Origin: Macrostomum hystrix
Taxonomy: Eukaryota; Animalia; Platyhelminthes
Length of the DNA: 64,000 nt
Direction of reading: 5' to 3'
NCBI GenBank assembly: GCA_950097015.1
Contig: CATNEN010000014.1
Coordinates: 682,001-746,000, forward strand
Shown: one piece after another, positions 1 to 64,000 of the stretch
How positions within the stretch are numbered: the stretch's first letter is position 1
Layout: every line of letters begins with the position of its first letter
Notes under the pieces: model-generated
Told to the model about the DNA's origin: nothing
Databases searched by the model: none
What the model saw: only the letters and a program-made list of their open reading frames with translations
Program-made: the position numbers and the translations under genes

Positions 1-170
1 TTAAATAATTTAATAATTTAACTCATTTAAAGTAAAACCCAGACTTGATCAGAGCGATGCAGCTTCTGATTAATACTTATAGCATTAGGCCCTATTTAAT
101 TAATACTTTATATGTGTGCATAGTTAAAATGGAAGGCAGTTTTTTAGCATATTTAGGTACAAAAATAGTT

Positions 171-258
171 GTCACCAATCTGACCAATTGTGTCACTGAA
201 ATGACTTGAGTTGTCACCGAAATGACTGTCACCGAAATGTCTTGTCACCGAAATGACC
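171..258. repeat. Cluster of 5 copies of a GTCACCGAAATGAC-like motif (possible subterminal repeats of a DNA transposon remnant)
   Basis: GTCAC(C/T) starts at 171, 192, 213, 228, 244; the motif is an imperfect GTCA..TGAC palindrome; no inverted partner seen in the window. Confidence 0.5.
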
Positions 259-772
259 TGGTGCATGTTTACACGTGCAACCATATAAAATATAATGCAA
301 TAAGCCTAACGATGAAAGAAGTTAGCTAGCTATGTCAATATAGCCTAAAGGTTGATTAATCTATGTTATTACAAATGGCAACATATAGGCCTAGTACGGT
401 CACCAAGACCAATGAAGATGATTGCATGGCTGAATATTGATAGCTAGTTTCTATGAATATAAGTTTTTAACGCACTTTCAAAGAAGCAGAAAGCGGTATA
501 ATGAAGTTTAAAGTTTTTATGCGTTAATGGGCCTAGTTCAAAATGCAGTGAAATGAAAGTTTTTTTATAATAGAGAGAATAGCAGTAGGGTATTATAGTT
601 TATATTTAGTATCTGTGGTTAGAAAAAAAAGTAACAATGTTCTATTTTTAACTTTTAGATTTTAACTTTTAGATCTTACTAGCAAGTTTTGCCCCCCTTC
701 GGAGAGCAGAAATACTTTTAATTCGTCTAGTATATACTTTGTAGCAGCTGAATTTACAGCTTTTTAAAGCTA

Positions 773-2028
773 CAATGAACCCCCAGTTGACAATGATCCC
801 CCAGTTGACAATGATCCCCCAGTTGACAATGAACCCCCAGTTGACAATGAACCCCCAGTTGACAACGATCCCCCAGTTGACAATGATCCCCCATTTGACA
901 ATGATCCCCCAGTTGACAATGATCCCACAGTTGACAATGATCCCCCAGTTGACAAAGATCCCCCAGTTCACAATGATCACCCAGTTGATGATGATCCCCC
1001 AGTTGATGATGATCCCCCAGTTGAAAATGATCCCCCAGTTGACAATGATCCCCCAGTTGACAATGATCCCCCAGTTAACAAAGATCCCCCAGTTCACAAT
1101 GATCCCCCAGTTGATGAAGTCTCCCCATTGATGATGATCCCCAGTTAACAATGTTCCTCCATTTGACAATGTTCCCCCAGTTGACAATGATCCCCCAGTT
1201 GATGATGATCACCCAGTTGACAATGATCCCCCAGTTGACAATGATCCCCCAGTTGACAATGATCCCCCAGTTGACAATGATCCTCCAGTTGATGATGATC
1301 CCCCAGTTGAAAATGATCCCCCAGTTGACAATGATCCCCCAGTTGAGAATGATCCCCCAGTTGACAATGATCCCCCAGTTAACAAAGATCCCCCAGTTCA
1401 CAATGGTCCCCCAGTTGATGAAGTCTCCCCATTGATGATGATCCCTAGTTAACAATGTTCCTCCAGTTGACAATGTTCCCCCAGTTGACAATGACCCCCC
1501 AGTTGACAACGATCCCCCAGTTGACAATGATCCCCCAGTTGACAATGATCCCCCAGTTGACAATGATCCCACAGTATACAATGATCCCCCAGTTGACAAA
1601 GATCCCCCAGTTCACAATGATCCCCCAGTTGACAAAGATCCCCCAGTTCTCAATGATCCCCCAGTTGATGATGATCCCCAGTTGATGATGATTCCCCAGT
1701 TGACAATTATCCCCCAGTTGACCATTACCCCCCAGTTGACAATGATCTCTCAGTTCACAATGATCCCCCAGTTGACAATGATCCCCCAGTTGACAATGAA
1801 CCCCCAGTTGACAATGAACCCCCAGTTGACAAAGATCCCCCAGTTGACAATGATCCCCCATTTGACAATGATCCCCCAGTTGACAATGATCCCCCAGTTG
1901 ACAATGATCCCCCAGTTGACAATGATCCCCCAGTTGACAATGATCCCCCAGTCGACAATTATCCCCCAGTTTACCATGATCCCCCAGTTCACCATGATCC
2001 CCATTTTGATGATGACTCCCCAGTTGAC
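773..2028. repeat. 18-bp satellite array (GTTGACAATGATCCCCCA), unit 1
   Basis: Direct 18-bp periodicity; source of the LTMIPQ / STGGSL / VNWGII pseudo-ORFs. Confidence 0.97.
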
Positions 2029-5000
2029 GTTGATTTTTCAAACGCTGGGTTAGCCAAGATTCAAACTCAGGTTTCGCCATGTTTTAAACCCTGGTGGGCT
2101 ATGATTCAAACTCTCGTTTTGCCATGATTCAGACTCTGGTTGGCTATGATTCAAACTCTGGTTTAGCCAAGATTCAAACTCTGGTTGGCTATGATTCAAA
2201 CTCTGGTTTAGCCATGATTCAAACGCTGGGTTAGCCATGATTGAAACTCGGTTTTTGCCATGATTCAAACTCTGGTTTAGCCATGATTCAAACGCTGGGT
2301 TAGCCATGATTGAAACTCTGGTTTAGCCAAGATTCAAACTCTGGTTTAGCCATGATTCAGACTCTGGTTTAGCCATGATTCAAACTCTGGTGTAGCCATT
2401 ATTCAAACTCTGGTTTAGCCATGATTCAAACTCTAGTTTAGCCATGATTCAGACTCTGGTTTAGCCATGATTCAAACTCTGGTGTAGCCATTATTCAAAC
2501 TCTGGTTTAGCCATGATTCAAACTCTAGTTTAGCCATGCTGATGATGATGGTTTAGCCATGATTCAAACTCTAGTTTAGCCATGCTGATGATGATGGTTT
2601 AGCCATGATTTAGTCTCTGGTTTAGCCATGATTCAAACTCTGGTTTAGCCATGATTCAGACGCTGGTTTAGCCATGATTCAAACTCTGGTGTTGCCAATA
2701 TTCAAACTCTGGTTTAGCCATGATTCAAACTCTGGTTTAGCCATGATTCAGACGCTGGTTTAGCCATGATTCAGACGCTGGTTTAGCCATGATTCAAACT
2801 CTGGTTTAGCCATGGTTCAAACTCTGGTTTAGCCATGATTCAGACTCTAGTTTAGCCATGATTCAGACTCTGGTTTAGCCATGATTCAGACTCTAGTTTA
2901 GCCATGATTCAGACTCTGGTTTAGCCATGATTCAGACTCTGGTTTAGCCATGATTCAGACTCTATTTTAGCAATGATTTAGACTATGGTTTAGCCATGAT
3001 TCAGACTCTAGGTTAGCCATGATTCAAACGTTGGTTTAGCCATGATTCAGACTCTGGTTTAGCCATGACTCAAACTCTGGTTTAGCCATGATTCAAACTC
3101 TGGTTTAGCCATGATTCAAACTCTGGTTTAGCCATGATTCAAACTCTGGTTTAGCCATGATTCAAACTCTGGTTTAGCCATGATTCAAACTCTGGTTTAG
3201 CCATGATTCAAACTCTGGTTTAGCCATGATTCAGACTCTGGTTTAGCCATGATTCAGACTCTGGTTTAGCCATGATTCAAACTCTGCTTTAGCCATGATT
3301 CAGACGCTGGTTTAGCCATGATTCAGACTCTGGTTTAGCCAAGATTCAAACTCTAGTTTAGCCATGATTCAAGATCTGGTTTAGCCATGATTCAAACTCT
3401 GGTTTAGCCATGATTCAGACTCTATTTTAGCAATGATTCAGACTATGGTTTAGCCATGATTCAGACTCTAGGTTAGCCATGATTCAAACGTTGGTTTAGC
3501 CATGATTCAGACTCTGGTTTAGCCATGACTCAAACTCTGGTTTAGCCATGATTCAAACTCTGGTTTAGCCATGATTCAAACTCTGGTTTAGCCATGATTC
3601 AAACTCTGGTTTAGCCATGATTCAAACTCTGGTTAAGCCATGATTCAAACTCTGGTTTAGCCATGATTCAAACTCTGGTTTAGCCATGATTCAGACTCTG
3701 GTTTAGCCATGATTCAGACTCTGGTTTAGCCATGATTCAAACTCTGCTTTAGCCATGATTCAGACGCTGGTTTAGCCATGATTCAGACTCTGGTTTAGCC
3801 AAGATTCAAACTCTAGTTTAGCCATGATTCAAGATCTGGTTTAGCCATGATTCAAACTCTGGTTTAGCCATGATTCAAACTCTGGTTTAGCCATGATTCA
3901 AACTCTGGTTAAGCCATGATTCAGACTCTGGTTTAGCCATGATTCAAACTCTGCTTTAGCCATGATTCAGACGCTGGTTTAGCCATGATTCAGACTCTGG
4001 TTTAGCCATGATTCAAACTCTAGTTTAGCCATGATTCAAGATCTGGTTTAGCCATGATTCAAACTCTGGTTTAGCCATGATTCAAACTCTGGTTTAGCCA
4101 TGATTCAGACGCTGGTTTAGCCATGATTCAGACTCTGGTTTAGCCAAGATTCAAACTCTAGTTTAGCCATGATTCAAGATCTGGTTTAGCCATGATTCAA
4201 ACTCTGGTTTAGCCATGATTCAAACTCTGGTTTAGCCATGATTCAAACTCTGGTTAAGCCATGATTCAGACTCTGGTTTAGCCATGATTCAAACTCTGCT
4301 TTAGCCATGATTCAGACGCTGGTTTAGCCATGATTCAGACTCTGGTTTAGCCATGATTCAAACTCTAGTTTAGCCATGATTCAAGATCTGGTTTAGCCAT
4401 GATTCAAACTCTGGTTTAGCCATGATTCAAACTCTGGTTTAGCCATGATTCAAACTCTGGTTAAGCCATGATTCAGACTCTGGTTTAGCCATGATTCAAA
4501 CTCTGCTTTAGCCATGATTCAGACGCTGGTTTAGCCATGATTCAGACTCTGGTTTAGCCATGATTCAAACTCTAGTTTAGCCATGATTCAAGATCTGGTT
4601 TAGCCATGATTCAAACTCTGGTGTAGCCATTATTCAAACTCTGGTTTAGCCATGATTCAAACTCTAGTTTAGCCATGCTGATGATGATGGTTTAGCCATG
4701 ATTCAAACTCTAGTTTAGCCATGCTGATGATGATGGTTTAGCCATGATTTAGTCTCTGGTTTAGCCATGATTCAAACTCTGGTTTAGCCATGATTCAAAC
4801 TCTGGTTTAGCCATGATTCAAACTCTGGTTAAGCCATGATTCAGACTCTGGTTTAGCCATGATTCAAACTCTGCTTTAGCCATGATTCAGACGCTGGTTT
4901 AGCCATGATTCAGACTCTGGTTTAGCCATGATTCAAACTCTAGTTTAGCCATGATTCAAGATCTGGTTTAGCCATGATTCAAACTCTGGTTTAGCCATGA

Positions 5001-6679
5001 TTCAAACTCTGGTTTAGCCATGATTCAGACGCTGGTTTAGCCATGATTCAGACTCTGGTTTAGCCAAGATTCAAACTCTAGTTTAGCCATGATTCAAGAT
5101 CTGGTTTAGCCATGATTCAAACTCTGGTTTAGCCATGATTCAAACTCTGGTTTAGCCATGATTCAAACTCTGGTTAAGCCATGATTCAGACTCTGGTTTA
5201 GCCATGATTCAAACTCTGCTTTAGCCATGATTCAGACGCTGGTTTAGCCATGATTCAGACTCTGGTTTAGCCATGATTCAAACTCTAGTTTAGCCATGAT
5301 TCAAGATCTGGTTTAGCCATGATTCAAACTCTGGTTTAGCCATGATTCAAACTCTGGTTTAGCCATGATTCAAACTCTGGTTAAGCCATGATTCAGACTC
5401 TGGTTTAGCCATGATTCAAACTCTGCTTTAGCCATGATTCAGACGCTGGTTTAGCCATGATTCAGACTCTGGTTTAGCCATGATTCAAACTCTAGTTTAG
5501 CCATGATTCAAGATCTGGTTTAGCCATGATTCAAACTCTGGTGTAGCCATTATTCAAACTCTGGTTTAGCCATGATTCAAACTCTAGTTTAGCCATGCTG
5601 ATGATGATGGTTTAGCCATGATTCAAACTCTAGTTTAGCCATGCTGATGATGATGGTTTAGCCATGATTTAGTCTCTGGTTTAGCCATGATTCAAACTCT
5701 GGTTTAGCCATGATTCAGACGCTGGTTTAGCCATGATTCAAACTCTGGTGTTGCCAATATTCAAACTCTGGTTTAGCCATGATTCAAACTCTGGTTTAGC
5801 CATGATTCAGACGCTGGTTTAGCCATGATTCAGACGCTGGTTTAGCCATGATTCAAACTCTGGTTTAGCCATGGTTCAAACTCTGGTTTAGCCATGATTC
5901 AGACTCTAGTTTAGCCATGATTCAGACTCTGGTTTAGCCATGATTCAGACTCTAGTTTAGCCATGATTCAGACTCTGGTTTAGCCATGATTCAGACTCTG
6001 GTTTAGCCATGATTCAGACTCTATTTTAGCAATGATTCAGACTATGGTTTAGCCATGATTCAGACTCTAGGTTAGCCATGATTCAAACGTTGGTTTAGCC
6101 ATGATTCAGACTCTGGTTTAGCCATGACTCAAACTCTGGTTTAGCCATGATTCAAACTCTGGTTTAGCCATGATTCAAACTCTGGTTTAGCCATGATTCA
6201 AACTCTGGTTTAGCCATGATTCAAACTCTGGTTAAGCCATGATTCAGACTCTGGTTTAGCCATGATTCAAACTCTGCTTTAGCCATGATTCAGACGCTGG
6301 TTTAGCCATGATTCAGACTCTGGTTTAGCCATGATTCAAACTCTAGTTAAGCCATGATTCAGACTCTGGTTTAGCCATGATTCAAACTCTGGTTTAGCCA
6401 TGATTCAGACGCTGGTTTAGCCATGATTCAGACTCTGGTTTAGCCATGATTCAAACTCTGGTTTAGCCATGATTCAAACTCTGGTTAAGCCATGATTCAG
6501 ACTCTGGTTTAGCCATGATTCAAACTCTGGTTTAGCCATGATTCAGACTCTGGTTTAGCCATGATTCAAACTCTGGTTTAGCCATGATTCAAACTCTGGT
6601 TTAGCCATGATTCAAACTCTGGTTTAGCCATGATTCAAACTCTGGTTTAGCCATGATTCAAACTCTGGTTTAGCAATGA
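2029..6679. repeat. 23-bp satellite array (CCATGATTCAAACTCTGGTTTAG), unit 1
   Basis: Direct 23-bp periodicity, about 200 monomers. Confidence 0.97.
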
Positions 6680-6773
6680 CTAGCAAGTTTTGCCCCCCTT
6701 CGGAGAGCAGAAATACTTTTAATTCGTCTAGTATATACTTTGTAGCAGCTGAATTTACAGCTTTTTAAAGCTA

Positions 6774-8046
6774 CAATGAACCCCCAGTTGACAATGATCC
6801 CCCAGTTGACAATGATCCCCCAGTTGACAATGAACCCCCAGTTGACAATGAACCCCCAGTTGACAACGATCCCCCAGTTGACAATGATCCCCCATTTGAC
6901 AATGATCCCCCAGTTGACAATGATCCCACAGTTGACAATGATCCCCCAGTTGACAAAGATCCCCCAGTTCACAATGATCACCCAGTTGATGATGATCCCC
7001 CAGTTGATGATGATCCCCCAGTTGAAAATGATCCCCCAGTTGACAATGATCCCCCAGTTGACAATGATCCCCCAGTTAACAAAGATCCCCCAGTTCACAA
7101 TGATCCCCCAGTTGATGAAGTCTCCCCATTGATGATGATCCCCAGTTAACAATGTTCCTCCATTTGACAATGTTCCCCCAGTTGACAATGATCCCCCAGT
7201 TGATGATGATCACCCAGTTGACAATGATCCCCCAGTTGACAATGATCCCCCAGTTGACAATGATCCCCCAGTTGACAATGATCCTCCAGTTGATGATGAT
7301 CCCCCAGTTGAAAATGATCCCCCAGTTGACAATGATCCCCCAGTTGAGAATGATCCCCCAGTTGACAATGATCCCCCAGTTAACAAAGATCCCCCAGTTC
7401 ACAATGGTCCCCCAGTTGATGAAGTCTCCCCATTGATGATGATCCCTAGTTAACAATGTTCCTCCATTTGACAATGTTCCCCCAGTTGACAATGATCCCC
7501 CAGTTGATGATGATCACCCAGTTGACAATGATCCCCCAGTTGACAATGATCCCCCAGTTGACAATGATCCCCCAGTTGACAATGATCCTCCAGTTGATGA
7601 TGATCCCCCAGTTGAAAATGATCCCCCAGTTGACAATGATCCCCCAGTTGAGAATGATCCCCCAGTTGACAATGATCCCCCAGTTAACAAAGATCCCCCA
7701 GTTCACAATGGTCCCCCAGTTGATGAAGTCTCCCCATTGATGATGATCCCTAGTTAACAATGTTCCTCCAGTTGACAATGTTCCCCCAGTTGACAATGAT
7801 CCCCCAGTTGACAACGATCCCCCAGTTGACAATGATCCCCCAGTTGACAATGATCCCCCAGTTGACAATGATCCCACAGTATACAATGATCCCCCAGTTG
7901 ACAAAGATCCCCCAGTTGACAATGATCCCCCAGTTGACAATGATCCCCCAGTTGACAATGATCCCCCAGTCGACAATTATCCCCCAGTTTACCATGATCG
8001 CCCAGTTCACCATGATCCCCATTTTGATGATGACTCCCCAGTTGAC
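6774..8046. repeat. 18-bp satellite array, unit 2
   Basis: 18-bp periodicity with 304-bp internal block duplications. Confidence 0.95.
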
Positions 8047-11000
8047 GTTGATTTTTCAAACGCTGGGTTAGCCAAGATTCAAACTCAGGTTTCGCCATGT
8101 TTTAAACCCTGGTGGGCTATGATTCAAACTCTCGTTTTGCCATGATTCAGACTCTGGTTGGCTATGATTCAAACTCTGGTTTAGCCAAGATTCAAACTCT
8201 GGTTGGCTATGATTCAAACTCTGGTTTAGCCATGATTCAAACGCTGGGTTAGCCATGATTGAAACTCGGTTTTTGCCATGATTCAAACTCTGGTTTAGCC
8301 ATGATTCAAACGCTGGGTTAGCCATGATTGAAACTCTGGTTTAGCCAAGATTCAAACTCTGGTTTAGCCATGATTCAGACTCTGGTTTAGCCATGATTCA
8401 AACTCTGGTGTAGCCATTATTCAAACTCTGGTTTAGCCATGATTCAAACTCTAGTTTAGCCATGATTCAGACTCTGGTTTAGCCATGATTCAAACTCTGG
8501 TGTAGCCATTATTCAAACTCTGGTTTAGCCATGATTCAAACTCTAGTTTAGCCATGCTGATGATGATGGTTTAGCCATGATTCAAACTCTAGTTTAGCCA
8601 TGCTGATGATGATGGTTTAGCCATGATTTAGTCTCTGGTTTAGCCATGATTCAAACTCTGGTTTAGCCATGATTCAGACGCTGGTTTAGCCATGATTCAA
8701 ACTCTGGTGTTGCCAATATTCAAACTCTGGTTTAGCCATGATTCAAACTCTGGTTTAGCCATGATTCAGACGCTGGTTTAGCCATGATTCAGACGCTGGT
8801 TTAGCCATGTTTCAAACTCTGGTTTAGCCATGGTTCAAACTCTGGTTTAGCCATGATTCAGACTCTAGTTTAGCCATGATTCAGACTCTGGTTTAGCCAT
8901 GATTCAGACTCTAGTTTAGCCATGATTCAGACTCTGGTTTAGCCATGATTCAGACTCTGGTTTAGCCATGATTCAGACTCTATTTTAGCAATGATTCAGA
9001 CTATGGTTTAGCCATGATTCAGACTCTAGGTTAGCCATGATTCAAACGTTGGTTTAGCCATGATTCAGACTCTGGTTTAGCCATGACTCAAACTCTGGTT
9101 TAGCCATGATTCAAACTCTGGTTTAGCCATGATTCAAACTCTGGTTTAGCCATGATTCAAACTCTGGTTTAGCCATGATTCAAACTCTGGTTAAGCCATG
9201 ATTCAAACTCTGGTTTAGCCATGATTCAAACTCTGGTTTAGCCATGATTCAGACTCTGGTTTAGCCATGATTCAGACTCTGGTTTAGCCATGATTCAAAC
9301 TCTGCTTTAGCCATGATTCAAACTCTGGTGTAGCCATTATTCAAACTCTGGTTTAGCCATGATTCAAACTCTAGTTTAGCCATGCTGATGATGATGGTTT
9401 AGCCATGATTCAAACTCTAGTTTAGCCATGCTGATGATGATGGTTTAGCCATGATTTAGTCTCTGGTTTAGCCATGATTCAAACTCTGGTTTAGCCATGA
9501 TTCAGACGCTGGTTTAGCCATGATTCAAACTCTGGTGTTGCCAATATTCAAACTCTGGTTTAGCCATGATTCAAACTCTGGTTTAGCCATGATTCAGACG
9601 CTGGTTTAGCCATGATTCAGACGCTGGTTTAGCCATGTTTCAAACTCTGGTTTAGCCATGGTTCAAACTCTGGTTTAGCCATGATTCAGACTCTAGTTTA
9701 GCCATGATTCAGACTCTGGTTTAGCCATGATTCAGACTCTAGTTTAGCCATGATTCAGACTCTGGTTTAGCCATGATTCAGACTCTGGTTTAGCCATGAT
9801 TCAGACTCTATTTTAGCAATGATTCAGACTATGGTTTAGCCATGATTCAGACTCTAGGTTAGCCATGATTCAAACGTTGGTTTAGCCATGATTCAGACTC
9901 TGGTTTAGCCATGACTCAAACTCTGGTTTAGCCATGATTCAAACTCTGGTTTAGCCATGATTCAAACTCTGGTTTAGCCATGATTCAAACTCTGGTTTAG
10001 CCATGATTCAAACTCTGGTTAAGCCATGATTCAAACTCTGGTTTAGCCATGATTCAAACTCTGGTTTAGCCATGATTCAGACTCTGGTTTAGCCATGATT
10101 CAGACTCTGGTTTAGCCATGATTCAAACTCTGCTTTAGCCATGATTCAGACGCTGGTTTAGCCATGATTCAGACTCTGGTTTAGCCAAGATTCAAACTCT
10201 AGTTTAGCCATGATTCAAGATCTGGTTTAGCCATGATTCAAACTCTGGTTTAGCCATGATTCAGACTCTATTTTAGCAATGATTCAGACTATGGTTTAGC
10301 CATGATTCAGACTCTAGGTTAGCCATGATTCAAACGTTGGTTTAGCCATGATTCAGACTCTGGTTTAGCCATGACTCAAACTCTGGTTTAGCCATGATTC
10401 AAACTCTGGTTTAGCCATGATTCAAACTCTGGTTTAGCCATGATTCAAACTCTGGTTTAGCCATGATTCAAACTCTGGTTAAGCCATGATTCAAACTCTG
10501 GTTTAGCCATGATTCAAACTCTGGTTTAGCCATGATTCAGACTCTGGTTTAGCCATGATTCAGACTCTGGTTTAGCCATGATTCAAACTCTGCTTTAGCC
10601 ATGATTCAGACGCTGGTTTAGCCATGATTCAGACTCTGGTTTAGCCAAGATTCAAACTCTAGTTTAGCCATGATTCAAGATCTGGTTTAGCCATGATTCA
10701 AACTCTGGTTTAGCCATGATTCAAACTCTGGTTTAGCCATGATTCAAACTCTGGTTAAGCCATGATTCAGACTCTGGTTTAGCCATGATTCAAACTCTGC
10801 TTTAGCCATGATTCAGACGCTGGTTTAGCCATGATTCAGACTCTGGTTTAGCCATGATTCAAACTCTAGTTTAGCCATGATTCAAGATCTGGTTTAGCCA
10901 TGATTCAAACTCTGGTTTAGCCATGATTCAAACTCTGGTTTAGCCATGATTCAAACTCTGGTTAAGCCATGATTCAGACTCTGGTTTAGCCATGATTCAA

Positions 11001-12928
11001 ACTCTGCTTTAGCCATGATTCAGACGCTGGTTTAGCCATGATTCAGACTCTGGTTTAGCCATGATTCAAACTCTAGTTTAGCCATGATTCAAGATCTGGT
11101 TTAGCCATGATTCAAACTCTGGTGTAGCCATTATTCAAACTCTGGTTTAGCCATGATTCAAACTCTAGTTTAGCCATGCTGATGATGATGGTTTAGCCAT
11201 GATTCAAACTCTAGTTTAGCCATGCTGATGATGATGGTTTAGCCATGATTTAGTCTCTGGTTTAGCCATGATTCAAACTCTGGTTTAGCCATGATTCAGA
11301 CGCTGGTTTAGCCATGATTCAAACTCTGGTGTTGCCAATATTCAAACTCTGGTTTAGCCATGATTCAAACTCTGGTTAAGCCATGATTCAGACGCTGGTT
11401 TAGCCATGATTCAGACGCTGGTTTAGCCAAGATTCAAACTCTGGTTTAGCCATGATTCAGACTCTGGTTTAGCCATGATTCAGACTCTAGTTTAGCCATG
11501 ATTCAGACTCTGGTTTAGCCATGATTCAGACTCTGGTTTAGCCATGATTCAGACGCTGGTTTAGCCATGATTCAGACTCTGGTTTAGCCATGATTCAAAC
11601 TCTGGTTTAGCAATGATTCAGACTATGGTTTAGCCATGATTCAGACTCTAGGTTAGCCATGATTCAAACTCTGGTTTAGCCATGATTCAGACTCTGGTTT
11701 AGCCATGACTCAAACTCTGGTTTAGCCATGATTCAAACTCTGGTTTAGCCATGATTCAAACTCTGGTTTAGCCATGATTCAAACTCTGGTTTAGCCATGA
11801 TTCAAACTCTGGTTAAGCCATGATTCAGACTCTGGTTTAGCCATGATTCAAACTCTGCTTTAGCCATGATTCAGACGCTGGTTTAGCCATGATTCAGACT
11901 CTGGTTTAGCCATGATTCAAACTCTGGTTTAGCAATGATTCAGACTCTGGTTTAGCCATGATTCAAACTCTAGTTTAGCCATGATTCAAGATCTGGTTTA
12001 GCCATGATTCAAACTCTGGTGTAGCCATTATTCAAACTCTGGTTTAGCCATGATTCAAACTCTAGTTTAGCCATGCTGATGATGATGGTTTAGCCATGAT
12101 TCAAACTCTAGTTTAGCCATGCTGATGATGATGGTTTAGCCATGATTTAGTCTCTGGTTTAGCCATGATTCAAACTCTGGTTTAGCCATGATTCAGACGC
12201 TGGTTTAGCCATGATTCAAACTCTGGTGTTGCCAATATTCAAACTCTGGTTTAGCCATGATTCAAACTCTGGTTAAGCCATGATTCAGACGCTGGTTTAG
12301 CCATGATTCAGACGCTGGTTTAGCCATGATTCAAACTCTGGTTTAGCCATGATTCAGACTCTGGTTTAGCCATGATTCAGACTCTAGTTTAGCCATGATT
12401 CAGACTCTGGTTTAGCCATGATTCAGACTCTGGTTTAGCCATGATTCAGACGCTGGTTTAGCCATGATTCAGACTCTGGTTTAGCCATGATTCAAACTCT
12501 GGTTTAGCAATGATTCAGACTATGGTTTAGCCATGATTCAGACTCTAGGTTAGCCATGATTCAAACTCTGGTTTAGCCATGATTCAGACTCTGGTTTAGC
12601 CATGACTCAAACTCTGGTTTAGCCATGATTCAAACTCTGGTTTAGCCATGATTCAAACTCTGGTTTAGCCATGATTCAAACTCTGGTTTAGCCATGATTC
12701 AAACTCTGGTTAAGCCATGATTCAGACTCTGGTTTAGCCATGATTCAAACTCTGCTTTAGCCATGATTCAGACGCTGGTTTAGCCATGATTCAGACTCTG
12801 GTTTAGCCATGATTCAAACTCTGGTTTAGCAATGATTCAGACTCTGGTTTAGCCATGATTCAGACGCTGGTTTAGCCATGATTCAAGCTCTATTTTTGCC
12901 ATGATTCAAATTCAGGTTTGCTATGATT
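8047..12928. repeat. 23-bp satellite array, unit 2
   Basis: 23-bp periodicity, about 212 monomers. Confidence 0.95.
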
Positions 12929-13009
12929 TATGATATTTTATTTACGAAATGAAAAAAATAAATCAAAATAATCTTCAATCACTACTGGCTGAAAATTAGT
13001 CTAAATGAT

Positions 13010-13082
13010 TTGACGCAGTGCAGAATCGAACCCTAGCCTAGCCTAACTTATTCCTAGTGCCTAACACATCGGCTATTCCGAC
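13010..13082 (-). promoter_or_regulatory. tRNA-like / SINE-head-like RNA polymerase III A-box and B-box segment in the Helitron 5' region (also in units 3-8)
   Basis: Minus strand GTCGGAA-TAGCCGATGTGTTAGGC...GGGTTCGATTC; A-box 13065-13075, B-box 13023-13032, spacing about 43 nt as in tRNAs; acceptor and T stems degenerate, so not a functional tRNA. Confidence 0.45.
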
Positions 13083-13515
13083 TGTTGGTTAGTGGGTGCA
13101 GAAATCAGCCTTATAAAATGAATTCTCAAAGTTCTGGCTTTGTACAATGAAGTAAGAAAATAGAGTACACTCAGTCTCGCGGTTGGTTGTGTACATTTAT
13201 TTCCAATTTGTCTCCAGAGTGCAGGCTTCAAATTCAATCAGCTAGGGGTTGTTGCGCAATTTGACGATGCAATTCTAATTCAGTGGCAGTGAGTGGTTTG
13301 ACCTTTGAATTTGACCTTTGAAAAATCATGTTTTTCGAATATTTAATCCCTTTAGCAATAAAGTTAAGCTTAATAAAAATACGTGTAAAATTGTCCCCAT
13401 ATTTGGCATCTTTTGGTGAAGAAATGGTGAAAATTGGTTGAGCCGTTCGGGAGAAAATCAGTTACAAGCAACCAAGCAAGCAAGCAAGCAAGCATTTCAT
13501 TTTTAGTATAGTGGA

Positions 13516-16500
13516 CTAGCAAGTTTTGCCCCCCTTCGGGGAGCAGAAATACTTTTAATTCGTCTATAATATACTTTTTAGCAGCTGAATTTACAGCTTT
13601 TTAATTCTACATTGATCCCCCAGTTGACAATGATCCCCCAGTTGACAATGATCCCCCAGTTGACAACGATCACCCAGTTGACAATGATCCCCCATTTGAC
13701 AATGATCCCCCAGTTGACAATGATCCCACAGTTGACAATGATCCCCCAGTTCACAATGATCACCCAGTTGATGATGATCCCCCAGTTGATGATGATCCCC
13801 CAGTTGAAAATGATCCCCCAGTTGACAATGATCCCCCAGTTGACAATGATCCCACAGTTGACAATGATCCCCCAGTTGACAAAGATCCCCCAGTTCACAA
13901 TGATCACCCAGTTGATGATGATCCCCCAGTTGATGATGATCCCCCAGTTGAAAATGATCCCCCAGTTGACAATGATCCCCCAGTTGACAATGATCCCCCA
14001 GTTGACAATGATCCCCCAGTTAACAAAGATCCCCCAGTTGACAATGATCCCCCAGTTGACAATGATCCCCCAGTTGACAATGATCCCCCAGTTGATGATG
14101 ATCCCCCAGTTGAAAATGATCCCCCAGTTGACAATGATCCCCCAGTTGAGAATGATCCCCCAGTTGACAATGATCCCCCAGTTGATGAAGTCTCCCCATT
14201 GATGATGATCCCTAGTTAACAATGTTCCTCCAGTTGACAATGTTCCCCCAGTTGACAATGATCCCCCAGTTGACAATGATCCACCAGTTGACAATGATCC
14301 CGCCGGTTGACAATGATCCCACAGTTGACAACGATCCCCCAGTTGACAATGATCCCCCAGTTGACAATGATCCCACAGTGGACAATGATCCCCCAGTTGA
14401 CAAAGATCCCCCAGTTCCCAATGATCACCCAGTTGATGATGATCCCCCAGTTGATGATGATCCCCCAGTTGAAAATGATCCCCCAGTTGACAATGATCCC
14501 CCAGTTGACAAAGATCCCCCAGTTCACAATTATCACCCAGTTGATGATGATCCCCCAGTTGACAATGATCCCCCAGTTGACAATGATCCCCCAGTTGACA
14601 ATGATCCCCCAGTTAACAAAGATCCCCCAGTTCACAATGATCCCCCAGTTGATGAAGTCTCCCCATTGATGATGATCCCCAGTTAACAATGTTCCTCCAG
14701 TTGACAATGTTCCCCCAGTTGACAACGATCCCCCAGTTGATGATGATCACCCAGTTGACAATGATCCCCCAGTTGACAATGATCCCCCAGTTGACAATGA
14801 TCCCCCAGTTGACAATGATCCCCCATTTGACAATGATCACCCAGTTGACAATGATCCCCCAGTTGACAATGATCCCCCAGTTGACAATGATCCCCCAGTT
14901 GACAATGATCCCGCCGGTTGACAATGATCCCACAGTTGACAATGAACCCCCAGTTGACAATGATCCCCCAGTTGATGATGATCCCCCAGTTGACAATGAT
15001 CCCCCAGTTGACAATGATCCCCCAGTTGACAATGAACCCCCAGTTGACAACGATCCCCCAGTTGACAATGATCCCCCAGTTGACAATGATCCCCCAGTTG
15101 ACAATGATCCCACAGTATACAATGATCCCCCAGTTGACAAAGATCCCCCAGTTCACAATGATCCCCCAGTTGACAAAGATCCCCCAGTTCTCAATGATCC
15201 CCCAGTTGATGATGATCCCCAGTTGATGACGATTCCCCAGTTGACAACTATCCCCCAGTTGACCATTACCCCCCAGTTGACAATGATCTCTCAGTTCACA
15301 ATGATCCCCCAGTTGACAATGATCCCCCAGTTGACAATGAACCCCCAGTTGACAATGAACCCCCAGTTGACAAAGATCCCCCAGTTGACAATGATCCCCC
15401 ATTTGACAATGATCCCCCAGTTGACAATGATCCCCCAGTTGACAATGATCCCCCAGTTGACAATGATCCCCCAGTTGACAATGATCCCCCAGTTGACAAT
15501 GATCCCCCAGTCGACAATTATCCCCCAGTTTACCATGATCCCCCAGTTCACCATGATCCCCATTTTGATGATGACTCCCCAGTTGACGTTGATTTTTCAA
15601 ACGCTGGGTTAGCCAAGATTCAAACTCAGGTTTCGCCATGTTTTAAACCCTGGTGGGCTATGATTCAAACTCTCGTTTTGCCATGATTCAAACTCTGGTT
15701 TAGCCAAGATTCAAACTCTGGTTGGCTATGATTCAAACTCTGGTTTAGCCATGATTCAAACGCTGGGTTAGCCATGATTGAAACTCGGTTTTTGCCATGA
15801 TTCAAACTCTGGTTTAGCCAAGATTCAAACTCTGGTTGGCTATGATTCAAACTCTGGTTTAGCCATGATTCAGACTCTGGTTTAGCCATGATTCAAACTC
15901 TGGTTTAGCCATGATTCAGACTCTGGTTTAGCCATGATTCAAACTCTGGTGTAGCCATTATTCAAACTCTGGTTTAGCCATGATTCAAACTCTAGTTTAG
16001 CCATGCTGATGATGATGGTTTAGCCATGATTCAAACTCTGGTTTAGCCATGATTTAGTCTCTGGTTTAGCCATGATTCAAACTCTAGTTTAGCCATGCTG
16101 ATGATGATGGTTTAGCCATGATTCAAACGCTGGTTCAGCCATGATTTAGTCTCTGGTTTAGCCATGATTCAAACTCTGGTTTAGCCATGATTCAGACGCT
16201 GGTTTAGCCATGATTGAAACTCTGGTTTAGCCATGATTCAGACGCTGGTTTAGCCATGATTGAAACTCTGGTTTAGCCATGATTCAGACTCTGGTTTAGC
16301 CATGATTCAGACGCTGGTTTAGCCATGATTCGGACGCTGGTTTAGCCATGATTGAAACTCTGGTTTTGCCATGATTCAGACTCTGGTTTAGCCATGATTC
16401 ACACTCTGGTTTAGCCATGGTTCAAACTCTGGTTTAGCCATGATTCAGACTCTAGTTTAGCCATGATTCAGACTCTGGTTTAGCCATGATTCAGACTCTA

Positions 16501-17204
16501 TTTTAGCCATGATTCAGACTCTAGTTTAGCCACGATTCAGACTCTGGTTTAGCCATGATTCAAACTCTATTTTTGCAATGATTCAAACTCAGGTGTGCTA
16601 TGATTTATGATATTTTATTTACGAAATGAAAAAAATAAATTAAAATAGTCTTCAATCACTACTGGCTGAAAATTAGTCTAAAATGATTTGACGCAGTGCA
16701 GAATCGAACCCTAGCCTAGCCTATAACCTATTCCTAGTGCCTACACATCGGCTATTCCGACTGTTGGTTAGTGGGTGCAAAAATCAGCCTTATAAAATGA
16801 ATTCTCAAAGTTCTGGCTTTGTACAATGAAGTGAGAAAATAGAGTACACTCAGTCTCGCGGTTGGTTGTGTACATTTATTTCCAATTTGTCTCCAGAGTG
16901 CAGGCTTTAAATTCAATCAGCTAGGGGTTGTTGCGCAATTTGACGATGCAATTCTAATTCAGTGGCAGTGAGTGAAATTCTCAATAGTCTAAGATGGTTT
17001 GACCTTTGAAAAAATCATGTTTTTCGAATATTTAATCCTCTTAGCAATAAAGTTCAGCTTAATAAAAATACGTGTAAAATTGTCCCCATATTTGGCATCT
17101 TTTGGTGAAGAAATGGTGAAAATCGGTTGAGCCGTTCGGGAGAAAATCAATTACAAGCAAGCAACCAACCAACCAACCAACCATTTCATTTTTAGTATAG
17201 TGGA
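13516..17204 (-). mobile_element. Helitron unit 3 (3689 bp): 18-bp array ~13610-15587, 23-bp array ~15588-16605
   Basis: TC 5' end at 17204, hairpin at 13527-13545, CTAG at 13516. Confidence 0.85.
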
Positions 17205-20200
17205 CTAGCAAGTTTTGCCCCCCTTCGGGGAGCAGAAATACTTTTAATTCGTCTAGTATATACTTTTTAGCAGCTGAATTTACAGCTTTTTAAAGCTACA
17301 ATGAACCCCCAGTTGACAATGATCCCCCAGTTGACAATGATCCCCCAGTTGACAATGAAACCCCAGTTAACAATGAACCCCCAGTTGACAACGATCCCCC
17401 AGTTGACAATGATCCCCCATTTGACAATGATCCCCCAGTTGACAATGATCCCACAGTTGACAATGATCCCCCAGTTGACAAAGATCCCCCAGTTCACAAT
17501 GATCACCCAGTTGATGATGATCCCCCAGTTGATGATGATCCCCCAGTTGAAAATGATCCCCCAGTTGACAATGATCCCCCAGTTGACAATGATCCCACAG
17601 TTGACAATGATCCCCCAGTTGACAAAGATCCCCCAGTTCACAATGATCACCCAGTTGATGATGATCCCCCAGTTGATGATGATCCCCCAGTTGAAAATGA
17701 TCCCCCAGTTGACAATGATCCCCCAGTTGACAATGATCCCCCAGTTGACAATGATCCCCCAGTTAACAAAGATCCCCCAGTTCACAATGATCCCCCAGTT
17801 GATGAAGTCTCCCCATTGATGATGATCCCCCAGTTGAAAATGATCCCCCAGTTGACAATGATCCCCCAGTTGACAATGATCCCCCAGTTGACAATGATCC
17901 CCCAGTTAACAAAGATCCCCCAGTTCACAATGATCCCCCAGTTGATGAAGTCTCCCCATTGATGATGATCCCCAGTTAACAATGTTCCCCCAGTTGACAA
18001 TGATCCCCCAGTTGATGATGATCACCCAGTTGACAATGATCCCCCAGTTGACAATGATCCCCCAGTTGACAATGATCCCCCAGTTGACAATGATCCCCCA
18101 GTTGATGATGATCCCCCAGTTGACAATGATCCCCCAGTTGAGAATGATCCCTCAGTTGACAATGATCCCCCAGTTAACAAAGATCCCGCCGGTTGACAAT
18201 GATCCCACAGTTGACAATGAACCCCCAGTTGACAATGATCCCCCAGTTGATGATGATCCCCCAGTTGACAATGATCCCCCAGTTGACAATGATCCCCCAG
18301 TTGACAATGAACCCCCAGTTGACAACGATCCCCCAGTTGACAATGATCCCCCAGTTGACAATGATCCCCCAGTTGACAATGATCCCCCAGTTAACAAAGA
18401 TCCCCCAGTTCACAATGATCCCCCAGTTGACAATGAACCCCCAGTTGACAATGAACCCCCAGTTGACAAAGATCCCCCAGTTGACAATGATCCCCCATTT
18501 GACAATGATCCCCCAGTTGACAATGATCCCCCAGTTGACAATGATCCCCCAGTTGACAATGATCCCCCAGTTGACAATGATCCCCCAGTCGACAATTATC
18601 CCCCAGTTTACCATGATCCCCCAGTTCACCATGATCCCCATTTTGATGATGACTCCCCAGTTGACGTTGATTTTTCAAACGCTGGGTTAGCCAAGATTCA
18701 AACTCAGGTTTCGCCATGTTTTAAACCCTGGTGGGCTATGATTCAAACTCTCGTTTTGCCATGATTCAGACTCTGGTTTAGCCAAGATTCAAACTCTGGT
18801 TGGCTATGATTCAAACTCTGGTTTAGCCATGATTCAAGCGCTGGGTTAGCCATGATTGAAACTTGGTTTTTGCCATGATTCAAACTCTGGTTTAGCCATG
18901 ATTCAAACGCTGGGTTAGCCATGATTGAAACTCTGGTTTAGCCAAGATTCAAACTCTGGTTGGCTATGATTCAAAGTCTGGTTTAGCCATGATTCAAACT
19001 CTGGTTTAGCCATGATTCAGACTCTGGTTTAGCCATGATTCAAACTCTGGTGTAGCCATTATTCAAACTCTGGTTTAGCCATGATTCAAACTCTAGTTTA
19101 GCCATGCTGATGATGATGGTTTAGCCATGATTCAAACTCTAGTTTAGCCATGCTGATGATGATGGTTTAGCCATGATTTAGTCTCTGGTATAGCCATGAT
19201 TCAGACGCTGGTTTAGCCATGATTCAAACTCTGGTGTAGCCAATATTCAAACTCTGGTTTAGCCATGATTCAAACTCTGGTTTAGCCATGATTCAGACTC
19301 TGGTTTAGCCATGATTCAGACGCTGGTTTAGCCATGATTGAAACTCTGGTTTAGCCATGATTCAGACTCTGGTTTAGCCATGATTCAGACTCTGGTTAAG
19401 CCATGATTCAGACTCTGGTTTAGCCATGATTCAAACTCTGCTTTAGCCATGACTCAAACTCTGGTTTAGCCATGATTCGGACTCTGGTTTAGCCATGATT
19501 CAAACTCTGCTTTAGCCATGATTCAAACTCTGGTTTAGCCATGATTCAAACTCTGCTTTAGCCATGATTCAAACTCTGCTTTAGCCATGATTCAGACGCT
19601 GGTTTAGGCATGATTCAAACTCTGGTTTAGCCATGATTCAGACGCTGGTTTAGCCATGCTGATGATGATGGTTTAGCCATGATTCAGACTCTGGTTTAGC
19701 CATGATTCAGACTCTGGTTTAGCCATGACTCAAACTCTGGTTTAGCCATGATTCAGACGCTGGTTTAGCCATGATTGAAACTCTGGTTTAGCCATGCTGA
19801 TGATGATGGTTTAGCCATGATTCAGACTCTGGTTTAGCCATGATTCAAACTCTGGTGTAGCCAATATTCAAACTCTGGTTTAGCCATGATTCAAACTCTA
19901 GTTTAGCCATGATTCAAGATCTGGTTTAGCCATGATTCAGACGCTGGTTTAGCCATGCTGATGATGATGGTTTAGCCATGATTCAAACTCTGGTTTAGCC
20001 ATGATTCAAACGATGGTTTAGCCATGATTTAAACGATGGTTTAGCGATGATTCAAACGATGGTTTAGCCATGATTCAAACGATGGTTTAGCCATGATTCA
20101 AACTCTGGTTTTGCCATGATTCAAACGATGGTTTAGCCATGATTTAAACGATGGTTTAGCCATGATTTAAACGATGGTTTAGCCATGATTCAAACGATGG

Positions 20201-22225
20201 TTTAGCCATGATTTAAACGACGGTTTAGCCATGATTCAAACGATGGTTTAGCCATGATTCAAACGATGGTTTAGCCATGATTCAAACGATGGTTTTGCCA
20301 TGATTCAAACTCTGGTTTAGCCATGATTCAAACTCTGGTTTAGCCATGATTCAAACGATGGTTTAGCAATGATTCAAACGATGGTTTAGCCATGATTCAA
20401 ACGATGGTTTAGCCATGATTCAAACAATTGTTTAGCCATGATTCAAGATCTGGTTTAGCCATGATTTAAACTCTGGTTTAGCCATGATTCAAGCTCTGGT
20501 TTTGCCATGATCCAAACTCTGGTTTAGCCATGATTTAAACGATGGTTTAGCCATGATTCAAACGATGGTTTAGCCATGATTCAAACGATGGTTTAGCCAT
20601 GATTCAAACTCTGGTTTTGCCATGATTCAAACGATGGTTTAGCCATGATTCAAACTCTGGTTTAGCCATGATTCAAACTCTAGTTTAGCCATGATTCAAG
20701 ATCTGGTTTAGCCATGATTCAAACTCTGGTGTAGCCATTATTCAAACTCTGGTTTAGCCATGATTCAAACTCTAGTTTAGCCATGCTGATGATGATGGTT
20801 TAGCCATGATTCAAACTCTAGTTTAGCCATGCTGATGATGATGGTTTAGCCATGATTTAGTCTCTGGTTTAGCCATGATTCAAACTCTGGTTTAGCCATG
20901 ATTCAGACGCTGGTTTAGCCATGATTCAAACTCTGGTGTTGCCAATATTCAAACTCTGGTTTAGCCATGATTCAAACTCTGGTTAAGCCATGATTCAGAC
21001 GCTGGTTTAGCCATGATTCAGACGCTGGTTTAGCCATGATTCAAACTCTGGTTTAGCCATGATTCAGACTCTGGTTTAGCCATGATTCAGACTCTAGTTT
21101 AGCCATGATTCAGACTCTGGTTTAGCCATGATTCAGACTCTGGTTTAGCCATGATTCAGACGCTGGTTTAGCCATGATTCAGACTCTGGTTTAGCCATGA
21201 TTCAAACTCTGGTTTAGCAATGATTCAGACTATGGTTTAGCCATGATTCAGACTCTAGGTTAGCCATGATTCAAACTCTGGTTTAGCCATGATTCAGACT
21301 CTGGTTTAGCCATGACTCAAACTCTGGTTTAGCCATGATTCAAACTCTGGTTTAGCCATGATTCAAACTCTGGTTTAGCCATGATTCAAACTCTGGTTTA
21401 GCCATGATTCAAACTCTGGTTAAGCCATGATTCAGACTCTGGTTTAGCCATGATTCAAACTCTGCTTTAGCCATGATTCAGACGCTGGTTTAGCCATGAT
21501 TCAGACTCTGGTTTAGCCATGATTCAAACTCTGGTTTAGCAATGATTCAGACTCTGGTTTAGCCATGATTCAGACGCTGGTTTAGCCATGATTCAAGCTC
21601 TATTTTTGCCATGATTCAAATTCAGGTTTGCTATGATTTATGATATTTTATTTACGAAATGAAAAAAATAAATCAAAATAATCTTCAATCACTACTGGCT
21701 GAAAATTAGTCTAAATGATTTGACGCAGTGCAGAATCGAACCCTAGCCTAGCCTAACTTATTCCTAGTGCCTAACACATCGGCTATTCCGACTGTTGGTT
21801 AGTGGGTGCAGAAATCAGCCTTATAAAATGAATTCTCAAAGTTCTGGCTTTGTACAATGAAGTAAGAAAATAGAGTACACTCAGTCTCGCGGTTGGTTGT
21901 GTACATTTATTTCCAATTTGTCTCCAGAGTGCAGGCTTCAAATTCAATCAGCTAGGGGTTGTTGCGCAATTTGACGATGCAATTCTAATTCAGTGGCAGT
22001 GAGTGGTTTGACCTTTGAATTTGACCTTTGAAAAATCATGTTTTTCGAATATTTAATCCCTTTAGCAATAAAGTTAAGCTTAATAAAAATACGTGTAAAA
22101 TTGTCCCCATATTTGGCATCTTTTGGTGAAGAAATGGTGAAAATTGGTTGAGCCGTTCGGGAGAAAATCAGTTACAAGCAACCAAGCAAGCAAGCAAGCA
22201 AGCATTTCATTTTTAGTATAGTGGA
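17205..22225 (-). mobile_element. Helitron unit 4 (5021 bp): 18-bp array ~17299-18665, 23-bp array ~18666-21638
   Basis: Complete ends; right part matches unit 2, left part matches unit 8. Confidence 0.85.
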
Positions 22226-25200
22226 CTAGCAAGTTTTGCCCCCCTTCGGGGAGCAGAAATACTTTTAATTCGTCTATAATATACTTTTTAGCAGCTGAAT
22301 TTACAGCTTTTTAATTCTACATTGATCCCCCAGTTGACAATGATCCCCCAGTTGACAATGATCCCCCAGTTGACAACGATCACCCAGTTGACAATGATCC
22401 CCCATTTGACAATGATCCCCCAGTTGACAATGATCCCACAGTTGACAATGATCCCCCAGTTCACAATGATCACCCAGTTGATGATGATCCCCCAGTTGAT
22501 GATGATCCCCCAGTTGAAAATGATCCCCCAGTTGACAATGATCCCCCAGTTGACAATGATCCCACAGTTGACAATGATCCCCCAGTTGACAAAGATCCCC
22601 CAGTTCACAATGATCACCCAGTTGATGATGATCCCCCAGTTGATGATGATCCCCCAGTTGAAAATGATCCCCCAGTTGACAATGATCCCCCAGTTGACAA
22701 TGATCCCCCAGTTGACAATGATCCCCCAGTTAACAAAGATCCCCCAGTTGACAATGATCCCCCAGTTGACAATGATCCCCCAGTTGACAATGATCCCCCA
22801 GTTGATGATGATCCCCCAGTTGAAAATGATCCCCCAGTTGACAATGATCCCCCAGTTGAGAATGATCCCCCAGTTGACAATGATCCCCCAGTTGATGAAG
22901 TCTCCCCATTGATGATGATCCCTAGTTAACAATGTTCCTCCAGTTGACAATGTTCCCCCAGTTGACAATGATCCCCCAGTTGACAATGATCCACCAGTTG
23001 ACAATGATCCCGCCGGTTGACAATGATCCCACAGTTGACAACGATCCCCCAGTTGACAATGATCCCCCAGTTGACAATGATCCCACAGTGGACAATGATC
23101 CCCCAGTTGACAAAGATCCCCCAGTTCCCAATGATCACCCAGTTGATGATGATCCCCCAGTTGATGATGATCCCCCAGTTGAAAATGATCCCCCAGTTGA
23201 CAATGATCCCCCAGTTGACAAAGATCCCCCAGTTCACAATTATCACCCAGTTGATGATGATCCCCCAGTTGACAATGATCCCCCAGTTGACAATGATCCC
23301 CCAGTTGACAATGATCCCCCAGTTAACAAAGATCCCCCAGTTCACAATGATCCCCCAGTTGATGAAGTCTCCCCATTGATGATGATCCCCAGTTAACAAT
23401 GTTCCTCCAGTTGACAATGTTCCCCCAGTTGACAACGATCCCCCAGTTGATGATGATCACCCAGTTGACAATGATCCCCCAGTTGACAATGATCCCCCAG
23501 TTGACAATGATCCCCCAGTTGACAATGATCCCCCATTTGACAATGATCACCCAGTTGACAATGATCCCCCAGTTGACAATGATCCCCCAGTTGACAATGA
23601 TCCCCCAGTTGACAATGATCCCGCCGGTTGACAATGATCCCACAGTTGACAATGAACCCCCAGTTGACAATGATCCCCCAGTTGATGATGATCCCCCAGT
23701 TGACAATGATCCCCCAGTTGACAATGATCCCCCAGTTGACAATGAACCCCCAGTTGACAACGATCCCCCAGTTGACAATGATCCCCCAGTTGACAATGAT
23801 CCCCCAGTTGACAATGATCCCACAGTATACAATGATCCCCCAGTTGACAAAGATCCCCCAGTTCACAATGATCCCCCAGTTGACAAAGATCCCCCAGTTC
23901 TCAATGATCCCCCAGTTGATGATGATCCCCAGTTGATGACGATTCCCCAGTTGACAACTATCCCCCAGTTGACCATTACCCCCCAGTTGACAATGATCTC
24001 TCAGTTCACAATGATCCCCCAGTTGACAATGATCCCCCAGTTGACAATGAACCCCCAGTTGACAATGAACCCCCAGTTGACAAAGATCCCCCAGTTGACA
24101 ATGATCCCCCATTTGACAATGATCCCCCAGTTGACAATGATCCCCCAGTTGACAATGATCCCCCAGTTGACAATGATCCCCCAGTTGACAATGATCCCCC
24201 AGTTGACAATGATCCCCCAGTCGACAATTATCCCCCAGTTTACCATGATCCCCCAGTTCACCATGATCCCCATTTTGATGATGACTCCCCAGTTGACGTT
24301 GATTTTTCAAACGCTGGGTTAGCCAAGATTCAAACTCAGGTTTCGCCATGTTTTAAACCCTGGTGGGCTATGATTCAAACTCTCGTTTTGCCATGATTCA
24401 AACTCTGGTTTAGCCAAGATTCAAACTCTGGTTGGCTATGATTCAAACTCTGGTTTAGCCATGATTCAAACGCTGGGTTAGCCATGATTGAAACTCGGTT
24501 TTTGCCATGATTCAAACTCTGGTTTAGCCAAGATTCAAACTCTGGTTGGCTATGATTCAAACTCTGGTTTAGCCATGATTCAGACTCTGGTTTAGCCATG
24601 ATTCAAACTCTGGTTTAGCCATGATTCAGACTCTGGTTTAGCCATGATTCAAACTCTGGTGTAGCCATTATTCAAACTCTGGTTTAGCCATGATTCAAAC
24701 TCTAGTTTAGCCATGCTGATGATGATGGTTTAGCCATGATTCAAACTCTGGTTTAGCCATGATTTAGTCTCTGGTTTAGCCATGATTCAAACTCTAGTTT
24801 AGCCATGCTGATGATGATGGTTTAGCCATGATTCAAACGCTGGTTCAGCCATGATTTAGTCTCTGGTTTAGCCATGATTCAAACTCTGGTTTAGCCATGA
24901 TTCAGACGCTGGTTTAGCCATGATTGAAACTCTGGTTTAGCCATGATTCAGACGCTGGTTTAGCCATGATTGAAACTCTGGTTTAGCCATGATTCAGACT
25001 CTGGTTTAGCCATGATTCAGACGCTGGTTTAGCCATGATTCGGACGCTGGTTTAGCCATGATTGAAACTCTGGTTTTGCCATGATTCAGACTCTGGTTTA
25101 GCCATGATTCACACTCTGGTTTAGCCATGGTTCAAACTCTGGTTTAGCCATGATTCAGACTCTAGTTTAGCCATGATTCAGACTCTGGTTTAGCCATGAT

Positions 25201-25914
25201 TCAGACTCTATTTTAGCCATGATTCAGACTCTAGTTTAGCCACGATTCAGACTCTGGTTTAGCCATGATTCAAACTCTATTTTTGCAATGATTCAAACTC
25301 AGGTGTGCTATGATTTATGATATTTTATTTACGAAATGAAAAAAATAAATTAAAATAGTCTTCAATCACTACTGGCTGAAAATTAGTCTAAAATGATTTG
25401 ACGCAGTGCAGAATCGAACCCTAGCCTAGCCTATAACCTATTCCTAGTGCCTACACATCGGCTATTCCGACTGTTGGTTAGTGGGTGCAAAAATCAGCCT
25501 TATAAAATGAATTCTCAAAGTTCTGGCTTTGTACAATGAAGTGAGAAAATAGAGTACACTCAGTCTCGCGGTTGGTTGTGTACATTTATTTCCAATTTGT
25601 CTCCAGAGTGCAGGCTTTAAATTCAATCAGCTAGGGGTTGTTGCGCAATTTGACGATGCAATTCTAATTCAGTGGCAGTGAGTGAAATTCTCAATAGTCT
25701 AAGATGGTTTGACCTTTGAAAAAATCATGTTTTTCGAATATTTAATCCTCTTAGCAATAAAGTTCAGCTTAATAAAAATACGTGTAAAATTGTCCCCATA
25801 TTTGGCATCTTTTGGTGAAGAAATGGTGAAAATCGGTTGAGCCGTTCGGGAGAAAATCAATTACAAGCAAGCAACCAACCAACCAACCAACCATTTCATT
25901 TTTAGTATAGTGGA
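22226..25914 (-). mobile_element. Helitron unit 5 (3689 bp, copy of unit 3)
   Basis: Same ends and ORF-track pattern as unit 3 at +8710. Confidence 0.85.
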
Positions 25915-28900
25915 CTAGCAAGTTTTGCCCCCCTTCGGGGAGCAGAAATACTTTTAATTCGTCTAGTATATACTTTTTAGCAGCTGAATTTACAGCTTTT
26001 TAAAGCTACAATGAACCCCCAGTTGACAATGATCCCCCAGTTGACAATGATCCCCCAGTTGACAATGAAACCCCAGTTAACAATGAACCCCCAGTTGACA
26101 ACGATCCCCCAGTTGACAATGATCCCCCATTTGACAATGATCCCCCAGTTGACAATGATCCCACAGTTGACAATGATCCCCCAGTTGACAAAGATCCCCC
26201 AGTTCACAATGATCACCCAGTTGATGATGATCCCCCAGTTGATGATGATCCCCCAGTTGAAAATGATCCCCCAGTTGACAATGATCCCCCAGTTGACAAT
26301 GATCCCACAGTTGACAATGATCCCCCAGTTGACAAAGATCCCCCAGTTCACAATGATCACCCAGTTGATGATGATCCCCCAGTTGATGATGATCCCCCAG
26401 TTGAAAATGATCCCCCAGTTGACAATGATCCCCCAGTTGACAATGATCCCCCAGTTGACAATGATCCCCCAGTTAACAAAGATCCCCCAGTTCACAATGA
26501 TCCCCCAGTTGATGAAGTCTCCCCATTGATGATGATCCCCCAGTTGAAAATGATCCCCCAGTTGACAATGATCCCCCAGTTGACAATGATCCCCCAGTTG
26601 ACAATGATCCCCCAGTTAACAAAGATCCCCCAGTTCACAATGATCCCCCAGTTGATGAAGTCTCCCCATTGATGATGATCCCCAGTTAACAATGTTCCCC
26701 CAGTTGACAATGATCCCCCAGTTGATGATGATCACCCAGTTGACAATGATCCCCCAGTTGACAATGATCCCCCAGTTGACAATGATCCCCCAGTTGACAA
26801 TGATCCCCCAGTTGATGATGATCCCCCAGTTGACAATGATCCCCCAGTTGAGAATGATCCCTCAGTTGACAATGATCCCCCAGTTAACAAAGATCCCGCC
26901 GGTTGACAATGATCCCACAGTTGACAATGAACCCCCAGTTGACAATGATCCCCCAGTTGATGATGATCCCCCAGTTGACAATGATCCCCCAGTTGACAAT
27001 GATCCCCCAGTTGACAATGAACCCCCAGTTGACAACGATCCCCCAGTTGACAATGATCCCCCAGTTGACAATGATCCCCCAGTTGACAATGATCCCCCAG
27101 TTAACAAAGATCCCCCAGTTCACAATGATCCCCCAGTTGACAATGAACCCCCAGTTGACAATGAACCCCCAGTTGACAAAGATCCCCCAGTTGACAATGA
27201 TCCCCCATTTGACAATGATCCCCCAGTTGACAATGATCCCCCAGTTGACAATGATCCCCCAGTTGACAATGATCCCCCAGTTGACAATGATCCCCCAGTC
27301 GACAATTATCCCCCAGTTTACCATGATCCCCCAGTTCACCATGATCCCCATTTTGATGATGACTCCCCAGTTGACGTTGATTTTTCAAACGCTGGGTTAG
27401 CCAAGATTCAAACTCAGGTTTCGCCATGTTTTAAACCCTGGTGGGCTATGATTCAAACTCTCGTTTTGCCATGATTCAGACTCTGGTTTAGCCAAGATTC
27501 AAACTCTGGTTGGCTATGATTCAAACTCTGGTTTAGCCATGATTCAAGCGCTGGGTTAGCCATGATTGAAACTTGGTTTTTGCCATGATTCAAACTCTGG
27601 TTTAGCCATGATTCAAACGCTGGGTTAGCCATGATTGAAACTCTGGTTTAGCCAAGATTCAAACTCTGGTTGGCTATGATTCAAAGTCTGGTTTAGCCAT
27701 GATTCAAACTCTGGTTTAGCCATGATTCAGACTCTGGTTTAGCCATGATTCAAACTCTGGTGTAGCCATTATTCAAACTCTGGTTTAGCCATGATTCAAA
27801 CTCTAGTTTAGCCATGCTGATGATGATGGTTTAGCCATGATTCAAACTCTAGTTTAGCCATGCTGATGATGATGGTTTAGCCATGATTTAGTCTCTGGTA
27901 TAGCCATGATTCAGACGCTGGTTTAGCCATGATTCAAACTCTGGTGTAGCCAATATTCAAACTCTGGTTTAGCCATGATTCAAACTCTGGTTTAGCCATG
28001 ATTCAGACTCTGGTTTAGCCATGATTCAGACGCTGGTTTAGCCATGATTGAAACTCTGGTTTAGCCATGATTCAGACTCTGGTTTAGCCATGATTCAGAC
28101 TCTGGTTAAGCCATGATTCAGACTCTGGTTTAGCCATGATTCAAACTCTGCTTTAGCCATGACTCAAACTCTGGTTTAGCCATGATTCGGACTCTGGTTT
28201 AGCCATGATTCAAACTCTGCTTTAGCCATGATTCAAACTCTGGTTTAGCCATGATTCAAACTCTGCTTTAGCCATGATTCAAACTCTGCTTTAGCCATGA
28301 TTCAGACGCTGGTTTAGGCATGATTCAAACTCTGGTTTAGCCATGATTCAGACGCTGGTTTAGCCATGCTGATGATGATGGTTTAGCCATGATTCAGACT
28401 CTGGTTTAGCCATGATTCAGACTCTGGTTTAGCCATGACTCAAACTCTGGTTTAGCCATGATTCAGACGCTGGTTTAGCCATGATTGAAACTCTGGTTTA
28501 GCCATGCTGATGATGATGGTTTAGCCATGATTCAGACTCTGGTTTAGCCATGATTCAAACTCTGGTGTAGCCAATATTCAAACTCTGGTTTAGCCATGAT
28601 TCAAACTCTAGTTTAGCCATGATTCAAGATCTGGTTTAGCCATGATTCAGACGCTGGTTTAGCCATGCTGATGATGATGGTTTAGCCATGATTCAAACTC
28701 TGGTTTAGCCATGATTCAAACGATGGTTTAGCCATGATTTAAACGATGGTTTAGCGATGATTCAAACGATGGTTTAGCCATGATTCAAACGATGGTTTAG
28801 CCATGATTCAAACTCTGGTTTTGCCATGATTCAAACGATGGTTTAGCCATGATTTAAACGATGGTTTAGCCATGATTTAAACGATGGTTTAGCCATGATT

Positions 28901-30935
28901 CAAACGATGGTTTAGCCATGATTTAAACGACGGTTTAGCCATGATTCAAACGATGGTTTAGCCATGATTCAAACGATGGTTTAGCCATGATTCAAACGAT
29001 GGTTTTGCCATGATTCAAACTCTGGTTTAGCCATGATTCAAACTCTGGTTTAGCCATGATTCAAACGATGGTTTAGCAATGATTCAAACGATGGTTTAGC
29101 CATGATTCAAACGATGGTTTAGCCATGATTCAAACAATTGTTTAGCCATGATTCAAGATCTGGTTTAGCCATGATTTAAACTCTGGTTTAGCCATGATTC
29201 AAGCTCTGGTTTTGCCATGATCCAAACTCTGGTTTAGCCATGATTTAAACGATGGTTTAGCCATGATTCAAACGATGGTTTAGCCATGATTCAAACGATG
29301 GTTTAGCCATGATTCAAACTCTGGTTTTGCCATGATTCAAACGATGGTTTAGCCATGATTCAAACTCTGGTTTAGCCATGATTCAAACTCTAGTTTAGCC
29401 ATGATTCAAGATCTGGTTTAGCCATGATTCAAACTCTGGTGTAGCCATTATTCAAACTCTGGTTTAGCCATGATTCAAACTCTAGTTTAGCCATGCTGAT
29501 GATGATGGTTTAGCCATGATTCAAACTCTAGTTTAGCCATGCTGATGATGATGGTTTAGCCATGATTTAGTCTCTGGTTTAGCCATGATTCAAACTCTGG
29601 TTTAGCCATGATTCAGACGCTGGTTTAGCCATGATTCAAACTCTGGTGTTGCCAATATTCAAACTCTGGTTTAGCCATGATTCAAACTCTGGTTAAGCCA
29701 TGATTCAGACGCTGGTTTAGCCATGATTCAGACGCTGGTTTAGCCATGATTCAAACTCTGGTTTAGCCATGATTCAGACTCTGGTTTAGCCATGATTCAG
29801 ACTCTAGTTTAGCCATGATTCAGACTCTGGTTTAGCCATGATTCAGACTCTGGTTTAGCCATGATTCAGACGCTGGTTTAGCCATGATTCAGACTCTGGT
29901 TTAGCCATGATTCAAACTCTGGTTTAGCAATGATTCAGACTATGGTTTAGCCATGATTCAGACTCTAGGTTAGCCATGATTCAAACTCTGGTTTAGCCAT
30001 GATTCAGACTCTGGTTTAGCCATGACTCAAACTCTGGTTTAGCCATGATTCAAACTCTGGTTTAGCCATGATTCAAACTCTGGTTTAGCCATGATTCAAA
30101 CTCTGGTTTAGCCATGATTCAAACTCTGGTTAAGCCATGATTCAGACTCTGGTTTAGCCATGATTCAAACTCTGCTTTAGCCATGATTCAGACGCTGGTT
30201 TAGCCATGATTCAGACTCTGGTTTAGCCATGATTCAAACTCTGGTTTAGCAATGATTCAGACTCTGGTTTAGCCATGATTCAGACGCTGGTTTAGCCATG
30301 ATTCAAGCTCTATTTTTGCCATGATTCAAATTCAGGTTTGCTATGATTTATGATATTTTATTTACGAAATGAAAAAAATAAATCAAAATAATCTTCAATC
30401 ACTACTGGCTGAAAATTAGTCTAAATGATTTGACGCAGTGCAGAATCGAACCCTAGCCTAGCCTAACTTATTCCTAGTGCCTAACACATCGGCTATTCCG
30501 ACTGTTGGTTAGTGGGTGCAGAAATCAGCCTTATAAAATGAATTCTCAAAGTTCTGGCTTTGTACAATGAAGTAAGAAAATAGAGTACACTCAGTCTCGC
30601 GGTTGGTTGTGTACATTTATTTCCAATTTGTCTCCAGAGTGCAGGCTTCAAATTCAATCAGCTAGGGGTTGTTGCGCAATTTGACGATGCAATTCTAATT
30701 CAGTGGCAGTGAGTGGTTTGACCTTTGAATTTGACCTTTGAAAAATCATGTTTTTCGAATATTTAATCCCTTTAGCAATAAAGTTAAGCTTAATAAAAAT
30801 ACGTGTAAAATTGTCCCCATATTTGGCATCTTTTGGTGAAGAAATGGTGAAAATTGGTTGAGCCGTTCGGGAGAAAATCAGTTACAAGCAACCAAGCAAG
30901 CAAGCAAGCAAGCATTTCATTTTTAGTATAGTGGA
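25915..30935 (-). mobile_element. Helitron unit 6 (5021 bp, copy of unit 4)
   Basis: Same ends and ORF-track pattern as unit 4 at +8710. Confidence 0.85.
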
Positions 30936-33900
30936 CTAGCAAGTTTTGCCCCCCTTCGGGGAGCAGAAATACTTTTAATTCGTCTATAATATACTTTTTA
31001 GCAGCTGAATTTACAGCTTTTTAATTCTACATTGATCCCCCAGTTGACAATGATCCCCCAGTTGACAATGATCCCCCAGTTGACAACGATCACCCAGTTG
31101 ACAATGATCCCCCATTTGACAATGATCCCCCAGTTGACAATGATCCCACAGTTGACAATGATCCCCCAGTTCACAATGATCACCCAGTTGATGATGATCC
31201 CCCAGTTGATGATGATCCCCCAGTTGAAAATGATCCCCCAGTTGACAATGATCCCCCAGTTGACAATGATCCCACAGTTGACAATGATCCCCCAGTTGAC
31301 AAAGATCCCCCAGTTCACAATGATCACCCAGTTGATGATGATCCCCCAGTTGATGATGATCCCCCAGTTGAAAATGATCCCCCAGTTGACAATGATCCCC
31401 CAGTTGACAATGATCCCCCAGTTGACAATGATCCCCCAGTTAACAAAGATCCCCCAGTTGACAATGATCCCCCAGTTGACAATGATCCCCCAGTTGACAA
31501 TGATCCCCCAGTTGATGATGATCCCCCAGTTGAAAATGATCCCCCAGTTGACAATGATCCCCCAGTTGAGAATGATCCCCCAGTTGACAATGATCCCCCA
31601 GTTGATGAAGTCTCCCCATTGATGATGATCCCTAGTTAACAATGTTCCTCCAGTTGACAATGTTCCCCCAGTTGACAATGATCCCCCAGTTGACAATGAT
31701 CCACCAGTTGACAATGATCCCGCCGGTTGACAATGATCCCACAGTTGACAACGATCCCCCAGTTGACAATGATCCCCCAGTTGACAATGATCCCACAGTG
31801 GACAATGATCCCCCAGTTGACAAAGATCCCCCAGTTCCCAATGATCACCCAGTTGATGATGATCCCCCAGTTGATGATGATCCCCCAGTTGAAAATGATC
31901 CCCCAGTTGACAATGATCCCCCAGTTGACAAAGATCCCCCAGTTCACAATTATCACCCAGTTGATGATGATCCCCCAGTTGACAATGATCCCCCAGTTGA
32001 CAATGATCCCCCAGTTGACAATGATCCCCCAGTTAACAAAGATCCCCCAGTTCACAATGATCCCCCAGTTGATGAAGTCTCCCCATTGATGATGATCCCC
32101 AGTTAACAATGTTCCTCCAGTTGACAATGTTCCCCCAGTTGACAACGATCCCCCAGTTGATGATGATCACCCAGTTGACAATGATCCCCCAGTTGACAAT
32201 GATCCCCCAGTTGACAATGATCCCCCAGTTGACAATGATCCCCCATTTGACAATGATCACCCAGTTGACAATGATCCCCCAGTTGACAATGATCCCCCAG
32301 TTGACAATGATCCCCCAGTTGACAATGATCCCGCCGGTTGACAATGATCCCACAGTTGACAATGAACCCCCAGTTGACAATGATCCCCCAGTTGATGATG
32401 ATCCCCCAGTTGACAATGATCCCCCAGTTGACAATGATCCCCCAGTTGACAATGAACCCCCAGTTGACAACGATCCCCCAGTTGACAATGATCCCCCAGT
32501 TGACAATGATCCCCCAGTTGACAATGATCCCACAGTATACAATGATCCCCCAGTTGACAAAGATCCCCCAGTTCACAATGATCCCCCAGTTGACAAAGAT
32601 CCCCCAGTTCTCAATGATCCCCCAGTTGATGATGATCCCCAGTTGATGACGATTCCCCAGTTGACAACTATCCCCCAGTTGACCATTACCCCCCAGTTGA
32701 CAATGATCTCTCAGTTCACAATGATCCCCCAGTTGACAATGATCCCCCAGTTGACAATGAACCCCCAGTTGACAATGAACCCCCAGTTGACAAAGATCCC
32801 CCAGTTGACAATGATCCCCCATTTGACAATGATCCCCCAGTTGACAATGATCCCCCAGTTGACAATGATCCCCCAGTTGACAATGATCCCCCAGTTGACA
32901 ATGATCCCCCAGTTGACAATGATCCCCCAGTCGACAATTATCCCCCAGTTTACCATGATCCCCCAGTTCACCATGATCCCCATTTTGATGATGACTCCCC
33001 AGTTGACGTTGATTTTTCAAACGCTGGGTTAGCCAAGATTCAAACTCAGGTTTCGCCATGTTTTAAACCCTGGTGGGCTATGATTCAAACTCTCGTTTTG
33101 CCATGATTCAAACTCTGGTTTAGCCAAGATTCAAACTCTGGTTGGCTATGATTCAAACTCTGGTTTAGCCATGATTCAAACGCTGGGTTAGCCATGATTG
33201 AAACTCGGTTTTTGCCATGATTCAAACTCTGGTTTAGCCAAGATTCAAACTCTGGTTGGCTATGATTCAAACTCTGGTTTAGCCATGATTCAGACTCTGG
33301 TTTAGCCATGATTCAAACTCTGGTTTAGCCATGATTCAGACTCTGGTTTAGCCATGATTCAAACTCTGGTGTAGCCATTATTCAAACTCTGGTTTAGCCA
33401 TGATTCAAACTCTAGTTTAGCCATGCTGATGATGATGGTTTAGCCATGATTCAAACTCTGGTTTAGCCATGATTTAGTCTCTGGTTTAGCCATGATTCAA
33501 ACTCTAGTTTAGCCATGCTGATGATGATGGTTTAGCCATGATTCAAACGCTGGTTCAGCCATGATTTAGTCTCTGGTTTAGCCATGATTCAAACTCTGGT
33601 TTAGCCATGATTCAGACGCTGGTTTAGCCATGATTGAAACTCTGGTTTAGCCATGATTCAGACGCTGGTTTAGCCATGATTGAAACTCTGGTTTAGCCAT
33701 GATTCAGACTCTGGTTTAGCCATGATTCAGACGCTGGTTTAGCCATGATTCGGACGCTGGTTTAGCCATGATTGAAACTCTGGTTTTGCCATGATTCAGA
33801 CTCTGGTTTAGCCATGATTCACACTCTGGTTTAGCCATGGTTCAAACTCTGGTTTAGCCATGATTCAGACTCTAGTTTAGCCATGATTCAGACTCTGGTT

Positions 33901-34624
33901 TAGCCATGATTCAGACTCTATTTTAGCCATGATTCAGACTCTAGTTTAGCCACGATTCAGACTCTGGTTTAGCCATGATTCAAACTCTATTTTTGCAATG
34001 ATTCAAACTCAGGTGTGCTATGATTTATGATATTTTATTTACGAAATGAAAAAAATAAATTAAAATAGTCTTCAATCACTACTGGCTGAAAATTAGTCTA
34101 AAATGATTTGACGCAGTGCAGAATCGAACCCTAGCCTAGCCTATAACCTATTCCTAGTGCCTACACATCGGCTATTCCGACTGTTGGTTAGTGGGTGCAA
34201 AAATCAGCCTTATAAAATGAATTCTCAAAGTTCTGGCTTTGTACAATGAAGTGAGAAAATAGAGTACACTCAGTCTCGCGGTTGGTTGTGTACATTTATT
34301 TCCAATTTGTCTCCAGAGTGCAGGCTTTAAATTCAATCAGCTAGGGGTTGTTGCGCAATTTGACGATGCAATTCTAATTCAGTGGCAGTGAGTGAAATTC
34401 TCAATAGTCTAAGATGGTTTGACCTTTGAAAAAATCATGTTTTTCGAATATTTAATCCTCTTAGCAATAAAGTTCAGCTTAATAAAAATACGTGTAAAAT
34501 TGTCCCCATATTTGGCATCTTTTGGTGAAGAAATGGTGAAAATCGGTTGAGCCGTTCGGGAGAAAATCAATTACAAGCAAGCAACCAACCAACCAACCAA
34601 CCATTTCATTTTTAGTATAGTGGA
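30936..34624 (-). mobile_element. Helitron unit 7 (3689 bp, copy of unit 3)
   Basis: Same ends and ORF-track pattern as unit 3 at +17420. Confidence 0.85.
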
Positions 34625-37600
34625 CTAGCAAGTTTTGCCCCCCTTCGGGGAGCAGAAATACTTTTAATTCGTCTAGTATATACTTTTTAGCAGCTGAATT
34701 TACAGCTTTTTAAAGCTACAATGAACCCCCAGTTGACAATGATCCCCCAGTTGACAATGATCCCCCAGTTGACAATGAAACCCCAGTTAACAATGAACCC
34801 CCAGTTGACAACGATCCCCCAGTTGACAATGATCCCCCATTTGACAATGATCCCCCAGTTGACAATGATCCCACAGTTGACAATGATCCCCCAGTTGACA
34901 AAGATCCCCCAGTTCACAATGATCACCCAGTTGATGATGATCCCCCAGTTGATGATGATCCCCCAGTTGAAAATGATCCCCCAGTTGACAATGATCCCCC
35001 AGTTGACAATGATCCCACAGTTGACAATGATCCCCCAGTTGACAAAGATCCCCCAGTTCACAATGATCACCCAGTTGATGATGATCCCCCAGTTGATGAT
35101 GATCCCCCAGTTGAAAATGATCCCCCAGTTGACAATGATCCCCCAGTTGACAATGATCCCCCAGTTGACAATGATCCCCCAGTTAACAAAGATCCCCCAG
35201 TTCACAATGATCCCCCAGTTGATGAAGTCTCCCCATTGATGATGATCCCCCAGTTGAAAATGATCCCCCAGTTGACAATGATCCCCCAGTTGACAATGAT
35301 CCCCCAGTTGACAATGATCCCCCAGTTAACAAAGATCCCCCAGTTCACAATGATCCCCCAGTTGATGAAGTCTCCCCATTGATGATGATCCCCAGTTAAC
35401 AATGTTCCCCCAGTTGACAATGATCCCCCAGTTGATGATGATCACCCAGTTGACAATGATCCCCCAGTTGACAATGATCCCCCAGTTGACAATGATCCCC
35501 CAGTTGACAATGATCCCCCAGTTGATGATGATCCCCCAGTTGACAATGATCCCCCAGTTGAGAATGATCCCTCAGTTGACAATGATCCCCCAGTTAACAA
35601 AGATCCCGCCGGTTGACAATGATCCCACAGTTGACAATGAACCCCCAGTTGACAATGATCCCCCAGTTGATGATGATCCCCCAGTTGACAATGATCCCCC
35701 AGTTGACAATGATCCCCCAGTTGACAATGAACCCCCAGTTGACAACGATCCCCCAGTTGACAATGATCCCCCAGTTGACAATGATCCCCCAGTTGACAAT
35801 GATCCCCCAGTTAACAAAGATCCCCCAGTTCACAATGATCCCCCAGTTGACAATGAACCCCCAGTTGACAATGAACCCCCAGTTGACAAAGATCCCCCAG
35901 TTGACAATGATCCCCCATTTGACAATGATCCCCCAGTTGACAATGATCCCCCAGTTGACAATGATCCCCCAGTTGACAATGATCCCCCAGTTGACAATGA
36001 TCCCCCAGTCGACAATTATCCCCCAGTTTACCATGATCCCCCAGTTCACCATGATCCCCATTTTGATGATGACTCCCCAGTTGACGTTGATTTTTCAAAC
36101 GCTGGGTTAGCCAAGATTCAAACTCAGGTTTCGCCATGTTTTAAACCCTGGTGGGCTATGATTCAAACTCTCGTTTTGCCATGATTCAGACTCTGGTTTA
36201 GCCAAGATTCAAACTCTGGTTGGCTATGATTCAAACTCTGGTTTAGCCATGATTCAAGCGCTGGGTTAGCCATGATTGAAACTTGGTTTTTGCCATGATT
36301 CAAACTCTGGTTTAGCCATGATTCAAACGCTGGGTTAGCCATGATTGAAACTCTGGTTTAGCCAAGATTCAAACTCTGGTTGGCTATGATTCAAAGTCTG
36401 GTTTAGCCATGATTCAAACTCTGGTTTAGCCATGATTCAGACTCTGGTTTAGCCATGATTCAAACTCTGGTGTAGCCATTATTCAAACTCTGGTTTAGCC
36501 ATGATTCAAACTCTAGTTTAGCCATGCTGATGATGATGGTTTAGCCATGATTCAAACTCTAGTTTAGCCATGCTGATGATGATGGTTTAGCCATGATTTA
36601 GTCTCTGGTATAGCCATGATTCAGACGCTGGTTTAGCCATGATTCAAACTCTGGTGTAGCCAATATTCAAACTCTGGTTTAGCCATGATTCAAACTCTGG
36701 TTTAGCCATGATTCAGACTCTGGTTTAGCCATGATTCAGACGCTGGTTTAGCCATGATTGAAACTCTGGTTTAGCCATGATTCAGACTCTGGTTTAGCCA
36801 TGATTCAGACTCTGGTTAAGCCATGATTCAGACTCTGGTTTAGCCATGATTCAAACTCTGCTTTAGCCATGACTCAAACTCTGGTTTAGCCATGATTCGG
36901 ACTCTGGTTTAGCCATGATTCAAACTCTGCTTTAGCCATGATTCAAACTCTGGTTTAGCCATGATTCAAACTCTGCTTTAGCCATGATTCAAACTCTGCT
37001 TTAGCCATGATTCAGACGCTGGTTTAGGCATGATTCAAACTCTGGTTTAGCCATGATTCAGACGCTGGTTTAGCCATGCTGATGATGATGGTTTAGCCAT
37101 GATTCAGACTCTGGTTTAGCCATGATTCAGACTCTGGTTTAGCCATGACTCAAACTCTGGTTTAGCCATGATTCAGACGCTGGTTTAGCCATGATTGAAA
37201 CTCTGGTTTAGCCATGCTGATGATGATGGTTTAGCCATGATTCAGACTCTGGTTTAGCCATGATTCAAACTCTGGTGTAGCCAATATTCAAACTCTGGTT
37301 TAGCCATGATTCAAACTCTAGTTTAGCCATGATTCAAGATCTGGTTTAGCCATGATTCAGACGCTGGTTTAGCCATGCTGATGATGATGGTTTAGCCATG
37401 ATTCAAACTCTGGTTTAGCCATGATTCAAACGATGGTTTAGCCATGATTTAAACGATGGTTTAGCGATGATTCAAACGATGGTTTAGCCATGATTCAAAC
37501 GATGGTTTAGCCATGATTCAAACTCTGGTTTTGCCATGATTCAAACGATGGTTTAGCCATGATTTAAACGATGGTTTAGCCATGATTTAAACGATGGTTT

Positions 37601-38821
37601 AGCCATGATTCAAACGATGGTTTAGCCATGATTTAAACGACGGTTTAGCCATGATTCAAACGATGGTTTAGCCATGATTCAAACGATGGTTTAGCCATGA
37701 TTCAAACGATGGTTTTGCCATGATTCAAACTCTGGTTTAGCCATGATTCAAACTCTGGTTTAGCCATGATTCAAACGATGGTTTAGCAATGATTCAAACG
37801 ATGGTTTAGCCATGATTCAAACGATGGTTTAGCCATGATTCAAACAATTGTTTAGCCATGATTCAAGATCTGGTTTAGCCATGATTTAAACTCTGGTTTA
37901 GCCATGATTCAAGCTCTGGTTTTGCCATGATCCAAACTCTGGTTTAGCCATGATTTAAACGATGGTTTAGCCATGATTCAAACGATGGTTTAGCCATGAT
38001 TCAAACGATGGTTTAGCCATGATTCAAACTCTGGTTTTGCCATGATTCAAACGATGGTTTAGCCATGATTCAAACTCTGGTTTAGCCATGATTCAAACTC
38101 TGGTTTAGCCATGATTTAAACGATGGTTTAGCCATGATTCAAACTCTGGTTTTGCCATGATTCAAACGATGGTTTAGCCATGATTCAAACGATGGTTTAG
38201 CCATGATTCAAACTCTGGTTTAGCCATGATTCAGACTCTATTGTTGCAATGATTCAAACTCAGGTTTGCTATGATTTATGATATTTTATTTACGAAATGA
38301 AAAAAATAAATCAAAATAATCTTCAATCACTACTGGCTGAAAATTAGTCTAAATGATTTGACGCAGTGCAGAATCGAACCCTAGCCATGCCTAACTTATT
38401 CCTAGTGCCTAACACATCGGCTATTCCGACTGTTGGTTAGCGGGTGCAGAAATCAGCCTTATAAAATGAATTCTCAAAGTTCTGGCTTTGTACAATGAAG
38501 TAAGAAAATAGAGTACACTCAGTCTCGCGGTTGGTTGTGTACATTTATTTCCAATTTGTCTCCAGAGTGCAGGCTTCAAATTCAATCAGCTTGGGGTTGT
38601 TGCGCAATTTGACGATGCAATTTCAATTCAGTGGCAGTGAGTAAAATTCTCAATAGGCCAAGATGGTTTGACCTTTGAAAAAATCATGTTTTTCGAATAT
38701 TTAATCCTCTTAGCAATAAAGTTAAGCTTAATAAAAATACGTGTAAAATTGTCCCCATATTTGGCATCTTTTGGTGAAGAAATGGTGAAAATCGGTTGAG
38801 CCGTTCGGGAGAAAATCAATT

Positions 38822-38853
<32 letters not shown>

Positions 38854-38881
38854 CCAAGCATTTCATTTTTAGTATAGTGGA
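34625..38881 (-). mobile_element. Helitron unit 8 (4257 bp): 18-bp array ~34719-36085, 23-bp array ~36086-38277
   Basis: Complete ends; own variant of the 5' region and microsatellite (38821-38860). Confidence 0.85.
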
Positions 38882-41800
38882 CTAGCAAGTTTTGCCCCCC
38901 TTCGGGGAGCAGAAATATTTTTAATTCGTCCAGTATATACCTTTTAGCAGCTGTAGTTTCAGCTTTTTTAAAGCTGCAATGATCCCCCAGCTGACAATGA
39001 TCACCCAGTTGCCAATAATACCCCAGTTGATGATGATCCCCTAGTTGACAATGATCCCCCAGTTGACACTGATCCCCCACTTGACAATGATCCCCCAGTT
39101 GACAATGATCCCCCCGTTTACAATGATCCCCCAGTTGACAATGATCACCCAGTTGACAATGATCCCCCAGTTGACAATGATCACCCAGTTGACAATGATC
39201 ACCCAGTTGACAATGATTTTCCAGTTGACAATGATTCCCCAGTTGACAATGATCCCCCAGTTGACAATGATCCCCCAGTTGATGATGATCCCACAGTTGA
39301 CAATGATCCCCCAGTTGACAATGATCCCCCAGTTGACAATGATCCCCCAGTTGATGATGATCCCACAGTTGACAATGATCCCCCAGTTGACAATGATCCC
39401 ACAGTTGACAATGATCCCCCAGTTGACAATGATACCCCAGTCGACAATGATTCCCCAGTTGACAATGATCCCCCAGTTGATGATGACTCCCCATTGATGA
39501 TGATCCCCAGTTGACAATGTTCTCCCACTTGACAATGACCCCCCAGTTGACAATGATCCCCCCGTTTACAATGATCCCCCAGTTGACAATGATCACCCAG
39601 TTGACAATGATCCCCCAGTCGACAATGATTCCCCAGTCAACAATGATCCCCAGTTGACAATGTTCCCCCAGTTGACAATGATTCCCCAGTTGACAATGAT
39701 CCCCCAGTTGATGATGACTCCCTATTGATGATGATCCCCAGTTGACAATGATCCCCCAGTTGATAATTATTCCCCAGTTGACAATGAACCCCCAGTTAAT
39801 GATGATCACCCAGTTGATGATGACTCCCCATTGATGATGATGCCCAGTTGACCATCATCCCCCAGTTGACAATGATCCCCCAGTCGACAATGATCCCCCA
39901 GTCGACAATGATTCCCCAGTTGATGATGATCAACCAGTTGACAATGATCCCCCAGTTGACAATGATCCCCCAGTTGATGATGATCCCACAGTTGACAATG
40001 ATCCCCCAGTTGACAATGATCCCCCAGTTGACAATGATCCCCCAGTTGATGATGATCCCACAGTTGACAATGATCCCCCAGTTGACAATGATCCCACAGT
40101 TGACAATGATCCCCCAGTTGACAATGATCACCCAGTTGACAATGATCACCCAGTTGACAATGATCCCCCAGTTGATGATGACTCCCCATTGATGATGATC
40201 CCCAGTTGACAATGTTCTCCCACTTGACAATGACCCCCCAGTTGACAATGATCCCCCCGTTTACAATGATCCCCCAGTTGACAATGATCACCCAGTTGAC
40301 AATGATCCCCCAGTCGACAATGATTCCCCAGTCAACAATGATCCCCAGTTGACAATGTTCCCCCAGTTGACAATGATTCCCCAGTTGACAATGATCCCCC
40401 AGTTGATGATGACTCCCTATTGATGATGATCCCCAGTTGACAATGATCCCCCAGTTGATAATTATTCCCCAGTTGACAATGAACCCCCAGTTAATGATGA
40501 TCACCCAGTTGATGATGACTCCCCATTGATGATGATGCCCAGTTGACCATCATCCCCCAGTTGACAATGATCCCCCAGTCGACAATGATCCCCCAGTCGA
40601 CAATGATTCCCCAGTTGATGATGATCAACCAGTTGACAATGATCCCCCAGTTGACAATGATCCCCCAGTTGATGATGATCCCACAGTTGACAATGATCCC
40701 CCAGTTGACAATGATCCCCCAGTTGACAATGATCCCCCAGTTGATGATGATCCCACAGTTGACAATGATCCCCCAGTTGACAATGATCCCACAGTTGACA
40801 ATGATCCCCCAGTTGACAATGATCACCCAGTTGACAATGATCACCCAGTTGACAATGATTTTCCAGTTGACAATGATTCCCCAGTTGACAATGATCCCCC
40901 AGTTGACAATGATCCCCCAGTTGATGATGATCCCACAGTTGACAATGATCCCCCAGTTGACAATGATCCCCCAGTTGACAATGATCCCCCAGTTGATGAT
41001 GATCCCACAGTTGACAATGATCCCACAGTTGACAATGATCCCCCAGTTGACAATGATCCCCTAGTTCACAATGATCCCCCAGATGATGATGATCCCCCAG
41101 TTGATGATGATCACCCAGTTGACAATGATCCCCCAGTTGACATTGATCCCCCAGTTTACAATGATCCCACAGTTGACAATGATTCCCCAGTTGACCATGA
41201 TCCCCCATTTGATGATGACTCCCAAATGATAATGATCCCCATTTGACAATGATCCCCAGTTGACCATGATCCCCCATTTGATGATGATTCCCCAGTTTAC
41301 AATTATCCCACAGTTGACGATTATCCCCCAGTTCTGGTTTTGCCATGATTCAAACTCTGATTTTGCCATGATTCAAACTCTGGTTTAGCCATGATTCAAA
41401 CTCTGGTTTAGCCATGATTCAAACTCTGGTTTAGCCATGATTCAAACTCTCATTTAGCCATGATTCAAACTCTGGTTTTGCCATGATTCAAACTTAAATT
41501 TAGCCATGATTCAGACTCTGGTTTAGCCATGATTCAGACTCTGGTTTAGCCTTGATTCAGACTCTGCCATGATTCAGACTCTGGTTTAGCCATGATTCAA
41601 ACGCTGGTTTTGCCATGAGAACTAATTCCCCTCCAGCAGCAGAGAACTAATTTCCCGAGCAGCAGAGAACTAATTTCCCGAGCAGCAGAGAACTAATTCC
41701 CCCAGCAGCAGAGAACTAATTCCCCCAGCAGCAGAGAACTAATTCCCCCAGCAGCAGAGAACTAATTCCCCCAGCAGCAGAGAACTAATTCCCCCAGCAG

Positions 41801-43156
41801 CAGAGAACTAATTCCCCCAGCAGCAGAGAACTAATTCCCCCAGCAGCAGAGAACTAATGTTCTCCAAACAGAAGAGAACCTCCATAATACCAGAATGGAG
41901 GCTACTTGCAGGCTACCAAACTCGCAGCAAGAAATGTTTGCCCTTTTTCTTTGACAGGAAACCATTGCCCCCAAATAGCATAGAAACGATGTGTCCATCA
42001 TTTTACTCAGCCCAGAAGGCAACAAATATCTCCTGTTACATCTCCTGTTACATGTGGCACGGTAGATACATTTAGAAAACTGTTAAACACATTTAGAAAA
42101 TCGTTGAGCACTTTAGAAAACGGTTTCGATCAGTGTTCGTCGAATAAAGTTTTATAATTATTATTATTAAATGAGCTATTTTTTTGATCGAATAACGCTT
42201 AAAACAATGCTAAAAAAATTTGAAATAATTTACGCTCTTAGCTGCGCTCAATATTTTTTTCTTGCAGTTCTCAATTGTGATATCGCCTGCAGCTATGCAC
42301 AAAAATATTTCCTTAGTTTTATTATCGAATTCCCGATACTCGAAAAAACTTATACTATTTTCTGAAAGGGAGTACAGGAATAATAAAGCTAACAAATATC
42401 TGCTTCGACAGTAGCTAACCAAAATCGCTTACTATTTATACTCGAACCAAAAATGCCCAAAAAGTACTAATAAATAGGAACTTACGTTTTTAACTGCTGA
42501 TGTTTAGAAGATTAGAAGAAAAAGAAGCAGTAACAAAACCGATGCTGAAATTCTACCTGCATTCTACAAAAGCATTAAAGTACTTTACTTCGGAGCTAGA
42601 TGAAAAGAAAGCGGCACAATGATCGAAGTCGAGACAAGGTTTGACAATAGAAAGGCTGCAGTTTTATGGATAGAAAGGAGGAGGAGAGGTCTCGCTAGCA
42701 TTGAGCATCATAAAAGCCCAATCATGAAATCTGCTATGTACGTTTTGCGTATTCAAATCAAATCACTCGATCAGCCAAGAGACAAATTTATAAACGTACG
42801 TAGGGGTCGAAAAGCAGTGACGCAATCCTATTCAATTGAGAGTATCGGGCCCTGTTCAGTGCTATACCAATGCACGCGCGGGCGAGAAAAAGCACCGATG
42901 CAATCTAATAAAACTGACAGTGTCCGGCCCTATTCTAATTTAACCTTGTTTGGCCTCCTATTGAAAGCAATAGGAAAACTCGTTTTTCGAATATTTAATA
43001 CCCTTGAAATTGAGACAGAATGATGAAATTTGATCAGTCTAATCCTTGGATGAATTGGCACTTTTTGGTGAAAACAGGAAAAAAAATGGTCTAGCCATTC
43101 ATTCGCTAGAGCGTTTCAGATGGACAGACAGATCTTAGACATTTAGTATAGTAGGA
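38882..43156 (-). mobile_element. Helitron unit 9 (divergent, probably chimeric): 18-bp array ~38977-41332, short 23-bp array ~41333-41617, third repeat, 5' end of a related family
   Basis: 3' hairpin+CTAG at 38882; 5' end A|TCCTACTATACTAAATG with (CTGT)n-like microsatellite at 43156; region 43055-43156 resembles but differs from the 5' region of units 2-8; linkage of the two ends is inferred. Confidence 0.55.
41617..41858. repeat. 23-bp minisatellite GAGAACTAATTCCCCCAGCAGCA, about 10 copies
   Basis: Direct periodicity, abutting the end of the other 23-bp array. Confidence 0.95.
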
Positions 43157-43172
43157 TGGTAATGGTAATTAT

Positions 43173-43340
43173 CAGTGGCGTAGCTAGGGGGATACGGGGA
43201 CATATCCCCCCAAGCGGCAGAAAAATTGTGGGAGGGTTGAAAGGGGGGAGTATTTCCATTAAAATACAATGAATTTTTTTAATTGTTCGTTTAACTTTTG
43301 TCATTTATCCCCCCATCGAAAATTCCTAGCTACGCCACTG
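43173..43340. mobile_element. 168-bp hAT-type MITE
   Basis: Perfect 16-bp TIR CAGTGGCGTAGCTAGG / CCTAGCTACGCCACTG; perfect 8-bp target duplication GTAATTAT (43165-43172, 43341-43348). Confidence 0.9.
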
Positions 43341-43364
43341 GTAATTATATTTCGTATTATCGTA

Positions 43365-43423
43365 CCAAGGACCACAAGAAGATTGAAGAATTCTAGAAGA
43401 ACTATTTTTCTAGTGGTCCTTGG
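43365..43423. mobile_element. 59-bp minimal TIR element flanked by TA
   Basis: TA|CCAAGGACCACAAGAA ... TTCTAGTGGTCCTTGG|TA; arms match 15/16. Confidence 0.6.
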
Positions 43424-44253
43424 TAGCACCTTGCTTGTTTCTTATCAGTAGTTTATTATAATTAGCTTTTTGTCAATAATCGAATTTTATTCTATATTTT
43501 TATAAAAACATATATTAGAAATACAATTCTGTCTATTCACTTAGAACTGATAGTACAAATTTTGTGATAATACCATATCTTTGTAACAACTGAATTATAT
43601 TTGATATTATCTCATGTGATTCCTGGTTCTTATCAATTCACTACTATTTACTAACATATTACAATTAAATTATTGTGTCTCATTTTTATAAAGACTCAAC
43701 TTTATTTCTTTTTTTGTTATTTGCTTTAGGCCTATTAAAAAGTAATATTTAAATAATTTGGCAGCAAAATTGTACTTTAAAATAAAAATTTCATTGAGTT
43801 TAGAATTTTCTGTTTCTAATTAGAAGAGCTCTACATTTTCTATTGATTGTGTAGCAGCACAGCACAAATGAGTGTAGTTAGCTCTCTAGCCCTTGATTAA
43901 AACTGCAAGTGGGGTAAAAATTGGGCAATGTCGCGAATTTGATTACGCCTAAGATATTCAGTGCCATATTCAAGCAGGGGATGGGAGGGATGAATCCCAC
44001 ATAGGCAGTTGTCATTTTTTCCTTTAAATTTCTAAAGAATGAATAAACAATGTGTCAAAAGTCGGGGTATAAGGCCAAAACAAAATTTTAACAAAAAATA
44101 TTATACTCTCAGTGAAATTAAATCCTAATTATGTGCCTGGAGACTTTGCATGGGTAGCTAAAAGTTTGGTCTCACTCAGGTGTGTGGTATAACATGTTTC
44201 TGAGTGTATACCAGTTTTATTACCTAAGTACATAATAATTTTGGAAGTGTTTA

Positions 44254-44938
44254 TTCCCACGGTCCCATGCTGATAATTTTCTACTTATCCACATGGCAGC
44301 TTGTATGAATAGGTCTACAACTCTTTATATATGCCGTGCCATTAATTTCAATTTTATTCACACGGATCTGTGCAGATAATTCTCGGCCTATCCACACTAC
44401 AGCTTGTTTTGCCAATAACTTTAAGATCTTAAAGCACATATTTTACAGGAACTGTGTAGCAATTTTCATGTACTATATACAACTGGCCATACATGTTTTC
44501 CAGAACCTGCAGTACCTGTAGTAGGGCCTCTTTTACTTACGAGCAATGCACACATTAAATTTCAAATAATATGTAATGTTGCTAACAATCGCATGAAGAA
44601 TTGTGCTGACATTTGTATTGCACACACACTTAAAATATGATATGATGTACATGCGCAAATGATACTACTGACTTGTTACCATACAAAAATAAGGTTTCAG
44701 AAACTTGACAAAAGCATGTTAACTAGTTCCGCGCTTTCCTCTGCGAATCTTTACAATTGTGTGTCCTTCAGACTTAGGAGTTAAATTCTTGAGAGTTGAA
44801 ACAGTGTCCCAATGCTTTTGCTGGAAAATTTTCTTAGTTATAGACCTATTCATACAAGCTGCTGTGTGGATAAGCAGAAAATTATTGGCATGGATCCGTG
44901 TGGATAAAATTGAAATTATCTCCACGGGACCGTGGGAA
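44254..44938. mobile_element. 685-bp TA-flanked MITE with long imperfect inverted subterminal repeats
   Basis: TA|TTCCCACGGTCCC ... GGGACCGTGGGAA|TA; inverted ~45-bp blocks at ~44273-44317 and ~44842-44885; repeated TATCCACA motifs. Confidence 0.75.
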
Positions 44939-45055
44939 TAAGCTTTTAATAAGCTTTTATTACTGTGGGCAAGTAATAATTTTTTCAAGTCTCTAAAAAT
45001 TTGTTTAAGTGAATGTAAACTAAATTGTTAAAATATTTCAGTGCTTTAATGATCA

Positions 45056-46627
45056 ATGGCCAATAGCCTTGAGTACCACATGAATAAGGCCCTCAATGGA
45101 CCATACAACTACATTTGCCAAGCTGGTGGCAAGCAAATTCGTGGCAAGCTCTTTAAGGTGCAAGGTTTAAACCAGATTTATTTAATCAAACTAATGATGT
45201 GAGTTTACCTCTGAAATTGGATTAACATCTTTCCATCTTGCAGGCATTCAATCACTGGTTAAATGTGAGCGAAGAAGTCATGTCTGTAATTTCTGAAATT
45301 GCAGAAATGCTGCACAATTCGTCACTTATGTAAGCCTGCCGAGCTCTAGCTTTGTGAGCTCTGTTCTAGCATAGTGTGATTGAGAGTTGGGCACACAATC
45401 AGGTTTCGCCATTAGTGTGTTTCTAACCAACTACTTACCTCTTTCTTTCCCTTTCCCATTTCCAGCATCGATGACATCGAAGACAGCTCGGAGCTGCGCC
45501 GCGGAGTGCCAGTGACTCACCACGTGTTCGGCCTGCCCCTCTCCCTCAACAGCGCGTGCTTCATGTACTTTAAGGCCTTGGAGTCTGCGCTCCGCCTGCC
45601 AGACAGCCGAGTGCCACGTGTTTTCACTGACCAAATGCTGGTGCTGCACCGCGGCCAAGGCCTGGACCTGTACTGGCGGGACACGTACACCTGCCCCACC
45701 CTGGAGCAGTACCAGGAGATGGTGCGCATGAAAACTGGCGGCCTGTTCGGCCTTGGCGTCCGGCTCATGTGCCTGTTCTCTGGCGACTCTGGCGCTGCTA
45801 GGGAAACTGAACTGCTCCGCATTGCCGACCTGCTGGGGATCTTCTTCCAGGTGAGGGCTGGGGATCTTCTTCCAGGTAAGGGTTAGGGATCTTCTTCCAG
45901 GTGAGGGCTGGGGATCTTCTTCCAGGTGAGGGTTAGGGATCTTCTTCCAGGTGAGGGCTGGGGATCTTCTTCCAGGTGAGGGCTGGGGATCTTCTTCCAG
46001 GTGAGGGTTAGGGATCTTCTTCCAGGTGAGGGTTAGGGATCTTCTTCCAGGTGAGGGTTAGGGATCTTCTTCCAGGTGAGGGCTGGGGATCTTCTTTCTG
46101 GTGAGGGCTGGGGATCTTCTTCCAGGTGAGGGCTGGGGATCTTCTTCCAGGTGAGGGCTGGGGATCTTAATTGAGGTGAGTTTTAGGGATTTTTCTCCAG
46201 GTGAGGGCGGCAGCAGTTATTTTAGGGGATCAGGTCCAAATGTCGATTTTAGTTAAAGTTTTATAAACTGTTCCACTGCAAGGTGCGTGACGACTACGCC
46301 AACCTGATGTCGGAGGAGTACCATGACAACAAGTCCTTCTGCGAGGACCTGACGGAGGGCAAATACAGCTACCCCATCGTGTGGGCCATCCAGAACTGCC
46401 CGGACGATGACCAGATCGCCTCGGTGTTGCGTCAGCGAACTCGCGACGTCGAAGTGAAGAAATTCTGCGTCAGGCATTTGCGAAGCCTTGGCGCCCTGGA
46501 CCACACCGTGCATTTCCTGCGCCAGCTCGAGGCCCAGCTGATACTGCTGCTGGACACACTCAGTCCGGACAATGCTCTGCTCAGGCAACTAATCACTGAG
46601 CTGGCTAAGCTCTACTCAGGCGCCTGA
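45056..46627 (+). CDS. GGPS1: Geranylgeranyl diphosphate synthase (type III-like trans-prenyltransferase), 4 coding exons, about 305 aa
   Basis: Exons 45056-45157, 45244-45329, 45466-45850, 46283-46627 join in frame at GT-AG introns; motifs GKQIRGKL, AFNHWL, MLHNSSLIIDDIED..LRRG (FARM), LHRGQGLDLYWRD, KTGGLF, FFQVRDDYANL (SARM), SFCEDLTEGKYSYP. Confidence 0.95.
45836..46207 (+). repeat. 25-bp tandem repeat of the GGPS1 exon 3/intron 3 junction, 15 copies
   Basis: Unit GGGATCTTCTTCCAG|GTGAGGG(CTG/TTA); GT donors at 45851 + 25n up to 46201. Confidence 0.97.
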
Positions 46628-46649
46628 CTAGCCCCACCGCGATTCCGAT

Positions 46650-48600
46650 CCTTGGGGTTTATTAGTCAGGGAATCTGAGGAATTCAAGGATGAAGTATGG
46701 ATCAATTAGGGGATCGTTGGGATTTGATAGTTAGGGGATCAGAGGAATTATTGGATGAAGTATGGATCAATTAGGGGATCGTTGGGATTTGATTGTTAGG
46801 GGATCAGAGGAATTATTGGATGAAGTATCGATCAATTAGGGGATCGTTGGGATTTGATTGTTAGGGGATCAGAGGAATTATAGGATGAAGTATAGATCAA
46901 TTAGGGGATCGTTGGGATTTGATTGTTAGGGGATCAGAGGAATTATAGGATGAAGTATCGATCAATTAGGGGATCGTTGGGATTTGATTGTTAGGGGATC
47001 AGAGGAATTATAAGATGAAGTATAGATCAATTAGGGGATCGTTGGGATTTGATTGTTAGGGGATCAGAGGAATTATAGGATGAAGTATAGATCAATTAGA
47101 GGATCGTTGGGATTTGATTGTTAGGGGATCAGAGGAATTATAGGATGAAGTATAGATCAATTAGGGGATCGTTGGGATTTGATTGTTAGGGGATCAGAGG
47201 AATTATAAGATGAAGTATAGATCAATTAGAGGATCGTTGGGATTTGATTGTTAGGGGATCAGAGGAATTATAGGATGAAGTATAGATCAATTAGGGGATC
47301 GTTGGGATTTGATTGTTAGGGGATCAGAGGAATTATTGGATGAAGTATCGATCAATTAGGGGATCGTTGGGATTTGATTGTTAGGGGATCAGAGGAATTA
47401 TAGGATGAAGTATAGATCAATTAGGGGATCGTTGGGATTTGATTGTTAGGGGATCAGAGGAATTATTGGATGAAGTATCGATCAATTAGGGGATCGTTGG
47501 GATTTGATTGTTAGGGGATCAGAGGAATTATTGGATGAAGTATCGATCATTTAGGGGATCGTTGGGATTTGATTGTTAGGGGATCAGAGGAATTATAGGA
47601 TGAAGTATAGATCAATTAGGGGATCGTTGGGATTTGATTGTTAGGGGATCAGAGGAATTATTGGATGAAGTATCGATCATTTAGGGGATCGTTGGGATTT
47701 GATTGTTAGGGGATCAGAGGAATTATAGGATGAAGTATAGATCAATTAGGGGATCGTTGGGATTTGATTGTTAGGGGATCAGAGGAATTATTGGATGAAG
47801 TATCGATCATTTAGGGGATCGTTGGGATTTGATTGTTAGGGGATCAGAGGAATTATAGGATGAAGTATAGATCAATTAGGGGATCGTTGGGATTTGATTG
47901 TTAGGGGATCAGAGGAATTATTGGATGAAGTATCGATCAATTAGGGGATCGTTGGGATTTGATTGTTAGGGGATCAGAGGAATTATAGGATGAAGTATAG
48001 ATCAATTAGGGGATCGTTGGGATTTGATTGTTAGGGGATCAGAGGAATTATTGGATGAAGTATCGATCATTTAGGGGATCGTTGGGATTTGATTGTTAGG
48101 GGATCAGAGGAATTATAGGATGAAGTATAGATCAATTAGGGGATCGTTGGGATTTGATTGTTAGGGGATCAGAGGAATTATTGGATGAAGTATCGATCAA
48201 TTAGGGGATCGTTGGGATTAATTACGAGTTAGGGAATTCGAGTATTAAGTGTCGAATTATTTAGGGGATCGTTGGGATTTGATTGTTAGGGGATCAGAGG
48301 AATTATTGGATGAAGTATCGATCAATTAGGGGATCGTTGGGATTTGATTGTTAGGGGATCAGAGGAATTATTGGATGAAGTATCGATCATTTAGGGGATC
48401 GTTGGGATTTGATTGTTAGGGGATCAGAGGAATTATTGGATGAAGTATCGATCAATTAGGGGATCGTTGGGATTAATTACGAGTTAGGGAATTCGAGTAT
48501 TAAGTGTCGAATTATTTAGGGATCGTTGGGATTTAATTGTTAGGGGATCAGACGATTAAGAATCGATTAATTTAGGGATCGGTCGGATTTATTTGTCATG
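46650..48600. repeat. 65-bp minisatellite (about 29 copies) downstream of the GGPS1 stop
   Basis: Unit GGATGAAGTATAGATCAATTAGGGGATCGTTGGGATTTGATTGTTAGGGGATCAGAGGAATTATA; period 65 (46883, 46948); degenerate edges. Confidence 0.95.
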
Positions 48601-48613
48601 GGATCTCTGGGCT

Positions 48614-48619
48614 AATAAA
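48614..48619 (+). terminator. Candidate GGPS1 polyadenylation signal (second AATAAA at 48901)
   Basis: First AATAAA found after the stop codon at 46627. Confidence 0.4.
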
Positions 48620-49195
48620 GTCTCCTTTTGCGCCTCTAACAAAGTCAGCCAGCGCACATTGCTATCGATAGTCTACTGCTTCTTCCTTTAGTCATATATT
48701 CAGATCTTAATTATGTTGACCTGTTTTTTATAGATAAAGTTTTCTGCATCCTTTTCCTTGTTGGCAGTTATACTCCAGCTCCTGTTTGTATTGCGTTCGC
48801 TCGCTACTGCTATTCTCATTGTTCTCTACCGGCTTGTCTTCAACTCGGTCATTGCCGAGTTATCATTGACTGTTATCATTGACTGTTTTGCAGCCAAGCA
48901 AATAAATGTTTATAAATGGATGTGTACTTCAAGCTTGCATGCGACTGGAACAATAAGCTTATTTTAGAAGTCACTGTGGCAAAATATATATTCCAGTTTA
49001 TGCAGCTCCCGCATGTTGTATGCGGCCTATTTTCGTGTCCTTAACTTTCACACACATTTTAGTCCACAGGATTTGCCCAGAAAGATAATGCGCTTCCCGG
49101 AGCTCTCAGACTCTCATCTACATCGCTTCCAGCTGTTGACATGGCCGCTCACTGACGACACTGAGTGAGCAGCCTGGTGCAACAGTGACACCCCA

Positions 49196-52100
49196 ATGCC
49201 TGCCGCAGCCAGCGATGAGCGGCGCTTCATCCTCTGCGGCCGCTACCCCTGGGAGGTTCTGGCCTCCGACCGTGGCGCGCAGTGTAACTCGACATCGCCC
49301 GACTTTGGCGTCTGCTTTGAACAGCTCTGCCTGCAGCTGCCCTGCCAGCTCAGCTACCTGCTGGCCCTGCTGGCCATCACCCTGAGCATTGGCTTCGCCG
49401 ACGGTCGCGAAGACGCTCGAGAGGTGAGCAGTGCTGACCCGCCGCTGCTTGGCGATTATCGCGAGGACGACCGGCGAGGCTCTGGCGTCAGGCAGCGCTG
49501 GCACCCGCTGCTGCGCCTCCGCGCCCTGCTGTCCTCGGCTCTGTTGCTAAGCAACACGGCACGCATCGGCTCGCTGGTGTACTTTGACTCGGTCACGGAT
49601 GAGCTGCCCGCGTTCATCAACTCCGTGCTGGGCATCATGCTCTGGTTCGCAGCGGCCATCGTAAATGCCCTTCACGCTTCCCAGCCAGCGAGCTGCGGGC
49701 GGCGCCGTGACAGTTGCCTAGCAACCACTCGCTATCCCCTGCCGGCGCTCTTCCCACTGCTCTGCTTGGTGGCCGTGGCCTTCCTTGAGGCGCGCAGCCT
49801 TCAGCAGCAGCCGCAGGGCCTGCCGCAGCCAATGCAGCAGCCGGTGGCGCTGGCAATTCACTACGCCATTCTCGTGCCGCTGTTTCTCTACGCCTTGACG
49901 CACACCCCGGCGCTGCGCCTGAGGGCCAAGAAACTGCCCCAGGCACGGGCGGCACGAACTTATAGCACTTTTTCTGCGGTGAGCTGCTGGCAAAGTATCA
50001 GTTGCGTGTTGTTTAGTAAGCTGTGTGACCCATTCTGCAGTTTGGTGAGCTGTGTGACCCATTCTGCAGTTTGGTGAGCTGTGTGACCCATTCTGCAGTT
50101 TGGTGAGCTGTGTGACCCATTCTGCAGTTTGGTCAGCTGTGTGACCCATTCTGCAGTTTGGTGAGCTGTGTGACCCATTCTGCAGTTTGGTGAGCTGTGT
50201 GACCCATTCTGCAGTTTGGTGAGCTGTGTGACCCATTCTGCAGTTTGGTGAGCTGTGTGACCATTCTGCAGTTTGGTGAGCTGTGTGACCCATTCTGCAG
50301 TTTGGTGAGCTGTGTAACCCATTCTGCAGTTTGGTGAGCTGTGTGACCCATTCTGCAGTTTGGTGAGCTGTGTGACCCATTCTGCAGTTTGGTGAGCTGT
50401 GTAACCCATTCTGCAGTTTGGTGAGCTGTGTAACCCATTCTGCAGTTTGGTGAGCTGTGTAACCCATTCTGCAGTTTGGTGAGCTGTGTAACCCATTCTG
50501 CAGTTTGGTGAGCTGTGTGACCCATCAATTAGTTAGCTGGTTGCTCTAAGCGTTACTCCTCGCTTTGATCGTACAGAGCGAGCCCCTGCCGCAGCCTGTC
50601 AACTCGGGCCTTGTCAGCGACCTGCTGTTCCTGTGGCTGTCGCCGCTTATGCAACGCGCTGCTGACGCCGCAGCCGCTTCAGCCACCTGTAGTGACGAGA
50701 GCGGCGGTGTAGGCATTCAGGGTCCAGACGACCTGCCGGAGCTGCCGCCAACACTTCTGGTGAGCTCCGTAGAGCACAGCGTCGGTCTGGACGATCCGCG
50801 CCTCGGCTGCCGCAGTGACTCGGTGCAGCAGTTCCTCCCCGGCGCCTCCGTCAACGAGGACGCCCTGACGGAGTCAACAGATGAAACAGTTGGCGCAGCC
50901 CGCGTGGCTGTCATCACGCAGCCCTGGCGCTGCTCGGAGACGCCACCAAAGCCTCTGCTGGCCCGGCGCCCGCTTCTGACTGTCTTGCGCACTGCCTTCG
51001 GCTTCGAGTACGCCTGCCTTGGCGCTTTGAAGCTATTCGCTGACGCGTGCGCATTCTGCGGGCCGCTAGCGCTGAACTGGTTCGTCGGCTTCCTGGAGGC
51101 AACACCGGAGACGCGCGGCCCAGACTGGTGGGGCGGCGTCTACGTGGCCATCTTAGTGACCTCCAGCCTGCTGGCAGCCGCTGCCTCCACCGCCTTCAAC
51201 TACCGCACCGGCCTTCTGGTGCTGAAGGCCCGCAGCGCACTCGTGTCGCTGGTCTACCGGTGAGACGACAACACCTATGCCTGCTGGACATTCAATAGCT
51301 TACTCTGCTAACTGGCACGCATGTCAGATCCTCATTTACGCACAATGTCCCGAGATTCGCACTACTGCACAACAGCCGGGGGTTTCTCTCGTGCATTCTC
51401 CTCATTGAACTGTCTGCATTTCTCAGCTTTATCTACAGCAGCATTTCACCATCTCGCTCACTTGTCCAGGAAAACACTGAATGTGCCATTGTCAGCTCTG
51501 GGCCAGTACAGCTCCGGCCAGGCGCTGAACTTCCTGTCCACCGATGCCGATCGTATTGTGAACTTCTGCCCCAGCTTTCACCAGCTCTGGTCCATGCCGC
51601 TGCAGATTGTGGTGGTCACCGCAATGCTCTGGTATCAGGTGCGGGCTTGCCTGTCACATTGCTCTGAGGGGGGTGGGTATGAGTATGCTCAGAGTGAGTG
51701 TGCTCAGAGTGTGAGTGTGCTCAGGGTGTCAGTGTTCTCAGGGTGTGAGTGTGCTCAGGGTGAGTGTGCTCAGGGTGTGAGTGTGCTCATGGTGTGAGTG
51801 TGCTCAGGGTTAGTATGCTCAGGGTGAGTTTGCTCAGGGTTAGTGTGCTCAGGGTCGATAAACAGTGACTCCCGCATCACCGACCCAGGTGAACTGGGTG
51901 TGCATGGTCGGCCTGGCCTTCACTCTGCTCCTGCTGCCCGTGAATCGGCTGATCGCGGTGAAGATCGAGCAGCAGAGCGCGGCCTTGATGCGGCACAAAG
52001 ACCGCCGGGTGAAGCTCACAGGCGAGGTGCTGCGCGGCATTCGGCCTGTGAAGCTGTGGGCCTGGGAGGATGCCATGCGGAAGCGAATCCGGGACCACCG

Positions 52101-55100
52101 GCGCCGCGAACTGCGCGCTCTAAAGTGGCGCAAATACCTGGATGCCCTCTGCGTGTATTTCTGGGCCGCTACACCGGTGGCCATTTCTCTGCTCACCTTT
52201 GTGGCCTACTCGAAGATTGGCTACCAGCTCACAGCTGCCAAGGCGTTCACCTGCATCGCCCTTTTTGGCATGCTCATCACGCCGCTCAACGCCCTGCCCT
52301 GGGTGGTGAACGGCCTCATGGAGGCCCGCGTGTCGCTGCGCAGGGTGAACGGCTTCCTGCGCTGCCGAGAGATGCCGCCGCAATCCGAGGCTGGTGAGGC
52401 TTGGGGGTTGGACCCACCTCTGGTGCGGCTTGGGTGTCGGACCCATCCCTGGTATCGCATGAGGGTCGGACCCATCCCTGGTATCGCATGAGGGTCGGAC
52501 CCATCCCTGGTATCGCATGAGGGTCGGACCCATCCCTGGTATCGCATGAGGGTCGGACCCATCCCTGGTATCGCATGAGGGTCGGACCCATCCCTGGTAT
52601 CGCATGAAGGTCGGACCCATCCCTGGTATCGCATGAGGGTCGGACCCATCCCTGGTATCGCATGAGGATCGGACCCATTCCAGGTGTCGCATGAGGGTCG
52701 GACCCATCCCTGGTATCGCATGAGGGTCGGACCCATCCCTGGTATCGCATGAGGGTCGGACCCATCCCTGGTATCGCATGAGGGTCGGACCCATGCCTGG
52801 TATCGCATGAGGGTCGGACCCATCCAAGGTGTTGCATGAGGGTCGGACCCATCCAAGGTGTCGCATGAGGGTCGGACCCATCCAAGGTGTCGCATGAGGG
52901 TCGGACCCATTCCAGGTGTCGCATGAGGGTCAGACCCATCCCTTGTATCGCTTGAGTGTAAGGATATTCAAGGCAGTTTAAGTCTTAGCAAACATTTTCT
53001 GTATGTTCCTCGTAGGCGTGGCGTGGAGCGATAGCCAGATCGAGTTGTTCGGCGCGTCCTTCGCCTGGAAGGAAGCGGAACAGGAGCAGCAACAGCAGCA
53101 GCAGGACTTCTTCTGCATCAGAGAGTTGACACTGAAGATAGCCAAGGTAGGCAGGCGGGCAGGAAGGGTGGCTGGTTCCCTTTGTAGGGTCTGACGTGGC
53201 ATCGCTTCGCTCCCGTCCGCAGGGCCAGTTCATCGGCATCGTCGGTCCGGTTGGCTCAGGCAAATCCTCCCTTCTGCTGGCTGTGCAGCGGGAACTGCGG
53301 AAACTCACCGGCGAGCTGCGCCAGTCCGAGCTGCTGCATTGCGGCGAAGGCGGCGAAGGTAGGAGCAACAGCTGTTTAGTCCCTGCAGTAGAAGTCGCCA
53401 CAGCCGCCCAAAATCTGCCGGGTCAGAAGTCCAATGTATTCCATTTTTATAATTCTCCTCCTACAGGAGGTGGCATCGCCTACGTGGCCCAGGAGCCGTG
53501 GCTGCAGCGCGGCAGCGTGCAGGACAATATCCTGTTCGGCGCCGAGCTGGAACCCGACTGGCTGCATGCGGTGGTTCGAGCCTGCGGCCTTCAGGCCGAC
53601 CTGCCCGACCTGCCGCGCGGCCTCCACACTGAGGTTGGCGAGGGTGGCCAGGCGCTGAGCGGCGGCCAGCGGGCGCGGGTGGCCCTGGCTCGGGCCGTCT
53701 ACCAGCGGGCCCAGGTGTACCTGCTGGATGACCCGCTGGCCTCGGTGAGTCCGATTCTGTATCCTGGTTTCTATTGTTTTCCTGGTTTCTATTCTTCACC
53801 TAGTTTCTATTGTTCACCTGGTTTCTATTGTTCACCTAGTTTCTATTGTTCACCTAGTTTCTATTGTTCACCTGGTTTCTATTGTTCACCTAGTTTCTAT
53901 TGTTCACCTGGTTTCTATTGTTCACTTGGTTTCTATTGTTCACCTGGTTTCTATTGTTCACTTGGTTTCTATTGTTCACTTGGTTTCTATTGTTCACCTG
54001 GTTTCTATTGTTCTCCTGGTTTCTATTGTTCACCTAGTTTCTATTGTTCACCTAGTTTCTATTGTTCACCTGGTTTCTATTGTTCACCTAGTTTCTATTG
54101 TTCACCTGGTTTCTATTGTTCACTTGGTTTCTATTGTTCACCTGGTTTCTATTGTTCACTTGGTTTCTATTGTTCACCTGGTTTCTATTGTTCACCTAGT
54201 TTCTATTGTTCACCTGGTTTCTATTGTTCACCTAGTTTCTATTCTTCACCTAGTTTCTATTGTTCACCTGGTTTCTATTGTTCACCTAGTTTCTATTGTT
54301 CACCTAGTTTCTATTGTTCACCTGGTTTCTATTGTTCACCTAGTTTCTATTGTTCACCTAGTTTCTATTGTTCACCTGGTTTCTATTGTTCACCTGGTTT
54401 CTATTGTTCTCCTGGTTTCTATTGTTCACCTGGTTTCTATTGTTCACCTGGTTTCTATTGTTCTCCTGGTTTCTATTGTTCACCTGGTTTCTATTGTTCA
54501 CCTGGTTTCTATTGTTCTCCTGGTTTCTATTGTTCACCTGGTTTCTATTGTTCACCTGGTTTCTATTGTTCTCCTGGTTTCTATTGTTCACCTGGTTTCT
54601 ATTGTTCTCCTGGTTTCTATTGTTCACCTGGTTTCTATTGTTCACCTGGTTTCTATTGTTCTCCTGGTTTCTATTGTTCACCTGGTTTCTTTTGTTCACC
54701 CGGTTTCTCTATTCTCTTAATATTAAAACGCAGGTCGACGCCCGCACCGCGTCCCGCCTTGTCGACCGCTGCTTTCTCGGTCTCCTGCGGGATCGAACTC
54801 GCGTCCTTGTCACTCACCGGACCGGCTACCTGGCCAGCGCCGATTGGGTCTTCACTCTGGCCGACGGTCGCGTGGTTGACGGCGGCCCGCCCAGCCGTGT
54901 TCTCGGCACTCGTGCTCTCGAGACAGAGGAGTCGCTGCCTGTCGACGTTGCCGACGCTGTTACCGAGGACGCCGCCGCAGATACGGACGCAGAGGTTGAC
55001 AATTTCGGCGAAGATACCGACGGTACTGCAGGTCTGCGACTGCCTAGGCGACGTCGCCGAACTACCATAGACAGCGACGCCGTGGCTGACCAGCAAATCC

Positions 55101-58100
55101 ACCTGACCGACGGTCCCGAAGACTCGGTTGATGCTACGGGCGCCGTCGCGACGGGAGCTGTCAGCGCCGCCGATGATGGCCTGGCGGACAGCGGCGACGC
55201 GGAGGCTCGGGAGTTCGGCTCAGTAGACTCGGCTGTTTACCTGGCATATGCGCACAGCGTCGGCTGGCTGCTGGCAGCCGCTGTGCTGCTCAGCCTGCTG
55301 CTCATGCAGGTGACTGCTGGCCTCCTGACTCACTTGTTATAGCATCAAAGTGTTTTATCTTTCAGCAGAAAATCCTTAATCCTTTAGCATCCCCCCTAAA
55401 TCCCAAAATCCTTGGGCATACCAGTTTTTTAAATCCCCAAATCCTTAAGCATCTCAGTTTTTAAATCCCTAAGTCCTTGAGCATCTCACTTTTCAAATCC
55501 TCAAATTCTAAAGCATTCCAGTTTTTAAATCCCCAAATCCTTAAGCATCTCAGTTTTTAAATCCCCAAATCCTTAAGCATCTCAGTTTTCAAATCCCTAA
55601 GTCCTTGAGCATCTCACTTTTCAAATCCCCAAATCCTTGAGCATCTTAATTTTTTAATCCCCAAATCCTAAAGCATTCCAGTTTTCAAATCCCCAAATCC
55701 TAAAGCATTCCAGTTTTCAAATCCCCAAATCCTTAAGCATTCCAGTTTTCAAATCCCCAAACCTTGCTTGTTCCCCGCTGGCTCCTTGCAGGGCAGCCGC
55801 AACGCCTCCGATCTGTGGCTGGCGGCCTGGACCGGCAACCGGACCCACAAATCCACCGAGTTCTACCTGACTGTCTACGGCGGCCTGGCGGGCGCCAACT
55901 CGCTGTTCACGCTGGCTCGGGCGCTGCTGTTCGCCCGCGGCGGCCTCCGGGCTGCCCAGCTGGTGCACAAGCAGCTCCTGCTCTCCGTCCTGCGCGCCCC
56001 CGTCCAGTTCTTCGATGCCTGCCCGCTTGGCCGCCTGGTCAATCGCTTCTCCAGCGACCTGTACACCGTGGATGACACCCTGCCTTTCCAGCTGAATATC
56101 CTTCTGGCTCAGGTTGGGCTAGGGCTTACTGCTCAGAAAAGTAGTTTTCTGATTCCTGTTTCTAGCACACTTATCTGACTGTTCTGACACTATTTTCTGA
56201 TACCTTGTTCTGACAGCTAATCCTGACACCCTGTTCTGACACCCTGTTCTGACACCCTGTTCTGACACCCCCACCTCGCTCATTTTAACCCCTATTTTGG
56301 CACGCTCCTGACAGTTGCCTCTGCTGCATCCTTTCGCAGTTCTTCGGGCTGGCTGGCACCCTCGCCGTGATATGCCTGTCCCTGCCAGCCGTGCTGCTGC
56401 TGCTGCTGCCGCTGGCTTGCTGCTACTGGTCTGTGCAGGACCGCTACCGGGCCACCTCGCGCGAGCTGAAGCGCATCAACAGCGTGGCGCTGTCGCCAAT
56501 GTACTCGCACTACCTGGAGACCCTGGCCGGCCTGCCTGTCATTCGAGGCCACGGCAGGTTTGTCGCTGAGAAATCAGTTTCTGGTCCAGTGTCACACAGC
56601 TGCTCAAACTGGCTTTGCTGATTCCCCGCAGGCAGGGCCGCTTCCTGGCTGCCAACAGGCGCCACCTCACTCGCTTCGTCCGCGCTGGCTACTCCGGCAC
56701 CGCCGTTGCCGCCTGGCTGCAGCTCCGCCTTCAACTGCTTGGCGTTGCCGTCGTGGCCGGAGTTGTCACCGTTGCCATGGCAACCGAACTACTTGACAGC
56801 GCCGACGCCGGATTGGTCGGCCTGGCGTCCGCCTATGCCATGGGCATCACTGGGGCGCTCAATGGGGTGGTGACCTACGCCACGGAGACCGAGAAGGAGA
56901 TGGTTGCCATGGAGCGCCTGCTGGAGTACTCGGTGGCCCTGCCCAATGAGGAGGCCGGACCTGGCACTCAGATGGTGAGTGGCTTCCGCTGTTCTGTTCT
57001 TCTTAAACTATACCAAGCCAGCTACTCTACTCATAGTAGGCGACTGGAGCGTTTTTTCTCTTACAAAGATGACTTACCTCTGAGCTGCGGTCACTCTCAA
57101 CACTGTTTCCGTCACTCTCATCACTCTGTTTACGTCACTCTTATCACTCTGTTTCTGTCACTCTCATCACTCTGTTTCCGTCACTCTCATCACTCTGTTT
57201 CCGTCACTCTCATCACTCTGTTTACGTCACTCTCATCACTCTGTTTATGTCACTCTCATCACTCTGTTTCTGTCACTCTCATCACTCTGTTTATGTCACT
57301 CTCATCACTCTGTTTCTGTTACTTATCACTTTGTGACGTCTGACAGCCTCGTGTTCAGCTATTTTTCAGCATAAATTAACCTTAGTACTATAGTACACGT
57401 ATTAGCTTTATTATAGGATTCTATAACAGTTCCAATTGATTGTTGTTGTTGTGTTTCTTGTTTAAGTCGATATGTATCGAAATATATTTAATCGCGGCAG
57501 GGAACTGAAGGCCCAGGCGATCCTCATCCAAAATACAGCCTATCGCATTGGATTAGGCTGTTAGGCTCCCATTAGAGAGATTAAGAGATCACAAAAGCTT
57601 TGCTAGCCAGACAATCACACAAAAGCCAAGGCCGGCCTGTCGTTTGTAATTTCCTGCCAGCATGCAGGGACGCCGCCCATAAGGCCATCAATCAGAACGG
57701 CTGCTCGCCGCTTGTTCAGAGGCCTCCAGTGGCCTCTTCTGCTTCTGTTGATGCAGTTGGCTTGCAATAACATTTTGCCCTCCCCACCAGCCCCTTGGGC
57801 GTGGAAAAAGTGTTGATGGCGGAGTGCCGGCCCCGAGTGTCGCGAATGTCCCGACATACCGACATTCCAGGGTGCGGAGCGAGGAACTGGATGGGGTGGC
57901 GACATCTGTGCCTTCATTGTGGCATGCGAGGGGTCTGTAATAATGGAAACCGGATAGGACTGGCTGCTGCTGCTGCTGCTGCTTGGACAAGCTGCACTTT
58001 CTCTGCGCCTGGCCTGCCTCTGTTCCTCTGAATAATTGCTTTTAGCAGACTGTCCCTGTAATTTAATGCATACTCCTTAGTCTGTATTTGCCTTCTAGAA

Positions 58101-61100
58101 CATAATTCTGGTGCCTATCTGCCTTCTAGAACATAATTCTGGTGTCTATCTGCCTTCTAGAACATAATTCTGGTGTCTATCTGACATCTAGAACATAATT
58201 CTGGTGCCTATCTGCCTTCTAGAACATAATTCTGGTGCCTATCTGCCTTCTAGAACATAATTCTGGTGCCTATCTGCCTTCTAGAACATAATTCTGGTGC
58301 CTATCTGCCTTCTAGAACATAATTCTGGTGCCTATCTGCCTTCTAGAACATAATTCTGGTGCCTATCTGCCTTCTAGAACATAATTCTGGTGTCTATCTG
58401 CCTTCTAGAACATAATTCTGGTGTCTATCTGACATCTAGAACATAATTCTGGTGTCTATCTGACATCTAGAACAGAATTCTGGTGCCTATCTGCCTTCTA
58501 GAACATAATTCTGGTGCCTATCTGCCTTCTAGAACATAATTCTGGTGCCTATCTGCCTTCTAGAACATAATTCTGGTGTCTATCTGCCTTCTAGAACATA
58601 ATTCTGGTGCCTATCTGCCTTCTAGAACATAATTCTGGTGCCTATCTGCCTTGAAAAACATAATTTTGGTGTCTATCTGCCTTCTAGAACATAATTCTGG
58701 TGTCTATCTGACATCTAGAACATAATTCTGGTGCCTATCTGCCTTGAAAAACATAATTTTGGTGTCTATCTGCCTTCTAGAACATAATTCTGGTGCCTAT
58801 CTGCCTTGAAAAACATAATTTTGGTGTCTATCTGCCTTCTAGAACATAATTCTGGTGCCTATCTGCCTTGAAAAACATAATTCTGGTGTCTATCTACCTT
58901 CTAGAACATAATTCTGGTGCCTATCTGCCTTCTAGAACATAATTCTGGTGCCTATCTGCCTTCTAGAACATAATTCTGGTGCCTATCTGCCTTCTAGAAC
59001 ATAATTCTGGTGTCTATCTGCCTTCTAGAACATAATTCTGGTGCCTATCTGCCTTCTAGAACATAATTCTGGTGCCTATCTGCCTTGAAAAACATAATTT
59101 TGGTGTCTATCTGCCTTCTAGAACATAATTCTGGTGTCTATCTACCTTCTAGAACATAATTCTGGTGTCTATCTACCTTCTAGAACATAATTCTGGTGCC
59201 TATCTGCCTTCTAGAACATAATTCTGGTGCCTATCTGCCTTCTAGAACATAATTCTGGTGCCTATCTGCCTTCTAGAACATAATTCTGGTGCCTATCTGC
59301 CTTGAAAAACATAATTTTGGTGTCTATCTGCCTTCTAGAACATAATTCTGGTGTCTATCTACCTTCTAGAACATAATTCTGGTGTCTATCTACCTTCTAG
59401 AACATAATTCTGGTGCCTATCTGCCTTCTAGAACATAATTATGGTGCCTATCTGCCTTCTAGAATATAATTCTGGTGTCTATCTGACATCTAGAACATAA
59501 TTCTGGTGCCTATCTGCCTTCTAGAACATAATTCTGGTGCCTATCTGCCTTGAAAAACATAATTTTGGTGTCTATCTGCCTTCTAGAACATAATTCTGGT
59601 GTCTATCTACCTTCTAGAACATAATTCTGGTGTCTATCTACCTTCTAGAACATAATTCTGGTGTCTATCTGCCTTCTAGAACATAATTCTGGTGCCTATC
59701 TGCCTTCTAGAACATAATTCTGGTGTCTATCTGACATCTAGAACATAATTCTGGTGCCTATCTGCCTTCTAGAACATAATTCTGGTGTCTATCTGACATC
59801 TTGAACATAATTCTGGTGCCTATCTGCCTTCTAGAACATAATTCTGGTGTCTATCTGACATCTAGAACATAATTCTGGTGCCTATCTGCCTTGAAAAACA
59901 TAATTTTGGTGTCTATCTGCCTTCTAGAACATAATTCTGGTGTCTATCTACCTTCTAGAACATAATTCTGGTGTCTATCTGCCTTCTAGAACATAATTCT
60001 GGTGTCTATCTGCCTTCTAGAACACAATTCTGGTGTCTATCTGACATCTAGAACAGGACGATGGCATCTATATTTCATCTAGAACAGGATGATGGCATCT
60101 ATATTTCATCTAGAACAGGATGCTGGCATGTATATTTCATCTAGAACAGGATGATGGCATCTATATTTCATCTAGAACAAGATGATGGCATGTATATTTC
60201 ATCTAGAACAGGATGCTGGCATCTATATTTCATCTAGAACAGGATGATGGCATCTATATTTCATCTAGAACAGGATGCTGGCATCTATATTTCATCTATA
60301 ACAGGATGAAGGCATCTATATTTCATCTAGAACAGGATGATGGCATCTATATTTCATCTAGAACAGGATGATGGCATCTATATTTCATCTAGAACAGGAT
60401 GCTGGCATCTATATTTCATCTAGAGCAGGATGCTGGCATGTATATTTCATATAGAACAAGATGATGGCATCTATATTTCATCTAGAACAGGATGCTGGCA
60501 TCTATATTTCTTCTAGAACAGGATGATGGCATCTATATTTCATCTAGAACAGGATGCTGGCATCTATCTGTCATCTTAAACAGAATACTTGCACCTATCT
60601 GCCATCTGAAACAGAATACTTGCACCTATCTGCCATCTGAAACAGAATACTTGCACCTATCTGCCATCTGAAACAGAATACCTGCACCTATCTGCCATCT
60701 GAAACAGAATACTTACACCTATCTGCCATCTGAAACAGAATACTTGCACCTATCTGCCATCTGAAACAGAATACTTGCACCTATCTGCCATCTGAAACAG
60801 AATACTTGCACCTATCTGCCATTCAGAATAATATATTATGGCATCAGCCAGCTCTGTCATATTAACACTGGCATCTCAGGCTACCCGAGAAATCACACCA
60901 ATAGTACATTAAGTAGATTCGCTCACCCCATTGTGGCGCCCCAGCCCCTCTTCTGCAACCAGTCTGCTCCTGGTGGATTCCTGCAGGCTGAAGTTCGTCA
61001 AGCGCTGCTCTGGCCGATGCTCAGCCGTCAGTTTTGTCTGAAAAGCCAACCCAGTGTCCAGATAAGCGTGTTAGACCGCACCGACTGCAATTTAGTACTG

Positions 61101-63184
61101 CAATGGTACTTAGCAATTCATAAAGTGACAAAGAACAGGACAGTCAGAAGTTCTCTTAGCTGACATCAATGCTGCGTGCTTGGAGTGCGTCACACTTGAG
61201 TCTACTCTCTTCCTGTGCAGCCGATAATTAGGTTTCATTCTCAGACTGGGATTCTAAATTGCTCACAGCTGACTGGGATTCCGGATTGCTCACAGCTGAC
61301 TGGGATTCCGGATTGCTCACAGCTGACTGGGATTCCGGATTGCTCACAGCTGACTGGGATTCCGGATTGCTCACAGCTGACTGGGATTCCGGATTGCTCA
61401 CAGCTGACTGGGATTCCGGATTGCTCACAGCTGACTGGGATTCCGGATTTCTCACAGCTGACTGAGATTCCGGATTGCTCAAAGCTGACTGGGATTCCGG
61501 ATTGCTCACAGCTGACTGGGATTCCGGATTTCTCACAGCTGACTGGGATTCCGGATTGCTCACAGCTGACTGGGATTCCGGATTTCTCACAGCTGACTGG
61601 GATTCCGGATTGCTCACAGCTGACTGGGATTCCGGATTTCTCACAGCTGACTGAGATTCCGGATTTCTCACAGCTGACTGGGATTCCGGATTGCTCACAG
61701 CTGACTGGGATTCCGGATTGCTCACAGCTGACTGGGATTCTAAATTGCTCACAGCTGACTGGGATTCCGGATTGCTCACAGCTGACTGGGATTCCGGATT
61801 GCTCACAGCTGACTGGGATTCCGGATTGCTCACAGCTGACTGGGATTCTAAATTGCTCACAGCTGACTGAGATTCCGGATTTCTCACAGCTGACTGGGAT
61901 TCCGGATTGCTCAAAGCTGACTGGGATTCTAAATTGCTCAAAGCTGACTGGGATTCTAAATTGCTCAAAGCTGACTGGGATTCTAAATTGCTCACAGCTG
62001 ACTGGGATTCTAAATTGCTCACAGCTGACTGAGATTCCGGATTGCTCATAGCTGACTGAGATTCAGGATTTCTCACAGCTGACTGGGATTCCGGATTGCT
62101 CACAGCTGACTGGGATTCCGGATTTCTCACAGCTGACTGAGATTCCGGATTGCTCACAGCAGACTGGGATTCCGGATTGGTCGCGGCAGACTGGGAATTC
62201 GGTTTTCTAGTGACTCTGAGATCCCCATCCGCCCGTTGCTGCCCGCAGCACCCTCAGATTTTCTACCCCTCCTGGCCTCGCTCCGGCTCCCTGGAGTTCT
62301 CTAACGTCTCACTGCGCTACCGGCCCGCCCCGGCGCTGCGCGCACTAAGTCACGTGACATTCAGCGTGGCCCCAGGCGATCGGCTGGCCATTGTGGGTCG
62401 CACAGGCAGCGGCAAGACCTCCTTGCTGCGAGCGCTGTTCCGCACCGTTGAGCTGGATGGCGGCCGGGTCACTGTAGACGGCCTGGACATTCACCGGCTG
62501 TCCCGCTTCAACATTCGCTCCCGGCTGGCCGTCATTCCCCAGGTGAGGAAGGCTGCTGGGCGGCTCTGGGTTCACTAATAAGGGGGCGGAATTTGTAGCA
62601 TAGTTCTCCGCCGTTTACCCTGTTTACTCTTAAATCCATTGCCGGCCCATTAGGAGCCGTTCCTCTTTGATGCCTCTCTGCGCGAGAACCTCGACCCAGC
62701 CGGCGAATTCTCCTACGAGGACCTCGAGGCGACCATCGAGCGCTGCCGGCTTCGCAGCCTCGAGTCCCGTCTGGCCGCTCGTCACGACGGCCGCGTCGGC
62801 GAAGCCGGCCGCTGCCTGAGCGCCGGGCAGCGCCAGCTGGTCTGCCTGGCTCGCGCGCTGCTCCGCCGGGCGCCGCTAGTCTGCCTCGACGAGGCCACCG
62901 CCTGCGTCGACGCCGACACCGAGGCGGAGATGCAGCGGGCGCTGCTGCAGTGCCTGTCTGGTGTCACCCTGCTGGTGATCGCGCACCGCCTGGAGACCGT
63001 GGCCGCCCTCTGCACCTCCGTCATCGTACTCAGCAGCGGCCGCATTGTTGAGCAGGGCTGCCCGGAGGAGCTACTGCGGAATCCTCGGTCCGAGCTCTAC
63101 CGCCTGTTCGCCACCGACACCCGGCGTCGGAGGGGACAGCGGCGGTCCTCCGGGCGGCTATCGCCAGCAGCCGCAGCTGACTGA
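49196..63184 (+). CDS. ABCC10: ABC transporter subfamily C member 10 (MRP7)-like, 13 exons, about 1655 aa
   Basis: Exons 49196-49978, 50577-51259, 51470-51638, 51889-52393, 53016-53146, 53223-53358, 53467-53744, 54734-55309, 55792-56112, 56340-56557, 56632-56974, 62249-62542, 62654-63184 give a consistent frame (4968 nt); NBD1 GPVGSGKS/LSGGQ/VYLLDD, NBD2 GRTGSGKT/LSAGQ/VCLDE/IAHR; KYLDALCVYFWAATP, DADRIVNFCPSFHQLWSMPLQ and the TMD0 N-terminus resemble ABCC10. Confidence 0.92.
50012..50525 (+). repeat. 29-bp minisatellite in ABCC10 intron 1, 18 copies
   Basis: Unit GTGAGCTGTGTGACCCATTCTGCAGTTTG; starts at 50016 + 29n (one 28-bp copy). Confidence 0.97.
51678..51855 (+). repeat. 16/18-bp minisatellite in ABCC10 intron 3, about 11 copies
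   Basis: Unit (GT)GTGAGTGTGCTCAGG. Confidence 0.9.
52433..52956. repeat. 29-bp minisatellite in ABCC10 intron 4, about 18 copies
   Basis: Unit GGGTCGGACCCATCCCTGGTATCGCATGA, containing the palindrome GGGTC-G-GACCC. Confidence 0.97.
53763..54710. repeat. 18-bp minisatellite in ABCC10 intron 7, about 53 copies
   Basis: Unit CCTGGTTTCTATTGTTCA. Confidence 0.97.
55370..55762. repeat. About 32-bp minisatellite in ABCC10 intron 8, about 12 copies
   Basis: Unit approx. AATCCCCAAATCCTTAAGCATCTCAGTTTTTA; period 32 (55528, 55560). Confidence 0.9.
56178..56270. repeat. 13-bp short tandem repeat in ABCC10 intron 9
   Basis: CCCTGTTCTGACA at 13-bp spacing (3 perfect plus degenerate copies). Confidence 0.8.
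57087..57330. repeat. 23-bp minisatellite in ABCC10 intron 11, about 10 copies
   Basis: Unit GTCACTCTCATCACTCTGTTTCC; period 23 (57134, 57157, 57180). Confidence 0.92.
57615..61037 (-). other. Candidate nested antisense spliced gene (putative exons 61037-60927 and 58027-57615)
   Basis: GC-richer unique islands with minus-strand acceptor GCTTTTCAG|, donor |GTGAGC, 111-nt stop-free exon, second acceptor ATTATTCAG|, and AATAAA at 57412-57407; no recognisable protein family. Confidence 0.25.
58094..60821. repeat. 31-bp minisatellite, 88 in-register copies in three subfamily blocks
   Basis: A TCTAGAACATAATTCTGGTGCCTATCTGCCT x63 (58094-60046); B TCTAGAACAGGATGATGGCATCTATATTTCA x17 (60047-60573); C TCTGAAACAGAATACTTGCACCTATCTGCCA x8 (60574-60821). 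Confidence 0.95.
61240..62200. repeat. 27-bp minisatellite in ABCC10 intron 11, about 35 copies
   Basis: Unit CTCACAGCTGACTGGGATTCCGGATTG; source of the LTGIPDCSQ and NPESQSAVS pseudo-ORFs. Confidence 0.97.
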
Positions 63185-63503
63185 CTGGCTGATCTTCGGT
63201 GATTTCTGGCCGCATAATACTTATACATCATATATGCCTACATTTGTGGTATACGGTCTGAGCACTTTTCAATGTTTCCTGACTGCCTTCTGAGCTCGCT
63301 GATCCCCAACAATGGCGACTGTCTTTCTCTGCGGCTGCGGCTGCTCCGTGCCTTGCAGTCACTCTGTCTCCACCTCTAAGTTCACAGGTGTTCCTTACGT
63401 CCTTGGCAGGCCGGCCTTATTAACTAATTCTCAACTGTGAAATTCTTTCTGCAGTCTCCTCGCTCATCTCTGCGCTCTGTAAGTTTATTTGTAACCCCTC
63501 ACC

Positions 63504-63509
63504 AATAAA
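63504..63509 (+). terminator. Candidate ABCC10 polyadenylation signal
   Basis: AATAAA 320 nt after the stop codon. Confidence 0.55.
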
Positions 63510-63537
63510 TAGCTGATTGTGGGTTGCCTTGACAATA

Positions 63538-63853
63538 GGCAGACCACGCAATTCCCCCCACCCCAGGGGAAGGACCACAGGGCTATTTTAAACACCCACT
63601 GCCTACTTCACGAGAGCTCCCAAATAGAATGACTGATTTACGTGAAAGTCCACCATATGGATATAAATCTCCGGCCTTTACGACGAACTAACTTTCGTAG
63701 CCGTCCGAGTCCGCATCTGAGCAGAAGAATTAAGCCTACATTGGTGTTTTCGCCATTCTGCTTTTTCATCGGATAGATGGCGATTAGTTGAATATTTTGG
63801 GAGATACAGAAAAAAGAGAAATGTGGGTATTTGAAATATCCCCGTGGTCCTCC
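63538..63853. mobile_element. About 316-bp TA-flanked MITE-like element
   Basis: Inverted ~29-bp blocks AGGACCACAGGGCTATTTTAAACACCCAC (63571-63599) and GTGGGTATTTGAAATATCCCCGTGGTCCT (63823-63851); outer ends TA|GGCAGACCACG and CGTGGTCCTCC|TA; left end uncertain. Confidence 0.55.
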
Positions 63854-64000
63854 TACTCTCAATAGTTTGCTGTACTCTGCTATTTCAGCAATAAATCTAT
63901 CCGGTATCCGTGCCTGCCGTGCCAAGCCTGTTGATGGCTGCCTATCGAGTCAGAGCTTGTACATTGATTTGCCTCTGATTTTGAGTATTTTTTTATTGGT

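Follow-up and report, generated by a model that had tools for sequence, protein, structure and literature searches.

Is a 42-kb array of long tandem units plain satellite DNA or a row of transposable elements, and how were its units joined? The window analysed here (the whole stretch of DNA, 64,000 nt) contains nine Helitron units arranged head-to-tail on the minus strand, from position 43156 to 679 (~42 kb) and in one orientation throughout. We give a probability of roughly 70% to the view that this is a Helitron train residing in a single A^T site and built in two layers. The train and its units, U1 to U9, are the following.

679..43156, minus strand: whole Helitron train, nine units in one A^T site, without target duplication
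38882..43156, minus strand: U1, 4275 nt, with a different head (TCCTACTATACTAAATGTC..., ~1300 nt)
41617-41858, minus strand: the U1 unit's own 23-mer array, GAGAACTAATTCCCCCAGCAGCA, part of U1
34625..38881, minus strand: U2, 4257 nt, private variants in its head, then both arrays (23-mer and 18-mer) and a tail
30936..34624, minus strand: U3, 3689 nt, head with a (GGTT)n microsatellite and genome-common variant states
25915..30935, minus strand: U4, 5021 nt, recombinant of a U8-type head and array parts from U8 and U2
22226-25914, minus strand: U5, exact copy of U3, within the period-8710 block
17205-22225, minus strand: U6, exact copy of U4, within the period-8710 block
13516-17204, minus strand: U7, exact copy of U3, within the period-8710 block
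6680..13515, minus strand: U8, 6836 nt, full unit with ~200 23-mer copies and the tail variant CTCC-GAA-GGGG
679..6679, minus strand: U9, 6001 nt, headless, its first bases TCATTGCTAAACC lying at GAA|TC within a 23-mer

In general, a unit begins with a head of ~635 nt, continues with arrays of a 23-mer and then of an 18-mer, and closes with a tail of 111 nt. Every unit ends with a tail composed of a hairpin plus CTAG, and in seven of the nine a head starting with TC adjoins a tail without any spacer. The landmarks used to define these structures are given below.

679, 6680, 13516, 17205, 22226, 25915, 30936, 34625 and 38882, minus strand: last bases of the tails, from the CCCCGAAGGGGGGCAAAACTTGCTAG search
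13516..13626, minus strand: representative 111-nt tail, with an AGCTG(n6)CAGCT stem-loop, an 8-bp GC-rich hairpin with a GAA loop, and CTAG
12882..13515, minus strand: representative 634-nt head; it opens with TCCACTATACTAAAAATG, and a (GCTT/GGTT)n microsatellite comes next
17204, 22225, 25914, 30935, 34624 and 38881, minus strand: other head starts (high ends), from the head search
13498, 17187, 22208, 25897, 30918, 34607 and 38864, minus strand: exact matches to the join 26-mer

Judged from these features, the units can be classified as non-coding, canonical non-autonomous Helitrons carrying two satellites (the 23-mer and the 18-mer). The tail sequence CCCCGAAGGGGGGCAAAACTTGCTAG has nine matches in the window, with at most one mismatch each, and in the tails a CCCC-GAA-GGGG hairpin is followed by 11 nt and then CTAG, as the earlier note had described for nine 3' ends; this agrees with the CTRR terminus and the subterminal GC-rich hairpin, ~10-12 nt upstream, of canonical Helitrons. 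The same note called the C-GAA-G loop extra-stable and gave C-TTCG-G for the opposite strand: the DNA fold of the hairpin does contain a GAA loop (8-bp stem including one T.G pair) and, on the opposite strand, a TTCG loop, but its energy is only modestly better than that of shuffled sequences (z of -1.9 and -1.6). Eight heads start with TCC(T)ACTATACTAAA, and the ninth unit starts with TC at a cryptic site. At the 5' outer boundary (43157/43156) the sequence reads ...ATTACCA|TCCTACTATAC, the complement of the host A lying at 43157, and at the 3' outer boundary (679/678) it reads CTTGCTAG|TAAGATC, with the complement of the host T at 678. The outer flanks (...ATTACCA|TC... and ...CTAG|TAAGATC) share no repeat, and the train is therefore located in an A^T site without target-site duplication, ~1.9 kb upstream of a polyprenyl synthetase gene.

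The Helitron assignment is further borne out by the dispersed, high-copy nature of the family, which was matched at 85-100% identity in 796 and 1678 contigs of two public runs of the same organism. The decisive point raised earlier was whether dispersed copies end exactly at TC and CTAG in A^T targets. On the 3' side this is the case, because at least 25 contigs match the family through CTAG+T and then continue into unlike AT-rich sequence (agreement 0.47); these ends were read in public contigs, and the reading covers the 3' side, the microsatellite at 13460-13502 near the 5' end having been masked. Several runs, independent of one another, also contain head and tail sequences, and one contig of a second organism has a tail joined to a head. 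A plain satellite without a transposon was rejected, because there are hundreds of diverged family copies, with unrelated flanks at their 3' ends.

Elements of the Helentron/Helitron2 type have short terminal inverted repeats and insert between T and T. This identity was rejected: the 5' end TCCACTATAC bears no relation to the 3' end read in reverse complement (CTAGCAAGTTTTGC), so that terminal inverted repeats are lacking, and insertion was at A^T. The window contains no RepHel ORF. Two exact-pattern scans of a metagenome collection, for a motif of 22 nt from the tail and a conserved one of 24 nt from the head, gave no matches, and no empty site came to light. No further CTRR ends behind perfect GC-rich hairpins (stem of at least 5 bp) were detected on either strand of the window; since perfect stems of this length were demanded, the scan misses the tails of the family itself as well. 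A tRNA-like motif of the head, GGGTTCGATTC, is not a recognisable tRNA, because ARAGORN and Rfam gave no RNA gene in the window. The ORFs in the U1 head had no match in Pfam, and thus no captured gene fragment was identified there.

The joins between units are exact. The 26-mer CTTGCTAG|TCCACTATACTAAAAATG occurs seven times in the window, on the minus strand only, against a chance expectation of 0. One match, at 38864, confirms that the junction at 38881 is of the same CTAG|TC type, as had been proposed. Behind the tail at 6680 there is no head; the 23-mer array follows directly (CTAG|TCATTGCTAAACC). The six identical spacer-free junctions reported earlier are indeed precise, but they do not represent independent events, because two junctions occur three times each within a perfect repeat with a period of 8710 bp.

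11944..38101, no strand assigned: perfect period-8710 block, 26158 nt = 3.003 copies, 100% identity

Both edges of this block fall inside shared 23-mers, in phase. Moreover, U4 opens with a U8-type head and with 23-mers 1 to 41 of U8, after which come the array and tail of U2. On account of these two features, four units out of nine, together with four joins, count as copies generated by unequal homologous exchange, or else as an assembly effect. Unequal homologous exchange belongs to the ordinary dynamics of satellites. The train resembles a classical satellite, gaining copies by exchange between misaligned repeats, in its expansion step only, and not in the origin of its joins. From the mosaic make-up of the 18-mer arrays it is evident that such exchange recurs. 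In this second layer, the one that can be read directly from the sequence, unequal recombination between 23-mers of U2 and of U8 produced the hybrid U4 and multiplied a U4+U3 dimer of 8710 bp to three perfect copies, extending the train from five to nine units. It should be added that the perfect triplication could be an effect of assembly.

Removal of these copies leaves a putative founder of five units, U1-U2-U3-U8-U9, and these differ among themselves: the head of U1 is a foreign one, U9 lacks a head, and the other heads are ~3-4% apart. The U1 head belongs to a different family from those of the other units, the U1 tail differs from the other tails at 9-13 of 111 sites (8-12%), and U1 also carries a short shared 23-mer array and a long 18-mer array. 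U8 and U9 have identical tails, identical last 788 nt and private monomer variants in common, and the monomer variant with which U9 starts (TCATTGC) is also found inside U8. By these shared sequences they are each other's closest relatives, with U9 a sister of the U8 3' portion. The pairwise distances between the heads of U2, U3 and U8 are nearly equal (2.9-3.7%). U2 and U8 share rare states, with ~2-20% of the genome-wide contig depth, whereas U3 carries the common ones, a comparison that is semi-quantitative, being drawn from contig depth and not copy number.

We suggest that in the first layer a few events specific for Helitron ends may have assembled the five-unit founder, joining CTAG exactly to TC. 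No fewer than three events of this kind are needed: the U1/U2 join, at least one join among U2, U3 and U8, and the joining of U8 to the headless U9. U9 starts at GAA|TC within a 23-mer, as would follow from nicking of a cryptic A|TC by the Rep nuclease; the strand so copied could then have been re-joined in place behind a tail, or re-inserted at that A^T site. Joins between unlike units are best accounted for if an incoming Helitron entered the A|T formed by the host A and the first T of the resident 5' TC, which would yield CTAG|TC without a spacer; alternatively, the whole train could have been copied from an older one. The nearly equal head distances would also fit an old uniform concatemer that diverged in place. 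The exact joins are consistent with a rolling-circle product and equally with insertion into the A|T site of host A and resident T.

The latter possibility leads to the best surviving alternative, namely that the founder units arrived singly at the 5' A|T of the resident train, in the order U9, U8, U3, U2, U1, with the transposase binding resident 5' ends. Such a history would keep to the canonical A^T rule at every step and explain the joins of unlike units, and a preference for particular insertion sites can generate TE dimers (McGurk and Barbash, as cited in PMC12628747). We nevertheless regard it as unlikely, since the closeness of U8 and U9 and the missing head of U9 point to a local copy event and not to two independent arrivals; besides, local hopping was not seen when Helraiser was studied in human cells (PMC4778049), a result that also counts against the local re-insertion considered for the first layer.

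Still less likely is a single rolling-circle run on one circular Helitron, whose concatemer was integrated once at A^T and later decayed in place. The single A^T site of the whole train, the exact joins, the uniform orientation and the similar head distances all suit this scenario, and Helraiser forms circles with exact TC/CTAG joins that are competent as transposition donors (PMC4778049). It predicts one type of head and tail and a star phylogeny, and what we found is different: the U1 head, coming from another subfamily, cannot derive from the same circle as the other units, U9 has no head, four units including the hybrid U4 are demonstrably recombinational copies, and the rare states of U2 and U8 set against those of U3, common among dispersed copies, do not form a star. 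The earlier proposal that this satellite look-alike is a rolling-circle product, with the element as its macro-monomer, can therefore be retained for the Helitron nature of the units and for the joins, which fit it, but not for a uniform array from a single circle. A comparably small chance is given to an assembler having made or miscounted the repeats, or at any rate the three perfect copies of 8710 bp, for although 100% identity across 26 kb is unusual for old repeats, the block edges lie in phase inside 23-mers as in real exchange, the founder joins lie in non-identical sequence, and the independent runs and second organism mentioned above contain the same parts; this objection touches only the copy number and not the nature of the train.

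According to the two-layer reading, the locus preserves both steps of the debated route from transposon to satellite: transposase-made exact joins would seed a unit of several kilobases, which unequal exchange between cargo minisatellites then multiplies. The mixed subfamilies and the headless unit starting at GAA|TC would constitute natural evidence on the choice of ends by Helitrons in vivo, and in annotation these 42 kb should be described as Helitron copies and not as an anonymous satellite. More tentatively, and with appreciable doubt, it is conceivable that in this animal the transposase routinely targets resident Helitron ends (A|TC or CTAG|TC) and also starts at the cryptic A|TC sites that each 23-mer of the cargo provides. 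Mixed-family trains and satellites with kilobase units might then be seeded directly and later expanded by host recombination, U9 being the footprint of a mis-initiated copy. The joined CTAG|TC site mimics a circle junction.

Bats, flies and plants have already yielded examples of Helitron trains, and satellite-carrying Helitrons have been published too. Tandem Helitrons with head-to-tail joins are described in PMC9248874 (citing Pritham and Feschotte 2007) and by Xiong 2016 as summarised in PMC12628747. Among canonical Helitrons, arrays are formed by Helibat in Myotis (Pritham and Feschotte 2007, as cited in PMC9248874 and PMC4778049) and by Helitron-1_DPe on the large Y of Drosophila pseudoobscura (PMC9248874). 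There, as here, whole elements are joined from last to first base in the same orientation; those arrays were detected via fusions of 3'-end and 5'-end sequences and attributed to rolling-circle transposition. In contrast to them, the units of our train are non-autonomous and filled with two satellites, and the train contains mixed subfamilies, a headless unit and about half of its copies from exchange between cargo satellites. A likeness also exists with tandem arrays of truncated non-autonomous Helitrons, which have been explained by aberrant rolling-circle replication; in these, numerous 5' ends typically go with just one 3' end, whereas the train shows the opposite, with nine tails and one unit lacking a 5' end. 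Conserved ends and central satellite-like arrays of copy-variable length, with elements, arrays and fragments recombined and tandemised, are shared with Cg170 and others in Crassostrea gigas (PMC8268682) and with DINE-1/DINE-TR1 of Drosophila (PMC4067079), but many elements of that type are Helentrons, while the ends of the train are those of a canonical Helitron (A^T, TC, CTAG, no terminal inverted repeat). The closest match to the join itself is the Helraiser circle (PMC4778049), which has the same CTAG|TC junction base for base, as well as a subterminal hairpin and a CTAG end; in Helraiser this junction is carried by an episomal intermediate in cell culture, whereas in the train it is chromosomal, repeated and known from sequence.

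An intergenic stretch of the window (679-43156) is occupied by nine head-to-tail units of a satellite-carrying, non-autonomous Helitron. The 26-mer spanning the join (CTTGCTAG directly followed by TCCACTATACTAAAAATG) occurs seven times exactly in the window, always on the minus strand, against 0 expected by chance; the element therefore runs from 43156 to 679.

Units of the train, numbered in element direction
43156-38882, minus strand, U1, 4275 nt
38881-34625, minus strand, U2, 4257 nt
34624-30936, minus strand, U3, 3689 nt
30935-25915, minus strand, U4, 5021 nt
25914-22226, minus strand, U5, 3689 nt
22225-17205, minus strand, U6, 5021 nt
17204-13516, minus strand, U7, 3689 nt
13515-6680, minus strand, U8, 6836 nt
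6679-679, minus strand, U9, 6001 nt

The 26-nt tail motif CCCCGAAGGGGGGCAAAACTTGCTAG was found nine times in the window with at most one mismatch, confirming the hairpin that the earlier note had placed 11 nt before CTAG in nine 3' ends. This hairpin (CCCC-GAA-GGGG) grows, when folded as DNA, to an 8-bp stem including one T.G pair, and the fold of the complementary strand has a TTCG loop. The fold energies show only a modest gain over shuffled sequences (z of -1.9 and -1.6 for the two strands), so the conserved hairpin is a sign of the shared ancestry of the nine tails and not a statistical signal. At its outer ends the train reads ATTACCATTACCA/TCCTACTATAC and CTTGCTAG/TAAGATCT (slashes mark joins); the whole of it thus sits between host bases A and T, with no target duplication. 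The element has the structure that defines a canonical Helitron, and its Helitron identity is well supported; identification as a Helentron was rejected, since the element does not fit that structural definition.

An 8-nt match links the start of the 3' flank (TAAGATCT, 671-678, minus strand) to positions 19-26 in the head of U1 (43131-43138, within TGTCTAAGATCTGTC). Flank and head are unlike beyond these nucleotides, so the match is probably due to chance; alternatively, it could be the remnant of a further truncated head. Just 10 nt from the 5' boundary lies a MITE-like element of 182 bp (43166-43347) with 23-nt terminal inverted repeats (TAATTATCAGTGGCGTAGCTAGG and CCTAGCTACGCCACTGGTAATTA, 96% complementary), near a second inverted repeat of 18 nt (43363-43425). 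Farther on are plus-strand exons of a polyprenyl synthetase (GGPP-synthase-like; 45053-46627; Pfam PF00348, E 1e-23 and 7e-12), and a 25-mer array of 15 copies (45832-46208) begins where one of these exon ORFs ends. An ABCC-type ABC transporter gene follows on the plus strand (about 49 to beyond 63 kb), with GC-rich exons matching ABC_membrane and two ABC_tran domains and many, mutually unrelated minisatellites between them. Searches for tRNA and Rfam matches in the window found none.

Minisatellites listed with the ABC transporter region
46647-48552, 65-mer, 29 copies
50011-50525 and 52436-52956, 29-mers, 18 copies
53763-54708, 18-mer, 53 copies
58085-60822, 31-mers
61244-62196, 27-mer, 35 copies

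A full unit consists of four parts: a head of about 635 nt, which begins with TCCACTATACTAAAAATG and continues into a (GCTT/GGTT)n microsatellite, a 23-mer array (TCATGGCTAAACCAGAGTTTGAA, 39 to about 200 copies), an 18-mer array (CAACTGGGGGATCATTGT, 61 to 109 copies) and a 111-nt tail. The microsatellite occupies a corresponding place in each head (in U8, 13456-13494 on the minus strand): it is (GCTT)n in U4 and U8 and (GGTT)n in U3, and U2 has a longer run of mixed composition. The head of U1 is distinct and, at about 1300 nt, longer (TCCTACTATACTAAATGTC); the other heads resemble it in short patches only. U1 is also the only unit with a third satellite, which separates its head from the shared 23-mer array (GAGAACTAATTCCCCCAGCAGCA, a 23-mer in about 10 copies with 97% matches, 41617-41858, minus strand). 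U9 is headless: the CTAG of the U8 tail is followed directly by TCATTGCTAAACCAGAG, a 23-mer beginning at its own TC.

The earlier note read the train as one rolling-circle concatemer with six identical junctions. The observation is confirmed and the joins are indeed exact, but they are not independent. Positions 11944-38101 form a perfect repeat of period 8710 (26158 nt, 3.003 copies, 0 mismatches), both edges of which lie inside 23-mers, where the partners have a monomer in common. Strings of monomer variants show that the U4 23-mer array consists of U8 monomers 1-41 followed by the U2 array from about its tenth monomer; this makes U4, and its duplicate U6, a hybrid of U8 and U2, and U3 recurs exactly as U5 and U7. 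The six junctions are therefore two, each present three times. This block is the product expected of unequal homologous exchange between the U2 and U8 23-mer arrays, occurring twice, or else of slippage or an assembly effect. The 18-mer arrays are also mosaic (that of U9 is U3-like in its 5' part and U8-like in its 3' part), and exchange among neighbouring units has evidently been recurrent. The sequence itself shows growth from five to nine units by unequal exchange within the cargo satellite, the founder order having been U1-U2-U3-U8-U9.

The founder units are also unlike one another. The heads of U2, U3 and U8 differ in the three comparisons by 17/577, 20/568 and 21/567 substitutions as well as several indels, and the tails fall into four variants (U1; U2 and U4; U3; U8 and U9), that of U1 differing from the others at 9-13 of 111 sites. 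U8 and U9 are sisters: their tails are identical, both with a CTCC hairpin variant, their final 788 nt are the same, they have private monomer variants in common, and U9 opens with a monomer variant (TCATTGC...) that is present four times within U8.

Dispersal of the family was assessed by aligning public contigs to one head-plus-tail stretch (12900-13625), with the microsatellite at 13460-13502 masked and flanks read on the 3' side only; the head microsatellite stops short-read contigs crossing the 5' end. Two sequencing runs of Macrostomum hystrix yielded 796 and 1678 contigs at 85-100% identity, whose summed depth was very high. In one of them (X3), 25 contigs match the tail up to and including the T that follows CTAG, beyond which they extend for a median of 255 nt into AT-rich, mutually unlike sequence (agreement 0.47); these are copies sharing one 3' end at other loci. 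Confinement of the motif to this array, which would have refuted the reading of the earlier note, is therefore contradicted on the 3' side. In another organism (B, run X10), a 734-nt contig runs from the tail through the exact join into the head with about 94% identity (aligned to 12915-13625), so head-to-tail joins of the family exist beyond this assembly. Parts of the head are present in organisms C to F and in two macroalgae metagenomes; together with the X10 join, this means that the family and its arrangement are common to related species, or that DNA of such species is in the samples.

According to the contig variant table, only this array has the head variant of U8 and U4 at 13295-13310. 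Genome-rare states are common to U2 and U8 (e.g. at 13048, about 2% of depth), and the states of U3 are found in 20-98% of depth. This groups U2 with U8 and separates U3 from them, not the star pattern expected of one circle, although the argument is semi-quantitative because contig depth does not measure copy number. Expansion by exchange and unlikeness of the founders leave the reading as a single concatemer only partly supported.

Homologous exchange in arrays copies joins but cannot create them, and we infer that an event recognising Helitron ends is required for at least three of the exact joins: U1/U2, at least one among U2, U3 and U8, and U8/U9. Among routes that keep the canonical target rule, the simplest source of joins between unlike units would be an incoming element inserting at a resident 5' TC, between its T and the host A, which gives CTAG/TC with no spacer. 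At U8/U9, a full unit is followed by a sister copy that starts at GAA/TC and finishes at the tail. A Rep nick at a cryptic A/TC would yield this structure, whether the copied or displaced strand were re-joined behind the tail or re-inserted into that A^T site within the array; either way the product would be identical. Helraiser circles carry precisely the CTAG/TC join and are competent donors, the joined end requiring one nick only, and no local hopping of Helraiser was observed (PMC4778049).

Whole head-to-tail Helitrons are described from bats and a Drosophila Y chromosome, tail-plus-head fusion queries having revealed them there (PMC9248874). Plant centromeres contain truncated Helitrons in tandem, with a single 3' end and numerous 5' ends, a polarity opposite to that seen here; PMC12628747 proposes aberrant rolling-circle replication for these arrays and also cites TE dimers arising via insertion preference. 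In oysters and flies, Helitrons or Helentrons with central satellite arrays occur together with tandemised, recombined derivatives (PMC8268682; PMC4067079). The train is therefore a further example of a type of structure already known, whose useful details are demonstrable recombinational expansion, mixed subfamilies and a headless unit starting at a cryptic TC.
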